Program-made: the position numbers and the translations under genes
Notes under the pieces: generated by a model
Told to the model about the DNA's origin: nothing
Seen by the model: only the letters and a program-made list of their open reading frames with translations
Databases searched by the model: none
DNA from: Armatimonadota bacterium
GTDB lineage: Bacteria; Armatimonadota; UBA5829; DTJY01
NCBI GenBank assembly: GCA_035686805.1
Contig: DASRZD010000208.1
Location: 1-42,304, forward strand
Length of the DNA stretch: 42,304 bases
Direction of reading: 5' to 3'
In this document: positions 1-42,304 of the stretch, one piece after another
Numbering within the stretch: position 1 is the stretch's first letter
Layout of the letters: every line of letters starts with the position of its first letter

Positions 1-990
1 TTCCCGCAGCACCTCATAGTCGGCCGGAATATGAGAAACCAGTATCTCCCGCGGGATATAGGTTGCATCGCGGTAGTACTGCTTAATGAACTCACCGAGC
101 GCCGTCTCAGCAGTCTCGTCGGTCACTCCATCGAGGAAGAAATGCTCCTCCCCGACCAGCTTCCCCGACCGCACGAACAGGAGCTGCACCACCGCCGAGT
201 TCCCGTTCACACTGATCGCGATCACATCCTGATCCACAAGCTCGACGCTGATGGCCTTCTGCCGCTCGATAACCTTGGTCATCGCCTCGATCTGATCTCT
301 GAGACGCGCCGCCCGCTCGAACTCCAGTTCATCGGACGCCTGGATCATCTCGCCGCGCAGGCGGTCAACCAGCGAATCCCGCCGTCCTTCGAGGAAGAGG
401 CAGGTGTCGTGGACCAATTGGGCGTACTCCTCCCGACCGATCCTCCCTGAGCAAGGCGTATCGCACTGCCCCATGTGGAAGTTCAGGCAGGGCCGATCCT
501 GCTCCTCGCCGGTGAGCTTCTTGTTGCAGCTTCGGATCTTGAAGATCCGCCGAATCATCCGAAGGCTCTCGCGCATTGCCTGAGAGTCGGCGAACGGCCC
601 GAAGTAGCGATTGCCATCCGCCTTAACCCGCCGGGTGACGAGTACTCTTGGGAATGGCTCGGAAGTAGTCACGCAGAGATAAGGGTAGTGCTTGTCATCC
701 CGAAGTCGCACGTTGTACCAGGGGTGGTGCTTCTTGATGAGGTTGCACTCGAGCATGAGCGCCTCGACCTCGCTGCCGGTGACTATCCAGTCAACGTCCT
801 GGACCTTGGACAGCATCATGAGCACTTTGGTCTCATGCGCTTGCCCCTTTTGGAAATACGAGCGCACGCGACTTCGGAGAGACGCCGCCTTGCCGACGTA
901 GATCACCTCGCCGTGCGCATCCTTCATAAGGTACGCGCCCGGATCAGTAGGCAGATGCTTAAGTTTCTCCTTGAGTGCTTCGTCTATCAT
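1..990 (-). CDS. uvrC: Excinuclease ABC subunit C (UvrC), N-terminal 330 aa; the gene runs off the left edge
   Basis: Absent from the ORF track because there is no stop in the window. My reverse-strand translation from ATG 990-988 gives [49 protein letters not shown] (GIY-YIG), then ...[26 protein letters not shown]..., then a UVR-like [17 protein letters not shown]. The frame stays open to base 1. The start overlaps the uvrA 3' end by 32 nt. Confidence 0.93.
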
Positions 991-3898
991 TCAATGTATT
1001 CTTCAGGAACTGTCCTGTGTACGACTTCTCGACCTCGGAAAGCTCCTCGGGCGTTCCGACCGCCACTACTTCCCCTCCTTCATCACCGCCCTCAGGGCCG
1101 AGGTCAATGATGTAATCCGCCATCTTCACCACGTCGAGGTTGTGCTCGATCACCAGCACCGTATTCCCGGCGTCCACGAGGCGATTCAGCACATCCAGCA
1201 GCTTCTCGATGTCGGCGAAATGCAGGCCGGTCGTCGGCTCGTCAAGGATGTAGAGCGTTCGGCCAGTGCCGCGCTTGGACAACTCAGATGCCAGCTTGAC
1301 CCTCTGAGCCTCGCCGCCCGACAGAGTAGTCGCCGGCTGCCCGAGCTTGATGTAATCGAGCCCCACGTCGTGGATTGTCTGCAAGCGTCGGGTGATCGCC
1401 GGTATGTTCTTGAAGAACTCGAGCGCCGTCCCGACCGTCATATTGAGCACATCGCTGATGCTCTTCCCCTTATACTTGATCTCCAGGGTCTCGCGATTGT
1501 ACCGCTTGCCCTTGCAGACCTCGCACGGCACATAGACGTCCGGCAGGAAGTGCATCTCTATCTTGATGATGCCGTCTCCCCGGCAAGCCTCACAGCGCCC
1601 GCCCTTCACGTTGAAGCTGAATCTCCCCGGCGTGTAGCCCCTCACTCGCGCATCGGGCGTGCTGGCGAAGAGGTCCCTGATCTGATCGAATGTCCCGGTA
1701 TACGTCGCCGGGTTCGACCTCGGCGTTCGCCCGATCGGCGACTGGTCAATGTCAATGACCTTGTCAATGTTCTCGACGCCGACTATCTCATCGTGATCGC
1801 CCCAGGACCCGTGGGTACCATGAAGCCGGTACATCAGCCGCGGATAGAGCGTCTCCTGTATGAGCGTGCTCTTGCCCGAGCCCGATACGCCCGTGACGCA
1901 CACGAACGTCCCCAATGGGAATCGGACGTTGATATCCTTCAAATTGTGCTGGCGAGCGCCCTTGATCTCGACGAACTCCTTCGGCTTTCGGCGGCGCTTC
2001 GGAATCTGGATGACCTTCTTGCCGGACAGGTACTGGCCGGTGAGTGATGCCTTCGCCTTGATGATGTCCTTCAGCTTCCCCTCGGCGATGATCCTGCCGC
2101 CGTGCTCCCCTGCCCCAGGGCCCATGTCAATGATGTGGTCGGCCGACAGGATGGTCTCCTGGTCATGCTCGACTACGATCACCGTATTTCCGAGGTCTCG
2201 AAGCCTGTGGAGCGTGCTGATCAGCTTCTTGTTGTCCTTCTGGTGTAGGCCGATGCTGGGCTCGTCCAGGATGTAGATGACCCCCATGAGCCCCGAGCCG
2301 ATCTGCGTCGCCAGCCGAATCCTCTGAGCCTCGCCGCCCGCGAGAGTGGCCGCGGTCCGATCAACCGTCAGGTAGTTCAACCCGACGCTCATCAGGAATC
2401 CGAGTCGCGTCTTAAGCTCCTTGATGATCTGCCGGGCGATGGTATAGTCCCTCTCCGAGAGCACTATCTTGTCGAAAAGCTCGTAAGCCTGCTGAACGCT
2501 CAATGCGCTCACGTGGGAGATGTTCATGTCCTGGATCCCGAATCCTTCGGGACCGTTGATGGTTACTGCCAGGCTCTCGGGCTTCAGGCGGAGGCCCTTG
2601 CAGGCCGGGCAGTTCTTGGTGGCCATGTACTTCTCGACATCCTCTCGCACCATCTGCGATGTGGTTTCCTTATAACGGTCGTTGAGGATGGAGACGATCC
2701 CGTCGTAGGTCGTGTCGAAGCGCCTCATTCGCCCGAAGCGGTTCTTGAATGTAACCGTGATCTTGCCGTCCGCTCCGTTCAGGATGGCATCCCTCTGCTC
2801 TTCGGTAAGGTCCCTCAGTGCCGTGCCGGTCGTGAAACCGTACTTCTCCCCTACCCCCGCAATCAGCCCTCGGAAGTAATCGCTGGTCGTCCTCGATAGA
2901 GGCGCGATCGCCCCGTCGTCAATCGAGAGATCCCAGTCCGGGAGAATCCGCGCCGGGTCGAGCTCCGTGTGAGTGCCGAGTCCGTGGCAGTCCGGGCATG
3001 CGCCATACGGGCTGTTGAACGAGAAGTTCCTCGGGGCGATCTCCTCAAGGCTGATTCCGCATTCCGAGCAGGCGAATTGCTCACTGAAGATCATGGTCAT
3101 TCCGCCCTCTTGCAAGTCGGACTTGTCGGACCCGTCGGACGTGTCGGACAGAACATCAATCCCTACAACGCCCTTGCCCATCTTGAGGGCTGCTTCCAGG
3201 GAGTCGGCGAGGCGTTTCTCAAAGCCTTTCCCGACAGAGTCGGGATCCCGATCCGTCGGGACCTTCACGACGAGGCGGTCAACCACCACGTCAATCCAGT
3301 GCTGCTTATACCGGTCCATCGGGATGTCGTCGGTGACCTCGTAGTTCTGGCCGTCAACCCGCACCCGCACGTAGCCTTCCTTGCGGATGTCCTCGAACAC
3401 CTGGCGATATTCGCCCTTCCGGCCGCGAACTACCGGCGCGAGCACCTGAAACTTCGTATTCTCGGGGAGCGCCATCACTGCGTCAACCATCTGCTCGACG
3501 GTCTGCTGGGTGATCTCCCGCCCGCACTGAGGGCAGTGGGGCTTGCCGATTCGAGCGAAGAGGAGGCGGAGGTAATCATATATCTCGGTCACCGTACCGA
3601 CGGTTGATCGGGGGTTCTTGGTGGTGGATTTCTGGTCAATGGAGACTGCAGGCGACAGGCCCTCGATGTAGTCCACATCGGGCTTGTCCATCTGACCGAG
3701 GAACTGCCGTGCGTAAGCGCTCAGCGACTCCACATAGCGCCTCTGCCCCTCCGCATAGATGGTGTCGAACGCCAGCGAAGACTTCCCCGACCCGGAAATC
3801 CCCGTAATGACAACCATCTTATTCCTGGGGATCTCGAGGTCAATATCCTTGAGATTGTGCTGCCGCGCACCTTTTATGACGATGTATTCGCTATTCAT
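959..3898 (-). CDS. uvrA: Excinuclease ABC subunit A (UvrA)
   Basis: 979-aa ORF with two ABC modules (Walker [13 protein letters not shown] and [10 protein letters not shown]; signatures LSGGEAQRI and LSGGEAQRV). Zn-finger Cys clusters are present (CPQCG, CSECG...[14 protein letters not shown]...CEVCKGKRY). Confidence 0.98.
3116..3149 (-). repeat. In-frame nonamer tandem repeat (NNGTCGGAC x4 on the plus strand) encoding [11 protein letters not shown] inside uvrA
   Basis: Direct reading: gtcggac ttgtcggac ccgtcggac gtgtcggac. It translates on the minus strand to [11 protein letters not shown], in the variable loop just before the conserved FACSECG zinc module. Confidence 0.85.
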
Positions 3899-3907
3899 CG
3901 AACATAT

Positions 3908-3936
3908 ATTCTATCAAGAAAGGGCGTTTTCGTCAA
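3908..3936 (-). promoter_or_regulatory. Putative sigma70 promoter of uvrA (-35 TTGACG, 17-nt spacer, extended -10 TGaTAGAAT); near-leaderless
   Basis: Minus strand reads TTGACG aaaacgccctttcttga TAGAAT atatgttcg ATG. Only 9 nt separate the -10 from the start codon and there is no Shine-Dalgarno sequence. Confidence 0.45.
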
Positions 3937-3964
3937 TCCAAATGAGGGTCGGGATCAAACCACG

Positions 3965-3976
3965 GAGACACAGAGG
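3965..3976. repeat. Left copy of a 12-bp inverted repeat (GAGACACAGAGG) bracketing the TA island
   Basis: Perfect reverse complement of 5380-5391. It lies inside a short local repeat, cacggagacacagaggacacggagg. Confidence 0.7.
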
Positions 3977-3990
3977 ACACGGAGGAAACC

Positions 3991-4019
3991 TTGGGAAATG
4001 ATGAAAACCATGCTATAAT
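3991..4019 (+). promoter_or_regulatory. Putative sigma70 promoter of the mntA-hepT island (-35 TTGGGA, 17 nt, extended -10 TGcTATAAT)
   Basis: ttggga aatgatgaaaaccatgc tataat. A GGAGGA RBS lies 6 nt before the ATG at 4045. Confidence 0.5.
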
Positions 4020-4044
4020 GCAAGCAAGCACTGGAGGAAAGGCG

Positions 4045-4326
4045 ATGGACTCTGCGATCAAGAATGACATAGACACAGCGGCAAAGATACTCCGCGAGGA
4101 GGGGGCGACTGAAGTTTATGTCTTCGGATCGGCCGTGCACGGCAGGATGAGGCCTGATTCCGACATTGATTTCGCAATTCGGGGCCTCCCGCCGGAGAAG
4201 TATTTCCCAACTAGAAGCAAAGTAGGAGAAGCCATCTCCCACCTCTTTGACGTCGTTGATTTGGATGAAGAGAATCCGTTCACCGAGTACATAATCAAGA
4301 AGGGCGGTCTCGTACGTGTGGCCTGA
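4045..4326 (+). CDS. mntA: Minimal nucleotidyltransferase (MNT), MntA-like type VII antitoxin
   Basis: GSx10DxD motif present (VFGSAVHGRMRPDSDIDFAI). ~93 aa when started at the ATG at 4045, which follows a GGAGGA RBS (the ORF track begins at 3991). The 3' end overlaps the downstream HEPN gene by 11 nt. Confidence 0.8.
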   Translation: MDSAIKNDIDTAAKILREEGATEVYVFGSAVHGRMRPDSDIDFAIRGLPPEKYFPTRSKVGEAISHLFDVVDLDEENPFTEYIIKKGGLVRVA

Positions 4327-4774
4327 GACTCGTGAAAGAGCGGAACTTGAGCTTACGCTTCTACGTCGACTGCTTGACACACATCGCTCTTTGCTGGAGA
4401 AGGTCCGGCACTCGGCTCCCAACGATATCGAGTTGAGCGCACTGGCAGCGATACTTCACTCCTTCTATACCGGCATCGAAAGCATCTTCAAGCGCATCGC
4501 CCTGGAGATAGATGATTCGTTCCCATCAGGTGAGTTTTCGCACTCCAACCTGCTTCGCCAAATGACTCAGTCTGCAGACCGCCGACCTGCCGTTATCTCG
4601 GAGGAACTCCGCCGCCGACTGCGCGACTACCTGGACTTCCGCCATGTCTTCCGCCACGCGTATACATTCGAACTGAAATGGCGGAAGATGTCAGACCTGG
4701 TACTCCACTGCGAGGAAACGCTCGATAGCCTTGAATTGGAACTGGGACAGTTTTTCTCACAAGGAAGCTCATAG
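4316..4774 (+). CDS. hepT: HEPN-domain RNase toxin, HepT-like
   Basis: Carries the Rx4HxY motif (DFRHVFRHAY). All-helical, ~150 aa. GTG start overlaps the mntA stop. MNT-then-HEPN is the canonical gene order. Confidence 0.72.
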   Translation: MWPETRERAELELTLLRRLLDTHRSLLEKVRHSAPNDIELSALAAILHSFYTGIESIFKRIALEIDDSFPSGEFSHSNLLRQMTQSADRRPAVISEELRRRLRDYLDFRHVFRHAYTFELKWRKMSDLVLHCEETLDSLELELGQFFSQGSS

Positions 4775-4782
4775 GTGACTTC

Positions 4783-5352
4783 ATGGCACAGATCACCAAG
4801 AGCACTCTGAAGATCATCCTGATTGCCTTCCTTGTGTCGTGGGCGGTCAATTGTTTCATCGTTTTCTTCCTGGTGCTCGGGAGTGGGATTCTGCCGATCC
4901 CCACGGATCTCTTGTTTCTATCAGTCATGCCCGTGAGTCTGATCTGGGTTCTTCTCTTTCTTTCAAAACGAGGCTGGTGGTTGGCTGTGGGTGGGTTAGC
5001 GGCAGCCTTCATATCCTTCTATCTGATAGCTAGGATCTTCATGCATTTCGTTGACACAGGGTACGGTCATGCAAAGGCTAGAGGTGCTAGTATCGCACAG
5101 AAGGTTAGCATCTATCATAAGCAACATGACCGCTGGCCAGAAGACCTTACGGGAGTCGATCTCCCTCCTCTCGATCCAAAGAGAATATCGCCTTACATCT
5201 GTGAGGGCCTATTCCATGATCATGAGGAGAAGGTCGGGGGCTTCTTCGTGTTCTATGAGTTGTCCGAGGGCAAGCCCGTCCTCAAAGTGAGCAGAAGAGA
5301 CATGTCTGCCACGTGGAACTGGGATACGATGAGCTGGCAGAACCAGCGCTGA
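4783..5352 (+). CDS. Hypothetical membrane protein (3-4 N-terminal TM helices plus a ~100-aa soluble C-terminal domain)
   Basis: 189-aa ORF starting 8 nt after the hepT stop, with a GGTGA SD-like motif. Hydrophobic stretches are IILIAFLVSWAVNCFIVFFLVLG, LLFLSVMPVSLIWVLLFL and WWLAVGGLAAAFISFYLIARIF. I recognise no family. Confidence 0.6.
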   Translation: MAQITKSTLKIILIAFLVSWAVNCFIVFFLVLGSGILPIPTDLLFLSVMPVSLIWVLLFLSKRGWWLAVGGLAAAFISFYLIARIFMHFVDTGYGHAKARGASIAQKVSIYHKQHDRWPEDLTGVDLPPLDPKRISPYICEGLFHDHEEKVGGFFVFYELSEGKPVLKVSRRDMSATWNWDTMSWQNQR

Positions 5353-5379
5353 TCCTCTTTCCGTCTGCCCATCAGCCTG

Positions 5380-5391
5380 CCTCTGTGTCTC
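5380..5391. repeat. Right copy of the 12-bp inverted repeat (CCTCTGTGTCTC)
   Basis: Perfect reverse complement of 3965-3976. It lies in the convergent gap between the island membrane gene and the uvrB stop. Confidence 0.7.
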
Positions 5392-5405
5392 TTTCGTGAG
5401 AATTC

Positions 5406-7394
5406 CTACTTGCGTGTAGGGAGGAGCTTTCGGAGGCGTTGGATTTCGTCTCGGAGCTCGGCGGCGTGCTCGAAATTCAACTCTTTCGCTGCGCGCTTCA
5501 TGTCGCGCTCGAGGTCGGCCAGGACGACGAGTATCTGGTCAAGGGGGGTATCCTCGGCGATGGCGGGGCGGACGTTGTAGTAGGCCCTGCTCTCGGCGAC
5601 TTTCTTGGCCTCGATGACATCCCTGACCGCCTTCACCACCGACTCAGGCGTGATGCCGTGCTGCTCGTTGAACTCCTGCTGAATCCCCCGCCTTCGGTTG
5701 GTCTCGGCAATCGCCCGGTGCATCGAGCCGGTGACATCCTGGGCGTACATGATGACCTTCCCCCGCAGGTGGCGCGCCGCCCGGCCGGTGGTCTGGATGA
5801 GCGACGTCTCCGAGCGCAGGAAGCCCTCCTTATCGGCATCCAGGATCGCGTCCAGCGAGACCTCCGGCAGGTCGAGCCCCTCGCGGAGGAGGTTGATGCC
5901 CACGATCACGTCATACACCCCCAGCCTCAGGTCGCGGAGGATCTCGTTCCTGTCGAGCGTGTGGACCTCGGAGTGGAGGTACTGCACCTTGATGCCCATG
6001 TCGAGCAGGTACTCGGTGAGGTCCTCGGCCATCTTCTTGGTGAGCGTCGTGACCAGGATTCGCTCGCCCTGGTCGGTGCGCAGTTTGATCTCCTCGATCA
6101 GGTCGTCAATCTGCCCCTCGGGTGGGCGAATCTCGACCTCCGGGTCAATGAGTCCCGTCGGGCGGATGATCTGCTCGACCATCTGCGCGCTGTTCGCCTG
6201 CTCATAAGGGCCGGGGGTCGCGGAGACGAAGACCACCTGGTTGATGCGGTCAAGGAACTCCTCGAACCTGAGCGGGCGGTTGTCCAGCGCCGACGGCAGG
6301 CGGAAGCCGAAGTCCACGAGCGTATTCTTCCGTGACATGTCACCGGCGAACATCGCGTGGAGCTGAGGGATTGTCTGGTGAGACTCGTCAATAAATAGGA
6401 GGAAGTCGTCCGGGAAGTAGTCGAGGAGGCAGAACGGCGGCGTCCCGGCTGGACGGCCATCGAGGATACGCGAGTAGTTCTCGATCCCCGAGCAATAGCC
6501 GATCTCCTTCATCATCTCCATGTCGTACTTCGTGCGCTGCTCGATGCGCTGAGCCTCAAGCAGCCGATTCTGGCGCTTGTAGTACTCGATCCGCTCCTCA
6601 AGCTCGTGCTCGATCTCGACGAGCGCCCGCTCCATGTTGTCCGCCGAGGTGACGAAGTGAGTGCCCGGGAAGATGGTGACCCGATCCTTGCGCTCCTGGA
6701 TCTCGCCCGTGAGCGGGTCAACGATGGTTATCCGCTCGACCTCATCGCCGAAGAACTCGACTCTGATCACGATCTCCTCGTCCGCCGGCTGGACCTCCAG
6801 CACATCGCCCCGCACGCGGAATGTCGCCCGCTGGAGGGCCATGTCGTTGCGGCTGAATTGCATCCCGATCAGGTGATGGAGGATCTCTTCGCGCTCGTAG
6901 GTCTTGCCAACGTCCAGGGTGAGCATGGTCTTCAGGTATTCGGCCGGCGAGCCCAAACCGTAGATGCACGAAACGCTCGCGACCACCACGACGTCCCGGC
7001 GCTCCAGGACGGCCTGAGTCGCGGAGTGGCGGAGGCGGTCAATCTCATCGTTGATGGACGAGTCCTTCTCGATGAAGGTGTCGGTCTGCGGGATATACGC
7101 TTCGGGCTGGTAGTAGTCGTAATAGCTGACGAAGTACTCGACCGCATTCTCGGGGAAGAACTCGCGGAACTCGCTGCATAGCTGGGCGGCCAGAGTCTTG
7201 TTGTGCGCGATCACCAGGGTCGGCCGCCGGACTTCCTTGATGACGTTCGCCATGGTGAAGGTCTTGCCCGACCCCGTGACCCCAACGAGCGTCTGGAACC
7301 GGTGGCCTCCGTTAAGCCCGTCCGACAATTGCTTTATTGCCTTGGGCTGATCACCCTTCGGCTCGAAATCTGCTACTAGCTTGTACTCACTCAT
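5406..7394 (-). CDS. uvrB: Excinuclease ABC subunit B (UvrB)
   Basis: 662 aa with helicase motif [11 protein letters not shown], a DESH box (FIDESHQT), and a C-terminal UVR domain ([19 protein letters not shown]). Confidence 0.98.
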
Positions 7395-7395
7395 A

Positions 7396-7437
7396 CAACT
7401 TCAATCTGCAATCTGAAATCTGCAATCTGAAATTGTA
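7396..7437 (-). repeat. Heptanucleotide tandem repeat in the uvrB 5' leader (CAGATTG-type, 4 good units plus degenerate flanks)
   Basis: Minus strand reads cagattg cagattt cagattg cagattg aagttgt ATG. The array fills the space between the -10 and the start codon, and no SD is visible. Confidence 0.85.
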
Positions 7438-7465
7438 TTATACTCTAAAATCCGCCGGAGCCCAA
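7437..7465 (-). promoter_or_regulatory. Putative uvrB promoter (-35 TTGGGC, 17 nt, -10 TATAAT) overlapping the end of the upstream OMP gene
   Basis: Minus strand reads TTGGGC tccggcggattttagag TATAAT. The TAG stop of the 7445-9469 gene lies inside the spacer. Confidence 0.4.
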
Positions 7466-9469
7466 CTCAAACATGATCTTCTTCTGCGATTGCGACCATA
7501 CGGCGATCAGTTCTCTGTCACCCACCATATGCCCCAGCTCGACCTCCAGGTCGTTATACGAGAGAGTGCCGAAGTCGTTGTAGTACGACCGGAAGCCAAG
7601 TCGCCAATCCCGGTTCAAACGATAGCTGAGGTCGCCGAGGAGGTTAAGGGAACTGTAGTCCAGTCCCTTGATCGCATAGACCGAGGCCCGCCATTTCGCC
7701 CCGTCGCCGAGTCGAAGCAGCGCCGAAAGAGTCTGCCTCCTGGTCTCGAACACGGGAATGGGATTGATTACACTTGCGCTCGTCCTGGTATAGTACAGAT
7801 TCGGCCTGTCGCTAAACCGGTAGTTCAACTGGAAGTTGCTGTATTTGGCCAGTTTCCAGTCCAGCACGGCAGTCCCCTGGGTTGAAAGCCCCTGAATCTG
7901 CGGGTTCCCCCACACATAACCGAAGCCGGCAGAGGTTCGAAGTGACAGACTGTTGGCCAGATGCCACGGAGCAGAGTACATGTTGCCCTCCAGCCTCTGG
8001 TTGCTGTCTACGGTAGTCGTCGGCACAAAATCCGTTCCCGTATATCCTTCCGGAGCACTGGTATACGTGTAGGATCGGTTGAACCTGGTTGAAAGGTTAT
8101 ACCGAAGGCCGCTCTTCCCGACAGGCTTCGAGTTGGTCTGGACGACAAGATTGCCAATGATGGAACTCGTGCCCACGGATGGGTATTTGTTGCCGAACAA
8201 GTTGAGGCTCGTGCTGAAACCATTGAACGCCTTGTTCAGGGTCATATTGCCGTAGACGGATTGATGGGCCGCATAGTCGAGGTACATGTAGCCGCTCATT
8301 TGCTTTGCCAGGTTTTGGGAATGCGAGAAGCGCGCGCCCCAGTCATTATTCGTGACGCGGTTGAGCGTGAAGGTTCCTTGCGAGCGATCCGTCTGGTATT
8401 TCTCGCGAAGGTCTATGAACCATCCAGGCTTCTGGCCGTAACTCCCCCACCCCGTGCTTTCGCCATGACGCACCAGCAGCGCCCCGCTGGATCTGGGGCT
8501 GAGTGCGTAGTAGAAGGGCAGGTTCAACGTCAGGCCGCCCGTGCTGTATCCCACATACTGCTGCCCGTCCTCGGGAATTCCAGTCAGCGAGAGGACGTAG
8601 TTCGGCAGCGAGATCGTGCGCTTGGTCTCGAGATACACATTCGCCCGCTTGAATAGGATCTTATCATTGGGGAAGATGGTCGCGGACTTGGCCTTGACCA
8701 GGATTGCGCTGTCGGCGAGGTGCTTTATGTCAAACTCCTCTGGCGAATAGAAGGCCTCCTCTGAGCTGATCTTCGGCAGGCCTTTGGAGATATCCACAAC
8801 CTGCACGGCGCCCGTTTTCGCCGACAGGAGCAGCCCTCGGAAAGCCATGATGTCGCAGGAGAACATATTGCCCTCGATCATCCCGTCGGCAGTCTTGATC
8901 TTCACCGGATGGTCTCGATCCTGCCACCGGGCGACGATTCGTCCCCTGCCCAGGTCCACCTGCGCCTCGTAGGCCTCCAACTCAAGCGACCGATAGCGTA
9001 TCTTCACGTTGCCGAGCGCCTCCAGTACCTTGTGGTCAATGCTGTAGGCGACATAATCCTCGGCATTCACATCTATGTACTGAGGCCCTTTGATCGCGGC
9101 AGTTTCCTCACCGAAGTCCACATTGATCTGAGCGATGGCCTGCCCCTCGACCCAGCTTGCCGTTATGACGCAGGTCCCCGCAATATCGGCGCTGATGAGC
9201 TTGGCCCTCGCTGTGCCGGCCGATGTCGTTACCACATCTTCGATAACCCCGAGAGACGCGGTGAACCGGATCTCAGTCCCGTCCGGGACCAGGTTTCCGT
9301 CCTTGTCTCTCACCTCGGCGGTGATTGTGGCCAGACTCTTGCCGTCCGCCGCAATGGACCTGGGATTGGATGACAGGTCAATGCTGCCGACCCCTCGATC
9401 TGCTGCGAGTGGCCCGGCGATGGAGAAAACGAGGAGGCCGATTGCGGTGACCAATGCTTTTATGCGCAT
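7445..9469 (-). CDS. Outer-membrane protein: signal peptide + Big_1 (invasin/intimin-type Ig) domain + OstA/LptD-like N-domain + large beta-barrel (operon gene G)
   Basis: Signal peptide MRIKALVTAIGLLVFSIAGPLAA. Big_1-like SIAADGKSLATITAEVRDKDGNLVPDGTEIRFTAS...GTARAKLISADIAGTCVITASW. OstA-like LEALGNVKIRYRSLELEAYEAQVDL. About 400 aa of alternating Y/F/W/G/N-rich beta-strand sequence end in ...FELGSGGF, the terminal aromatic residue typical of OMPs. Confidence 0.7.
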   Translation of the reverse strand: MRIKALVTAIGLLVFSIAGPLAADRGVGSIDLSSNPRSIAADGKSLATITAEVRDKDGNLVPDGTEIRFTASLGVIEDVVTTSAGTARAKLISADIAGTCVITASWVEGQAIAQINVDFGEETAAIKGPQYIDVNAEDYVAYSIDHKVLEALGNVKIRYRSLELEAYEAQVDLGRGRIVARWQDRDHPVKIKTADGMIEGNMFSCDIMAFRGLLLSAKTGAVQVVDISKGLPKISSEEAFYSPEEFDIKHLADSAILVKAKSATIFPNDKILFKRANVYLETKRTISLPNYVLSLTGIPEDGQQYVGYSTGGLTLNLPFYYALSPRSSGALLVRHGESTGWGSYGQKPGWFIDLREKYQTDRSQGTFTLNRVTNNDWGARFSHSQNLAKQMSGYMYLDYAAHQSVYGNMTLNKAFNGFSTSLNLFGNKYPSVGTSSIIGNLVVQTNSKPVGKSGLRYNLSTRFNRSYTYTSAPEGYTGTDFVPTTTVDSNQRLEGNMYSAPWHLANSLSLRTSAGFGYVWGNPQIQGLSTQGTAVLDWKLAKYSNFQLNYRFSDRPNLYYTRTSASVINPIPVFETRRQTLSALLRLGDGAKWRASVYAIKGLDYSSLNLLGDLSYRLNRDWRLGFRSYYNDFGTLSYNDLEVELGHMVGDRELIAVWSQSQKKIMFELGSGGF

Positions 9470-9485
9470 AATCTCTAAGTAAAAT

Positions 9486-9520
9486 GGCCCGTGCCTGCCA
9501 CATGCGGCAGACTCCGGGCC
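9486..9520 (-). terminator. Strong GC-rich stem-loop between operon genes F and G (partial terminator, attenuator or mRNA-processing structure)
   Basis: Minus strand reads GGCCCG gagt CTGCC gcatgt GGCAG gca CGGGCC followed by AUUUUAC. The U-tract is short, so read-through is likely. Confidence 0.4.
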
Positions 9521-9549
9521 CCGATAATCTACGTTTCCTGACTAGCCTG

Positions 9550-10356
9550 TCACTTACCCCCGATGAGAAGCCCCAACAGGGCCGCCGCTATCATCGCCGG
9601 CAGCAAGCCCTTACCAGACTTGCGAGTCTCGGTCACGAACACGACCGGGTGGGCAGCAATATCCTCCTCTGCAGAATCAGCAACAACTACCTCCAGCGTG
9701 GCCTTGTTGATATCCGTCAGAAGCTTCTGTGCCAAATCGTAAGTCGCCGCAGTACCGATTGTCATCTCATTCGAATCGTCCATGGAAGCCTGTCCATTGG
9801 AAACGAACCTGTATAGCTCCTTGCCGCTGTTCACATCTATCAGCAGGAGCGTCGCCGACATGTCCACTTTCCCAGGGGCAGCCGGCTGCCCAGGACCGCT
9901 TTTCCCTGCCTCATACACATACTTATCTATGGAGCCTAGAATGGCCAACTGGCTTCCGGTGAACCTCGCCAACTTCAGCGCCCGAGCAGCACCCGCGGGA
10001 TCCGTATCGATCGCTGACACGATCTCCTTCTCGTCGCACTTCTGCTCCCTCACTGCGCGTTGAATGGAAGCTATTCGAGGCTGGAACTTGATTGCCGAGT
10101 AGGCTCTATTTGCGGCCACGCCCTCCGCAACGAGAGAGAACAAGTCCCTGGAAAACTGGGCTACGGCATCCGCTTGTGGACCAGGCTGCATGGCAGGCAC
10201 TGCCAATGGGAAAAGCATCAGTGACTTCTTTGTCGTCGGGAATTCCTGCCCGAACGCCGTCTGCCCCATAAGCAAAATGCAAAAACCAAGCAATAACCCG
10301 ACGCCAATTACCTTTGACCGCTTCAATATCCGACGCTCCTGTCTTGAGATGCTCAT
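9550..10356 (-). CDS. Secreted CsgG/LpoB/FlgO-superfamily-like protein with a C-terminal hydrophobic helix (operon gene F)
   Basis: Signal peptide ending ...LLMGQTAFGQE. Then SLMLFPLAV..., ...QLAILGSIDKYVYE..., and the C-terminus KGLLPAMIAAALLGLLIGGK. Paralogous to 10385-11212 and to the N-terminus of 23450-25429. The fold assignment is inferred from motif pattern only. Confidence 0.6.
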   Translation of the reverse strand: MSISRQERRILKRSKVIGVGLLLGFCILLMGQTAFGQEFPTTKKSLMLFPLAVPAMQPGPQADAVAQFSRDLFSLVAEGVAANRAYSAIKFQPRIASIQRAVREQKCDEKEIVSAIDTDPAGAARALKLARFTGSQLAILGSIDKYVYEAGKSGPGQPAAPGKVDMSATLLLIDVNSGKELYRFVSNGQASMDDSNEMTIGTAATYDLAQKLLTDINKATLEVVVADSAEEDIAAHPVVFVTETRKSGKGLLPAMIAAALLGLLIGGK

Positions 10357-10384
10357 CCTCGACTAGACACTCCCCTATTATACA

Positions 10385-11212
10385 TCAAAACGGCGGTGCT
10401 GGAGGAGTGTCATCAGTAACCGGCGCAGTTCCCGACCCGCCGCTTCCACCACCGGATCCGCTGAGTAGTAATCCAACCCCCAGCGAAAGCATCAATGCCG
10501 GAATCCACGATTTCTTGCTCGACTTTTCTGATTTCACTATGATTGTTCGGATCGGTTGAGGCGCTTGATACTCGTCTCCCGTTATCCCTTTGATCAGCTT
10601 TCGCCCTGCATCTTCTATGGCGGCCGTTCTGACCTTCGCCTCACCTACGCCCGTGTCACCTGCGGCCCGCACGGCATGTCCCTCGAACGGAATATCCCTG
10701 ATGGCCCTTCCCACTCTCCCATCGAGAAGCCTGACCTTCCCGGTGACATCGGCTGTTCCCGCTGTGCCGTTGAACACATACCTGTCCACAGAGCCTACGA
10801 TCAGGATGTTGGCAGACATCGCCTTCGCGAGCATTACCGCTCGGCCAATGGCCGCTTCGTCCGCGGCGAAGGGGCCCTGAGTGGCCGTCTTCTTGTCAGG
10901 CTGCAGCAAGACCAGCCGCTGAACGGCCGGAAGCCGCTCTGAAAACGCTACCGCGCGAAATCTCGGGCTGACGGAGAGCCCATCCCTTAGGAATAAGTTC
11001 AGCTCCGGCACAACCTTCGAATCACCCACCCCCGCCCCCGAATCCAGCGGGAACACGACTATGGACTGGGGTACCGATTCTACTCTCTGGGCTGCAAACG
11101 CCCCTGCAGAGAGATACGGCACTGCCACTATGCTGATCATCAGCCAGGCTAGATATCTATACGCTCGCAGCTTGACCATTGTTTGCATCTGAGTTGCCTC
11201 TTTCTTCAGCAC
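10385..11212 (-). CDS. Secreted CsgG/LpoB/FlgO-superfamily-like protein with a C-terminal hydrophobic helix and Gly/Pro tail (operon gene E)
   Basis: The GTG start overlaps the stop of the giant gene (TAGTG); an alternative ATG lies at 11188 after GAGG. Signal peptide ...LSAGAFAAQ. Then SIVVFPLDSG..., ...ANILIVGSVDRYVFN..., the helix WIPALMLSLGVGLLLSG, and the tail SGGGSGGSGTAPVTDDTPPAPPF. Confidence 0.6.
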   Translation of the reverse strand: MLKKEATQMQTMVKLRAYRYLAWLMISIVAVPYLSAGAFAAQRVESVPQSIVVFPLDSGAGVGDSKVVPELNLFLRDGLSVSPRFRAVAFSERLPAVQRLVLLQPDKKTATQGPFAADEAAIGRAVMLAKAMSANILIVGSVDRYVFNGTAGTADVTGKVRLLDGRVGRAIRDIPFEGHAVRAAGDTGVGEAKVRTAAIEDAGRKLIKGITGDEYQAPQPIRTIIVKSEKSSKKSWIPALMLSLGVGLLLSGSGGGSGGSGTAPVTDDTPPAPPF

Positions 11213-14200
11213 TACTTGTTCAGGTAGTCTATGCGGAATGATCTACTCGCGCCACCCGCATCTGCCCTGAACCGGTATGAGCCTCCAGGAATGATGACCA
11301 CTGACTTGTTCTCTGCAAGGTCCACGAGTACCAGCTTGACATTCGTGGGCACATCCTCGAGGTCGCTCCATTCCAACACGACCTCGCCTTCCCGGTCAGT
11401 ATTCACATTGAACTGCCAGGAATCGCCTACTGACAGGTTGCCTTTGAGATCCGAAGCGTACATCCCGTTCTTGCTATCGGTGAAGTATAGATCCACGAAT
11501 CCCTCGAAACAACCGGGACTCTCAATGCGCTCGTCACCTAACCGGCTTGCGCCGAAGTAATTGTACTGATCCTTGAGCTGACCATTCCGGGCAGTGATCC
11601 TGACCTCCCACTTGGCGGCGCTCATAGGGACGCTCTGTATCTCCTTTTCCATGCTGGATGCGGCGAGATCGCCGCTCACACTCCGGAAGCCGGGGATCAC
11701 CAATGTGCAGTTCACGTTGGCTTTCAGCCAGTATCCCTTCCACGGTATCAGCGTGTCGCTGCTGGATGCTCTTACGAGATTGTAGTTGCCTGTACCCTTG
11801 TCATACATCCAGCCGTAGTCCTTTATCCAGCCACTGGCGGCTGCTGTTGCCAGACTGACGTTGTTCGTCACCCCGCCCGAGGTATACTTGACCCTCAGAG
11901 CGCTCCAGTTCACTTCACGGGTGAATGGACAACCAATCTGATTCCAGCCCGCCCCCAGAGGAATGTTGTAGTCCTGGGTATCGTCCACCAGTATTCCTGC
12001 CGGCGCAATCACTTTCGATTCCAGCGTCTTTATCCAGTATCCCTGGCCGGTAGCGATTGCAGGGAAGTCATAGTCGGTCCTGATCCCCGGCAGCAGAGAA
12101 TACAGCTTGTAGTCTTTCTTCGCAGGCAGCCACTTCGCTAGCGCGAATGGCGGATTTGCCCCGAAGACGCCGTCCGGGAAGATGCTGATACCGGTTAGAG
12201 GTATCGAGATCATATCCAGACCGCTTACCGTGGTTGACGGACCTGTCACGGTAAATGACCTGACGAGTGAATTACTCACCTTGTACTGGCTGTTTCCGGG
12301 CCATGACGCCATCACCGACCACACGCCGGTAACCTTGGGTGTCCAGGCGTATTGATAGTAACCGTCTGCACCTGAATGCACAGTCACGTTGGTTGTTGCG
12401 CTGCCCCCTGGCTTCGTCACCGCGAGAGTCAAGTCAACCGACAGGGGCACATTGCCATAGCCCTTGATGTACCCGGCGGCAGTTACCTCCTGGCCTGCCA
12501 CGGAATTCGTCATGGCATTCAGCGTGATGTTTGCCGAACCTCGTTCCTCAACAACCGGAACGCCGTTCACCGTTGCAGTAGTCACCTCTGTCAGCCAGTC
12601 CGAAGCCTTGAAGAAGTAGGAGTGCGTCCCTGCGTCAAGCTCATTCGTGACGAACTCGTATTGAACTCCACTCGCATAGTCATCAGACGGAAGGACCTTC
12701 TCCATCTTATGCGCACTCGTCAGGCCCGCTCCATCAATGTATACTTCGACAAACTCAGGCTCATCATTGTCGGGGTCATCCTTGTAAGTGACCTGGTACG
12801 TGTAGGCATCCAGGTCATAACCCGAAGTGGGCGTCACACTGCCATTGAGCAACTTCGGCCATCCGGCGGTGTTGGCATGTACATCAGGCCCACTGATCTC
12901 CACGATCGGCGTGGGAGGAAGCGAGCTGGTAGAGTTCTTAACTGGATCCGGTGCATTCGGATCTGCCGCCTGGGCTTCCTCCATGTCCCGAACGTCCTGG
13001 TCGTACCAGGCGTATCCGTAGCCGTCGGTGGCCTCGAAGTAGAATTTATGCGGACCTACGGTCAGAGCATTCTTGCTCGTCGGATACGAGTACACGACAC
13101 CATTTGTGTAGTCTGCGCCCGGCACCGGAACGCTGATCTCCACAGGCGCGTTGCTGTCAATATACAGCTTGATCGAAGCCGGCAGATTGCCGTCCGGATC
13201 CGCGTATTTCACCTTATACTCGTAGACTCGGCCGGAATTCCCCGTGGTAGGTGTGACCAGACCACCGGTCAGTATCGGGGGCCTGCTGATGTAGGCCGTG
13301 AAGTTTGTTGACGACGGCAGTCTCACTATATACCATCCGTCCGAGGCCTCGAAGTAGAATTGATGAGCGCCCACCGTACTCAGGCTCATTGTGTAGGAAA
13401 ACTCGACGCCGAGCGAATACAACGGCGCTGGATCGCTGGTGGACATGGGATATGTCTTCCATACGCCCGGAGTCTCTTCGATAACGAGGTTTATGTAGCC
13501 GACTACCTGTCCGTTCGAGCTGGGTGGATCCCCATTCTCGTCCGTATAAGTCACCGCAAATCGGAACGGTGTGCCTGCCGTGCCCGTCTCAGGTGTTGAG
13601 CCGCCGCTGGTCAGGGTAGGCGCAACGTTCCCCGGCGGTGCGTCTTGTGTAACGACAGGGCCGGCCATGTCACCCGTTGACGGGTATCTGAGAGTATAGT
13701 CCTCAGTCTGACCTGGCATGATCTGTTCCGTCGTGACCGCTTTGAAGTGCGCCTCGTGCGTCCCCATACCGAGAGACGGCACTTTGGCCTTGTAGATCAC
13801 ACCACCTATGTCACTGTAGACCTGATCCGTCTCATCCAGCTTACTCATCAGCAGCTTGCCTATGGTGAACTCGCTGCCGGCTGGGACCATGCTGGCCAGG
13901 TCGGATGTCACCAGAGTAAGGGTGTCAGTCGTGTTCGACAGGATCTTGTATACAATGCGCTGGCTTGTCCCTGCCAGTGTGATCTGGACCGGCATACCGG
14001 CGAACTGGTCCGGTATCCAGTTCTCACTCGGGTTGCTGCTCTTAATGGTGTTGTCAGTGACGGCCAGTGCGGTTCCATTCCAATCGATTCCATCCGGATT
14101 ATCCACGTAGACTACCGGATAGCCCGTATTCGGCGCCTCATTATCATTGTCGCGATATGTGATCGAGTAGGTGATCGCCTGAGTGGTAGTCACGCTCCCC

Positions 14201-17200
14201 GCAGGATTTATCATCGGCGACGTGAACGTCGGCCGGTCGTTGACATACGGACCTTGTATCGGATCAATCGCTGTGGTACTCGGATCGGCCTCAAATACCG
14301 CCAAGGCCGAGCCGTCCGACGCCTCGAAGTAGAAGGAGTGATTCCCGCTGGTAAGATGCATGGAATGGGTATAAGTGACCCCTTCCCTGTACGTGTCGCT
14401 TCCCGTGGCATTCGTCATCGGAAGGGTCTTCCCATCAATGATCGCATTTACGAAGTTGGGTCGCTGGTCATCGAGGTCCTTGTAGGACACGGTGTAAACG
14501 AAGTTGGTCGAACTCTGACCCTTGGCAGGCGCCACCTGGCCGTCATACAACTGAGGCTCGTTATTGCCGCCAACCGCCAGCGGGCCCGTGGCCCCCGGCT
14601 CCGAGCCGAACCAATATTGTGAGGATATCGGCAGAGTAGGCGTGAAAGTCAGAGTGATCGATCCGGCAACGTTGTCAATCGTGTACAGAGTGCTGCTTAC
14701 CAGATTCGAGCCGTGGTAGATCAAAGGCGATGCGTAGTTTGTCTGGACCAGCAGATCCGCATTTGCCGGCACATCGGTGACAAGCGGATGATGCACGAAG
14801 TTGAAGATCTGCGGATTCGCCGTTGAAGTCAGCGTTTCGGCGCCAGGCAGGCTAATCTGCGGCTTCCATACCATGCCCGAGCTTGGGGACGTTGACACAT
14901 TGTAGTATGCCTCATCAACACCATCCGATGCCACAAAGCAGTGGTAATACTTCTTTGGCGTAGTGCTGTCGCCTGGCAGCCTGGTGGAGTAATAGAACTG
15001 AACACCCTTGTTATATACAGTGTCCTGATCATCCACTTGCTCTATCGTATGACCGCCGTCCCAAACGATGGGACCGCTCGGCGGGTTGTCCTGCCGGCCG
15101 ATGTATACCAGTTTGTAGTACGGCGGCTGGTTGTTCGCGTCGGTATACCAGACGTTGTAATTCCAGATGGTAGCCTCATTTGACGTGCCATCAGCCGATA
15201 TGACACTTCCGCTGGTGAGTCTGGGAGCGGTATTGTCGGTGATTTGGAAGCTGCCGGCCGGGCTGGTGCCGTTCGCCGGCGCATATACCGTTTCTCCGGC
15301 GATATTGTCATTGTTCTCGACCGGGCTACCCCAGTTATCGGTGAACGCGAATCTGTACTGCCTCTGGCCAACCTGCAGTCTCAGCCCAGGGGCGCTGGAC
15401 GTGTTCCATTCATAGATCACCCCATCCGAGTACAGCCGGGTAAGGTTATCGGCCGGGATACTGGGGTCATCCGGATTGGGCTTGGCTTTGTACATGCTCC
15501 CAGTGTAGGTATTACCAGCGTCATCGGTCTGAATGATGATATCCAGCCCCGGCACAGTCCCGGTGCCTGGGAAAGGCCGCTGGTTGTCGGCATCCTTATA
15601 GGTAATTCGGAACCGGAAGTTGGTGCCGGTTGGTCCGCTATTCGGGAAAACGCTCCATGAGTTGTTCACAAGCTCCGGCTTGGTGTTGATCCACGGGCCG
15701 TTGATAAGATCGTTGTCCACCGGAGTATTCTGATCGCCCAAATCAGGATTAGGCGACTTGTTGGGCAGGACAGTCTCATAGAAGACGCCGCCGTCGTACT
15801 CGGTGGCATCCATTCGCCTGGGATAGCGGCACACGTGGGCTTTCACAGTGGCCGTCCTGCCGTATCGCTCGTCCGTCCACTGCTGATCGGCCGCTTCAAA
15901 ATAGTAGCAGTGCGGCCCTTTCGTGAGCTGCGTGTATTGGCCTGGTTGCAGTAGAACCAAGCTCGGGAACGACAATCGGCATTCATAGGAGACGCCGGTC
16001 TTGTACACATCGTTTTGATACTCGTTACCGGTTACGCCCTGGCCTGGCGAGGGCTGCATGACGCTATATCCCCATGGCTGTCCGTCCTCGGCATTCCACC
16101 CGTTCTTGACATACAAGCGGACGTAACTGGGAGCGATACCCGCTGACTGCCAGTAATTCACCTTGAACGTAAACACGTCGTGATCTGTACCGCCCGCGCT
16201 CTCCGCCCAGAGCCTCATATCGGAATAATCCTGACCAGGTACCGACGGAATCACGGCTTTCTTGTACGGAGACAGGGTGCCGAGGAATCTCTCACCGCCT
16301 GCCAGGCCGCTGATCTCGAACAGGCCGGGGTTAACCACCGGGAACGTGAATGCCTGATAGTCGACGGTTACGCCATCCAACCACCGCGTGACGCTAGGTT
16401 CCGTACTTTCTCCGACCCATGAGTCATACGGATACCCGGATGCCCATGCGCCCGGCATATAGGTCTGTTTGTCTACGTAACTCCCCGGACGTACGGCGCC
16501 CGCATCGTAGAATCTGGCTGTGTTATCTATAACGCCCCATCCCCAGAGCAGTGGCCACGTCGGCTCAGATATTCCGGATGTCCCCTCAACATAACAAACG
16601 TATTTATGGCCATTCGTAACCGTGGGTACCACGAAATCACCGAGGTAATAATGCGTCGAAGCTGTCCAGGTAGTGGCGCTTGGCGGACTGTCGAACGAGA
16701 GGGCCCTCTTGTAGTTGATCCCATCGGCATAGTCGAACAGGAAATCATGCGGCGCAGGCGCCGTCGGGAGTGGAGGCGTCTCCTCCAGTTGCGGCCAGAC
16801 TGTATTCTTCATGTTGTCAATTGCCCACGCGGAGTAGTCGTCATCCGAACAGGCAAAGTAATACTCGTATCGTCCGGGCGGAAGTGCCTCATAATAATGG
16901 TTGGTTTCATACGTGCTCGCCCACGTAGTATTCCAATGATCGCTGCTCGTCTTGATCAGACCGCCGGTGGTCGGCCCAACCCTAAGGACATAGTCTATCG
17001 GTACAGTCGAGTCATGGTAGTTGCCAGTCTCGTCCTTCTCCTTGTACATGTGGTGACCATGGAAGTATTTCCAGTACTGCTGCTCCGGTACGTACATCTG
17101 CCCGTCCCAGACCAAGGTGGTTGGCAGATTTGCCCAGTCGAGATTGCGGAGGTATAACATCACTCCACTCTCCAGAGTCGTATAGTTCCAGGTGTCATTC

Positions 17201-18021
17201 CAATAGGTCATCCATGGCAGAGGCTGCTGGTTGAAGCCCACGCGGTTGTCGTAGGTTACCCGGAAGGTGTATGTGCTGGTGGTCGAACCTTCATCCGGGA
17301 ACTGTGTGGGATCCTCCGGCGAGGGCAATGTGCGATTCGTTACATCCAGTGGATCCACCCAATGGTAGAAGGGCCATCCATCCGGGAATGCCTTGAGGTA
17401 GTCTATTCCCCAGTACACGCCGCCATATGAATCGACCGTCGTGAAGTACGTGGACTCAAAGGTATCGTAGATCGTAGGGGCAGCGGCCGGGGTAGCCGGC
17501 ACAACCTTTGGCGTCACCGCTCCCGTATCGGGATCCGTCCATTCCATATACCACCAGTACTTCAAGTCGCCATTGGCGGATCCGTCGCCCTTTGCACGAA
17601 GACCCGGGACCCAGTGTACACGGTCATCCGGAAGAAAGCCGCCGGCCATGCCGGCATCCCCGTAGCCGGGGATGCCTTCCGCGGTCACGTTCCTCATGTC
17701 CAAGCCGCCGGTGACGTAGATGAAGAGCTCATATCCATTCTGGAAGTTGCCGTCTTTGTGGAAATGACTATCGCCAACAGGGAAGTATATCGTTGTGCCT
17801 GCTATATGAAGATCCAGCCTGCTGGGCCATTGCGGATCGTCGCCCTGATCTGCGTACCTCGCTGTGAACCGGAAAACCGAGTTCGCTGTACCGGACCCTG
17901 GGCTGAAGCCAGGGCTAGGGACGGTAAGAGTACCTACCGCCAAAGCCTGCCGCCCGGACAAGACGATCATGGCAGCCATGAGTCCCAAGATCGCTATGCA
18001 TAACCCTCTTGGTTTTTTCAT
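11212..18021 (-). CDS. Giant secreted repeat protein (~2270 aa): ~10 divergent Ig-like repeats + prealbumin-like domain + Trp-rich shared module + C-terminal beta domain (operon gene D)
   Basis: The ORF track runs to 18099. I prefer the ATG at 18021 (MKKPRGLCIAILGLMAAMIVLSGRQALA signal peptide, GAGGGGG RBS 9 nt upstream). The repeat signature recurs, for example TNFVYTVSYKDLDDQRP...GVTYTHSMHLTSGNHSFYFEASDG, TPFRFAVTYTDENGDPP...FYFEASDG, RVYEYKVKYADPDGNLP...HKFYFEATDG and AYTYQVTYKDDPDNDEP...HSYFFKASD. Confidence 0.85.
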   Translation of the reverse strand: MKKPRGLCIAILGLMAAMIVLSGRQALAVGTLTVPSPGFSPGSGTANSVFRFTARYADQGDDPQWPSRLDLHIAGTTIYFPVGDSHFHKDGNFQNGYELFIYVTGGLDMRNVTAEGIPGYGDAGMAGGFLPDDRVHWVPGLRAKGDGSANGDLKYWWYMEWTDPDTGAVTPKVVPATPAAAPTIYDTFESTYFTTVDSYGGVYWGIDYLKAFPDGWPFYHWVDPLDVTNRTLPSPEDPTQFPDEGSTTSTYTFRVTYDNRVGFNQQPLPWMTYWNDTWNYTTLESGVMLYLRNLDWANLPTTLVWDGQMYVPEQQYWKYFHGHHMYKEKDETGNYHDSTVPIDYVLRVGPTTGGLIKTSSDHWNTTWASTYETNHYYEALPPGRYEYYFACSDDDYSAWAIDNMKNTVWPQLEETPPLPTAPAPHDFLFDYADGINYKRALSFDSPPSATTWTASTHYYLGDFVVPTVTNGHKYVCYVEGTSGISEPTWPLLWGWGVIDNTARFYDAGAVRPGSYVDKQTYMPGAWASGYPYDSWVGESTEPSVTRWLDGVTVDYQAFTFPVVNPGLFEISGLAGGERFLGTLSPYKKAVIPSVPGQDYSDMRLWAESAGGTDHDVFTFKVNYWQSAGIAPSYVRLYVKNGWNAEDGQPWGYSVMQPSPGQGVTGNEYQNDVYKTGVSYECRLSFPSLVLLQPGQYTQLTKGPHCYYFEAADQQWTDERYGRTATVKAHVCRYPRRMDATEYDGGVFYETVLPNKSPNPDLGDQNTPVDNDLINGPWINTKPELVNNSWSVFPNSGPTGTNFRFRITYKDADNQRPFPGTGTVPGLDIIIQTDDAGNTYTGSMYKAKPNPDDPSIPADNLTRLYSDGVIYEWNTSSAPGLRLQVGQRQYRFAFTDNWGSPVENNDNIAGETVYAPANGTSPAGSFQITDNTAPRLTSGSVISADGTSNEATIWNYNVWYTDANNQPPYYKLVYIGRQDNPPSGPIVWDGGHTIEQVDDQDTVYNKGVQFYYSTRLPGDSTTPKKYYHCFVASDGVDEAYYNVSTSPSSGMVWKPQISLPGAETLTSTANPQIFNFVHHPLVTDVPANADLLVQTNYASPLIYHGSNLVSSTLYTIDNVAGSITLTFTPTLPISSQYWFGSEPGATGPLAVGGNNEPQLYDGQVAPAKGQSSTNFVYTVSYKDLDDQRPNFVNAIIDGKTLPMTNATGSDTYREGVTYTHSMHLTSGNHSFYFEASDGSALAVFEADPSTTAIDPIQGPYVNDRPTFTSPMINPAGSVTTTQAITYSITYRDNDNEAPNTGYPVVYVDNPDGIDWNGTALAVTDNTIKSSNPSENWIPDQFAGMPVQITLAGTSQRIVYKILSNTTDTLTLVTSDLASMVPAGSEFTIGKLLMSKLDETDQVYSDIGGVIYKAKVPSLGMGTHEAHFKAVTTEQIMPGQTEDYTLRYPSTGDMAGPVVTQDAPPGNVAPTLTSGGSTPETGTAGTPFRFAVTYTDENGDPPSSNGQVVGYINLVIEETPGVWKTYPMSTSDPAPLYSLGVEFSYTMSLSTVGAHQFYFEASDGWYIVRLPSSTNFTAYISRPPILTGGLVTPTTGNSGRVYEYKVKYADPDGNLPASIKLYIDSNAPVEISVPVPGADYTNGVVYSYPTSKNALTVGPHKFYFEATDGYGYAWYDQDVRDMEEAQAADPNAPDPVKNSTSSLPPTPIVEISGPDVHANTAGWPKLLNGSVTPTSGYDLDAYTYQVTYKDDPDNDEPEFVEVYIDGAGLTSAHKMEKVLPSDDYASGVQYEFVTNELDAGTHSYFFKASDWLTEVTTATVNGVPVVEERGSANITLNAMTNSVAGQEVTAAGYIKGYGNVPLSVDLTLAVTKPGGSATTNVTVHSGADGYYQYAWTPKVTGVWSVMASWPGNSQYKVSNSLVRSFTVTGPSTTVSGLDMISIPLTGISIFPDGVFGANPPFALAKWLPAKKDYKLYSLLPGIRTDYDFPAIATGQGYWIKTLESKVIAPAGILVDDTQDYNIPLGAGWNQIGCPFTREVNWSALRVKYTSGGVTNNVSLATAAASGWIKDYGWMYDKGTGNYNLVRASSSDTLIPWKGYWLKANVNCTLVIPGFRSVSGDLAASSMEKEIQSVPMSAAKWEVRITARNGQLKDQYNYFGASRLGDERIESPGCFEGFVDLYFTDSKNGMYASDLKGNLSVGDSWQFNVNTDREGEVVLEWSDLEDVPTNVKLVLVDLAENKSVVIIPGGSYRFRADAGGASRSFRIDYLNK

Positions 18022-18067
18022 TCGGATATACCCCCTCGTTGACCACATTTTCTTAATATCAAGGCTT

Positions 18068-20209
18068 CTACGGTCCCGAAGGAGGACCGCCTCCACCATC
18101 GATCGGAACCCCGCCCAATGCGGCGCCGATCTGAGAAGAAGGACTTATCGTCATTGTGACCTCAGGCTGCAGAGCCCGGATCCAATAGCCTTGCCATGGT
18201 TTAAGCTGCACTGACCGGTCTGATGACCAGCGGTATTGCCGGCGTGCTGGGTCCCACCAGAAGACCGTACTGCTGATGAGGCCGCGACTCAGCGCCTCAT
18301 CGTAGTCCATAGCTCCATATTGCCTGTTATAGAATGTAACCTCCCCCAGGGTAACCGTGTACAGGAAGGGATTCCCCACCAGATTCCATCCGGTGGAGAG
18401 GTCTACGTTATATCCCTGCGTGCCTGCCCAGGTAACCGGGGTATAGGTCCCTGAGACCATTGACGTCCTTTGCGCCGTACTTAGCTTCAGCCAATACGCC
18501 TTGCCCGGCAACACCTCAGAGACAGCCTTGTACTGCCGAGCATGAGGATCATACTCCCAGAACACACCGCCGGCGAGGCCCAGCAAAGACCCGGGGTCTG
18601 GGTTGGTCACATAGAATGGGACGGATATCATCTGCCATCCCGCGGATAGCGGCTGCCACTCTGTAGCCGCGATATTCACCTTTCGCTTGACACTAGTACC
18701 TCCCACGGGCGCTGCCGAATACAACACCGAGTACTCCATGATGCCTGTAGGATAGTTCACCGGCTTCACTTTCCACGAGACGCTCGATTCCGAATCAGCG
18801 TTGATCCTGGAGAACGCCTTCGTATACTTGCCGCCTTCCGATTCATCGAGGGTGAGGCCCGAAGGCAGAGTGAGGGTGAAGCTCGGATTCAGCAAATCGA
18901 CGCTCTTTGCCGTGTTGTATATGTAGGCGGTGATATCGAAGGGGTTGGGATCCAGAGCCCCCGTGCCGGAATCCGAATAGTAGTTCAAAACCCGCGGACC
19001 CTGAACGGCCGCCACGTACTGAGGACCGGACTCCCCCTCCTTTAATCCAAGATTCGGCTTTGTGAAATCCGACGAGGCGCACGCCAAACCGATGTAGTGG
19101 ATAAACGTGATACTCTGGCCGGCAGGCAGCCGCCGAGGTCTCCAGACTGTGCCGTAACTAAGGTCGTCTATGTATTGATGCAACGTCGGCGTCGGAAAGA
19201 TCCAGTGAACATACGGATCAGACTCTCTGCCGGTGAAGTCATACCAGTAGGTGAACATGTCCCCCGCCATAGGGAGCCAGTCATGTATCCCCAGTCTGTC
19301 TGGAGGGGTGGCCCCCTGTTCCTTCATAGTTATACGGAATCCCACTGAGGGGTCAGCCTGCGAATTGTAGAATTCCAAGAGAGAAGGAATGCGCCTCTTG
19401 GAGGTCGAATCATCGTCGGCCATTACCGTTTGATCCACGATCAACGGATAACCAGGTGCACTTACGACGTTGCGAAGATCCCTCGTACCCTCGTCCTCGG
19501 GGTTCGTGACCACGTCGGCGTAGTCCCGCAAGCCTACGTAGTGGTCATAGCCGTCCTCATTCGTAAACTTCCATTTAAACCGAACGGTGTCTCTCAGCAA
19601 CCGGATCTCCAGATCACACCGAATCCCAACGGGGGCCACCGGGCTCACCGAGCCTCCGGTTATAAGGGAAACCCCACCCGTAGGAGTGGGATACCATGTC
19701 GCCAGGATCGTGTTCGGGAGGGTACTGGGAGTGTACGGCCAAATGTACCAATCGCCGTCCAGAATGTCACCCAGCATTGCGGACATCCCGCCTCTCGCAA
19801 AGGTTGCCCATACTCGCTCTATGCTATCAGCATCAGTGGTATAGGAGTCAACCGTCAACTGGAATGCGCCCCACTTGTCTCCGGGGCCCGGAGGCGGATA
19901 GAGTTCAGAGAAATTGAAGTACTGGCCGTCATCCTGGAGTGTGGTCGGATCTCCTCCCGTGCACCAGATATGGAAACGCCCACCCGCGGGCTGACCGCCC
20001 TGGAGAGCATGCACAGGCGAGGGTATACCCCACTTGCCGTACAAGCCGAGTCCTACGCCCAGATAGCCGTTCTGCAGGCTGATGCAGAAAGGAAACCAGT
20101 CATCAGTATTGTCATCACTCTGCGCAGCGGCAGGCGGCCCAAAGAATAGACTGGCCACGATCAGTGACGCCACTACAAGCTGGAATGATCTCAAAATGAA
20201 CTTAGACAC
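18068..20209 (-). CDS. Secreted 713-aa protein with an unknown N-terminal domain, a CARDB/NEW3-like Ig domain and the Trp-rich shared module (operon gene C)
   Basis: GTG start 4 nt after GAAGGAGG. Signal peptide ...LFFGPPAAAQS. C-terminal module GWQMISVPF...GKAYWLKL...GWNLVGNPF...LKPWQGYWIRAL, followed by the tail GGGGPPSGP. Confidence 0.8.
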   Translation of the reverse strand: MSKFILRSFQLVVASLIVASLFFGPPAAAQSDDNTDDWFPFCISLQNGYLGVGLGLYGKWGIPSPVHALQGGQPAGGRFHIWCTGGDPTTLQDDGQYFNFSELYPPPGPGDKWGAFQLTVDSYTTDADSIERVWATFARGGMSAMLGDILDGDWYIWPYTPSTLPNTILATWYPTPTGGVSLITGGSVSPVAPVGIRCDLEIRLLRDTVRFKWKFTNEDGYDHYVGLRDYADVVTNPEDEGTRDLRNVVSAPGYPLIVDQTVMADDDSTSKRRIPSLLEFYNSQADPSVGFRITMKEQGATPPDRLGIHDWLPMAGDMFTYWYDFTGRESDPYVHWIFPTPTLHQYIDDLSYGTVWRPRRLPAGQSITFIHYIGLACASSDFTKPNLGLKEGESGPQYVAAVQGPRVLNYYSDSGTGALDPNPFDITAYIYNTAKSVDLLNPSFTLTLPSGLTLDESEGGKYTKAFSRINADSESSVSWKVKPVNYPTGIMEYSVLYSAAPVGGTSVKRKVNIAATEWQPLSAGWQMISVPFYVTNPDPGSLLGLAGGVFWEYDPHARQYKAVSEVLPGKAYWLKLSTAQRTSMVSGTYTPVTWAGTQGYNVDLSTGWNLVGNPFLYTVTLGEVTFYNRQYGAMDYDEALSRGLISSTVFWWDPARRQYRWSSDRSVQLKPWQGYWIRALQPEVTMTISPSSQIGAALGGVPIDGGGGPPSGP

Positions 20210-20234
20210 TTTGCCTCCTTCGGCGCATTACGGC

Positions 20235-23200
20235 TCACTGCACCACACCGGTGTACGGATTGGGCGCCACGATAAGCTTTACGTCTGCCGGCCGCACCGG
20301 GACCGGCTGAACCCTGAAGTAGTCCCAAGAACAATCGAGCATGCCGTCGTTAATCAGCCAGAATGATCCCGGCTCTTGGAAGCTATCATCCTCTAACTCC
20401 CAATCGGCTACATCGCCGCGACCAGGGAATGTGCCGACCTTCACCTTGATGTGAGACTTGTTAGCAGGCATTGGACTAGTCGTAGCTCCAACGGCTGTTA
20501 TAGTTATGTAGTAGGCTGATCCGCTTGCAAGACTATTCATGACCTGTTTGCTTTGAATGACCAGCCCATTGTCGCTTCGGCGCAATGATATCGTCGAGGG
20601 CGAGTCCCCCGCTCTGAACGCCAAAGCATATCCTATTCCGGTAGCACTCGCCCGGAATCTGAGCTCGGCGTTAGCCGGACCGCCTGGCACGGTTGGCGCG
20701 GAATTGTCTAGAACTAGTCTTGCGCTGACTGTAAAATCGCCGTAAATCGGGAAATCCTTGTTCGTCACATATGTATACGATGGCGAATTGGGGATCCCGC
20801 CAAGCCTCAACATGTCGCCTGATTCGAGTACCGAGCCGTTTGTATTCCCCACATACCACGTCGGCTCAGGATCATCCTGGTCTATAACGCCATCGCTGAA
20901 CTCGTCGGCCCAGGCTGCAAAAGTGGATGGAGTCAGATCCGGCGTTTTCACCTTCACCCTGATCCATTCGCCTTCCCAGGGCATCATCACCGCCGTGCTC
21001 ACATCCTTCCACGTGTATCTTCGATAGAAACTGTCATAGCGGAAAACAGAGTTGGAGATCCATCCCCTGGCAGCAGCTTCCGTGGCGCCAATTCTTTCTC
21101 CGGCATATTCCACGATCACGTTGGACCAGGTGACGGGGAACGCGAACGGATCGCCGACTATGTTCCAACCGGAGTAGAGGCTGATGATGTATGGAGCTTG
21201 TTCTACCGAGTCTCCATATCCGTCAGGAACGGTGACGTTAGAGCCCGTAGGCAGATAGAGCCAGTACCCAAGCCCTGCGGGTGGCGTGCCCTTGGAGCCG
21301 CCAAGCGGCTGCACCAGCCAATTCGCGTAGGCGCTTGTGGGAGTGAAAGTGGCCTCATCATCTGACCGGCTGCCATCCAGACTGTATAGCGCATACTCCC
21401 CACTGGAACTATTCGTATAATGCCACCGAGCCAGCACACCGCTATTCCCCATGATCTCTTCCGGTTTCTTCGGTTCCACGAAATTGAAGGGGACTGCGAA
21501 GAGCTTCCAACCGGATCCCAGCGTCGCTGGATTGAGCTTGAAACTGGTGATATCCGAAGGAGGAGGCGGAGGTACATCCAGTGTCATATCCGTCCCAGCG
21601 GTCACGTAGATTGTGTGCGTCCCATTCACCGCCAATCCCGGCTTCACGGTATATTCGAACAGAAGATACCTCTTGCCCGAAGCCTCGTCGAGGGTATACA
21701 GGTAGTCCTGCCAGTTTGCGATCTCGGGACTCGGGCCTCCCATGGTAGGCTGATTGTCCGGAACGCCGTCTCCGGTAGTATCCACGCCGTCTATCCAGAC
21801 GCGAATGGTGTCCAGCTTGGCATGTCTGAGGTTGATCCGGAACCTCGGCCTGGTCGTCCTGACCACCGCACCCTTCGCAGGCGAAACAATCTCCACATCC
21901 ACCGATGCTTTTGCCAGGGCGCCATAGACATTCAATAAACCCCAGCCATATGTATCGTTCGGATGGCCTATTCCCCTCGGCGTCGCAGTCTCATAGAGCA
22001 ACGGCTTGACATCCTCGGGCGGAACGCCATGGGATATCAACAGGGCTGCTGCTGCGGCAACGCAAGGCGATGCCATAGAAGTGCCTGGCATGTAAGTGAA
22101 TATGTTGCCATATTTGTCAGGCCACGTCGGCATTGGATCAGGTTGGGGCCAGTCAATTGCATTCGGCGAGTAGGATGTCGGTGTGGGGGGCGTATCGGTC
22201 TCCGTGTCTACGGTTGCAAGATACTTGTACCAGGCAGTGCTCAGAATGTACCAACCGGGGGCGGCAATGTCCAACGCCGGGCCGTGCTGAGAGAAGTCGG
22301 TTATGGTGTCGTCATACTGAGTCGCGCCTACGCAGATGCTCGCGGCATAGGCCGACGGATAACAGGGAGCATAAGCCCCATATTCCCACTCATTGCCGGC
22401 CGCGCACACTACCACAATTCCCTGGCTTACCGCCTGCTTTATGGCGGATTCCTCTTCCTCAACGCGCATGAAATAATGCCCCATACTCATGTTTATTACA
22501 TTGACCTTTATGGGCTTGCCATCCAACGTAGTGCCGCCGCGCCACGCCATTGCGAGATATATAGCATCTATCTCGTCCGCCACATTGCCTGCCCCGGTGT
22601 CTTTAAAGACCTTGAACGGAAGGATCTGCACATTATCCCACGCCAGGCCGGCAACTCCTATCCAGTTGTTCGCCTGGGCCGCGATGATGCCGGCAACGTG
22701 AGTCCCATGCTCCGGAACCCTATTGATTGGCGTTATAGGTTTCTCGCTCGGTGCCGGTCCGGGATTTTCACCATCTTCTCCCGCATCCGCCACGTCATAT
22801 CCATGCAGCACCCGACCCTGAAGATCGGGATGGATGATTCGGGTCAGTCTTCCTTCCTCGTTGTAGAACGTGCGATCCCTTACTCCGGTATCTATGACGG
22901 CGACAACTATCCCTTCAGCGCCTTTCTCCACATCCCAGGCCTCGGGGGCGAAGATATGCATGTTCGGTCCCCAAAGCTGCCATTGCCCAGTCAGGAATAA
23001 CTCGCCTGTGGGATCAGGGTTTATCATCCCATATTGATGGTAGAACTCATCATTCGGTTCCACACTGGGATAGATGTAGTAGTTGCGGCTCAGAGATTTG
23101 ACAACAGGATACGAAGCCAGAATCGAACCCTCGTTATTGAGGAACGTATCAACAGGCGTACCGGTTCCAGGCAGCTCAAGGACCCATGTGTGGCTATACT

Positions 23201-23426
23201 GGGGCTTTCGAACTATCTTCGCCCCATATCGGTCCATCAGGCCCTTTAGATCTGCTTCAGTCTTTCCTGGCGCCAACGTCACGAGCACCTGATTTGGCGG
23301 ATAGGCAGGCCCGTCCGCGTGCAGGGGACCCATCCTCTCGAAGCCGAACCCTGCGGCCGAGCATAGGATGAGCGCCATGAAGACTAGCGCGCCCAATCTT
23401 AGATGCCTGATCGAATACGTTCCCAT
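20235..23426 (-). CDS. Subtilisin-family (S8) serine protease with I9-like propeptide, one D-type Ig repeat, the Trp-rich shared module and a LamG/jellyroll-like C-terminal domain (operon gene B)
   Basis: Signal peptide, then a propeptide-like VLVTLAPGKTEADLKGLMDRYGAKIV. Catalytic triad motifs are VAVIDTGV (D179), HGTHVAG (H240) and GTSMASP (S450), with the oxyanion AAGNE. AAGGAGG RBS. Confidence 0.9.
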   Translation of the reverse strand: MGTYSIRHLRLGALVFMALILCSAAGFGFERMGPLHADGPAYPPNQVLVTLAPGKTEADLKGLMDRYGAKIVRKPQYSHTWVLELPGTGTPVDTFLNNEGSILASYPVVKSLSRNYYIYPSVEPNDEFYHQYGMINPDPTGELFLTGQWQLWGPNMHIFAPEAWDVEKGAEGIVVAVIDTGVRDRTFYNEEGRLTRIIHPDLQGRVLHGYDVADAGEDGENPGPAPSEKPITPINRVPEHGTHVAGIIAAQANNWIGVAGLAWDNVQILPFKVFKDTGAGNVADEIDAIYLAMAWRGGTTLDGKPIKVNVINMSMGHYFMRVEEEESAIKQAVSQGIVVVCAAGNEWEYGAYAPCYPSAYAASICVGATQYDDTITDFSQHGPALDIAAPGWYILSTAWYKYLATVDTETDTPPTPTSYSPNAIDWPQPDPMPTWPDKYGNIFTYMPGTSMASPCVAAAAALLISHGVPPEDVKPLLYETATPRGIGHPNDTYGWGLLNVYGALAKASVDVEIVSPAKGAVVRTTRPRFRINLRHAKLDTIRVWIDGVDTTGDGVPDNQPTMGGPSPEIANWQDYLYTLDEASGKRYLLFEYTVKPGLAVNGTHTIYVTAGTDMTLDVPPPPPSDITSFKLNPATLGSGWKLFAVPFNFVEPKKPEEIMGNSGVLARWHYTNSSSGEYALYSLDGSRSDDEATFTPTSAYANWLVQPLGGSKGTPPAGLGYWLYLPTGSNVTVPDGYGDSVEQAPYIISLYSGWNIVGDPFAFPVTWSNVIVEYAGERIGATEAAARGWISNSVFRYDSFYRRYTWKDVSTAVMMPWEGEWIRVKVKTPDLTPSTFAAWADEFSDGVIDQDDPEPTWYVGNTNGSVLESGDMLRLGGIPNSPSYTYVTNKDFPIYGDFTVSARLVLDNSAPTVPGGPANAELRFRASATGIGYALAFRAGDSPSTISLRRSDNGLVIQSKQVMNSLASGSAYYITITAVGATTSPMPANKSHIKVKVGTFPGRGDVADWELEDDSFQEPGSFWLINDGMLDCSWDYFRVQPVPVRPADVKLIVAPNPYTGVVQ

Positions 23427-23449
23427 TGAAATACCTCCTTGACTTTAGC

Positions 23450-25429
23450 CTATAGAGAAGGCGGTGACGGCGGTGTGTTGCCTCCGTTGTCGCCTCCATC
23501 ACTGTCGGGAGGCGGTTCTGGCATGTCAGGCAGAGTCATGAATGAGTAGTACTGGTTCATATCACAGTACATGTATCTGGTGTTCTTCGGCCCATCCACC
23601 TGAGGCGAGGGGCCGGCCGGATAGGGTCCCGGCGCGTCCGTCCTATTTCTTGCGCCTACACGCCAGTAGAGCGTACCCCCCGCAAGGACATTCGCCAATT
23701 CGGCAACCGTTGTTCCCGAATCCGCGTCCCTCAACGTGTAGGTTTTCGTAAACAACTGCAGATCAGCGGGAGTCGGCTGGTAGACCACGTCTACCCATGT
23801 CTCATCTCGTTTGAAGTCCGGGGTCGGGGAGACTTCGATCACATATTGATCGGCCCCTGCGCAACCTCTCCAACTGAAGGTGACATTGCTAAGATCCACA
23901 TACTCAGACGCCACAATGCCCCCCGGAGCATCACATTCCGGACGTCTCAGGTATGTCGCGCGTCCCGCATACGAGCCCTGAGTCTCCCAGTACGTGACAA
24001 CGGCCGCACCTTCGTTATCGGTGCCATGCCTCCTGTATACGCATGTGACCCAGTATTGATGAGGAGTTCCCACACTCAGTCCGGTCTGCACATAATGCCT
24101 GCTATCCAGATCAGTATGATCGGAGCTTGGGACAACGTAGTCGAAACCCGGATCTCGGGCGTACGTATCATCTATGGTGGAGTGGTCATAACTGCCAATC
24201 GCCCCGCTGATTCCAACCGCGGTTACCGGATCATTATTGATTACCGGGCCGCAGTTCACGTTGTCTCCCGAACCATATTGGGACGTGATGCTACCGAGAT
24301 TATCACGCCACACGTGGAATTCAATAATGTCCGTTGCACGCACACCTTTCGGCGTATTCCAAGCAACCAATATGCCACCGTTGCTCCAGGGCGAAACCAC
24401 GTCAGGTGTCTTGCCGGCCATTGCGACGGTGCCGGGCACACCTTCCGCTTGCTCTCCGCCACCCTTGAAGAGCGTCGCCAGGCCCACCAGTGCAATGAGC
24501 CCCCAGAGCAGCTTCCCGCCTTTTGCGATCCTATTCTTGCTTTCCAGAGGTTTGGCCTGTGCCTTCCCTGTCTCCAGAGGCAGTTCATAGACAGCCCTGA
24601 CTCGGTCCTCGGGTTTCAGACCTCGGGTTGTGCTGACCACCGTTCCGTGCGAATCGTTATCGCCGAGCTTGGTAATCTTTATGCGCCCCACTACTTCGTC
24701 TTCGCCCGTCTCACTTCGCCGGAGAGCAATCATCTCCATGCCGGACTTGATCCCCTCCTGTGCGCCCTTATTCAGCAGCACTTCGGTGGGGCTGAAAGTC
24801 CCGATGATCGTAGCCTCCGGGATAATGTACTGCACCATGCTCTCCACGGCCTGACGGGCTGCATCATTGATTGCCTCGATGATGAGATCAGTGTCCTTAT
24901 CGGCGCTGTATCCGATCCGCGGATTACTCATTCCTATGGCGATCGCTCCATTTGACCACTCGCCGGATGCCACGTGAAGCGTCCGAACGACCAGGCGAAC
25001 CTCGGCTTTCTTCTTGCCGCTGTCCACTTTGATCGAGGTAATCTCCCCGTGAACGACACCGTCAACGCCGCCAAGCTCCTGGCCAAGACGAACCATCATT
25101 GACGGCGTCATGGCGACTTTCAGCGTCCGATCTTCCTTTGACTTATACCCCAGCGCCTCCATCGCAGCCTGCAGGCCGTCGGCCGGAGTGACGCCAAACT
25201 TCCCGGATCGGAGAAGCTCCACTACTACGGCGTCAGTCGCCATGGTGCCAAACATCTCATTCGGCATCTTACTGTTGTTCCGGAAGTCCACTACGGCGAC
25301 CTCAATGGTGCCGGCCTGGGCTAACGCCGGAAGCGGAGTGAGGACTGTGCCGATTATGGGACTCATGAATGAAACTATGCAGAACACGCTTATCGGCCAA
25401 CGTGCCGCACATCTTCTGAACGATCGCAC
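23450..25429 (-). CDS. Secreted multidomain protein: CsgG/LpoB-like domain + small beta-barrel domain + hydrophobic helix + two FN3-like domains + Pro/Gly tail (operon gene A)
   Basis: GTG start 9 nt after AGGAGG. Signal peptide ...LPALAQA. Then IEVAVVDFRNNS...TDAVVVELLRSGKFGV...VDGVVHGEITSIKVD, the helix LLWGLIALVGLATLF (aa ~307-321), FN3-like ILVAWNTP...EFHVWRD and VTFSWRG...YVIEVSP...LYWRVGARN, and the tail PEPPPDSDGGDNGGNTPPSPPSL. Confidence 0.8.
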   Translation of the reverse strand: MRSFRRCAARWPISVFCIVSFMSPIIGTVLTPLPALAQAGTIEVAVVDFRNNSKMPNEMFGTMATDAVVVELLRSGKFGVTPADGLQAAMEALGYKSKEDRTLKVAMTPSMMVRLGQELGGVDGVVHGEITSIKVDSGKKKAEVRLVVRTLHVASGEWSNGAIAIGMSNPRIGYSADKDTDLIIEAINDAARQAVESMVQYIIPEATIIGTFSPTEVLLNKGAQEGIKSGMEMIALRRSETGEDEVVGRIKITKLGDNDSHGTVVSTTRGLKPEDRVRAVYELPLETGKAQAKPLESKNRIAKGGKLLWGLIALVGLATLFKGGGEQAEGVPGTVAMAGKTPDVVSPWSNGGILVAWNTPKGVRATDIIEFHVWRDNLGSITSQYGSGDNVNCGPVINNDPVTAVGISGAIGSYDHSTIDDTYARDPGFDYVVPSSDHTDLDSRHYVQTGLSVGTPHQYWVTCVYRRHGTDNEGAAVVTYWETQGSYAGRATYLRRPECDAPGGIVASEYVDLSNVTFSWRGCAGADQYVIEVSPTPDFKRDETWVDVVYQPTPADLQLFTKTYTLRDADSGTTVAELANVLAGGTLYWRVGARNRTDAPGPYPAGPSPQVDGPKNTRYMYCDMNQYYSFMTLPDMPEPPPDSDGGDNGGNTPPSPPSL

Positions 25430-25762
25430 TAGAGTAATTCCTCCTAGGATGGTCTCCTTACCTTAGACGTATGCATAACGAGCGAAAAAGCTCTATCTTT
25501 GCCAAGCTGATCTGGTTACCACAGGCATGGGGGAGACGATAGCGCAGATTCTTCCCTGTCGCATAAAAGCCGGGGCTTCCCCAATGCAGCTCAAAAAGAA
25601 AGGCATAATACTGCAGATAATCCTCTTCGGACAATGCCGACGGGCCTTGGATGCCAAGCCCTCCGTGACCGTCATCTGCCCCGTTACAATAAGCTGGTTC
25701 TCCACACTATTTACTGGTCTCACCAGTAGCCCACGCCCGTCCATCGGGAAAAGGCCAGCGCA

Positions 25763-25791
25763 ATTATAGCATAGTGGTAGGGGTTACGCAA
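25763..25791 (-). promoter_or_regulatory. Putative promoter of the seven-gene operon (-35 TTGCGT, 17 nt, extended -10 TGcTATAAT)
   Basis: Minus strand reads TTGCGT aacccctaccactatgc TATAAT. The -35 overlaps the coaE stop. This leaves a ~330-nt leader before the GTG at 25429. Confidence 0.45.
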
Positions 25792-26452
25792 GCAGTTTTT
25801 GAGCCTCATACCACACTCTTTCTACTTGCTTTTTGGTGCTCTCCAATGTCCCCTCGGTGCTAACCACCCAATCGGCGTGTCTCACCTTCTCCGCTAACGG
25901 TAATTGAGAAGAGATGCGCAATATCGCCTCTTCACGGCCTATGCCATACCGCTTTTCTAGACGGCTTATCTGGGACTCTTGTTCCGCCGTCACCACCAAA
26001 ACTTTGTCAACCAGATGGAGGGCGCCTACTTCGATCAGAAGAGGAATCTCCAGGATCAATACGCCTTGCCCGGACTCGCGAAAGCATTCGGCCTCTCTCT
26101 GCAGATATTCGATTACCGGCGGATGGACAATTGCTTCAAGCGTGGTCCTCTTCCCCTTGTCCCGGAATACCAAGTCACCAAGCCTTACCCTGTCTATGTT
26201 TCCATCCGGCGTTAGGACTTCCTCCCCGAACTCCTGCCGGACTTGCCGCCACACATCCGAGCCGCGCTCCAGCATGCGGTGGACCACTTCATCGGCGCTG
26301 ATAACTATCGCGCCCAGATCCTGGAACATCCCGGCGACAGTGGTCTTTCCCGTTGCCACTCCGCCGGTGAGTCCGACCACAAGCGTCTTTCGGACAAAAA
26401 AAGAGCCAGTCGGTCCGACTGGCTTACTCTTGTTATCGCACTTATCGTCCAT
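25784..26452 (-). CDS. coaE: Dephospho-CoA kinase
   Basis: P-loop VVGLTGGVATGKTTVAGMF, followed by ...ISADEVVH.... I place the start at the ATG at 26452 (MDDKCD...). The track's start at 26539 would overlap rpsA. Confidence 0.88.
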   Translation of the reverse strand: MDDKCDNKSKPVGPTGSFFVRKTLVVGLTGGVATGKTTVAGMFQDLGAIVISADEVVHRMLERGSDVWRQVRQEFGEEVLTPDGNIDRVRLGDLVFRDKGKRTTLEAIVHPPVIEYLQREAECFRESGQGVLILEIPLLIEVGALHLVDKVLVVTAEQESQISRLEKRYGIGREEAILRISSQLPLAEKVRHADWVVSTEGTLESTKKQVERVWYEAQKLLA

Positions 26453-26471
26453 AGTTTTCCCTGTTTGGGTG

Positions 26472-28037
26472 CTACTCAGATTTCTTCTTTGACTTCTTCG
26501 CCGGCTTTTTGGGTTCCTTCGCCGGAGGGGCTTCCACAACGACCTCGGCGACCGTCACTTCCTCCACGATCTCCGTTTCGGCAACCTCTTCCGCCGTCTC
26601 AGCCGGAGCTTCCTCGACTGTGACCGCCTCGGCCCCGACTTCCTCTCCGCCGTCCTCAGCGGCCTCGACTGCTTCCGGCTCGGTTTCCTCATCAGCAGCT
26701 TTGCCGTTAGCAACTAAATTCTGGAGCTTGTCACCGATCAAATGGCCGAGCGTCATTCGACTGTCGAAGTCGTCGCGTGGCTTGTAGCTCTCGAAATCCT
26801 TCCGCTCCTTGACCTCCTGAAGCTGCCTGAGGCTGAGAGTCATCCGGCGCTCCTCCGGTCGGATGTCAATGATCTTGATCTCGACCTCATCGCCGACGGA
26901 AACTACTTCCTCCGGCCGCTTTACTCGCTTATGGCTCAATTCGGAGTTCGGGATGATGGCTTCGATGCCCTCATCGAGCTGAACGAACGCTCCAGACATC
27001 ACCAGTCTGGTGACTTTGCCCTTAACGACGTCCCCTATCCTGTATTTGTCCTCAATCTCCGCCCATGGATCCGGAAGGATTTGCCGGATTCCCAGAGATA
27101 CTCGCTCGCTCTTCGGGTCGAGTCGCAGGATCATGACGTTCAGCTTCTGTCCGACTTTCACCGCTGTGGAGGGATGAGTGATTCTGCTCCAGGACATCTC
27201 GCTGATGTGCAGCAGGCCGTCTATTCCACCCAGGTCAACGAACGCTCCATAGTCGGTGATTCGGCGAACAACACCCTCTCGAATCTGACCTTCCGCCAGC
27301 GAAGCCATAGTCTCCGTCCGCTGCTTGCCGCGCTGCTCTTCCATGGCCAGCCGATGGGACAGGACGACCTTCCGCCTTTCCCTATCAACCTCAATGACCT
27401 TCAGAGGCAGCGACTGGCCTACATATCTTTCCAGGCTCTTTACGTTTCCGCCGCCAACATGTGAACCGGGGACGAATCCTCGGATTCCGAGGTCAACCTG
27501 CAGGCCGCCCTTCACGCGATCCGTGACCATCGCCATCAGCGTCTTGCCATCCTCGAACGCCTGCTCCACTCGCTCCCAGGCTTTTCCGAAGTCGGCTCGT
27601 TTCTTAGAGAGCACCGGGTTCCCATGCTCATTCTCAGTCTCCATGACATATACATGAATGGTTTCCCCGACCTTAACTACGTCTTCGGGAGATTCTACAT
27701 GCTGATTTGAGAGTTCTCCAGGCGGAATGATGCCCTCCGATTTCGTGCCGACGTCAACCAGCACGCCCTCTCTATCTATGTGGACGACCACTCCGTCCAC
27801 CAGGTCCCCTCTCGAAAGCGACCTCATGCTGTCGGAGTAGTCCATCGCATTTCCCATTTCTTGTATCTTCGGCTTCTCCGTAACTTCCGGTTCGGCGGTT
27901 GCCTCCACCTCAGTCTCCGGCTCGGCCGCTGCACTCTCTGTCTCTTCGGCAGCTTCCATGCCTACCTCAGCAGACGCCTCCATCGGTTCGGTGTCTTGCT
28001 CTTGGATTTCCTCGAGCTCGTTCTTGTCTTCCATCAT
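26472..28037 (-). CDS. rpsA: 30S ribosomal protein S1 (four S1 domains) with acidic N- and C-terminal low-complexity extensions
   Basis: S1-domain motifs are present (GDLVDGVVVHIDREGVLVDVG, REGVVRRITDYGAFVDLGGIDGLLHISEMS, GDVVKGKVTRLVMSGAFVQL). Start taken at ATGATG 28037 after the AGAGGAG RBS; the track's 28157 start adds an implausible 40 aa. Confidence 0.92.
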   Translation of the reverse strand: MMEDKNELEEIQEQDTEPMEASAEVGMEAAEETESAAAEPETEVEATAEPEVTEKPKIQEMGNAMDYSDSMRSLSRGDLVDGVVVHIDREGVLVDVGTKSEGIIPPGELSNQHVESPEDVVKVGETIHVYVMETENEHGNPVLSKKRADFGKAWERVEQAFEDGKTLMAMVTDRVKGGLQVDLGIRGFVPGSHVGGGNVKSLERYVGQSLPLKVIEVDRERRKVVLSHRLAMEEQRGKQRTETMASLAEGQIREGVVRRITDYGAFVDLGGIDGLLHISEMSWSRITHPSTAVKVGQKLNVMILRLDPKSERVSLGIRQILPDPWAEIEDKYRIGDVVKGKVTRLVMSGAFVQLDEGIEAIIPNSELSHKRVKRPEEVVSVGDEVEIKIIDIRPEERRMTLSLRQLQEVKERKDFESYKPRDDFDSRMTLGHLIGDKLQNLVANGKAADEETEPEAVEAAEDGGEEVGAEAVTVEEAPAETAEEVAETEIVEEVTVAEVVVEAPPAKEPKKPAKKSKKKSE

Positions 28038-28202
28038 GACCGAAAACTCCTCTCTTTTCGGAACGGTCTGACTTCGACCGCCCGTATACGAGCAGCACTG
28101 CTGCCCGCCCGATACCTTGGGCGCAAGGCCCTCCTGCCCTTGGGCATGGATAAACAACCGGCAGCCCGCTAGTGGACCGCCATAGTCACATTGACGAACG
28201 CT

Positions 28203-28211
28203 ATTATATCA
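28203..28211 (-). promoter_or_regulatory. Possible extended -10 element (TGaTATAAT) for rpsA
   Basis: The minus strand reads gttgTGaTATAATagc just after the polA stop, and the -35 is poor. It would give a ~160-nt structured rpsA leader. Confidence 0.3.
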
Positions 28212-28228
28212 CAACGTCGCCGGATATT

Positions 28229-30946
28229 CTATACGCTGATTTCCTCGCGATCTTCGACAGCGAAAGGCATGGCGGTAGACCAGTCTCCGCCGACTTTGAC
28301 GTCAACCTTCAGAGGAACGTCAAGCTTGTACGCATTTTCCATCGCTGAGATTATTATGGGTATGATTGCGCCGGTTTCGGACTCCGGGGCGTCGAATACC
28401 AATTCGTCATGTACCTGGAGCACCAGCTTCGTGCTGAATCCGCCCGCTTTCAGACGATCGTGGATGCCGATCATCGCAAGCTTCACGATGTCCGCCGCGG
28501 TTCCCTGAATCGGCATATTGACCGCCGCTCGTTCGGCGAACTCCCGGAATGTCCGATTCGGGCTATGGACCTCGGGGGTATATCGCCTCCGCTCCAGCAA
28601 GCTTTCCACATAGCCGAGTTCCCTGGCTTTGCCGAGAATATCGGCGGTATATCTCTTGACCCCGGGATACTCCTGGAAGTAACTCTCTATGTAAGCCTTC
28701 GCGACTCCGGTCGGAATGCCCAATGCCTTGGACAGGCCGTAGTCGCTCATGCCATAGATCACGGCGAAATTGACCGTCTTTGCCTGCCGGCGCATGTCGG
28801 GAGTCACCTCTTCCGACGGGACTCCGAAGATCCTGGTCGCGGTCTTGACGTGGATGTCCTCATCCTGCCGAAACGCTCGTTCCAACTCGGCATCATGGCT
28901 CACGTGGGCCAGTATCCTCAGCTCGATCTGTGAGTAGTCCGCCGAAATAAGAACATTCCCCGCCGATGGCACGAACGCCCGCCGAATCTCTCTCCCGATC
29001 TCCGACTTGATCGGTATGTTCTGGAGGTTCGGATCGCTGCTCGAAAGCCTTCCTGTGGCGGTGACAGCCTGGTTGAGACTTGTGTGAATCCGGCCGGTTC
29101 GAGGGTTGATCAGCTTCGGCAGGGAATCGGCATACGTTGATTTCAGCTTGGAAAGCTCTCGATATTCCAGAATCTTGGCGACAATCTCATGTGCCGGCGC
29201 AAGCTGGGCAAGCGTCTCGGCATCCGTGGAGTAACCGGTCTTTGTCTTCTTGCCGGCTTGCAGCCCCAGTTTCTCGAACAAGACGAATTGAAGCTGCCTG
29301 GTCGAGCCGATGTTGAAGTCCATGCCGGCCAGACCATGAATCTCTTTTTCCAGGCGACTTATCCGCTCTTCCAGGGTCTTGGCAAGCTCATTGAGCCATG
29401 CCGTATCGAGCGCGACTCCGGTAAGCTCCATGTCCGCCAGGATTGGAATGAGCGGGAGTTCCACGTCCGCCATCAATGATCCCAGGCCGTCCTCATCCAG
29501 CTTCTTTGCCAATATCGGCGCGAGTCTGCTGATCGCATCCGCCTCCGAGGCGAACATAGCCTCGATGGTTGACTCGCCCCTCGGCCCGGATACCGACCCA
29601 TTCTTGTCCGCAGTCGGAAGCTCGATGTTCAAGTAGTCGAGCGCGATGCTCTCCAGCGTGTGCGTGCCCCTAGTGGCATTGGCAACGTAAGCGGCAATCA
29701 AAACGTCGAACATGGGCCCTTTGAGTTCCAAGCCATGTCGCTGGGCCAGCTCGATCTCATACTTGATATTATGGGCGTACTTCGCGGAATCCGAGGCCAG
29801 TATCGGCTTCAAGTCCTCAAATCGAATGCCGGTGGTGACTCCGAAAGCCACGTAGTAGGCCTCCCCTGCCCCAAGGGAGACCGCCATCCCGATGGGCTCG
29901 GCGTCCACGCCGTGAGTCGAGGTTCCATGCGCACGAAGCGAGATGAACTTGGATCCTTGAGCCTTCTTCGTCAAGTCGGCAAGCTCGGACTTGCTGCCGA
30001 TGATGTTGACCGAAGGCACAGGCAAGGTTTCCTTCTTCTCTTCCGGCCCTCCGAACAGGCTGGGCTGGACCTGCGGCTCGGGAAGCCGCTTGAGGAGCGA
30101 GACGAACCCGAGTTCGCGGAACATCTCCCTCACGCTGGGGAGGTCCGGGCCTTTGAACCGGCACTGCTCGAAGTCAACATCAACCGGCACGTCGCAGACA
30201 ATGGTAGCCAGTCTTTTGGAGAGAATAGCTTGAGCCTTGTTCGCTTCCAATATGGCTTGAAATCTCGCCGGCTGGACCTCCGATGCGTGCTCCAGGAGAT
30301 TCTCAATCGTGCCGTACTCCTCCAGCAGCTTGACCGCTGTCTTCGGGCCGATGCCCGGCACGCCGGGAATGTTGTCCGAAGGGTCGCCGGTCAGCGCCTT
30401 GTAGTCGGGGAATTGCTCGGGTCTGAGGCCGTAGTGCTCCGTGACGCCTTTTTCGTCGAAGGTGACAGTCTCGGTTACGCCTTTCACGGTCTTCATGACC
30501 TTTACCTTGTCGCCGATGAGCTGGAGTTCATCCAGATCGCCGGTCACGATGAGAACGTCATAATCTTCAGCCGCCGCCTTGCATGCCAGCGTCCCGATGA
30601 CATCATCCGCCTCGAAGCCCGGCTCTTCCAGCACTGGAATGTGGAATGCCCTCACCAGCTTCCGAGCAAACGGCGCCTGCGACCTAAGCTCATCAGGCGT
30701 GGGCTTGCGGTGGGCCTTGTAGTCCTCGAACTCCGTATGCCTGAATGTTTTCACCGGCGCGTCGAATGCCACCAGGATGATGTCCGGCTTCTCCTCCTCC
30801 ACCAACCGGAGGAGCATCATGGTGAACCCATAGACCGCATTCGTCGGTTGATTCTCCAGCGTGGAGAAGTGCGGAAGCGCGAAAAACGCCCGATAAAGCA
30901 GGCTGTTGCCGTCTATGAGGATTACTTTCTTTCCTTTGTCGCTCAC
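28229..30946 (-). CDS. polA: DNA polymerase I
   Basis: 905 aa with a 5'-nuclease N-terminus (ILIDGNSLLYRAFFAL) and polymerase motifs A (SADYSQIELRILAH), B (RRQAKTVNFAVIYG) and C (LQVHDELVF). The ExoI DxE of the proofreading domain is not evident (FISLRAHGTS aligns where DTET is expected), so the enzyme may lack 3'-5' exonuclease activity. The GTG start overlaps the sppA stop (TAGTG). Confidence 0.97.
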   Translation of the reverse strand: MSDKGKKVILIDGNSLLYRAFFALPHFSTLENQPTNAVYGFTMMLLRLVEEEKPDIILVAFDAPVKTFRHTEFEDYKAHRKPTPDELRSQAPFARKLVRAFHIPVLEEPGFEADDVIGTLACKAAAEDYDVLIVTGDLDELQLIGDKVKVMKTVKGVTETVTFDEKGVTEHYGLRPEQFPDYKALTGDPSDNIPGVPGIGPKTAVKLLEEYGTIENLLEHASEVQPARFQAILEANKAQAILSKRLATIVCDVPVDVDFEQCRFKGPDLPSVREMFRELGFVSLLKRLPEPQVQPSLFGGPEEKKETLPVPSVNIIGSKSELADLTKKAQGSKFISLRAHGTSTHGVDAEPIGMAVSLGAGEAYYVAFGVTTGIRFEDLKPILASDSAKYAHNIKYEIELAQRHGLELKGPMFDVLIAAYVANATRGTHTLESIALDYLNIELPTADKNGSVSGPRGESTIEAMFASEADAISRLAPILAKKLDEDGLGSLMADVELPLIPILADMELTGVALDTAWLNELAKTLEERISRLEKEIHGLAGMDFNIGSTRQLQFVLFEKLGLQAGKKTKTGYSTDAETLAQLAPAHEIVAKILEYRELSKLKSTYADSLPKLINPRTGRIHTSLNQAVTATGRLSSSDPNLQNIPIKSEIGREIRRAFVPSAGNVLISADYSQIELRILAHVSHDAELERAFRQDEDIHVKTATRIFGVPSEEVTPDMRRQAKTVNFAVIYGMSDYGLSKALGIPTGVAKAYIESYFQEYPGVKRYTADILGKARELGYVESLLERRRYTPEVHSPNRTFREFAERAAVNMPIQGTAADIVKLAMIGIHDRLKAGGFSTKLVLQVHDELVFDAPESETGAIIPIIISAMENAYKLDVPLKVDVKVGGDWSTAMPFAVEDREEISV

Positions 30947-31893
30947 TAATCTACCTTCACACCCGAGTCCGCCTGAAGCAGTCTTCGGGCCAATTCTCCC
31001 ACAGCGCCATTGTGACCAAACGGAACTCTCGATTCACTCGTTCCAAACAAAACCTCGAACAAACCAAGCGGGCGCTGATATTCCTTGACACTGTATTCAC
31101 CCTTGATGCCCGCGTCATCGGCAGCCGCCCTCATCGCGTCGTCGAGCGACCCGAGACGGTCAACCAGCTTGATCTTCTTTGCCTGCCGGCCGGTGAAGAT
31201 CCGCCCATCCGCGATCTTGCGGACCTCCGCCTTAGGGATCTTGCGCCCGGCGGCCACATCCGTCAGGAACTGATCGTAGACGTCATTGATCATGCCCTGG
31301 AGGAGAGCTTTCTCCTCAGGTGTCAGCGGCCTGGATATCGAGCCCATGTCCTTGTGCGGACCGCTCTTGATGGTGCCATAGCTGATGCCTATCTTCTCCA
31401 GCAGCTTGCTCATGTCGGCCGTCTGCATGATCACGCCTATGCTCCCGGTCAACGTCGCGGGGTCGGCGATGATCCGGTCAGCGGCGCTTGCTATGTAGTA
31501 TCCGCCCGATGCCGCCACATCCCCCATGGAGACCGTGATCTTTTTACCATCCTTACGCACGCGGTTGATCTCCTGGTAGACCTCCTGCGAACCGGCAGCA
31601 CTTCCGCCGGGACTGTTGATGCGAATAACCGCCGACTTGACCGACCTGTCCTTCCTAAACTGCTCCAGGACGTTTATTATGGTCTCCGCCCCCGCGGTTG
31701 CTTCGCCAAACGGCGACGCCGAGCCGCGACCGGCAGTGATGACGCCCTCGATTCGAATCAACGCCACCTGCCCTCCCAGGAACGGCTTCTCCCTGGAAAC
31801 CAATATCACCGTGCCGACGATGGCAGCGACGAACAGCGGCAGGACAATTGCAGCAAGAATGACGACCAGAATGATGATGTTCCGTCGGTTCAT
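30946..31893 (-). CDS. sppA: Signal peptide peptidase SppA (S49, 36K type)
   Basis: N-terminal TM helix, then INSPGGSAAGSQEV and MGDVAASGGYYIASAAD (catalytic Ser region). AGGAGG RBS 8 nt upstream. Confidence 0.9.
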   Translation of the reverse strand: MNRRNIIILVVILAAIVLPLFVAAIVGTVILVSREKPFLGGQVALIRIEGVITAGRGSASPFGEATAGAETIINVLEQFRKDRSVKSAVIRINSPGGSAAGSQEVYQEINRVRKDGKKITVSMGDVAASGGYYIASAADRIIADPATLTGSIGVIMQTADMSKLLEKIGISYGTIKSGPHKDMGSISRPLTPEEKALLQGMINDVYDQFLTDVAAGRKIPKAEVRKIADGRIFTGRQAKKIKLVDRLGSLDDAMRAAADDAGIKGEYSVKEYQRPLGLFEVLFGTSESRVPFGHNGAVGELARRLLQADSGVKVD

Positions 31894-31909
31894 GGGGCCG
31901 GCCTCCTGG

Positions 31910-31938
31910 TTGACAATGAGGTGCTTTCGGGCTATACT
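31910..31938 (+). promoter_or_regulatory. Near-consensus sigma70 promoter of tRNA-Leu (-35 TTGACA, 17 nt, -10 TATACT)
   Basis: ttgaca atgaggtgctttcgggc tatact. The tRNA 5' end lies 9 nt downstream. Confidence 0.7.
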
Positions 31939-31947
31939 AAGTCACGT

Positions 31948-32034
31948 GCCGAAGTGGCGGAATTGGTAGACGCGCCGGTCTCAAAATCCGGAGAGGGCAA
32001 CCTCGTGTCGGTTCGAGTCCGACCTTCGGCACCA
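31948..32034 (+). tRNA. tRNA-Leu (anticodon CAA), class II with long variable arm, encoded CCA
   Basis: GCCGAAG-TG-GCGGAATTGGTAGACGC-G-CCGGT-CTCAAAA-TCCGG-AGAGGGCAACCTCGTG-TCGGTTCGAGTCCGA-CCTTCGGC-ACCA. It aligns position by position with the E. coli tRNA-Leu layout as I recall it. There is a single U-U at pair 31-39. Confidence 0.93.
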
Positions 32035-32060
32035 TTCCCCAAAAGCCCTCCAAACGAATT

Positions 32061-32089
32061 ATTGTAGCACTCGGAATGACCAATGTCAA
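32061..32089 (-). promoter_or_regulatory. Near-consensus sigma70 promoter on the minus strand (-35 TTGACA, 17 nt, -10 TACAAT), pointing antisense through the tRNA towards sppA
   Basis: Minus strand reads TTGACA ttggtcattccgagtgc TACAAT. Confidence 0.6.
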
Positions 32090-32102
32090 CGCAGCAGCGC
32101 GG

Positions 32103-32324
32103 CTAATGAGAGACTGCTCTCAACCCTAACTCCCTGAGCACGATGCGAATACCCATACCGTGGGAATAGGACCTGGCATAATCCTGCTGGGCTCGGGCAA
32201 TGGGTCCGGCGGTGGCGATTACGAGCAGTATGGAGAGAACCATACACTTGCTGAGCTTCGGATTCGCACAATGAAGCCCCAGATAGTGGCGGAGAGCGCA
32301 GATTATTGTGCAGAGCCTTGCCAT
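32103..32324 (-). CDS. Doubtful 73-aa ORF (or non-coding leader/sRNA) downstream of a strong promoter
   Basis: The ATG lies 9 nt after the TACAAT -10 with no SD, the same near-leaderless layout as uvrA. An internal segment, MVLSILLVIATAGPIARAQ, resembles a signal peptide. I recognise no family. Confidence 0.25.
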   Translation of the reverse strand: MARLCTIICALRHYLGLHCANPKLSKCMVLSILLVIATAGPIARAQQDYARSYSHGMGIRIVLRELGLRAVSH

Positions 32325-32333
32325 AGCAGGGGT

Positions 32334-32362
32334 ATTGTAACCTATAGCAGAGCTGGCGTCAA
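32334..32362 (-). promoter_or_regulatory. Near-consensus sigma70 promoter (-35 TTGACG, 17 nt, -10 TACAAT) overlapping the panD stop
   Basis: Minus strand reads TTGACG ccagctctgctataggt TACAAT. The TGA of panD is embedded in the -35. Confidence 0.55.
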
Positions 32363-32715
32363 GGGAACTGGATGCTGCGGAGGAACTTGTTGTCGTCGTC
32401 CACGAGAATCATCCTGGGGGTGATGGCCTCGTCGGTCAAGACAAAGGCTACGATTATCACCTTGTCACCCTGCTTGCAGAGATGGGCCGCCGCCCCATTG
32501 ATGCAGATCACCCCTGACCTCTTTTCTCCAGGGATGGCATAGGTCACGAACCGCTTCCCGTTAATGACATTCCAGACGTGAACCAGCTCCCCATTCCGGA
32601 TCCCGGATCGCTCCATGAGGTCCTGGTCAATCGTGATGCTGCCGACGTAGTCCACATTGGCAGCGGTGACCGTCGCCCTATGAATCTTGCTTTTCAACAG
32701 AGTGAGTAGCTGCAT
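32359..32715 (-). CDS. panD: Aspartate 1-decarboxylase
   Basis: MQLLTLLKSKIHRATVTAANVDYVGSITIDQDLM contains the pyruvoyl self-processing G-S site. 118 aa. Confidence 0.95.
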   Translation of the reverse strand: MQLLTLLKSKIHRATVTAANVDYVGSITIDQDLMERSGIRNGELVHVWNVINGKRFVTYAIPGEKRSGVICINGAAAHLCKQGDKVIIVAFVLTDEAITPRMILVDDDNKFLRSIQFP

Positions 32716-32742
32716 TTCGAGTAGTAATTATACCAGATCAGT

Positions 32743-33825
32743 CTAGCTTCGGGCAAGGTACTTCGAGACGTAATTCCGAGTGCGGTACTCGGCGACCATC
32801 TTATCATCGAGTGGATAAACGCCGAATTCCTTCGCCGTCTCAACCATCGTCCGGTAGCTCTCGGGATTCACTCCGGGATGGATGCTATTGCTGGACGCGA
32901 TGACGTGCCCTCCCCCAACGGACGCCTTGGCGATGGTCTCCTTCACGGCATCAATGATTTCCTCGCGGCTCGCATGAGTAAGAATCTCCGTGCAGTCAAC
33001 ATTGCCTACGACCGCCACCCTATCGCCGTATTTCGCCTTCACCTCGCCGATGTCCATGCCGGCAATCGGCTCGATTGGGTCAATGGCATCCACGCCGGCA
33101 TTGACGACCGCATCCAGGATCGGCCAAATGTACCCATCCGTGTGCTTGACGAACGGCACTCCCCTCGCATGAGCCGCGTCCGCCATTTCCTTTATATATG
33201 GCGCGCAATATTCATCGAAGAAAGCCGGCGACATCAAGGGTGCCGTTCGGAACGCATAGTCATCACCCGAGACGACTACGTCCAGCCCCTCGTCAACCGT
33301 CCTGTTCAGTATGGCCTTCTTGTAGTCAACGACGATCCTAGCCAGCCGATGAACGAACTCGGGATCTTCGATGTACGCCATGAACAGGTTGGTCATTCCA
33401 TACAAGTAATGCGAGAACTCGAATGCCTCGTGGCAGCAGATGGCGATCGCCTTCTCGCCTTTGAACCGCCTCACGGCCTCCTTCAAGGTATCCAGCCGAT
33501 GATCGGCATTCGGGTCGGGGGCTTTGTAGGAGTCCAGGTCGGACTTGGTCTTGATCGGCCCGCCCAGTGGATAAGAAGCCCCGCAAGGCTCGATGCCCCA
33601 CTTGATCCCCCACTCGTCCTGAAACACGCCGTTTCCCAGGTCCCTGGTTCGCTGGTTCTCGAAGACGGTGACGGCATCCAGGCCGATCTTCTCGGCTAAG
33701 GCGAAGTAGCCGATGTCGCCATAGAGCGCCGACAGCGTCGGCTCATTGATAATCAGCTCCCAGATGGGAACTCGATCCGGCTGTTTCCTCTTGAGCGCCG
33801 TCAGAAACCTGTCTCTGCCTGTCAC
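32743..33825 (-). CDS. Uroporphyrinogen decarboxylase (URO-D) family protein, MtaA/CmuA-like methyltransferase type
   Basis: ~360 aa from the GTG at 33825, 2 nt after the upstream stop; the track's 33915 start overlaps the upstream gene. Motifs seen are DRFLTALKRKQPDRVPIW, VFQDEWGIKW, FVKHTDGYIWPILD and AIDPIEP. Confidence 0.75.
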   Translation of the reverse strand: MTGRDRFLTALKRKQPDRVPIWELIINEPTLSALYGDIGYFALAEKIGLDAVTVFENQRTRDLGNGVFQDEWGIKWGIEPCGASYPLGGPIKTKSDLDSYKAPDPNADHRLDTLKEAVRRFKGEKAIAICCHEAFEFSHYLYGMTNLFMAYIEDPEFVHRLARIVVDYKKAILNRTVDEGLDVVVSGDDYAFRTAPLMSPAFFDEYCAPYIKEMADAAHARGVPFVKHTDGYIWPILDAVVNAGVDAIDPIEPIAGMDIGEVKAKYGDRVAVVGNVDCTEILTHASREEIIDAVKETIAKASVGGGHVIASSNSIHPGVNPESYRTMVETAKEFGVYPLDDKMVAEYRTRNYVSKYLARS

Positions 33826-33827
33826 CG

Positions 33828-34601
33828 CTATTCCTCGTAAACCACTACGTGCGTGCCGATGGATGCCCCGAGCATCTGGGAGGCGTCGCCGCCGTTCACC
33901 GCTATCTCCAGGCATCCCATACTGCCGACGACCGCTACCGCATGCCCCTGGGGCACATCCCCGTAAGCCTTGCCAACCCCCATAACCTCCACCGAGCCGA
34001 TGTGGATCCTGGCCTTATCGGGCAGGCGCTCGCTGGGGATGTTGGTAATCAAGTTGCCGAACCGGTCCACATAGACAACTTCCCCCTGGATTCCCGGCCC
34101 TTGCTCCGCGACCTCCGGGATCGCAAAAGTCGTCGGTTCGTTGATCTCCTTACCGAATTCCTGAAGTCCCACTCCTAGTGAGAGATTAGCCGCAACCGGA
34201 GCGAAGACATCGCGACCGTGGAATGTGCCGCTGACCTTGGGAAGGAAGAATCGGCCATTGCTGAGTTCGACCGCCTTCCGCAATTCATGATGATGCAGCA
34301 CCCAGCTCAGTATGCCGTTGTCCGGGCAGACGACTATCTTGTCCTCGATCTCTGCCGCAATCGCCTTTCTCTCAGTCCCGATCCCCGGATCTACGACGAT
34401 TACGAACATGGTTTCCGCGGGGAAATACGCGAACGCCATGAAGAGAGCGAATGCCGCACTCTTGATATCCCCCTCGCGAATGTCATGACACACATCCACG
34501 ATCTGTGCTGATGGATTGATCCCGAGGATGACGCCCTTCATAATACCCGCGAATGGGTCGCGAAGGCCGAAGTCGGTCATCAATGCAATCGGACCTTTCA
34601 A
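33828..34601 (-). CDS. SAM hydrolase / SAM-dependent halogenase family protein (DUF62, S-adenosyl-L-methionine hydroxide adenosyltransferase)
   Basis: N-terminus KGPIALMTDFGLRDPFAGIMKGVILGI, then ...VVDPGIGT..., ...FHGRDVFAPVAA... and ...YVDRFGNLITNI. The TTG start overlaps the cobO stop by 4 nt. Confidence 0.85.
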   Translation of the reverse strand: MKGPIALMTDFGLRDPFAGIMKGVILGINPSAQIVDVCHDIREGDIKSAAFALFMAFAYFPAETMFVIVVDPGIGTERKAIAAEIEDKIVVCPDNGILSWVLHHHELRKAVELSNGRFFLPKVSGTFHGRDVFAPVAANLSLGVGLQEFGKEINEPTTFAIPEVAEQGPGIQGEVVYVDRFGNLITNIPSERLPDKARIHIGSVEVMGVGKAYGDVPQGHAVAVVGSMGCLEIAVNGGDASQMLGASIGTHVVVYEE

Positions 34602-35122
34602 AACTCGATCCCCTTCCTGGCCTGCACGCCGCCATTCGCCGGATGCTTGATCTCCTTCATTTCAGTCACAAGATCGGCTGCCTCTATTAGCCAGTTCGGG
34701 GCGTATCTGCCTGTCAACACTACCTCGGTATGGTCGGGGCGATCGCGAAGCACGTCGAGCATTTCCTCACAAGTGACAAAGCCGTATTCGAGAACGATGT
34801 TCATTTCGTCCAGCACGACCATGTCATAATCACTTGATGCAATCAACACCGAGGCAATTCCAAAATCCCTGCGGCTATCCTCTCGGAGTTCCGCGGACTC
34901 ACGCTGATCCAGACGGGCGTCGTATGGTCTTGACTTACCGTAAATGCTAAGGTTCGGGATGGATTTGGCAGCCTTGACTTCGCTGGATTCCTGAGGTTTG
35001 AGGAACTGGACGACGGCGACCTTGCAGCCCGCACCGACCGCCCTCAATGCCAGTCCCCATGCAGCAGTAGTCTTGCCCTTCCCACTGCCGGTGTATACCT
35101 GAACGAGCCCGCGTCTTGGCAA
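34598..35122 (-). CDS. cobO: Cob(I)yrinic acid a,c-diamide (corrinoid) adenosyltransferase
   Basis: GLVQVYTGSGKGKTTAAWGLALRAVG, VAVVQFLK and VVLDEMN motifs. TTG is the only canonical start; there is no SD, and the start abuts the repeat hairpin. Confidence 0.88.
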   Translation of the reverse strand: MPRRGLVQVYTGSGKGKTTAAWGLALRAVGAGCKVAVVQFLKPQESSEVKAAKSIPNLSIYGKSRPYDARLDQRESAELREDSRRDFGIASVLIASSDYDMVVLDEMNIVLEYGFVTCEEMLDVLRDRPDHTEVVLTGRYAPNWLIEAADLVTEMKEIKHPANGGVQARKGIEF

Positions 35123-35123
35123 A

Positions 35124-35193
35124 GTAAACAGTAAACAGTAAACAGTTACCAGTGTGGATATTACCGTTCACTGTTGACTGTTCACCGTTCACT
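35124..35193 (-). repeat. Two inverted heptanucleotide arrays (AGTGAAC-type x4 and GTTTACT-type x4 on the transcript) forming a ~22-bp hairpin
   Basis: Minus-strand RNA reads agugaac ggugaac agucaac agugaac ggUAAUAUCCACACUGGuaac uguuuac uguuuac uguuuac. The arm differences become G-U pairs on the minus-strand transcript only, leaving one C-U mismatch. Confidence 0.85.
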
Positions 35194-35201
35194 ACCTCCC
35201 C

Positions 35202-36269
35202 TCACAGATAGTTTTCGAGGTCAACTTCCTTTAGTTTCTCCACTATCTTCTTGACTTCCTGCGCGCGATCCTTATGGCAGATGAGCAATGCGTCGTCGGT
35301 GTCCACAACGATCAGGTCCTTGACGCCGATCGTCGCGACGACCTTGCCCTCAGCGCCGATTATGAGGCAGTTGTTCGTGTCTATGCCGATGTGAGAGGCC
35401 TTGACCGCATTTCCGTCGAGGTCCTTGATGGAGATATCCGAGACTGTCGCCCAGCTTCCGATGTCGTTCCATTCGAAGTCGCCCGGAATGACCAGGATGT
35501 CGCTCAGCTTCTCCATGATGCCGAAGTCAACCGAGATCCTCTCCATTTGCCGGTATTCGCTGTCTACCACCTCAGCCTCATTGGGAGTTCCAAGGGCGTC
35601 CTTGATCCGTATCAGGCGAGCATAGGTATCGGGCAAATGCTGCTCGAATAGTCGGAAGATGGTCGGGATGCTCCAGACGAACATACCGCTGTTCCAGTAA
35701 TAGTTGCCTGCCGTGAGGTACTCTTTCGCCTTCTCCAGGTTCGGCTTCTCCACGAACCGCCGCACGCGATAGACCTTACTGCCGCTGATCCCGCCGAATT
35801 CGCCATTGCTTTCGATATAGCCGTAGCCGGTTTCAGGGCCTGTGGGCTTGATGCCGATGGTGACCACATGGCCTTCGGCGGCGAGTTTCTCTCCGGCCAG
35901 AATGACCTCGGCAAACCTCTCCTCGCGCCCGATGAAGTGATCTGCAGCAAAGATTCCTAAGACCGCCTCAGGATCGATCCTGCTGAGATAAACCGCCGCC
36001 AGCCCGATGCACGCTGCCGTATCTCGCCTGTACGGATCAACGAGGATCTTCTGAACCATCGCAGGCATGACCTCGCTGATGACGCGGGCATGATGGGAGT
36101 TGGTGATGATGTAAACCTGATCCTCGCCCACGATGCGATCCAACCGCTCCGCCATCTCCTGAACGAGCGGCTTCTCGCCCGCAAGAGCGTGCATTTGCTT
36201 GGGGTAGTGCTCTCTTGACTTCGGCCAGAGACGAGTGCCGCCCCCTCCGGCCATGATGACTGCGAACAT
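35202..36269 (-). CDS. manC: Mannose-1-phosphate guanylyltransferase (nucleotidyltransferase only, no PMI domain)
   Basis: MFAVIMAGGGGTRLWPKSREHYPKQ NTP-transferase signature. 355 aa. GGAGG RBS 5 nt upstream. Confidence 0.85.
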   Translation of the reverse strand: MFAVIMAGGGGTRLWPKSREHYPKQMHALAGEKPLVQEMAERLDRIVGEDQVYIITNSHHARVISEVMPAMVQKILVDPYRRDTAACIGLAAVYLSRIDPEAVLGIFAADHFIGREERFAEVILAGEKLAAEGHVVTIGIKPTGPETGYGYIESNGEFGGISGSKVYRVRRFVEKPNLEKAKEYLTAGNYYWNSGMFVWSIPTIFRLFEQHLPDTYARLIRIKDALGTPNEAEVVDSEYRQMERISVDFGIMEKLSDILVIPGDFEWNDIGSWATVSDISIKDLDGNAVKASHIGIDTNNCLIIGAEGKVVATIGVKDLIVVDTDDALLICHKDRAQEVKKIVEKLKEVDLENYL

Positions 36270-36293
36270 GCGGTCCTCCTGGAGTGATGGAAC

Positions 36294-36338
36294 ATTGTAA
36301 CATGCGCGAGGGTCAACGGTCTATGGTCAATGGTCAAG
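36294..36338 (-). repeat. Heptanucleotide array of -35-like units (TTGACCA TTGACCA TAGACCG TTGACCC) abutting an extended -10 (TGtTACAAT) upstream of manC
   Basis: Plus strand reads ggtcaac ggtctat ggtcaat ggtcaag at 36311-36338. The TACAAT lies at 36294-36299 (minus strand). TAGACC sits 18 nt upstream of the -10. Confidence 0.75.
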
Positions 36339-36382
36339 GGACAATCCAGGCCATGGATCCTTCACCATTAACCATATGCTTC

Positions 36383-36781
36383 CTATGCTGCTGTCTTCCC
36401 GACGGAGACGAACTTGGTGGCAGGGCTCACTGCCGAGGGTGCCACTTCCGCAAGCTTTGTATCCATTTCCTCAAAACTAAACAGATTCAGGAGTCCGGTG
36501 ATCTCCATTATCCGCCGAATCCTGGGGCTCCGGCATGTGATCACGAACGAAGCATGGCTGTCCCTCGCCCTGACCCACATCCCGACCAGAGCCGCCAACC
36601 CGGAACTGTCAATGTATTCCAGCCCGTCGAGATTGACGACCACCTTCTTTGCCCCAGTTGCCCAGGTTCTGGCTATGCCGGTCAGCCGGTCGCTTGTATA
36701 CGAATCAAGCTGACCGGTCAAACGAAGCACCCTGGCGCCACCCTTCTCGCTCATTCCTATGTGCAATACTTCCGCATTCAT
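36383..36781 (-). CDS. STAS-domain anti-sigma-factor antagonist (SpoIIAA-like)
   Basis: 132 aa with VLRLTGQLDSYTSDRL...VVVNLDGLEYIDSSGLAALVGM. Confidence 0.85.
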   Translation of the reverse strand: MNAEVLHIGMSEKGGARVLRLTGQLDSYTSDRLTGIARTWATGAKKVVVNLDGLEYIDSSGLAALVGMWVRARDSHASFVITCRSPRIRRIMEITGLLNLFSFEEMDTKLAEVAPSAVSPATKFVSVGKTAA

Positions 36782-36798
36782 ACTGCTCCCTCCATGGC

Positions 36799-37530
36799 TT
36801 ATCGGATGATATAAGATAATGTCACGCTTGCATTTACCGTTACTTCGCCCGGAAGTATCGGCGTGGGTGAAGGGGCTGCTCCCATAGCCCTATAAACAAT
36901 GGACGGCGGCATGACTCCCACTCCGCCTTGCTGAACACTGTATACGCTCGCCAGCCCTATCTTCAGCTCGCGAGCCATCGTCTCCGCGTTCGCGATGGCA
37001 TCCGCGACCGCCTCTTTCAAAGCGGTCTGTCTGGCAGCCGAATCGTCTTGGAGCATAAAGCTGACGTTGTCAATTCGATTCGCTCCGGCAGCGACCGAGT
37101 CATCAATGATCTTGGGGACAAGGTCGAACTTATCCGTCGTCACTGTCACGATGTTCGTCACGTCGTAACCGACTATCGGCGGCGTGCCTGGAATATTGGG
37201 CTGATCCGATCTTCTCACAGGCTGGATCTGGAAAGTGGAAGTCCGAATTTGGTTGTCAGGGATTCCAAGCGCTTTGATGGCCTGAATGATCTTTGTGACC
37301 TTGGCGGCGTTCTGCTCCCTCGCATCCGCCGCTGTCTTTGCTTCCGTCTCGACGCCGAGTTGGACCTGTGCCAAATCCGGGCGGACTCTCACCTCGCCAT
37401 TCCCGGTAGCCGTCAGCAGCGGTGGCTGAGCCTGAGTGGTCATCTGAGCGCTCACCTGCCCACCAACAAGCATGAGAACGACAGGTATAAGAATGAAGAA
37501 ATGCGGGCCGGTATAGGAAATGCGCTCCAT
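36799..37530 (-). CDS. SIMPL-domain (DUF541) periplasmic protein
   Basis: Start at the ATG at 37530 after GAGGAGG. N-terminal signal/TM segment, then GNGEVRVRPDLAQVQLGVETEAKTAADAREQNAAKVTKIIQAIKALGI...IRTSTFQIQP. Confidence 0.82.
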   Translation of the reverse strand: MERISYTGPHFFILIPVVLMLVGGQVSAQMTTQAQPPLLTATGNGEVRVRPDLAQVQLGVETEAKTAADAREQNAAKVTKIIQAIKALGIPDNQIRTSTFQIQPVRRSDQPNIPGTPPIVGYDVTNIVTVTTDKFDLVPKIIDDSVAAGANRIDNVSFMLQDDSAARQTALKEAVADAIANAETMARELKIGLASVYSVQQGGVGVMPPSIVYRAMGAAPSPTPILPGEVTVNASVTLSYIIR

Positions 37531-37819
37531 CGCGTCGGCCTCCTCTCGAGCCAAAGCCCTGTCGGCACAAACTCAGCATTGCCGGACAACCGATAACCCC
37601 CAGTCAATTCCGTCAAAAGATAGGAATGCACGGGGCCTAGATTATCGGCACCGGCTCCCGATGAAGGTTTTACTCACTTCCCTTACCCAGCACATCCAAG
37701 TCCCAGGCAGTCAGTGAGTGACCATATTCGAGAGCCGGTGCGCATCGGTGGGCTCCGGTCAGTTGCAGTGCATAGTTACCCGGAGTATGGAGGGTTTAAA
37801 CTTCTTGGAGGTGGGGAAT

Positions 37820-38677
37820 TCAGGTTTCCTCCGGTTCCACATGGGTGAGGACGGCGACGTGATCGAACTCAGCCCGGATCTTGTCCTCGATCTCTTCCGC
37901 AAGGTTGTGGGCGTCCACCAAAGTCATTTCCTTTGGCACGAATAGATGGACGTCCACGTGCCGCTGAGCCCCTGATTTCCTTGTCCGAAGCTTGTGGAAA
38001 CCTCTTACCCGCTCGTCGCCTTCAATGATCGAGATGATCCGCTCAACCTCGGGCATGGGAAGCTGGAGATCGAGCAGCGGGCCGACGGCCTGAACCGACA
38101 ATCGCCATCCGATCCATCCGATCCACAATGCAACCGCGAGTCCCAGCAGACGGTCGATGAGCACGATGTCCGTCAGATAGACCACCAGCAAGCCGATCAG
38201 AACTCCGGCCGAGGTAAAGACATCCAGCCGCAGATGATGGCCGTCAGTCTCGAGGGCGATGGAATCGGTCTGCTTAGCTACCTTGAAGAGCCGCGCCGAT
38301 ACTATCCAGTTTGCCAGCGCCGAGACCAGCATCACGCCGATGCCGATGCCCAGCTTCTCCACAGGAGCGCCATGTACAATGCGTATGATTGCTTCATATC
38401 CGATATACACGGCAGCGATGATGATCAGCAGGGCTTCCACCGTCCCGGATATATTCTCATACTTGCCATGGCCGTAGGCATGGGCCTCATCGGGAGGAGC
38501 ATCTGCGACTCTGACCGCGAGGAAGGCGATGAGCGCGGCAAGGAGGTCCACAGCCGAATGGATCGCCTCGGCCAATATACCAACCGATCCCGTGATGAGT
38601 CCTACCGCCGCCTTGCCGGCAACAAGCAGGAGATTAGAGATCACTGATAGTCTGGCGACTGTTGTCTTCTGTGTCAT
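37820..38677 (-). CDS. Cation diffusion facilitator (CDF) family divalent-metal exporter
   Basis: Six TM helices with metal-site motifs AIHSAVDLLAAL (TM2) and DGHHLRLDVFTSAG (TM5), plus a C-terminal cytoplasmic domain. An in-frame ccatccgat x2 repeat at 38105-38122 encodes IGWIGW. Confidence 0.9.
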   Translation of the reverse strand: MTQKTTVARLSVISNLLLVAGKAAVGLITGSVGILAEAIHSAVDLLAALIAFLAVRVADAPPDEAHAYGHGKYENISGTVEALLIIIAAVYIGYEAIIRIVHGAPVEKLGIGIGVMLVSALANWIVSARLFKVAKQTDSIALETDGHHLRLDVFTSAGVLIGLLVVYLTDIVLIDRLLGLAVALWIGWIGWRLSVQAVGPLLDLQLPMPEVERIISIIEGDERVRGFHKLRTRKSGAQRHVDVHLFVPKEMTLVDAHNLAEEIEDKIRAEFDHVAVLTHVEPEET

Positions 38678-38693
38678 GCCGCGATTAGCCTCA

Positions 38694-38732
38694 CAAACAA
38701 AAAACCCGCGGGTATCAGATTAGTCCCGCAGG
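38694..38732 (-). terminator. Intrinsic terminator inside the CDF gene leader (or 3' end of an sRNA)
   Basis: Minus strand reads CUGCGGG acuaaucugaua CCCGCGG UUUUUUGUUUG. An upstream GCAGG-AUGAA-CCUGC hairpin competes for the left arm. The ATG lies 16 nt beyond the U-tract. Confidence 0.7.
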
Positions 38733-38819
38733 TTCATCCTGCTGCTCAGAGAGCCCGGCACCATCCGTTATGGATCGCCTGGTCTAGCCATGTCTAGACT
38801 GTTGAGCTTGTCTGAATGC

Positions 38820-38848
38820 ATTATAAGGGCATAGGTGCTTCCTGTCAA
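38820..38848 (-). promoter_or_regulatory. Perfect consensus sigma70 promoter (TTGACA, 17 nt, TATAAT)
   Basis: Minus strand reads TTGACA ggaagcacctatgccct TATAAT, immediately downstream of the prs stop. Confidence 0.7.
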
Positions 38849-38853
38849 CCATT

Positions 38854-39822
38854 TTATGCGAATATTTCGCTGACCGAAGTATCGGCATGTATCCGCTGAA
38901 TTGCCGACGCGATCAGCGGCGCCACCGACACCTCTTTCAGGCCGCCAAGTCTCTCCCAACCACCCGGAATGGTGTTCGTGACCACAACCTCCTTGATCGC
39001 CGGATGAGATAGGTATTCGATCGCTTTCCCAACCAACACCGCATGAGTCGCTGCCACCAGGATATCCGCCTTCGCTCCTCCGTCCAAGAGTGCCCGCACA
39101 CTCCGGTTAATCGTTCCGCCGGTAGTGATCATATCGTCTATTATTATCGGCTGCTTACCCCGAACCTCCCCTACCACATGCACAATTTCCGTCTCTTCCG
39201 GCCCTGTTCTTCGTTTGTGGATGATCACCACAGGGAGATTCAGGCGGTTTGCGTATTGGGTTGCCATATTAACTCGACCGGCATCGGGCGCGACTACTAC
39301 CGAATCGCCAATATCATGGCCTCCAAGATGCTCGCCCAGGATTCCCACCGCCGTCAGATGATCAACGGGAATATCGAAAAAACCTTGGATCTGCGGAGAG
39401 TGGAGGTCAATAGTCAGGAGGCGGTCGGCGCCCCCCGCGATCAGCATGTCAGCTATCATCCTCGCGGTGATCGGCTCTCTGCCGGCGGTCTTCTTGTCCT
39501 GCCTCCCATAGCCGTAGTACGGAATGACGGTGGTTATTCGGCGTGCCGAGGCCCGTCTCAGCGCATCGAGGATGATCAGCAGCTCGGTGAAGTTCTCGTT
39601 CACTGGAGGGCAGGTCGGCTGGACGACGTAGACATCCTTGCCCCGGACGCTGGTCTCGACCTTCACGTAGATCTCGCCGTCAGGAAACCTGGTTACCGCC
39701 ATCGGCCCAACGGGAATGCCCATGCACCCGGCGATTTCCGTCGCAAGCTGAGGATGTGCAGTGCCGGAGAATATCTCCAGCTTGCCCGACATAGCTTTTG
39801 CGAAGTCGGGAGCTTTACTCAT
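38854..39822 (-). CDS. prs: Ribose-phosphate pyrophosphokinase (PRPP synthetase)
   Basis: LEIFSGTAHPQLATEIA at the N-terminus, a PRPP loop QPIIIDDMITTGGTI, and DLHSPQIQGFFDIPVDHL. The ATG overlaps the BON gene stop (ATGA). Confidence 0.95.
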   Translation of the reverse strand: MSKAPDFAKAMSGKLEIFSGTAHPQLATEIAGCMGIPVGPMAVTRFPDGEIYVKVETSVRGKDVYVVQPTCPPVNENFTELLIILDALRRASARRITTVIPYYGYGRQDKKTAGREPITARMIADMLIAGGADRLLTIDLHSPQIQGFFDIPVDHLTAVGILGEHLGGHDIGDSVVVAPDAGRVNMATQYANRLNLPVVIIHKRRTGPEETEIVHVVGEVRGKQPIIIDDMITTGGTINRSVRALLDGGAKADILVAATHAVLVGKAIEYLSHPAIKEVVVTNTIPGGWERLGGLKEVSVAPLIASAIQRIHADTSVSEIFA

Positions 39823-40088
39823 TCGCCAATCTCGATACTGTTGATGACTTCGGTCACCCCTATCACCTCGCTCGCCGCCTGCACGGCCTCATCACGAGCG
39901 ACCCCGTCGCGGACCTTCCCTTTCAGAGTGACCTTGCCGACCTCGACGGTGACATCAATGTCCTTGGGCTGAATGGCGTCATTCAGGGAGATAAGCTCGC
40001 GCACGTCTTTCTCGATCTGGTCGCTGCTTCGATAAGCCGTCGCCTGAACGGGACCCATGATATTGCTGTCATACTCGCCTTCGATCAT
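39819..40088 (-). CDS. BON-domain protein
   Basis: ~89 aa from the ATG at 40088 (GGAGG 6 nt upstream). Contains DIDVTVEVGKVTLKGKVRDGVARDEAVQAASEVIGVTEVINSIEI. Confidence 0.75.
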   Translation of the reverse strand: MIEGEYDSNIMGPVQATAYRSSDQIEKDVRELISLNDAIQPKDIDVTVEVGKVTLKGKVRDGVARDEAVQAASEVIGVTEVINSIEIGE

Positions 40089-40150
40089 CGAACACCTCCG
40101 TAGATTGCCTCTACAGAGAGTCTTACCCACCGGCAAGAAAGCGAAAACAG

Positions 40151-42304
40151 CTAGGGGATGGAAGACTTGCCTACCGGGAAGTCGTATCTCCCCTCGGCGA
40201 TCTCAATAGTTCCGGCAGTGGTCGCCTGAATAACGAGCGAGGAGCCGCGCCTCTCAATCGTGACCGTTGTGGGGATCACGAACCTGTCACCGGCCTGAAC
40301 ATCGTAGATCTTGAGCTGCCGGCCGCTCTTGAAGAGTGATGCATCCGGCACCTGAATTATCCTCTTGCCGCCAGCCGCCTTCACGTTATCAATCAGGGCA
40401 CGGGTTCCGTCGTCGGCAATGAGAAGCTTGCCTTTGAAGTAGCCGGTATCCAGGTGCTGACAGGAAGTGGAAACCTCGAGGGGAACGAGGTTGTCTATCT
40501 CCCGGCTCCCTGGAGCCGCGTCCTTTCCGACCAATCCCGAGCCGAGGATCAATGTGCCGGTATCCAGGCCGAGAACCGTCTTCCCGTTCTCTCTTTCCAC
40601 GGAGCGGATCCTGTAATAGGAGCTATGCCCGTACCCCGGCCGCGTGATGTATATGCCCTCGCCCACTAATCTAGTTGGAAGCTCTCGGTTCACTACCAGG
40701 CGGCATTTCTCGTAGTCCACCGATTCCACCGCGCCCCAGTATGAGGAACGCTCGCACTTGATGCGCACGCCTCGGATCGTAACGCCATAGCTGCCCACGA
40801 GCAGGGCGTTGCTCAGTTCATCGGGGCTGAACCTGCAGAATGCAAAGCGCCCGAGTGATGAGAAGATGTAGTCCGTGCGGCCGTCTGTCAACGCAATTCT
40901 TAGCCTGTCCGACCAGTCTGACGCGTCTGACTCGTCCGACCGCTCAACCCTGGCAACCGGATTCTCCTTGGCATAGGGCTGAAGGACGCTGACGAATGTG
41001 GACTCCAGATCAGTGCCCTTGCGCCTGAGAATTGCGAAGTTGGCATGTGGGAGCTTCGGCAAGATACCCGGTCCTTTGGCAGTGATCAGCTCGCACCCTT
41101 TGGGCGGCATAATATCTATCCGCAGATGTTCGTCTGCGCTCGCATCTACGGTCCAGGTGGCGTTTACATTCCGAGACGCCGGTCCGCGATGAATATCATA
41201 CAGAAACCCATAGCCATTCCCGGGGGGAGCAACCCAGTAAGGCCCCTTGTCCGCCTGCCCGTTGATGTCGCCGTCCGGCCCGATCTTCGTGCCCCATTGA
41301 TAGTCGGGCCCCGCCAGGCTCTCGTCCTTCACTTCTCTAAGCTCGCCGCCCTCCACGCTCGTCCGCTCGCCGATCGCATGCCACAGGAGGTCATGCGTCT
41401 GTCCGCCATGGACCCGAAAGATGTCCACCAAATACGAGTTCTTTGGATCGGCATCCACCAATACAACCGTCCTTCGGTAGCTATCCACGCCCTGGTCCTC
41501 ATACGCATGGTCGCTGGACAACTCGGCCATCTTGACCGGCCCTGAAGTCGCGAAGAGCTCCGCGCTGCCGCCGGTCGGACCGGCCTCAAGCTGATTCTTC
41601 TCATTAACCATAACCAGATTGTGGCTGCCGGTCTTATGCGCCCAGCCCGTCTGAACGTGCGCGCTCCCCAGGCTATAGCCGAAGTCGTAGGTAAGCTCAC
41701 GACCCCGCGCAAAGAAGTTCAGGTTCAGGTCATCCTGATGCCCATGAGTCACCGACGGCCCGTACCGCACAAAGGCCGCCCGATCCCCGGATCGAAGTAT
41801 TGCGAGTCCCTTGCCATCGAGCAGCGCCGATCCCTTCGGTTCAACATCCGGCTGTTTCGAATTTCGAATTTCGAATTTCGAGCTTCCCCGAACAGGGGCC
41901 GCATGGTAGAGCAGCCAATTCTTGAAACCGGTGGACGGCTCGCCCCGGACCTTCTCCACATCGCCGCCCGAGAGCCTGGTCAACATATCTGCCCAGTGAG
42001 CCTTCTCCTCGGGTGATGTAACTCTCAGGTACATGTGCTCGGCATTCATTCGGGCGAGGGTCAGGTTGGGAGCATCGTTAAGCTTGGCGACGTCTGGGCC
42101 GGAGTCGCCGTATCGGGGAACATGCCCAGCGCACAGCGTATCGAGCTCCGCCTGGACGAGCGACTTCGAGAATTTCGGGTGCTCATACAGGTTGATGCCG
42201 TTCGGGTATTTCTCGCTCCGGTAGTTGATCAGCATTTCGGCCATATCCCGGTAGAGGCCGATCGCGTGAGAGGAATACCCGTTCGATGTCTCGTAGTACT
42301 GCCC
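40151..42304 (-). CDS. Heparinase II/III-like (polysaccharide lyase family) protein; 5' end probably beyond the right edge
   Basis: SVTHGHQDDLNLNFFARGRELTYDFGY...WAHKTGSHNLVMVNE matches the Hepar_II_III pattern (HGHxD ... HN-V-V). The reading frame stays open upstream of the track's ATG (42244) to the window end (...GQYYETSNGYSSHAIGLYRDMAEM...). Confidence 0.75.
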   Translation of the reverse strand, partial: GQYYETSNGYSSHAIGLYRDMAEMLINYRSEKYPNGINLYEHPKFSKSLVQAELDTLCAGHVPRYGDSGPDVAKLNDAPNLTLARMNAEHMYLRVTSPEEKAHWADMLTRLSGGDVEKVRGEPSTGFKNWLLYHAAPVRGSSKFEIRNSKQPDVEPKGSALLDGKGLAILRSGDRAAFVRYGPSVTHGHQDDLNLNFFARGRELTYDFGYSLGSAHVQTGWAHKTGSHNLVMVNEKNQLEAGPTGGSAELFATSGPVKMAELSSDHAYEDQGVDSYRRTVVLVDADPKNSYLVDIFRVHGGQTHDLLWHAIGERTSVEGGELREVKDESLAGPDYQWGTKIGPDGDINGQADKGPYWVAPPGNGYGFLYDIHRGPASRNVNATWTVDASADEHLRIDIMPPKGCELITAKGPGILPKLPHANFAILRRKGTDLESTFVSVLQPYAKENPVARVERSDESDASDWSDRLRIALTDGRTDYIFSSLGRFAFCRFSPDELSNALLVGSYGVTIRGVRIKCERSSYWGAVESVDYEKCRLVVNRELPTRLVGEGIYITRPGYGHSSYYRIRSVERENGKTVLGLDTGTLILGSGLVGKDAAPGSREIDNLVPLEVSTSCQHLDTGYFKGKLLIADDGTRALIDNVKAAGGKRIIQVPDASLFKSGRQLKIYDVQAGDRFVIPTTVTIERRGSSLVIQATTAGTIEIAEGRYDFPVGKSSIP
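40907..40940 (-). repeat. In-frame nonamer tandem repeat encoding SDESDASDWSD inside the heparinase-like gene
   Basis: Plus strand reads gtccgac cagtctgac gcgtctgac tcgtccgac. The GTCSGAC core and 9-nt period are the same as in the uvrA repeat at 3116-3149. Confidence 0.85.
41855..41882 (-). repeat. Heptanucleotide tandem repeat (TTTCGAA x3 + TTTCGAG) inside the heparinase-like CDS, encoding SKFEIRNSK
   Basis: Direct reading: tttcgaa tttcgaa tttcgaa tttcgag. Three 7-nt units equal 21 nt, so the frame is preserved. Confidence 0.9.

Follow-up and report, generated by a model that had tools for sequence, protein, structure and literature searches.

The described system closest to the locus reported here is LptD–LptE; LptA docks on LptD at the jellyroll side. 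Periplasmic proteins can also be held in the outer membrane by hydrophobic or amphipathic helices, as they are by the C-terminal helix of Thermotoga Omp-alpha and the D4 helix of Wza. PelC (of PelBC), CsgG, FlgT (of the Vibrio H-ring), LpoB and the TolB N-domain are all periplasmic, and several of them lie close to, or assemble into rings at, the outer membrane. LPS is not the only cargo known for the LptD family: surface lipoproteins are flipped by BB0838, the LptD homolog of Borrelia burgdorferi (bioRxiv 10.1101/2022.12.21.521298). The Armatimonadota, a little-studied phylum, are diderm, with cryo-ET in PMC11535203, and make lipid A (PMC4072686, PMC5629042, PMC5007114). Antunes et al. (PMC5007114) did not find LptD or LptE in the diderm Firmicutes, and no paper in our literature search names an LptD from Armatimonadota. 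For the placing of LPS and surface proteins in the outer membrane of the diderm Terrabacteria, the present locus offers a concrete candidate, one that is missed by standard Pfam annotation.

The window, meaning the whole stretch of DNA analyzed (42,304 nt), contains seven back-to-back minus-strand ORFs, here called A to G, running from 25429 to 7445 exactly as an earlier note made from the sequence alone had placed them. They are flanked by coaE and uvrB, which are kept alongside the cluster in most of the loci compared. Between the longest ORFs, the gaps are 23, 25, −32, −1, 28 and 80 nt. D is more likely to start at codon 27 (ATG at 18021, behind GAGGGGG), giving 2269 aa, and E at codon 9 (ATG at 11188, behind AAGAGG), giving 267 aa, the length found in its homologs. 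With these starts, the gaps become 23, 25, 46, 23, 28 and 80 nt, so the tight spacing claimed for the genes survives recomputation. The claim that most have GGAGG-type ribosome binding sites survives in part: A, B and C are preceded by AGGAGG/AAGGAGG-type sites and D, E and F by weaker ones, and G has none. That all seven products are secreted is borne out, each beginning with a Sec-type signal peptide in which a basic n-region leads to a hydrophobic core and then to an AxA-like site. A lipobox was looked for in all seven products and found in none. Assuming that about 25% of proteins are secreted, the chance of seven secreted products in a row is about 6e-5.

Directly behind the coaE stop codon, an extended −10 promoter-like element, TGCTATAAT, is read from the sequence at 25763..25771 on the minus strand. 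Its TGCTATA is unchanged in four diverged loci, and the 5′ leader it implies is about 327 nt, in keeping with the leader of about 330 nt first proposed. A generic promoter and terminator scan of the locus performed at chance level, and this conserved element is the only one of the promoter and terminator candidates to be kept. The leader was also considered as a riboswitch or attenuator, and that was ruled out by the absence of an Rfam match and of any excess folding energy (z = 0.61).

G (674 aa; 7445..9469, minus strand) is assigned from its ORF, profiles and a structure model as a divergent LptD-family outer-membrane protein. After its signal peptide come a Big_1/Invasin_D3 Ig domain (aa 30–119; 9113–9382, minus strand), an OstA-type jellyroll (aa 132–238; 8756–9076, minus strand; 10 strands in the model) and a barrel modeled with 24–26 strands and ending in a C-terminal Phe (aa 256–674; 7448–8704, minus strand). 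Profile searches and the predicted structure (pLDDT 77.8) thus agree with the parts list originally drawn up for this protein. In Foldseek comparison of the model to the PDB, the top 15 matches are all full-length LptD, with E values of 1e-15 to 1e-10 at low TM-scores of 0.31–0.40, followed by the usher FimD (3.5e-8) and TonB-dependent receptors (1e-5). By sequence, the G-family profile matches N. gonorrhoeae LptD at E = 3.3e-6, and that alignment spans the jellyroll and continues into the first barrel strands. Within the barrel region, G has the LptD-type motifs SLP289NY and NLP318FYYALSP. The corresponding invariant motifs of the G family, 'LP.Y' and 'LPFYY..SP', align on the first barrel strands of LptD (beta1–beta3, the lateral gate region), where the family-invariant P289 and P318-x-Y-Y (Y320/Y321) pair with LptD 'TPWADFPL' and 'VPYYFNLAP'. 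Prolines of these motifs are described in the literature as having a gating role in LptD. On this profile and model evidence, G appears to be a genuine remote homolog of LptD and not merely LptD-like.

The divergence of the G family is evident in its standard annotation. Pfam LptD_N is matched by 5 of 43 family members (best 3.7e-5) and LptC by 1 of 43, while the C-terminal LptD model PF04453 matches none of the 43. NCBIfam LptA, LptC and LptD matches are weak, with a single one to LptD at 0.069. The window G itself has no match to LptD_N, and its jellyroll is assigned from the structure model. C100 and C205 are its only cysteines, and the LptD-type interdomain cysteines are absent. Database names for the family are 'invasin domain 3-containing' or 'Ig-like domain-containing protein', and a single-protein search with G for further loci gave Big_1 matches in Bacteroidales only. 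The Ig domain of G precedes the jellyroll and so lies on the side where LptA docks in LptD. Two G-family members occur in one 2.44-Mb relative genome, not the usual situation for an LPS translocon with a housekeeping role. The second adjoins a helix-anchored 3 × Big_1 protein (L014), which is the tandem gene upstream of the G paralog and is not itself of the G family.

A, E and F are related to one another. E (275 aa, likely 267 aa; 10385..11212, minus strand) has a signal peptide and a PelC/CsgG/TolB-N-fold domain (aa 49–211), followed by KSSKKSW, a hydrophobic helix (aa 236–252; 10457–10507), a Gly/Ser linker and a Pro-rich tail ending in Phe. F (268 aa; 9550..10356, minus strand) has a signal peptide, the same fold of domain and a C-terminal hydrophobic helix (aa 250–266; 9559–9609), and ends in GGK. 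They are paralogs, as had been proposed (BLASTP 5e-14). A (659 aa; 23450..25429, minus strand) has, after its signal peptide, an LpoB/TolB-N/CsgG-fold domain (about aa 39–200), a small beta domain (about aa 205–285) with weak MreC-barrel/FlgT_C similarity in orthologs, a basic-flanked hydrophobic helix (aa 305–323; 24461–24517, minus strand), and a beta-rich C-terminal half (about 310 aa) that contains Cys, with a Pro-rich tail. The relationship of E and F to the A N-domain is found at the profile level (hhalign 95.7%, E = 9.4e-9), where pairwise BLAST finds nothing. The LpoB/CsgG-like character of that N-domain holds up through its orthologs. The window copy scores below threshold for Pfam LpoB (16.5 bits; cut-off 22.3), and two orthologs pass at 24.8 and 24.9 bits (L018 and L019). 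For Pfam CsgG, the window copy scores 13.8 bits (cut-off 20.8), and the L015 ortholog alone passes at 25.1 bits. A is not an LpoB ortholog, since it scores 21.8 of the 110.6 needed for the NCBIfam LpoB equivalog and is not a lipoprotein. The relation of A, E and F to CsgG is at the level of the fold superfamily only. The two FN3-like domains that the earlier note saw in A were not confirmed: neither A nor three orthologs has a Pfam fn3 match, and in hhalign A matches a genuine fn3 array only at E = 0.087. The A-family profile had no matches in the PDB.

The E model (pLDDT 77.7) superposes best on PelC (TM 0.65–0.70), with other structural matches to CsgG (E 8e-7), FlgT, TolB-N and GNA1162; LptE is absent from its top 50 structural matches. 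PelC and FlgT are also the best PDB matches by sequence. The Pfam matches of the E family are all weak, to CsgG in 6 of 26 members (best 5e-4), LptE in 4 of 26 (best 2e-4) and DUF3280. As far as the model shows, the E domain is without the transmembrane hairpins of CsgG. The signal peptides of E and F are of type I, and none of E, F and A has a lipobox. What recurs instead is a candidate anchor element consisting of a basic patch, a G/A/L-rich helix of 17–19 residues and a Gly-rich linker, after which 2 to 962 further residues follow. We find it in seven proteins from five loci, each of which also holds a G-family gene. The identifiable domains downstream of the helix, 5 × fn3 in L016 (Pfam 1e-34) and 3 × Big_1 in L014, are by sequence of extracytoplasmic type. 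The helix is missing from some E/F-type orthologs (207-aa proteins; L009 and L019). The helix region repeatedly gives sub-threshold matches to the NCBIfam 'lipo-invert C-terminal anchoring domain' (14–15 bits; cut-off 37). Our literature search found no paper on that model, and we keep the similarity as a weak lead only.

The remaining three genes encode large secreted proteins. B (1063 aa; 20235..23426, minus strand) is judged from its sequence to be an intact S8 subtilase (Pfam PF00082, 1.1e-48), with the triad D179/H240/S450 in canonical motifs of a catalytic domain at aa 171–496 and matches to many subtilisin structures. The propeptide described for it corresponds to a weak, sub-threshold fervidolysin-type prodomain match. 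The rest of B comprises an Ig-like linker, a Trp-rich module (aa 624–836; 20919–21557) and a lineage-specific C-terminal domain. C (713 aa; 18068..20209, minus strand) carries the Trp-rich module at aa 512–692 (18134–18676). Its N-terminal 500 or so residues have no detectable relatives outside the C family, and a 19-sequence profile of that family found none in the PDB or Pfam. D (2295 aa in the longest ORF, likely 2269; 11212..18099, minus strand) is a giant protein in which a repeat of about 100 aa occurs at least eight times (aa 634–1841; 12577–16200), followed by the Trp-rich module (aa 1950–2140; 11680–12252) and a C-terminal beta domain; it has no matches in the PDB. The repeat type was thought to be common to B and D, and this fails: with an HMM made from seven repeats of D, eight or more strong units are detected in D and none in B.

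The Trp-rich module, on the other hand, is indeed common to B, C and D (E values of 5e-15, 1e-6 and 6e-11). It has no Pfam or NCBIfam model. With at least 7077 cluster representatives, archaeal proteins included, it is a very widespread and undescribed extracellular domain. That breadth means that it cannot be a targeting signal specific to G. A dedicated sorting signal is therefore ruled out, and the idea that the module tags cargo for G gives way to that of a generic extracellular domain.

Conservation was followed across Armatimonadota loci, labeled L008 to L026 for comparison with the window. The closer G alignment led to four loci and the A-family alignment to six. The block recurs in about 12 independent loci, with C or G identity down to 27–30%; none of the recovered cluster-bearing loci is from a cultured species. 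The full A-B-C-D-E-F-G order is kept in L017 and L018 and the G-side portion also in L008, L010 and L012. Variant clusters are found in L009, L013, L019, L021, L023, L025 and L026. D is absent from L023, which is otherwise complete, and C from L025, and G orthologs are solitary in L020 and L022. In three deep G clades, the neighbors of G-family genes encode giant secreted proteins together with Ig-domain proteins, A-type or otherwise helix-anchored, even where coaE and uvrB no longer flank them (L014, L015, L016). L015, for example, has an A ortholog, an E-like gene, a giant protein and a G-like gene. The functional coupling envisaged in the earlier note is favored by this deep linkage and weakened by the clusters lacking D and the solitary G genes. 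As for the proposal of an undescribed envelope system, the cluster is conserved and all-exported and we found no paper describing it, but G appears to be a true, remote LptD homolog. The parts list, including its analogies to LptD and to CsgG/LpoB, was largely right according to the profile and structure searches.

Since G appears to be a true remote LptD homolog and the phylum makes lipid A, the scenario originally named as the one that would refute a new pathway, a housekeeping LptD with LptE-type partners, is now the leading explanation, although not a proven one. Our tentative reading is that the locus encodes an LptDE-like translocon, most likely for LPS, together with envelope proteins; it is probably the Armatimonadota version of a known machine rather than a wholly new secretion pathway. 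If G works as LptD does, hydrophobic lipid-anchored cargo, most likely the organism's own LPS, would move along the jellyroll in the periplasm and exit laterally into the outer leaflet where the first barrel strand meets the last, with the hydrophilic part of the cargo passing through the lumen. E, F and the A N-domain would dock at the periplasmic mouth of G or inside its lumen as non-lipoprotein stand-ins for LptE or PelC-type partners, the short Gly/Ala-rich helix replacing the N-terminal lipid. B, predicted to be active, C and D would be co-expressed envelope or surface proteins, and their link to G is probably surface-layer co-assembly, not passage through G. Several observations count against an LPS translocon: the lack of any PF04453 match, the low TM-scores, a fold of E nearer to PelC/CsgG/TolB-N than to LptE, the lack of a lipobox in E, F and A, the second G-family member in one genome, and the Ig domain of G on the LptA side. 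LPS transport also leaves unexplained the deep, flank-independent linkage of G to giant secreted proteins.

The G barrels could instead be LptD derivatives that, in the manner of BB0838, move helix-anchored proteins to the surface in place of LPS or besides it, which we consider somewhat unlikely. In A, E, F and their relatives, the Gly/Ala-rich helix would then be the equivalent of a lipid anchor and exit by the lateral gate, the Ig-like C-terminal domains would cross the lumen, the PelC-like N-domain would stay periplasmic, and B, C and D would bind to or be processed on the resulting surface scaffold. Such a role is suggested by the recurrence of the anchor element beside G-family genes, by the extracytoplasmic type of the domains that follow the helix, by the partnering of different helix-anchored proteins with different G paralogs, and by a linkage that outlasts the flanking genes (L015, L016). 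An inner-membrane stop-transfer anchor is hard to reconcile with one helix that has domains of exported type before and after it and its positive charges toward the exported side, and the Borrelia flippase and the repeated lipo-invert matches, weak as these are, point the same way. However, some E/F-type orthologs lack the helix, and G stands alone in two loci. B, C and D have neither anchor helix nor lipobox, and the module they share is generic. Moreover, Armatimonadota require a translocon for LPS, and no candidate other than G has been seen so far. We judge it unlikely that G barrels insert and display peptide-helix-anchored proteins in the Terrabacteria diderm outer membrane with Ig-like ectodomains organizing the module-bearing B–D.

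It is quite doubtful that there is no functional unit at all, only an inherited block of unrelated envelope genes between coaE and uvrB, with G as an LptD independent of A–F, and B–D as ordinary secreted enzymes or adhesins. Retention of the unrelated coaE and uvrB with the cluster in most loci does show that regional synteny persists even without functional coupling. D and C are each dispensed with in one locus, G can be solitary, and lptD and lptE of E. coli are themselves unlinked. This is hard to square with gaps of 23–80 nt and no convincing internal terminators, with the mutual homology of A, E and F, which are always near G, and with the reappearance of the A-type, giant and G-type set in other contexts and in deep G clades, where the domain architectures are shuffled (L015, L016, L021). 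Pel- or curli-like export, in which E, F and A would form a PelC/CsgG-type periplasmic ring feeding a polymer or unfolded C and D through G, is very improbable. The superposition of E on the PelC dodecamer and on CsgG and the L015 A ortholog above the CsgG cut-off speak for it. Yet glycosyltransferase, PelB-like TPR and curlin-type genes were looked for in the cluster and none was found, E appears to lack the CsgG hairpins, and G has the jellyroll and gate motifs of LptD rather than a PelB/AlgE-type porin.

Under the LptDE-like reading, E, F and A are candidates for partners that are not lipoproteins and could take the place of LptE where lipoproteins of the outer membrane are sorted differently. 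If helix-anchored proteins do exit through G, the LptD mechanism would extend to them. The outer membrane would then have a new pathway of protein display, a counterpart to the Borrelia LptD flippase for lipoproteins, and alpha-helical anchors of that membrane would gain a new class. The Trp-rich module, as a very large bacterial and archaeal extracellular family, deserves a family definition.

In common with LptD–LptE of E. coli, Shigella and Neisseria (PDB 4q35, 5iv9, 7omm), the locus has a jellyroll of OstA type leading into a very large barrel, with LptD as the top Foldseek match and as a match by sequence profile. The Pro/Tyr motifs are kept in the first strands of that barrel, and beside it is encoded a small alpha/beta partner from the LptE/CsgG/LpoB superfamily. 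It differs in the extra N-terminal Big_1 domain of G and the missing C-domain match and interdomain cysteines. Its two or three paralogous partners are nearer to PelC/CsgG, are not lipoproteins and have a C-terminal or internal hydrophobic helix. It differs further in an operon with a subtilase and giant secreted proteins and in having G paralogs within one genome. Like G, Borrelia BB0838 is a distant LptD homolog, and genes for anchored proteins whose domains are of surface type are linked to G; Borrelia is without LPS, whereas Armatimonadota encode lipid A synthesis, and the Borrelia cargo is lipidated, whereas the candidate cargo here has a peptide helix and no lipobox. PelC, CsgG, FlgT, LpoB and the TolB N-domain have the same fold as the E domain, whose TM-score with PelC reaches 0.70. 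E, F and A differ from them in having no lipid anchor, A adds a helix and about 330 residues, and no pel genes, PelB included, and no CsgA/F or flagellar genes were found near the cluster. The inverse autotransporters intimin and invasin, like G, join Big_1/Invasin_D3 Ig domains and an outer-membrane barrel in one polypeptide, but in G the order is reversed, the barrel has 24–26 strands against 12, and a single Ig domain precedes the jellyroll with no LysM or passenger array. By analogy to Thermotoga Omp-alpha and Wza, the A-type topology suggests that its helix, too, may serve as an anchor.

Seven consecutive minus-strand ORFs, A to G, are present in the window where the earlier note had placed them: A at 23450-25429 (659 aa), B at 20235-23426 (1063 aa), C at 18068-20209 (713 aa), D at 11212-18099 (2295 aa as the longest ORF), E at 10385-11212 (275 aa as the longest ORF), F at 9550-10356 (268 aa) and G at 7445-9469 (674 aa). 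D probably starts at codon 27, giving 2269 aa, and E probably at codon 9, giving 267 aa. With these starts, the intergenic gaps from A to G are 23, 25, 46, 23, 28 and 80 nt; the longest ORFs would put them between -32 and 80 nt. All seven products begin with a type I signal peptide, as had been claimed, and none has a lipobox. Most of the genes were described as having GGAGG-type ribosome-binding sites; those of A, B and C are strong and of the AGGAGG type, those of D, E and F are weaker, and G has none. The block is set among housekeeping genes, with coaE, rpsA and polA upstream and uvrA and uvrB downstream. Elsewhere in the window, a match to the NiCo (nickel/cobalt) riboswitch above the Rfam gathering score (38719-38796, minus strand) adjoins a cation-efflux (CDF) gene (37820-38677) on its upstream side. 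Plus-strand features are few, among them a single tRNA-Leu(CAA) at 31948-32034; the minus strand otherwise carries all of the large genes, and the cumulative GC skew falls steadily along the window.

The gap between coaE and A is 354 nt. At its start, directly 3' of the coaE stop codon, is an extended -10 element, TGCTATAAT (25763-25771, minus strand), which is invariant in four diverged relative loci with proteins as low as ~30% identical, the remaining leader being poorly conserved. This bears out a promoter-like element noticed from the sequence with a leader of ~330 nt; the element implies ~327 nt. An Rfam search of that leader matched no family, and its predicted folding is not stronger than that of shuffled sequence (z=0.61).

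The identity of the operon's last product is the key to its interpretation. An AlphaFold2 model of G from a 43-sequence alignment (pLDDT 77.8) has an Ig domain at aa 29-120, a ten-strand jellyroll at aa 132-238 and a 24-26-strand barrel whose last residue is Phe. In a Foldseek search of the PDB, the 15 best matches to the model are full-length LptD (E 1e-15 to 1e-10), followed by the usher FimD at 3.5e-8 and TonB-dependent receptors at ~1e-5; the TM-scores are low, at 0.31-0.40. Independently of the model, the profile of the G family (G and its LptD-like relatives) matches the sequence of N. gonorrhoeae LptD with E=3.3e-6. Pfam LptD_N is matched in 5 of the 43 family members, and NCBIfam LptA, LptC or LptD weakly in a few; the Pfam model of the LptD C-terminal region matches none of them. 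The HMM alignment between the G family and LptD extends from the jellyroll to the first strands of the barrel, and in it the family-invariant motifs 'SLP289NY' and 'NLP318FYYALSP' align with LptD 'TPWADFPL' and 'VPYYFNLAP'. In LptD, the prolines credited with weakening the beta1/beta26 seam, so that LPS can exit laterally, lie in this region. We place G in the LptD family as a genuine but very divergent member that bears an extra N-terminal Big_1 domain. Its family is labeled in the databases as 'invasin domain 3-containing' or 'Ig-like domain-containing protein'.

F is a paralog of E, and profile comparison (hhalign 95.7%, E=9.4e-9) shows homology between the E family and the N-terminal ~200 residues of the A family. 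The model of E (pLDDT 77.7) contains an alpha/beta domain at aa 49-211 that superposes best on PelC (TM 0.65-0.70) and next on CsgG, FlgT, the TolB N-domain, GNA1162 and CT253. Weak sequence matches in the family, to CsgG (6/26), DUF3280 (5/26) and LptE (4/26), and to PelC/FlgT among PDB sequences, agree with the fold matches. The A orthologs exceed the Pfam cut-off for LpoB or for CsgG, and their following domain has weak MreC-barrel/FlgT_C similarity. None of A, E and F is a lipoprotein. What they share, together with four relatives elsewhere (L014 7892-9919, L016 6161-9793, L015 726-2753 and L021 4840-7011), is an anchor element consisting of a basic patch, a Gly/Ala/Leu-rich helix of 17-19 residues, a Gly-rich linker and then 2 to 962 more residues. 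The downstream part, where identifiable, is of an extracytoplasmic type, fn3 x5 in L016 and Big_1 x3 in L014. Several of these elements give sub-threshold matches to the NCBIfam 'lipo-invert C-terminal anchoring domain', and the helix is missing from some E-type orthologs (L009, L019). Since exported-type domains flank the single helix on both sides and the positive charges fall on the exported side, it is a poor fit to an inner-membrane stop-transfer anchor. As judged from these sequence features, an outer-membrane location is suggested.

B belongs to the subtilases (Pfam 1e-48), and its triad, D179/H240/S450, is intact. C has no detected relatives beyond its own family, even by profile search. 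D carries at least eight copies of a ~100-aa repeat (aa 634-1841; window 12577-16200, minus strand) with the signature 'F.F.v.Y.D.D...P ... G.H.YyF.A.DG', which matches nothing in Pfam, NCBIfam or the PDB. An HMM of this repeat finds nothing in B, so an Ig repeat common to B and D is not supported. The other observations of the earlier note were largely confirmed, except for FN3 domains in A, which were unconfirmed. The Trp-rich module it described is indeed shared by B (20919-21557), C (18134-18676) and D (11680-12252, all minus strand), with motifs 'GWN.vG.PF' and 'PW.GyWi', and has no Pfam or NCBIfam model. An exhaustive profile search recovered 7077 cluster representatives at E<=1e-3 and 1719 at E<=1e-10, often with the module C-terminal in large or giant proteins with CARDB, Big, fn3 or FlgD_ig domains. 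The carriers include proteins from bacterial MAGs and CARDB proteins of Bathyarchaeia and Archaeoglobaceae. The module represents a very large family of generic extracellular domains, and on this breadth, archaea included, we rejected it as a G-specific targeting tag.

All named G homologs, and the one named C homolog, are from Armatimonadota; the A-family loci are from Armatimonadota or unclassified bacterial MAGs. The full order coaE-A-B-C-D-E-F-G(-uvrB) recurs in two related loci (L017, L018), and the G-side portion C-D-E-F-G-uvrB in three (L008, L010, L012). Variants have one small protein in place of E and F (L019, L009), no D (L023), rearrangements (L025, L026), or a reduction to A, a module protein and G (L021) or to D-like and E-like genes and G (L013). 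In L009, a long-read MAG, uvrB (14077-16073) is called as two ORFs of 371 and 172 aa, probably a frameshift or assembly error rather than a real pseudogene. G is solitary in L020 and L022; in a neighbor-joining tree, the L022 copy groups beside a cluster-linked ortholog, so the cluster has dispersed there rather than the copy being a paralog.

One possibility is that A to G are simply an inherited block of genes unrelated in function. The flanking coaE and uvrB are unrelated to the cluster and yet co-conserved with it; therefore, synteny by itself is weak evidence for a shared function. Functional coupling is argued instead by recurrences of cluster parts independent of those flanks, and we regard the inherited block as quite unlikely. 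In L015, which lacks the coaE/uvrB flanks, a deep G clade (P0092) is neighbored by a full-length A ortholog with the same internal helix (A-family HMM E=3e-40), a protein weakly resembling E and a secreted protein of 1725 aa. Another deep clade (P0101, L014) adjoins a protein in which a signal peptide and a small domain are followed by a hydrophobic helix and three Big_1 domains. In L016, the gene preceding G encodes an E-type domain, the helix and five genuine fn3 domains; downstream of that G homolog is a 304-aa signal-peptide protein (11953-12867) with weak matches to FadL/TraF-type outer-membrane barrels and no counterpart in the window's cluster. Every anchor-element gene has a G-family gene in the same locus. 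A single 2.44-Mb Armatimonadota genome has two G-family genes of different deep clades, one in L009 (10001-11923) and one in L014 (10001-12031), the latter outside the cluster and beside the triple Big_1 protein.

We tentatively favor E, F and G as an LptDE-like outer-membrane translocon with LPS as default cargo, for which the retained gate motifs of G were counted. Armatimonadota are diderm (PMC11535203) and encode lipid A synthesis and BamA (PMC4072686, PMC5629042, PMC5007114); we found no report of their LptD in the literature. On this reading, G would be partnered at its periplasmic face or within its lumen by E, F and the N-domain of A, none of them lipoproteins, and B to D would be surface proteins expressed together with the translocon. 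In Borrelia, surface lipoproteins depend on the LptD homolog BB0838 (bioRxiv 10.1101/2022.12.21.521298); by analogy, the G-family barrels might instead display helix-anchored proteins. The recurring anchor, the linkage independent of the flanks and the pairing of G paralogs with differing helix-anchored Ig-domain proteins speak for display, but the helix is missing in some orthologs and the cell would still require an LPS translocon; we consider display rather unlikely. Export of a Pel- or curli-like polymer, with PelC and CsgG among the fold matches of E and LptD heading those of G, is highly improbable.

The wholly undescribed secretion pathway first proposed is only partly supported: the core of the locus is best read as a variant LptD-type translocon with unusual partners and neighbors. 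The locus offers a tangible candidate for the LptD that has gone unreported in Armatimonadota, it reveals a non-lipoprotein PelC/LptE-like partner family with a peculiar helix anchor, and it leaves a plausible path to a new mechanism of protein display. Compared to LptD, G differs in its added Big_1 domain and in lacking the interdomain cysteines, but it has in common the OstA-type jellyroll ahead of a very large barrel and the aligned motifs of the first barrel strands.

Follow-up and report, generated by a model that had tools for sequence, protein, structure and literature searches.

The window analyzed here (a whole stretch of 42,304 nucleotides from an Armatimonadota contig) encodes three neighboring secreted proteins, B, C and D, each of which carries one copy of the same module of ~165-195 aa, and this module is a real, old, widespread, cargo-independent and C-terminally biased domain that is unnamed in curated databases. 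The genes and module copies concerned are located as follows.

Gene B, 20235..23426, - strand: secreted subtilase of 1063 aa (Pfam and NCBIfam)
Module copy in B, 20928..21518, - strand: aa 637-833 of 1063 (HMM envelope, BLASTP against C and D, alignment)
Gene C, 18068..20209, - strand: secreted protein of 713 aa, with 500 unannotated N-terminal residues and the module at the C-terminus
Module copy in C, 18140..18646, - strand: aa 522-690 of 713 (HMM envelope, BLASTP against B and D)
Gene D, 11212..18099, - strand: giant secreted protein with divergent ~100-aa repeats, the module and a D-tail domain
Module copy in D, 11689..12228, - strand: aa 1958-2137 of 2295 (HMM envelope, BLASTP against B and C)

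Pairwise BLASTP of the module segments gave E-values of 1e-17 for B and C (37% identity over 112 aa), 4e-13 for B and D, and 7e-9 for C and D, which bears out the shared module that an earlier note had described from the sequence, and all motifs quoted there as an ordered string were seen in the three-copy alignment. The HMM that it had proposed building from the three copies was run against the whole window translated in all six frames and found just these three (E 1e-74 to 1e-85), the next-best match having an E-value of 0.18. The limits it gave lay near the HMM envelopes, except that its D segment began five residues late. Its description of the module as Trp-rich also holds, with 10 Trp in the 169 aa of the C copy by our own count; this copy is the most compact of the three, and the B copy has a ~30-aa insertion in the first of its two units. 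The N-termini of B, C and D all read as signal-peptide-like, and translation of D probably begins with the Met at nt 18021 (MKKPRG...). A position near the C-terminus, as also claimed earlier, was exact for C, in which 23 Gly/Pro-rich residues follow the module, but not for D (158 aa) or B, which consists of an N-terminal pro-domain-like stretch, Peptidase_S8 (aa 171-496), a beta region, the module and an unannotated tail of 230 aa.

No family covered the module in Pfam and NCBIfam scans of the whole B, C and D proteins, the excised modules matched no Pfam family even at E<=10, and 42 diverse module sequences matched none in either database, in agreement with the earlier view that no named family could be assigned; no carbohydrate-binding or Ig family was among the matches of the module in these scans. 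When PDB sequences were compared with the module profile, the sole match was a marginal one (E 0.014) to RemZ (Fjoh_0803), a type A substrate of the type IX secretion system (T9SS) of Flavobacterium johnsoniae, in which the matching region (aa 693-871) repeats Y-x-Y-D ... P-G-x-G-Y and G-N-P-Y; the structure resolves the RemZ C-terminal domain (CTD) alone and thus gives no information on the fold or function of the module. A first structure model, for the B copy with an alignment of seven sequences, was poor (pLDDT 59) and was not used, and the AlphaFold model of the C copy was confident (pLDDT 92.3, pTM 0.87), predicting an all-beta fold of ~165 aa with two short helices and strands mostly of 3-7 residues, the longest being 9. 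Foldseek with the latter model found nothing below E 0.1 in PDB (best TM-score 0.28) and nothing below E 0.07 in PDB and BFVD together, the weak and non-significant likenesses being to jelly-roll or cupin-like sandwiches. An outer-membrane beta-barrel was considered and rejected, as the predicted strands are too short, a terminal Phe is absent, and the module is often internal or doubled.

The module arose when a unit of ~80 aa was duplicated in tandem long ago; its first and second halves aligned with each other in hhalign at a probability of 95% (E 3e-8), the unit having the form GW-x-h-h-x-x-P ... W-x-Y-D ... Y ... P-G/W-x-G-Y-W. The two units of the C copy, of which the second is better conserved, are given below.

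First unit of the C copy (~75 aa), 18419..18646, - strand: GWQMISVPF ... PGKAYWLKL, homologous half of the internal duplication (hhalign)
Second unit of the C copy (~90 aa), 18140..18412, - strand: GWNLVGNPF ... KPWQGYWIRAL (hhalign and 42-sequence alignment)

In the 42-sequence alignment, the invariant columns of the second unit are G-W-N, G, P and G-Y, and those of the module are Gly, Pro, Trp, Tyr, one Asn and one Ala, and therefore there is no catalytic signature. The low nucleotide identity between copies noted before was confirmed, with 40-47% in codon-threaded DNA and no significant blastn match. Third codon positions are saturated (30-36% identical), and each copy is closer to its positional orthologue in other Armatimonadota (41-81% identity) than to its paralogues in the window (23-37%), both of which speak for an old module under selection and against recent duplication.

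The family extends far beyond this contig. An exhaustive HMM search yielded 15,489 protein clusters or representatives (clustered at 50% identity) at E<=1e-3, and at E<=1e-10 there were 3,818; these counts were taken from the exhaustive search, as a word-indexed homologue search returned merely 4-5 matches even with a 42-sequence profile. Among the best 151 of the 15,489 matches, the module is the end of the protein in 108, and two copies are present in 37, which suggests avidity. In one small secreted protein (P0004), the signal peptide and the module make up almost all of the chain, suggesting that the domain functions on its own. The carriers end in Pro, Lys or similar residues and not in Phe, and their other domains are very mixed, as expected from the unrelated cargo reported earlier: proteases (S8, sedolisin and M6), a transglutaminase core, Ig-like, fn3, TIG and cadherin-like repeats, and a beta-helix protein. 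Only one glycoside hydrolase (GH16) was found among 63 carriers scanned. The family is prominent in one phylum, Armatimonadota, among the genome matches and also occurs in other phyla, the picture from the genome-locus scan being biased toward Armatimonadota because the scan patterns were specific to C orthologues. Five viral loci with GWN-x-x-G-x-P-[FY] were set aside, as they matched little beyond the motif itself.

In the window, the module genes belong to a cluster of seven genes on the same strand, the other four of which are listed below.

Gene A, 23450..25429, - strand: signal peptide, LpoB/CsgG-like domain, hydrophobic segment at ~aa 305-325 and ~330 further residues
Gene E, 10385..11212, - strand: signal peptide, alpha/beta domain and C-terminal hydrophobic segment; paralogue of F
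Gene F, 9550..10356, - strand: paralogue of E (BLASTP)
Gene G, 7445..9469, - strand: signal peptide, then Big_1/Invasin_D3 (aa 30-119) and a C-terminal region of ~550 aa with Phe as its last residue (Pfam)

The A protein has weak LpoB matches in Pfam and NCBIfam, and its orthologue at locus L005 passes the Pfam LpoB cut-off. E and F match each other in BLASTP (E 5e-14), E has a weak 'lipo-invert tail' match (E 0.047), and A and E had no significant similarity in BLASTP; judged from such weak HMM matches and a reading of the sequences, A, E and F may all be LpoB-like membrane-anchored proteins. G has invasin matches in PDB, and its ~550-aa C-terminal region is a putative outer-membrane barrel. 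Synteny keeps A upstream of B across the phylum, and the three module proteins together with A and G form a cluster conserved in 16 Armatimonadota loci, in which G follows the module proteins. A scan of the cluster for promoters and terminators gave sites no more often than chance. The module itself, when checked at the locus level, is not restricted to such neighborhoods: no A or G homologue lies within 10 kb of the module gene in L001, L015, L019, L020-L024 and L025.

The reading that we tentatively favor, at slightly less than an even chance, is that the module is a cargo-independent, non-catalytic domain by which secreted proteins dock or bind at the cell surface. Carried by diverse Sec-exported proteins, mostly at their very C-terminus, it would bind a common cell-surface partner (a glycan of the envelope or a platform in the outer membrane), and enzymes and adhesin-like proteins would in this way stay on the cell after secretion or assemble there. 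B, C and D would then be parts of one surface assembly with the module as their shared docking element, as their co-encoding with A, E, F and G is conserved across the phylum; extracellular location, binding, the choice of ligand and a link to G are all putative in this proposal. The C-terminal bias together with the cargo-unrelated distribution fits the anchoring or association part of the role that the earlier note had suggested (sorting, anchoring or self-association), but not a strict terminal tag like the T9SS CTD. Against docking, no fold match to a known binding domain was obtained with Foldseek, the genes of many carriers lie at a distance from any homologue of A or G, and the conserved residues could be purely structural. 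In addition, a second anchor is not obviously needed in the relatives from Ignavibacteriae and Balneola because a T9SS CTD is already there.

Surface-retention domains of other bacteria offer partial likenesses to such docking. The GW modules of Listeria InlB and Ami are SH3-like units that bind lipoteichoic acid and retain unrelated proteins non-covalently on the surface, and they consist, as does the module, of C-terminal tandem units of ~80 aa with a Gly-Trp dipeptide. The module had no Pfam match to the GW module (PF13457) or SH3b, no SH3-like fold was among the Foldseek results, and the host here is probably diderm, unlike Listeria, because G is read as an outer-membrane protein. SLH domains are likewise modular envelope anchors common to S-layer proteins and exoenzymes of deep-branching bacteria, but they are helical units of ~55 aa, in contrast to the predicted all-beta module, which has no Pfam match to SLH (PF00395).

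It is unlikely that the module is instead a substrate-targeting domain resembling a carbohydrate-binding module (CBM), which would attach to a polymer in the environment and so deliver the enzyme to its substrate. Its aromatic-rich, tandem and C-terminal units are reminiscent of many CBMs, the carriers do include proteases, GH16 and a beta-helix protein, and the faint Foldseek likeness to jelly-roll or cupin-like sandwiches points the same way. However, the single glycoside hydrolase among the 63 carriers speaks against it, as do the many carriers that consist of Ig-like, fn3 or TIG repeats alone and have no enzyme, and the two that already have a CBM6 or CBM35 of their own. These two matches cannot stem from the module, as it matches no CBM family when excised. 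No HMM match to any CBM family in Pfam and no match to the fold of a solved CBM (or, significantly, to any PDB fold) was found.

A passive structural role, in which the module as a stalk, a spacer or an aid to folding keeps the cargo away from a membrane-proximal end domain, comparable to the Ig-like domain before T9SS CTDs or the P-domain of subtilases, is also considered improbable. In proteins of the Armatimonas type and of the FCB group, the module does stand between the cargo and an end domain (FlgD_ig or Por_Secre_tail), and its invariant residues are typical of cores and turns. On the other hand, there is nothing to space the cargo from in most relatives because nothing follows the module, the nearly stand-alone P0004 exists, and conservation of the motif string is strong both across phyla and between long-diverged paralogues. 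Secreted subtilases have beta domains of the pre-peptidase C-terminal (PPC) and P-domain kinds after the S8 catalytic domain, where B has the module, but the module also occurs on non-protease cargo, and no HMM match to PF04151 was detected.

A dedicated secretion or sorting domain, read by an outer-membrane translocon or attachment machine that might be G with A, E and F, is quite unlikely. The terminal position in most of the best matches, regardless of cargo, the adjacency of the three module proteins to a large, putatively outer-membrane protein at the 16 Armatimonadota loci, and the prominence of the family in one phylum would suit it, and the type A CTDs of T9SS are similarly cargo-independent beta domains that end diverse secreted proteases and adhesins and are enriched in particular phyla. 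The extreme C-terminal place is nevertheless kept in C and the 108 relatives and not in B, D or the Armatimonas-type orthologues, which carry ~270 aa past the module with a FlgD_ig-like end; moreover, the module is doubled in single proteins, lacks cargo in P0004, and is carried by lone genes without A or G nearby. In L021, L022 and L024 (Ignavibacteriae, Balneola and an unclassified MAG), genuine T9SS sorting domains lie downstream of the module, and therefore the two are separate entities. They also differ in size and form, as the T9SS CTD is a single Ig-like beta sandwich of ~70-100 aa and the module is about twice as long, with two homologous units, and can be internal or doubled. Neither B, C and D, the excised modules (E<=10) nor the 42 diverse modules matched PF18962 or TIGR04183 (Por_Secre_tail), Foldseek found no PDB match for the module model, solved CTD structures included, and none of the T9SS machinery (SprA/Sov, PorV, PorU and PorK-N) was detected among the scanned proteins of the window. 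A search of the literature for an Armatimonadota sorting domain found nothing relevant. Very unlikely is the furthest-reaching form of this idea, in which the module, as a new fold, recognizes cargo for a so far undescribed machine that G, A, E and F would form in the outer membrane of Armatimonadota for secretion or attachment. Its function would match that of the T9SS CTD or of the cargo barrel of T11SS, with all module-ended proteins of the genome as clients.

If these findings are right, a very large family of more than 15,000 clusters at 50% identity, with a confidently predicted fold that lacks a solved relative, has stayed unnamed, and its definition would help to annotate the secreted proteome of Armatimonadota as well as some FCB-group proteins. 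Such a definition would also offer a sequence handle for predicting surface proteins of poorly studied diderm bacteria, and the conserved seven-gene envelope cluster A-G would be a candidate surface assembly. Should the module turn out to act as a signal for sorting or attachment, a deep-branching phylum would have its own, new route for displaying proteins.

One further domain accompanies the module, at the C-terminus of D.

D tail, 11212..11688, - strand: ~25-aa linker and ~133-aa unannotated domain

The D tail has no match in Pfam, and the possibility that it is a degenerate sorting domain was rejected, as hhalign against FlgD_ig-like end domains gave a probability of 1%. BLASTP of the tail showed that its domain follows the module in 43 of the best module matches, and it is also located between the two copies of double-module proteins.

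The Trp-rich module shared by three secreted proteins of the window, the S8 protease B, protein C and the giant repeat protein D, was found to be a genuine and ancient domain. Similarity among the three segments was significant at the protein level (E 1e-17 for B-C, 4e-13 for B-D and 7e-9 for C-D), all motifs of the string listed in the earlier note occurred in identical order in each of them, and when the three copies were turned into an HMM, a six-frame scan of the window recovered these copies alone (next match, E 0.18).

Module copies (HMM envelopes)
B, aa 637-833
C, aa 522-690
D, aa 1958-2137

DNA identity between the copies was 40-47% (30-36% at third codon positions), and blastn between them gave no match. 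Each copy was 41-81% identical to the same-position copy in orthologous proteins of other Armatimonadota, whereas identity to the neighbouring copies in the window was 23-37%, implying that the three copies diverged from one another earlier than these lineages; in calling the module old and selected, the earlier note was therefore correct.

The module is itself a repeat, as its first halves align with its second halves (hhalign probability 95%, E 3e-8). The first-half pattern is GW-x-M-I-S-x-P ... W-x-Y-D ... Y ... P-G-x-x-Y-W-h-K and the second-half pattern is G-W-N-x-V-G-x-P-F ... F-x-Y-D ... Y ... P-W-x-G-Y-W-I-R, and the first unit alone is present several times over in some distant proteins, such as P0066. 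In an alignment of 42 sequences, the invariant or nearly invariant residues were Pro, Gly, Trp, Tyr, one Asn and one Ala, and no conserved set of acidic, His, Ser or Cys residues suggesting catalysis was present. A confident AlphaFold2 model of the C copy based on this alignment (mean pLDDT 92.3, pTM 0.87) showed approximately 14 beta strands and two helices, all of them short; a previous model based on only seven sequences was of low quality and was set aside. Foldseek searches with the C-copy model found nothing below E 0.14 in the PDB (best TM-score 0.28) and nothing below E 0.07 in a viral structure library. Pfam and NCBIfam gave no family match for the full proteins, the excised modules (E<=10) or 42 diverse modules searched individually, which upholds the view that no named family can be assigned. 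Moreover, the most widespread Pfam family among 63 full-length carriers was present in at most six of them, showing that the module region is uncovered by Pfam. Uncharacterised extracellular domains are common; this one is real, abundant and unnamed, has a predicted fold without a solved relative, and merits family definition. The sole PDB sequence touched by the module profile (E 0.014) was RemZ, a T9SS type A substrate of Flavobacterium johnsoniae whose matching stretch is unresolved in its structure (PMC10994853), and this match is regarded as a lead only.

An exhaustive HMMER search over 1.84 billion representative proteins identified 15,489 proteins with module matches at E<=1e-3, including 3,818 at E<=1e-10 and 195 at E<=1e-30.

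Architectures among the best 151 module matches
Single copy, 0-12 residues between module and protein end: 71/151
Two copies, the second terminal: 37/151
Module followed by a ~160-aa tail as in D: 15/151
Module followed by a 180-300-aa tail: 13/151
Other architectures: 15/151

The common end of carriers lies typically right past a C-T-L-x-h-P stretch, often followed by a few extra prolines, and is not a truncation artefact, since the proteins terminate at an identical profile position. The cargo of the scanned carriers was very varied, comprising proteases (sedolisin, S8 and M6), a transglutaminase core, repeats of Ig-like, fn3, TIG and cadherin-like types, CHB_HEX_C_1 repeats, beta-helix, RCC1 repeats and one GH16; two carriers had their own CBM6 or CBM35, and P0004 (261 aa) had nothing but a signal peptide and a short linker in addition to the module. 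A 1368-aa ORF (L031, 1332-5435, plus strand) of the putative viral contig IMGVR_UViG_3300037400_003220 matched the module profile weakly and in several partial stretches (whole-protein E 3e-7), with no single convincing domain, and may be a distant relative of the repeat unit.

The window is a housekeeping chromosomal stretch of ~57% G+C, with almost every gene on the minus strand, including uvrA, uvrB, coaE, rpsA, polA and sppA (identified via translations and Pfam), and its nearest genome matches are Armatimonadota metagenome-assembled genomes. Seven tightly packed genes, with intergenic gaps of -32 to +80 nt, are flanked by uvrB and coaE.

Genes of the A-G cluster
23450-25429, minus strand, gene A
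20235-23426, minus strand, gene B
18068-20209, minus strand, gene C
11212-18099, minus strand, gene D
10385-11212, minus strand, gene E
9550-10356, minus strand, gene F
7445-9469, minus strand, gene G

A site scan revealed no excess over chance of promoter- or terminator-like sites within the cluster. The annotated ORF start of D overlaps the end of C, and the Met at nt 18021, ahead of a clear signal peptide, is the likelier true start. Residues ~60-1900 of D contain at least six divergent ~100-aa repeats (at aa 76, 828, 1200, 1512, 1626 and 1766; signature P-x-x-G-x-x-x-T-x-F-x-F-x-V-x-Y-x-D-x-D), which were not detected by Pfam or self-BLAST. Signal peptides are present in A, E and F, as is one hydrophobic segment per protein, located C-terminally in E and F and at ~aa 305-325 in A; A contains an LpoB/CsgG-like domain, the E and F proteins are paralogous (E 5e-14), and E weakly matched the NCBIfam lipo-invert C-terminal anchoring domain (E 0.047). 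Gly/Pro-rich tails terminate A, C and E. G comprises a signal peptide, one Big_1/Invasin_D3 domain, ~550 aa without a family match and the C-terminal end ...GSGGF, and is probably a large outer-membrane barrel, with a domain order reversed relative to intimin/invasin inverse autotransporters.

A genome scan with patterns drawn from C orthologues alone, which biases the taxonomic picture, yielded 23 loci, of which about 16 were titled Armatimonadota or Armatimonas; the others were Acetothermia (one), Balneola (one), Bacteroidota (two), Ignavibacteriae (one) and three with uninformative titles, one of which (L004) has the full A-G cluster. The cluster (window 7445-25429, minus strand; loci L002-L018) is conserved across Armatimonadota and, in the closest relatives, is located between coaE/rpsA and uvrB; the full order rpsA-coaE-A-B-C-D-E-F-G is retained in L002-L004. 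The more distant Armatimonas-type loci L005-L018 have a shorter version (module protein, A, B-like S8 protease, C-like protein, small E/F-like gene and G), and their three module proteins each run from the cargo through the module and a ~135-aa domain resembling the D tail to a FlgD_ig-like domain at the end. The cluster resembles an envelope or surface assembly present across the phylum. No A or G homologue was found within 10 kb of the module gene at L001, L015, L019, L020-L024 or L025.

Taken as a whole, these features describe a modular accessory domain that is secreted, non-catalytic, cargo-independent, C-terminally biased, sometimes doubled and able to stand alone, and the module is classed as a new family among the cargo-independent accessory domains that secreted bacterial proteins carry. 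The interpretation accounting for most of the facts, put forward tentatively and at somewhat less than even confidence, is that of a docking or binding domain, with a presumed ligand and a presumed role for G, which would dock secreted proteins onto the cell surface or unite them into one assembly. Because B, C and D all carry the module and their genes are conserved as neighbours of those for three membrane-anchored LpoB-like proteins and one outer-membrane protein, we infer that the protease, C and the giant repeat protein would form one surface complex, in which the module that they share would serve for attachment. A CBM-like role in substrate targeting is possible and fits poorly, as glycosidases are scarce among carriers and many carriers are purely repeat proteins. 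Of the earlier suggestion of sorting, anchoring or self-association, the anchoring and association part fits the distribution. Several facts sit badly with a pure sorting tag: the internal copies in B, D and Armatimonas-type orthologues, the two copies in some proteins, one carrier devoid of cargo, and coexistence with real T9SS CTDs in other phyla. A genuine T9SS sorting domain (PF18962, and additionally TIGR04183 in L024) is found downstream of the module, or of a single unit of it, in L021 (Balneola), L022 and L024 (Ignavibacteriae), and module and sorting domain are demonstrably distinct entities in FCB-group proteins. The T9SS CTD, SLH domains and Listeria GW modules resemble the module functionally, each being one domain common to unrelated surface proteins, but none has an HMM match to it, and all differ in size and repeat structure. 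A passive spacer is hard to square with a majority of carriers that end with the module and nothing beyond. It is improbable, though it would be of high interest if true, that G, A, E and F make up a new outer-membrane secretion or attachment system of Armatimonadota whose clients are marked by the module.

Regarding the regions after the module, the B tail (aa 834-1063, 230 aa; window 20235-20927, minus strand) had no Pfam match, and the B orthologue P0100 (58% identity) was the one other protein among the module matches to contain it. The D tail (aa 2138-2295; window 11212-11688, minus strand) contains a ~133-aa domain that represents a second unannotated recurrent domain. By BLASTP, 43 of the top-ranking module matches have it directly past the module, and it also lies between both copies of double-module proteins, and a protein of a Bacteroidetes MAG (L020) aligns contiguously over the module and this domain. 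A relationship to the FlgD_ig-like end domains was ruled out (hhalign probability 1%). In addition, lone module genes were observed at L001 (14410-15183) and L025 (17439-18290) on contigs with N_methyl plus SBP_bac_10 (DUF1559) pseudopilin-like proteins, a gene type often found in Armatimonadota, Planctomycetota and Verrucomicrobiota, a hint that these phyla are the likely source of many module matches.
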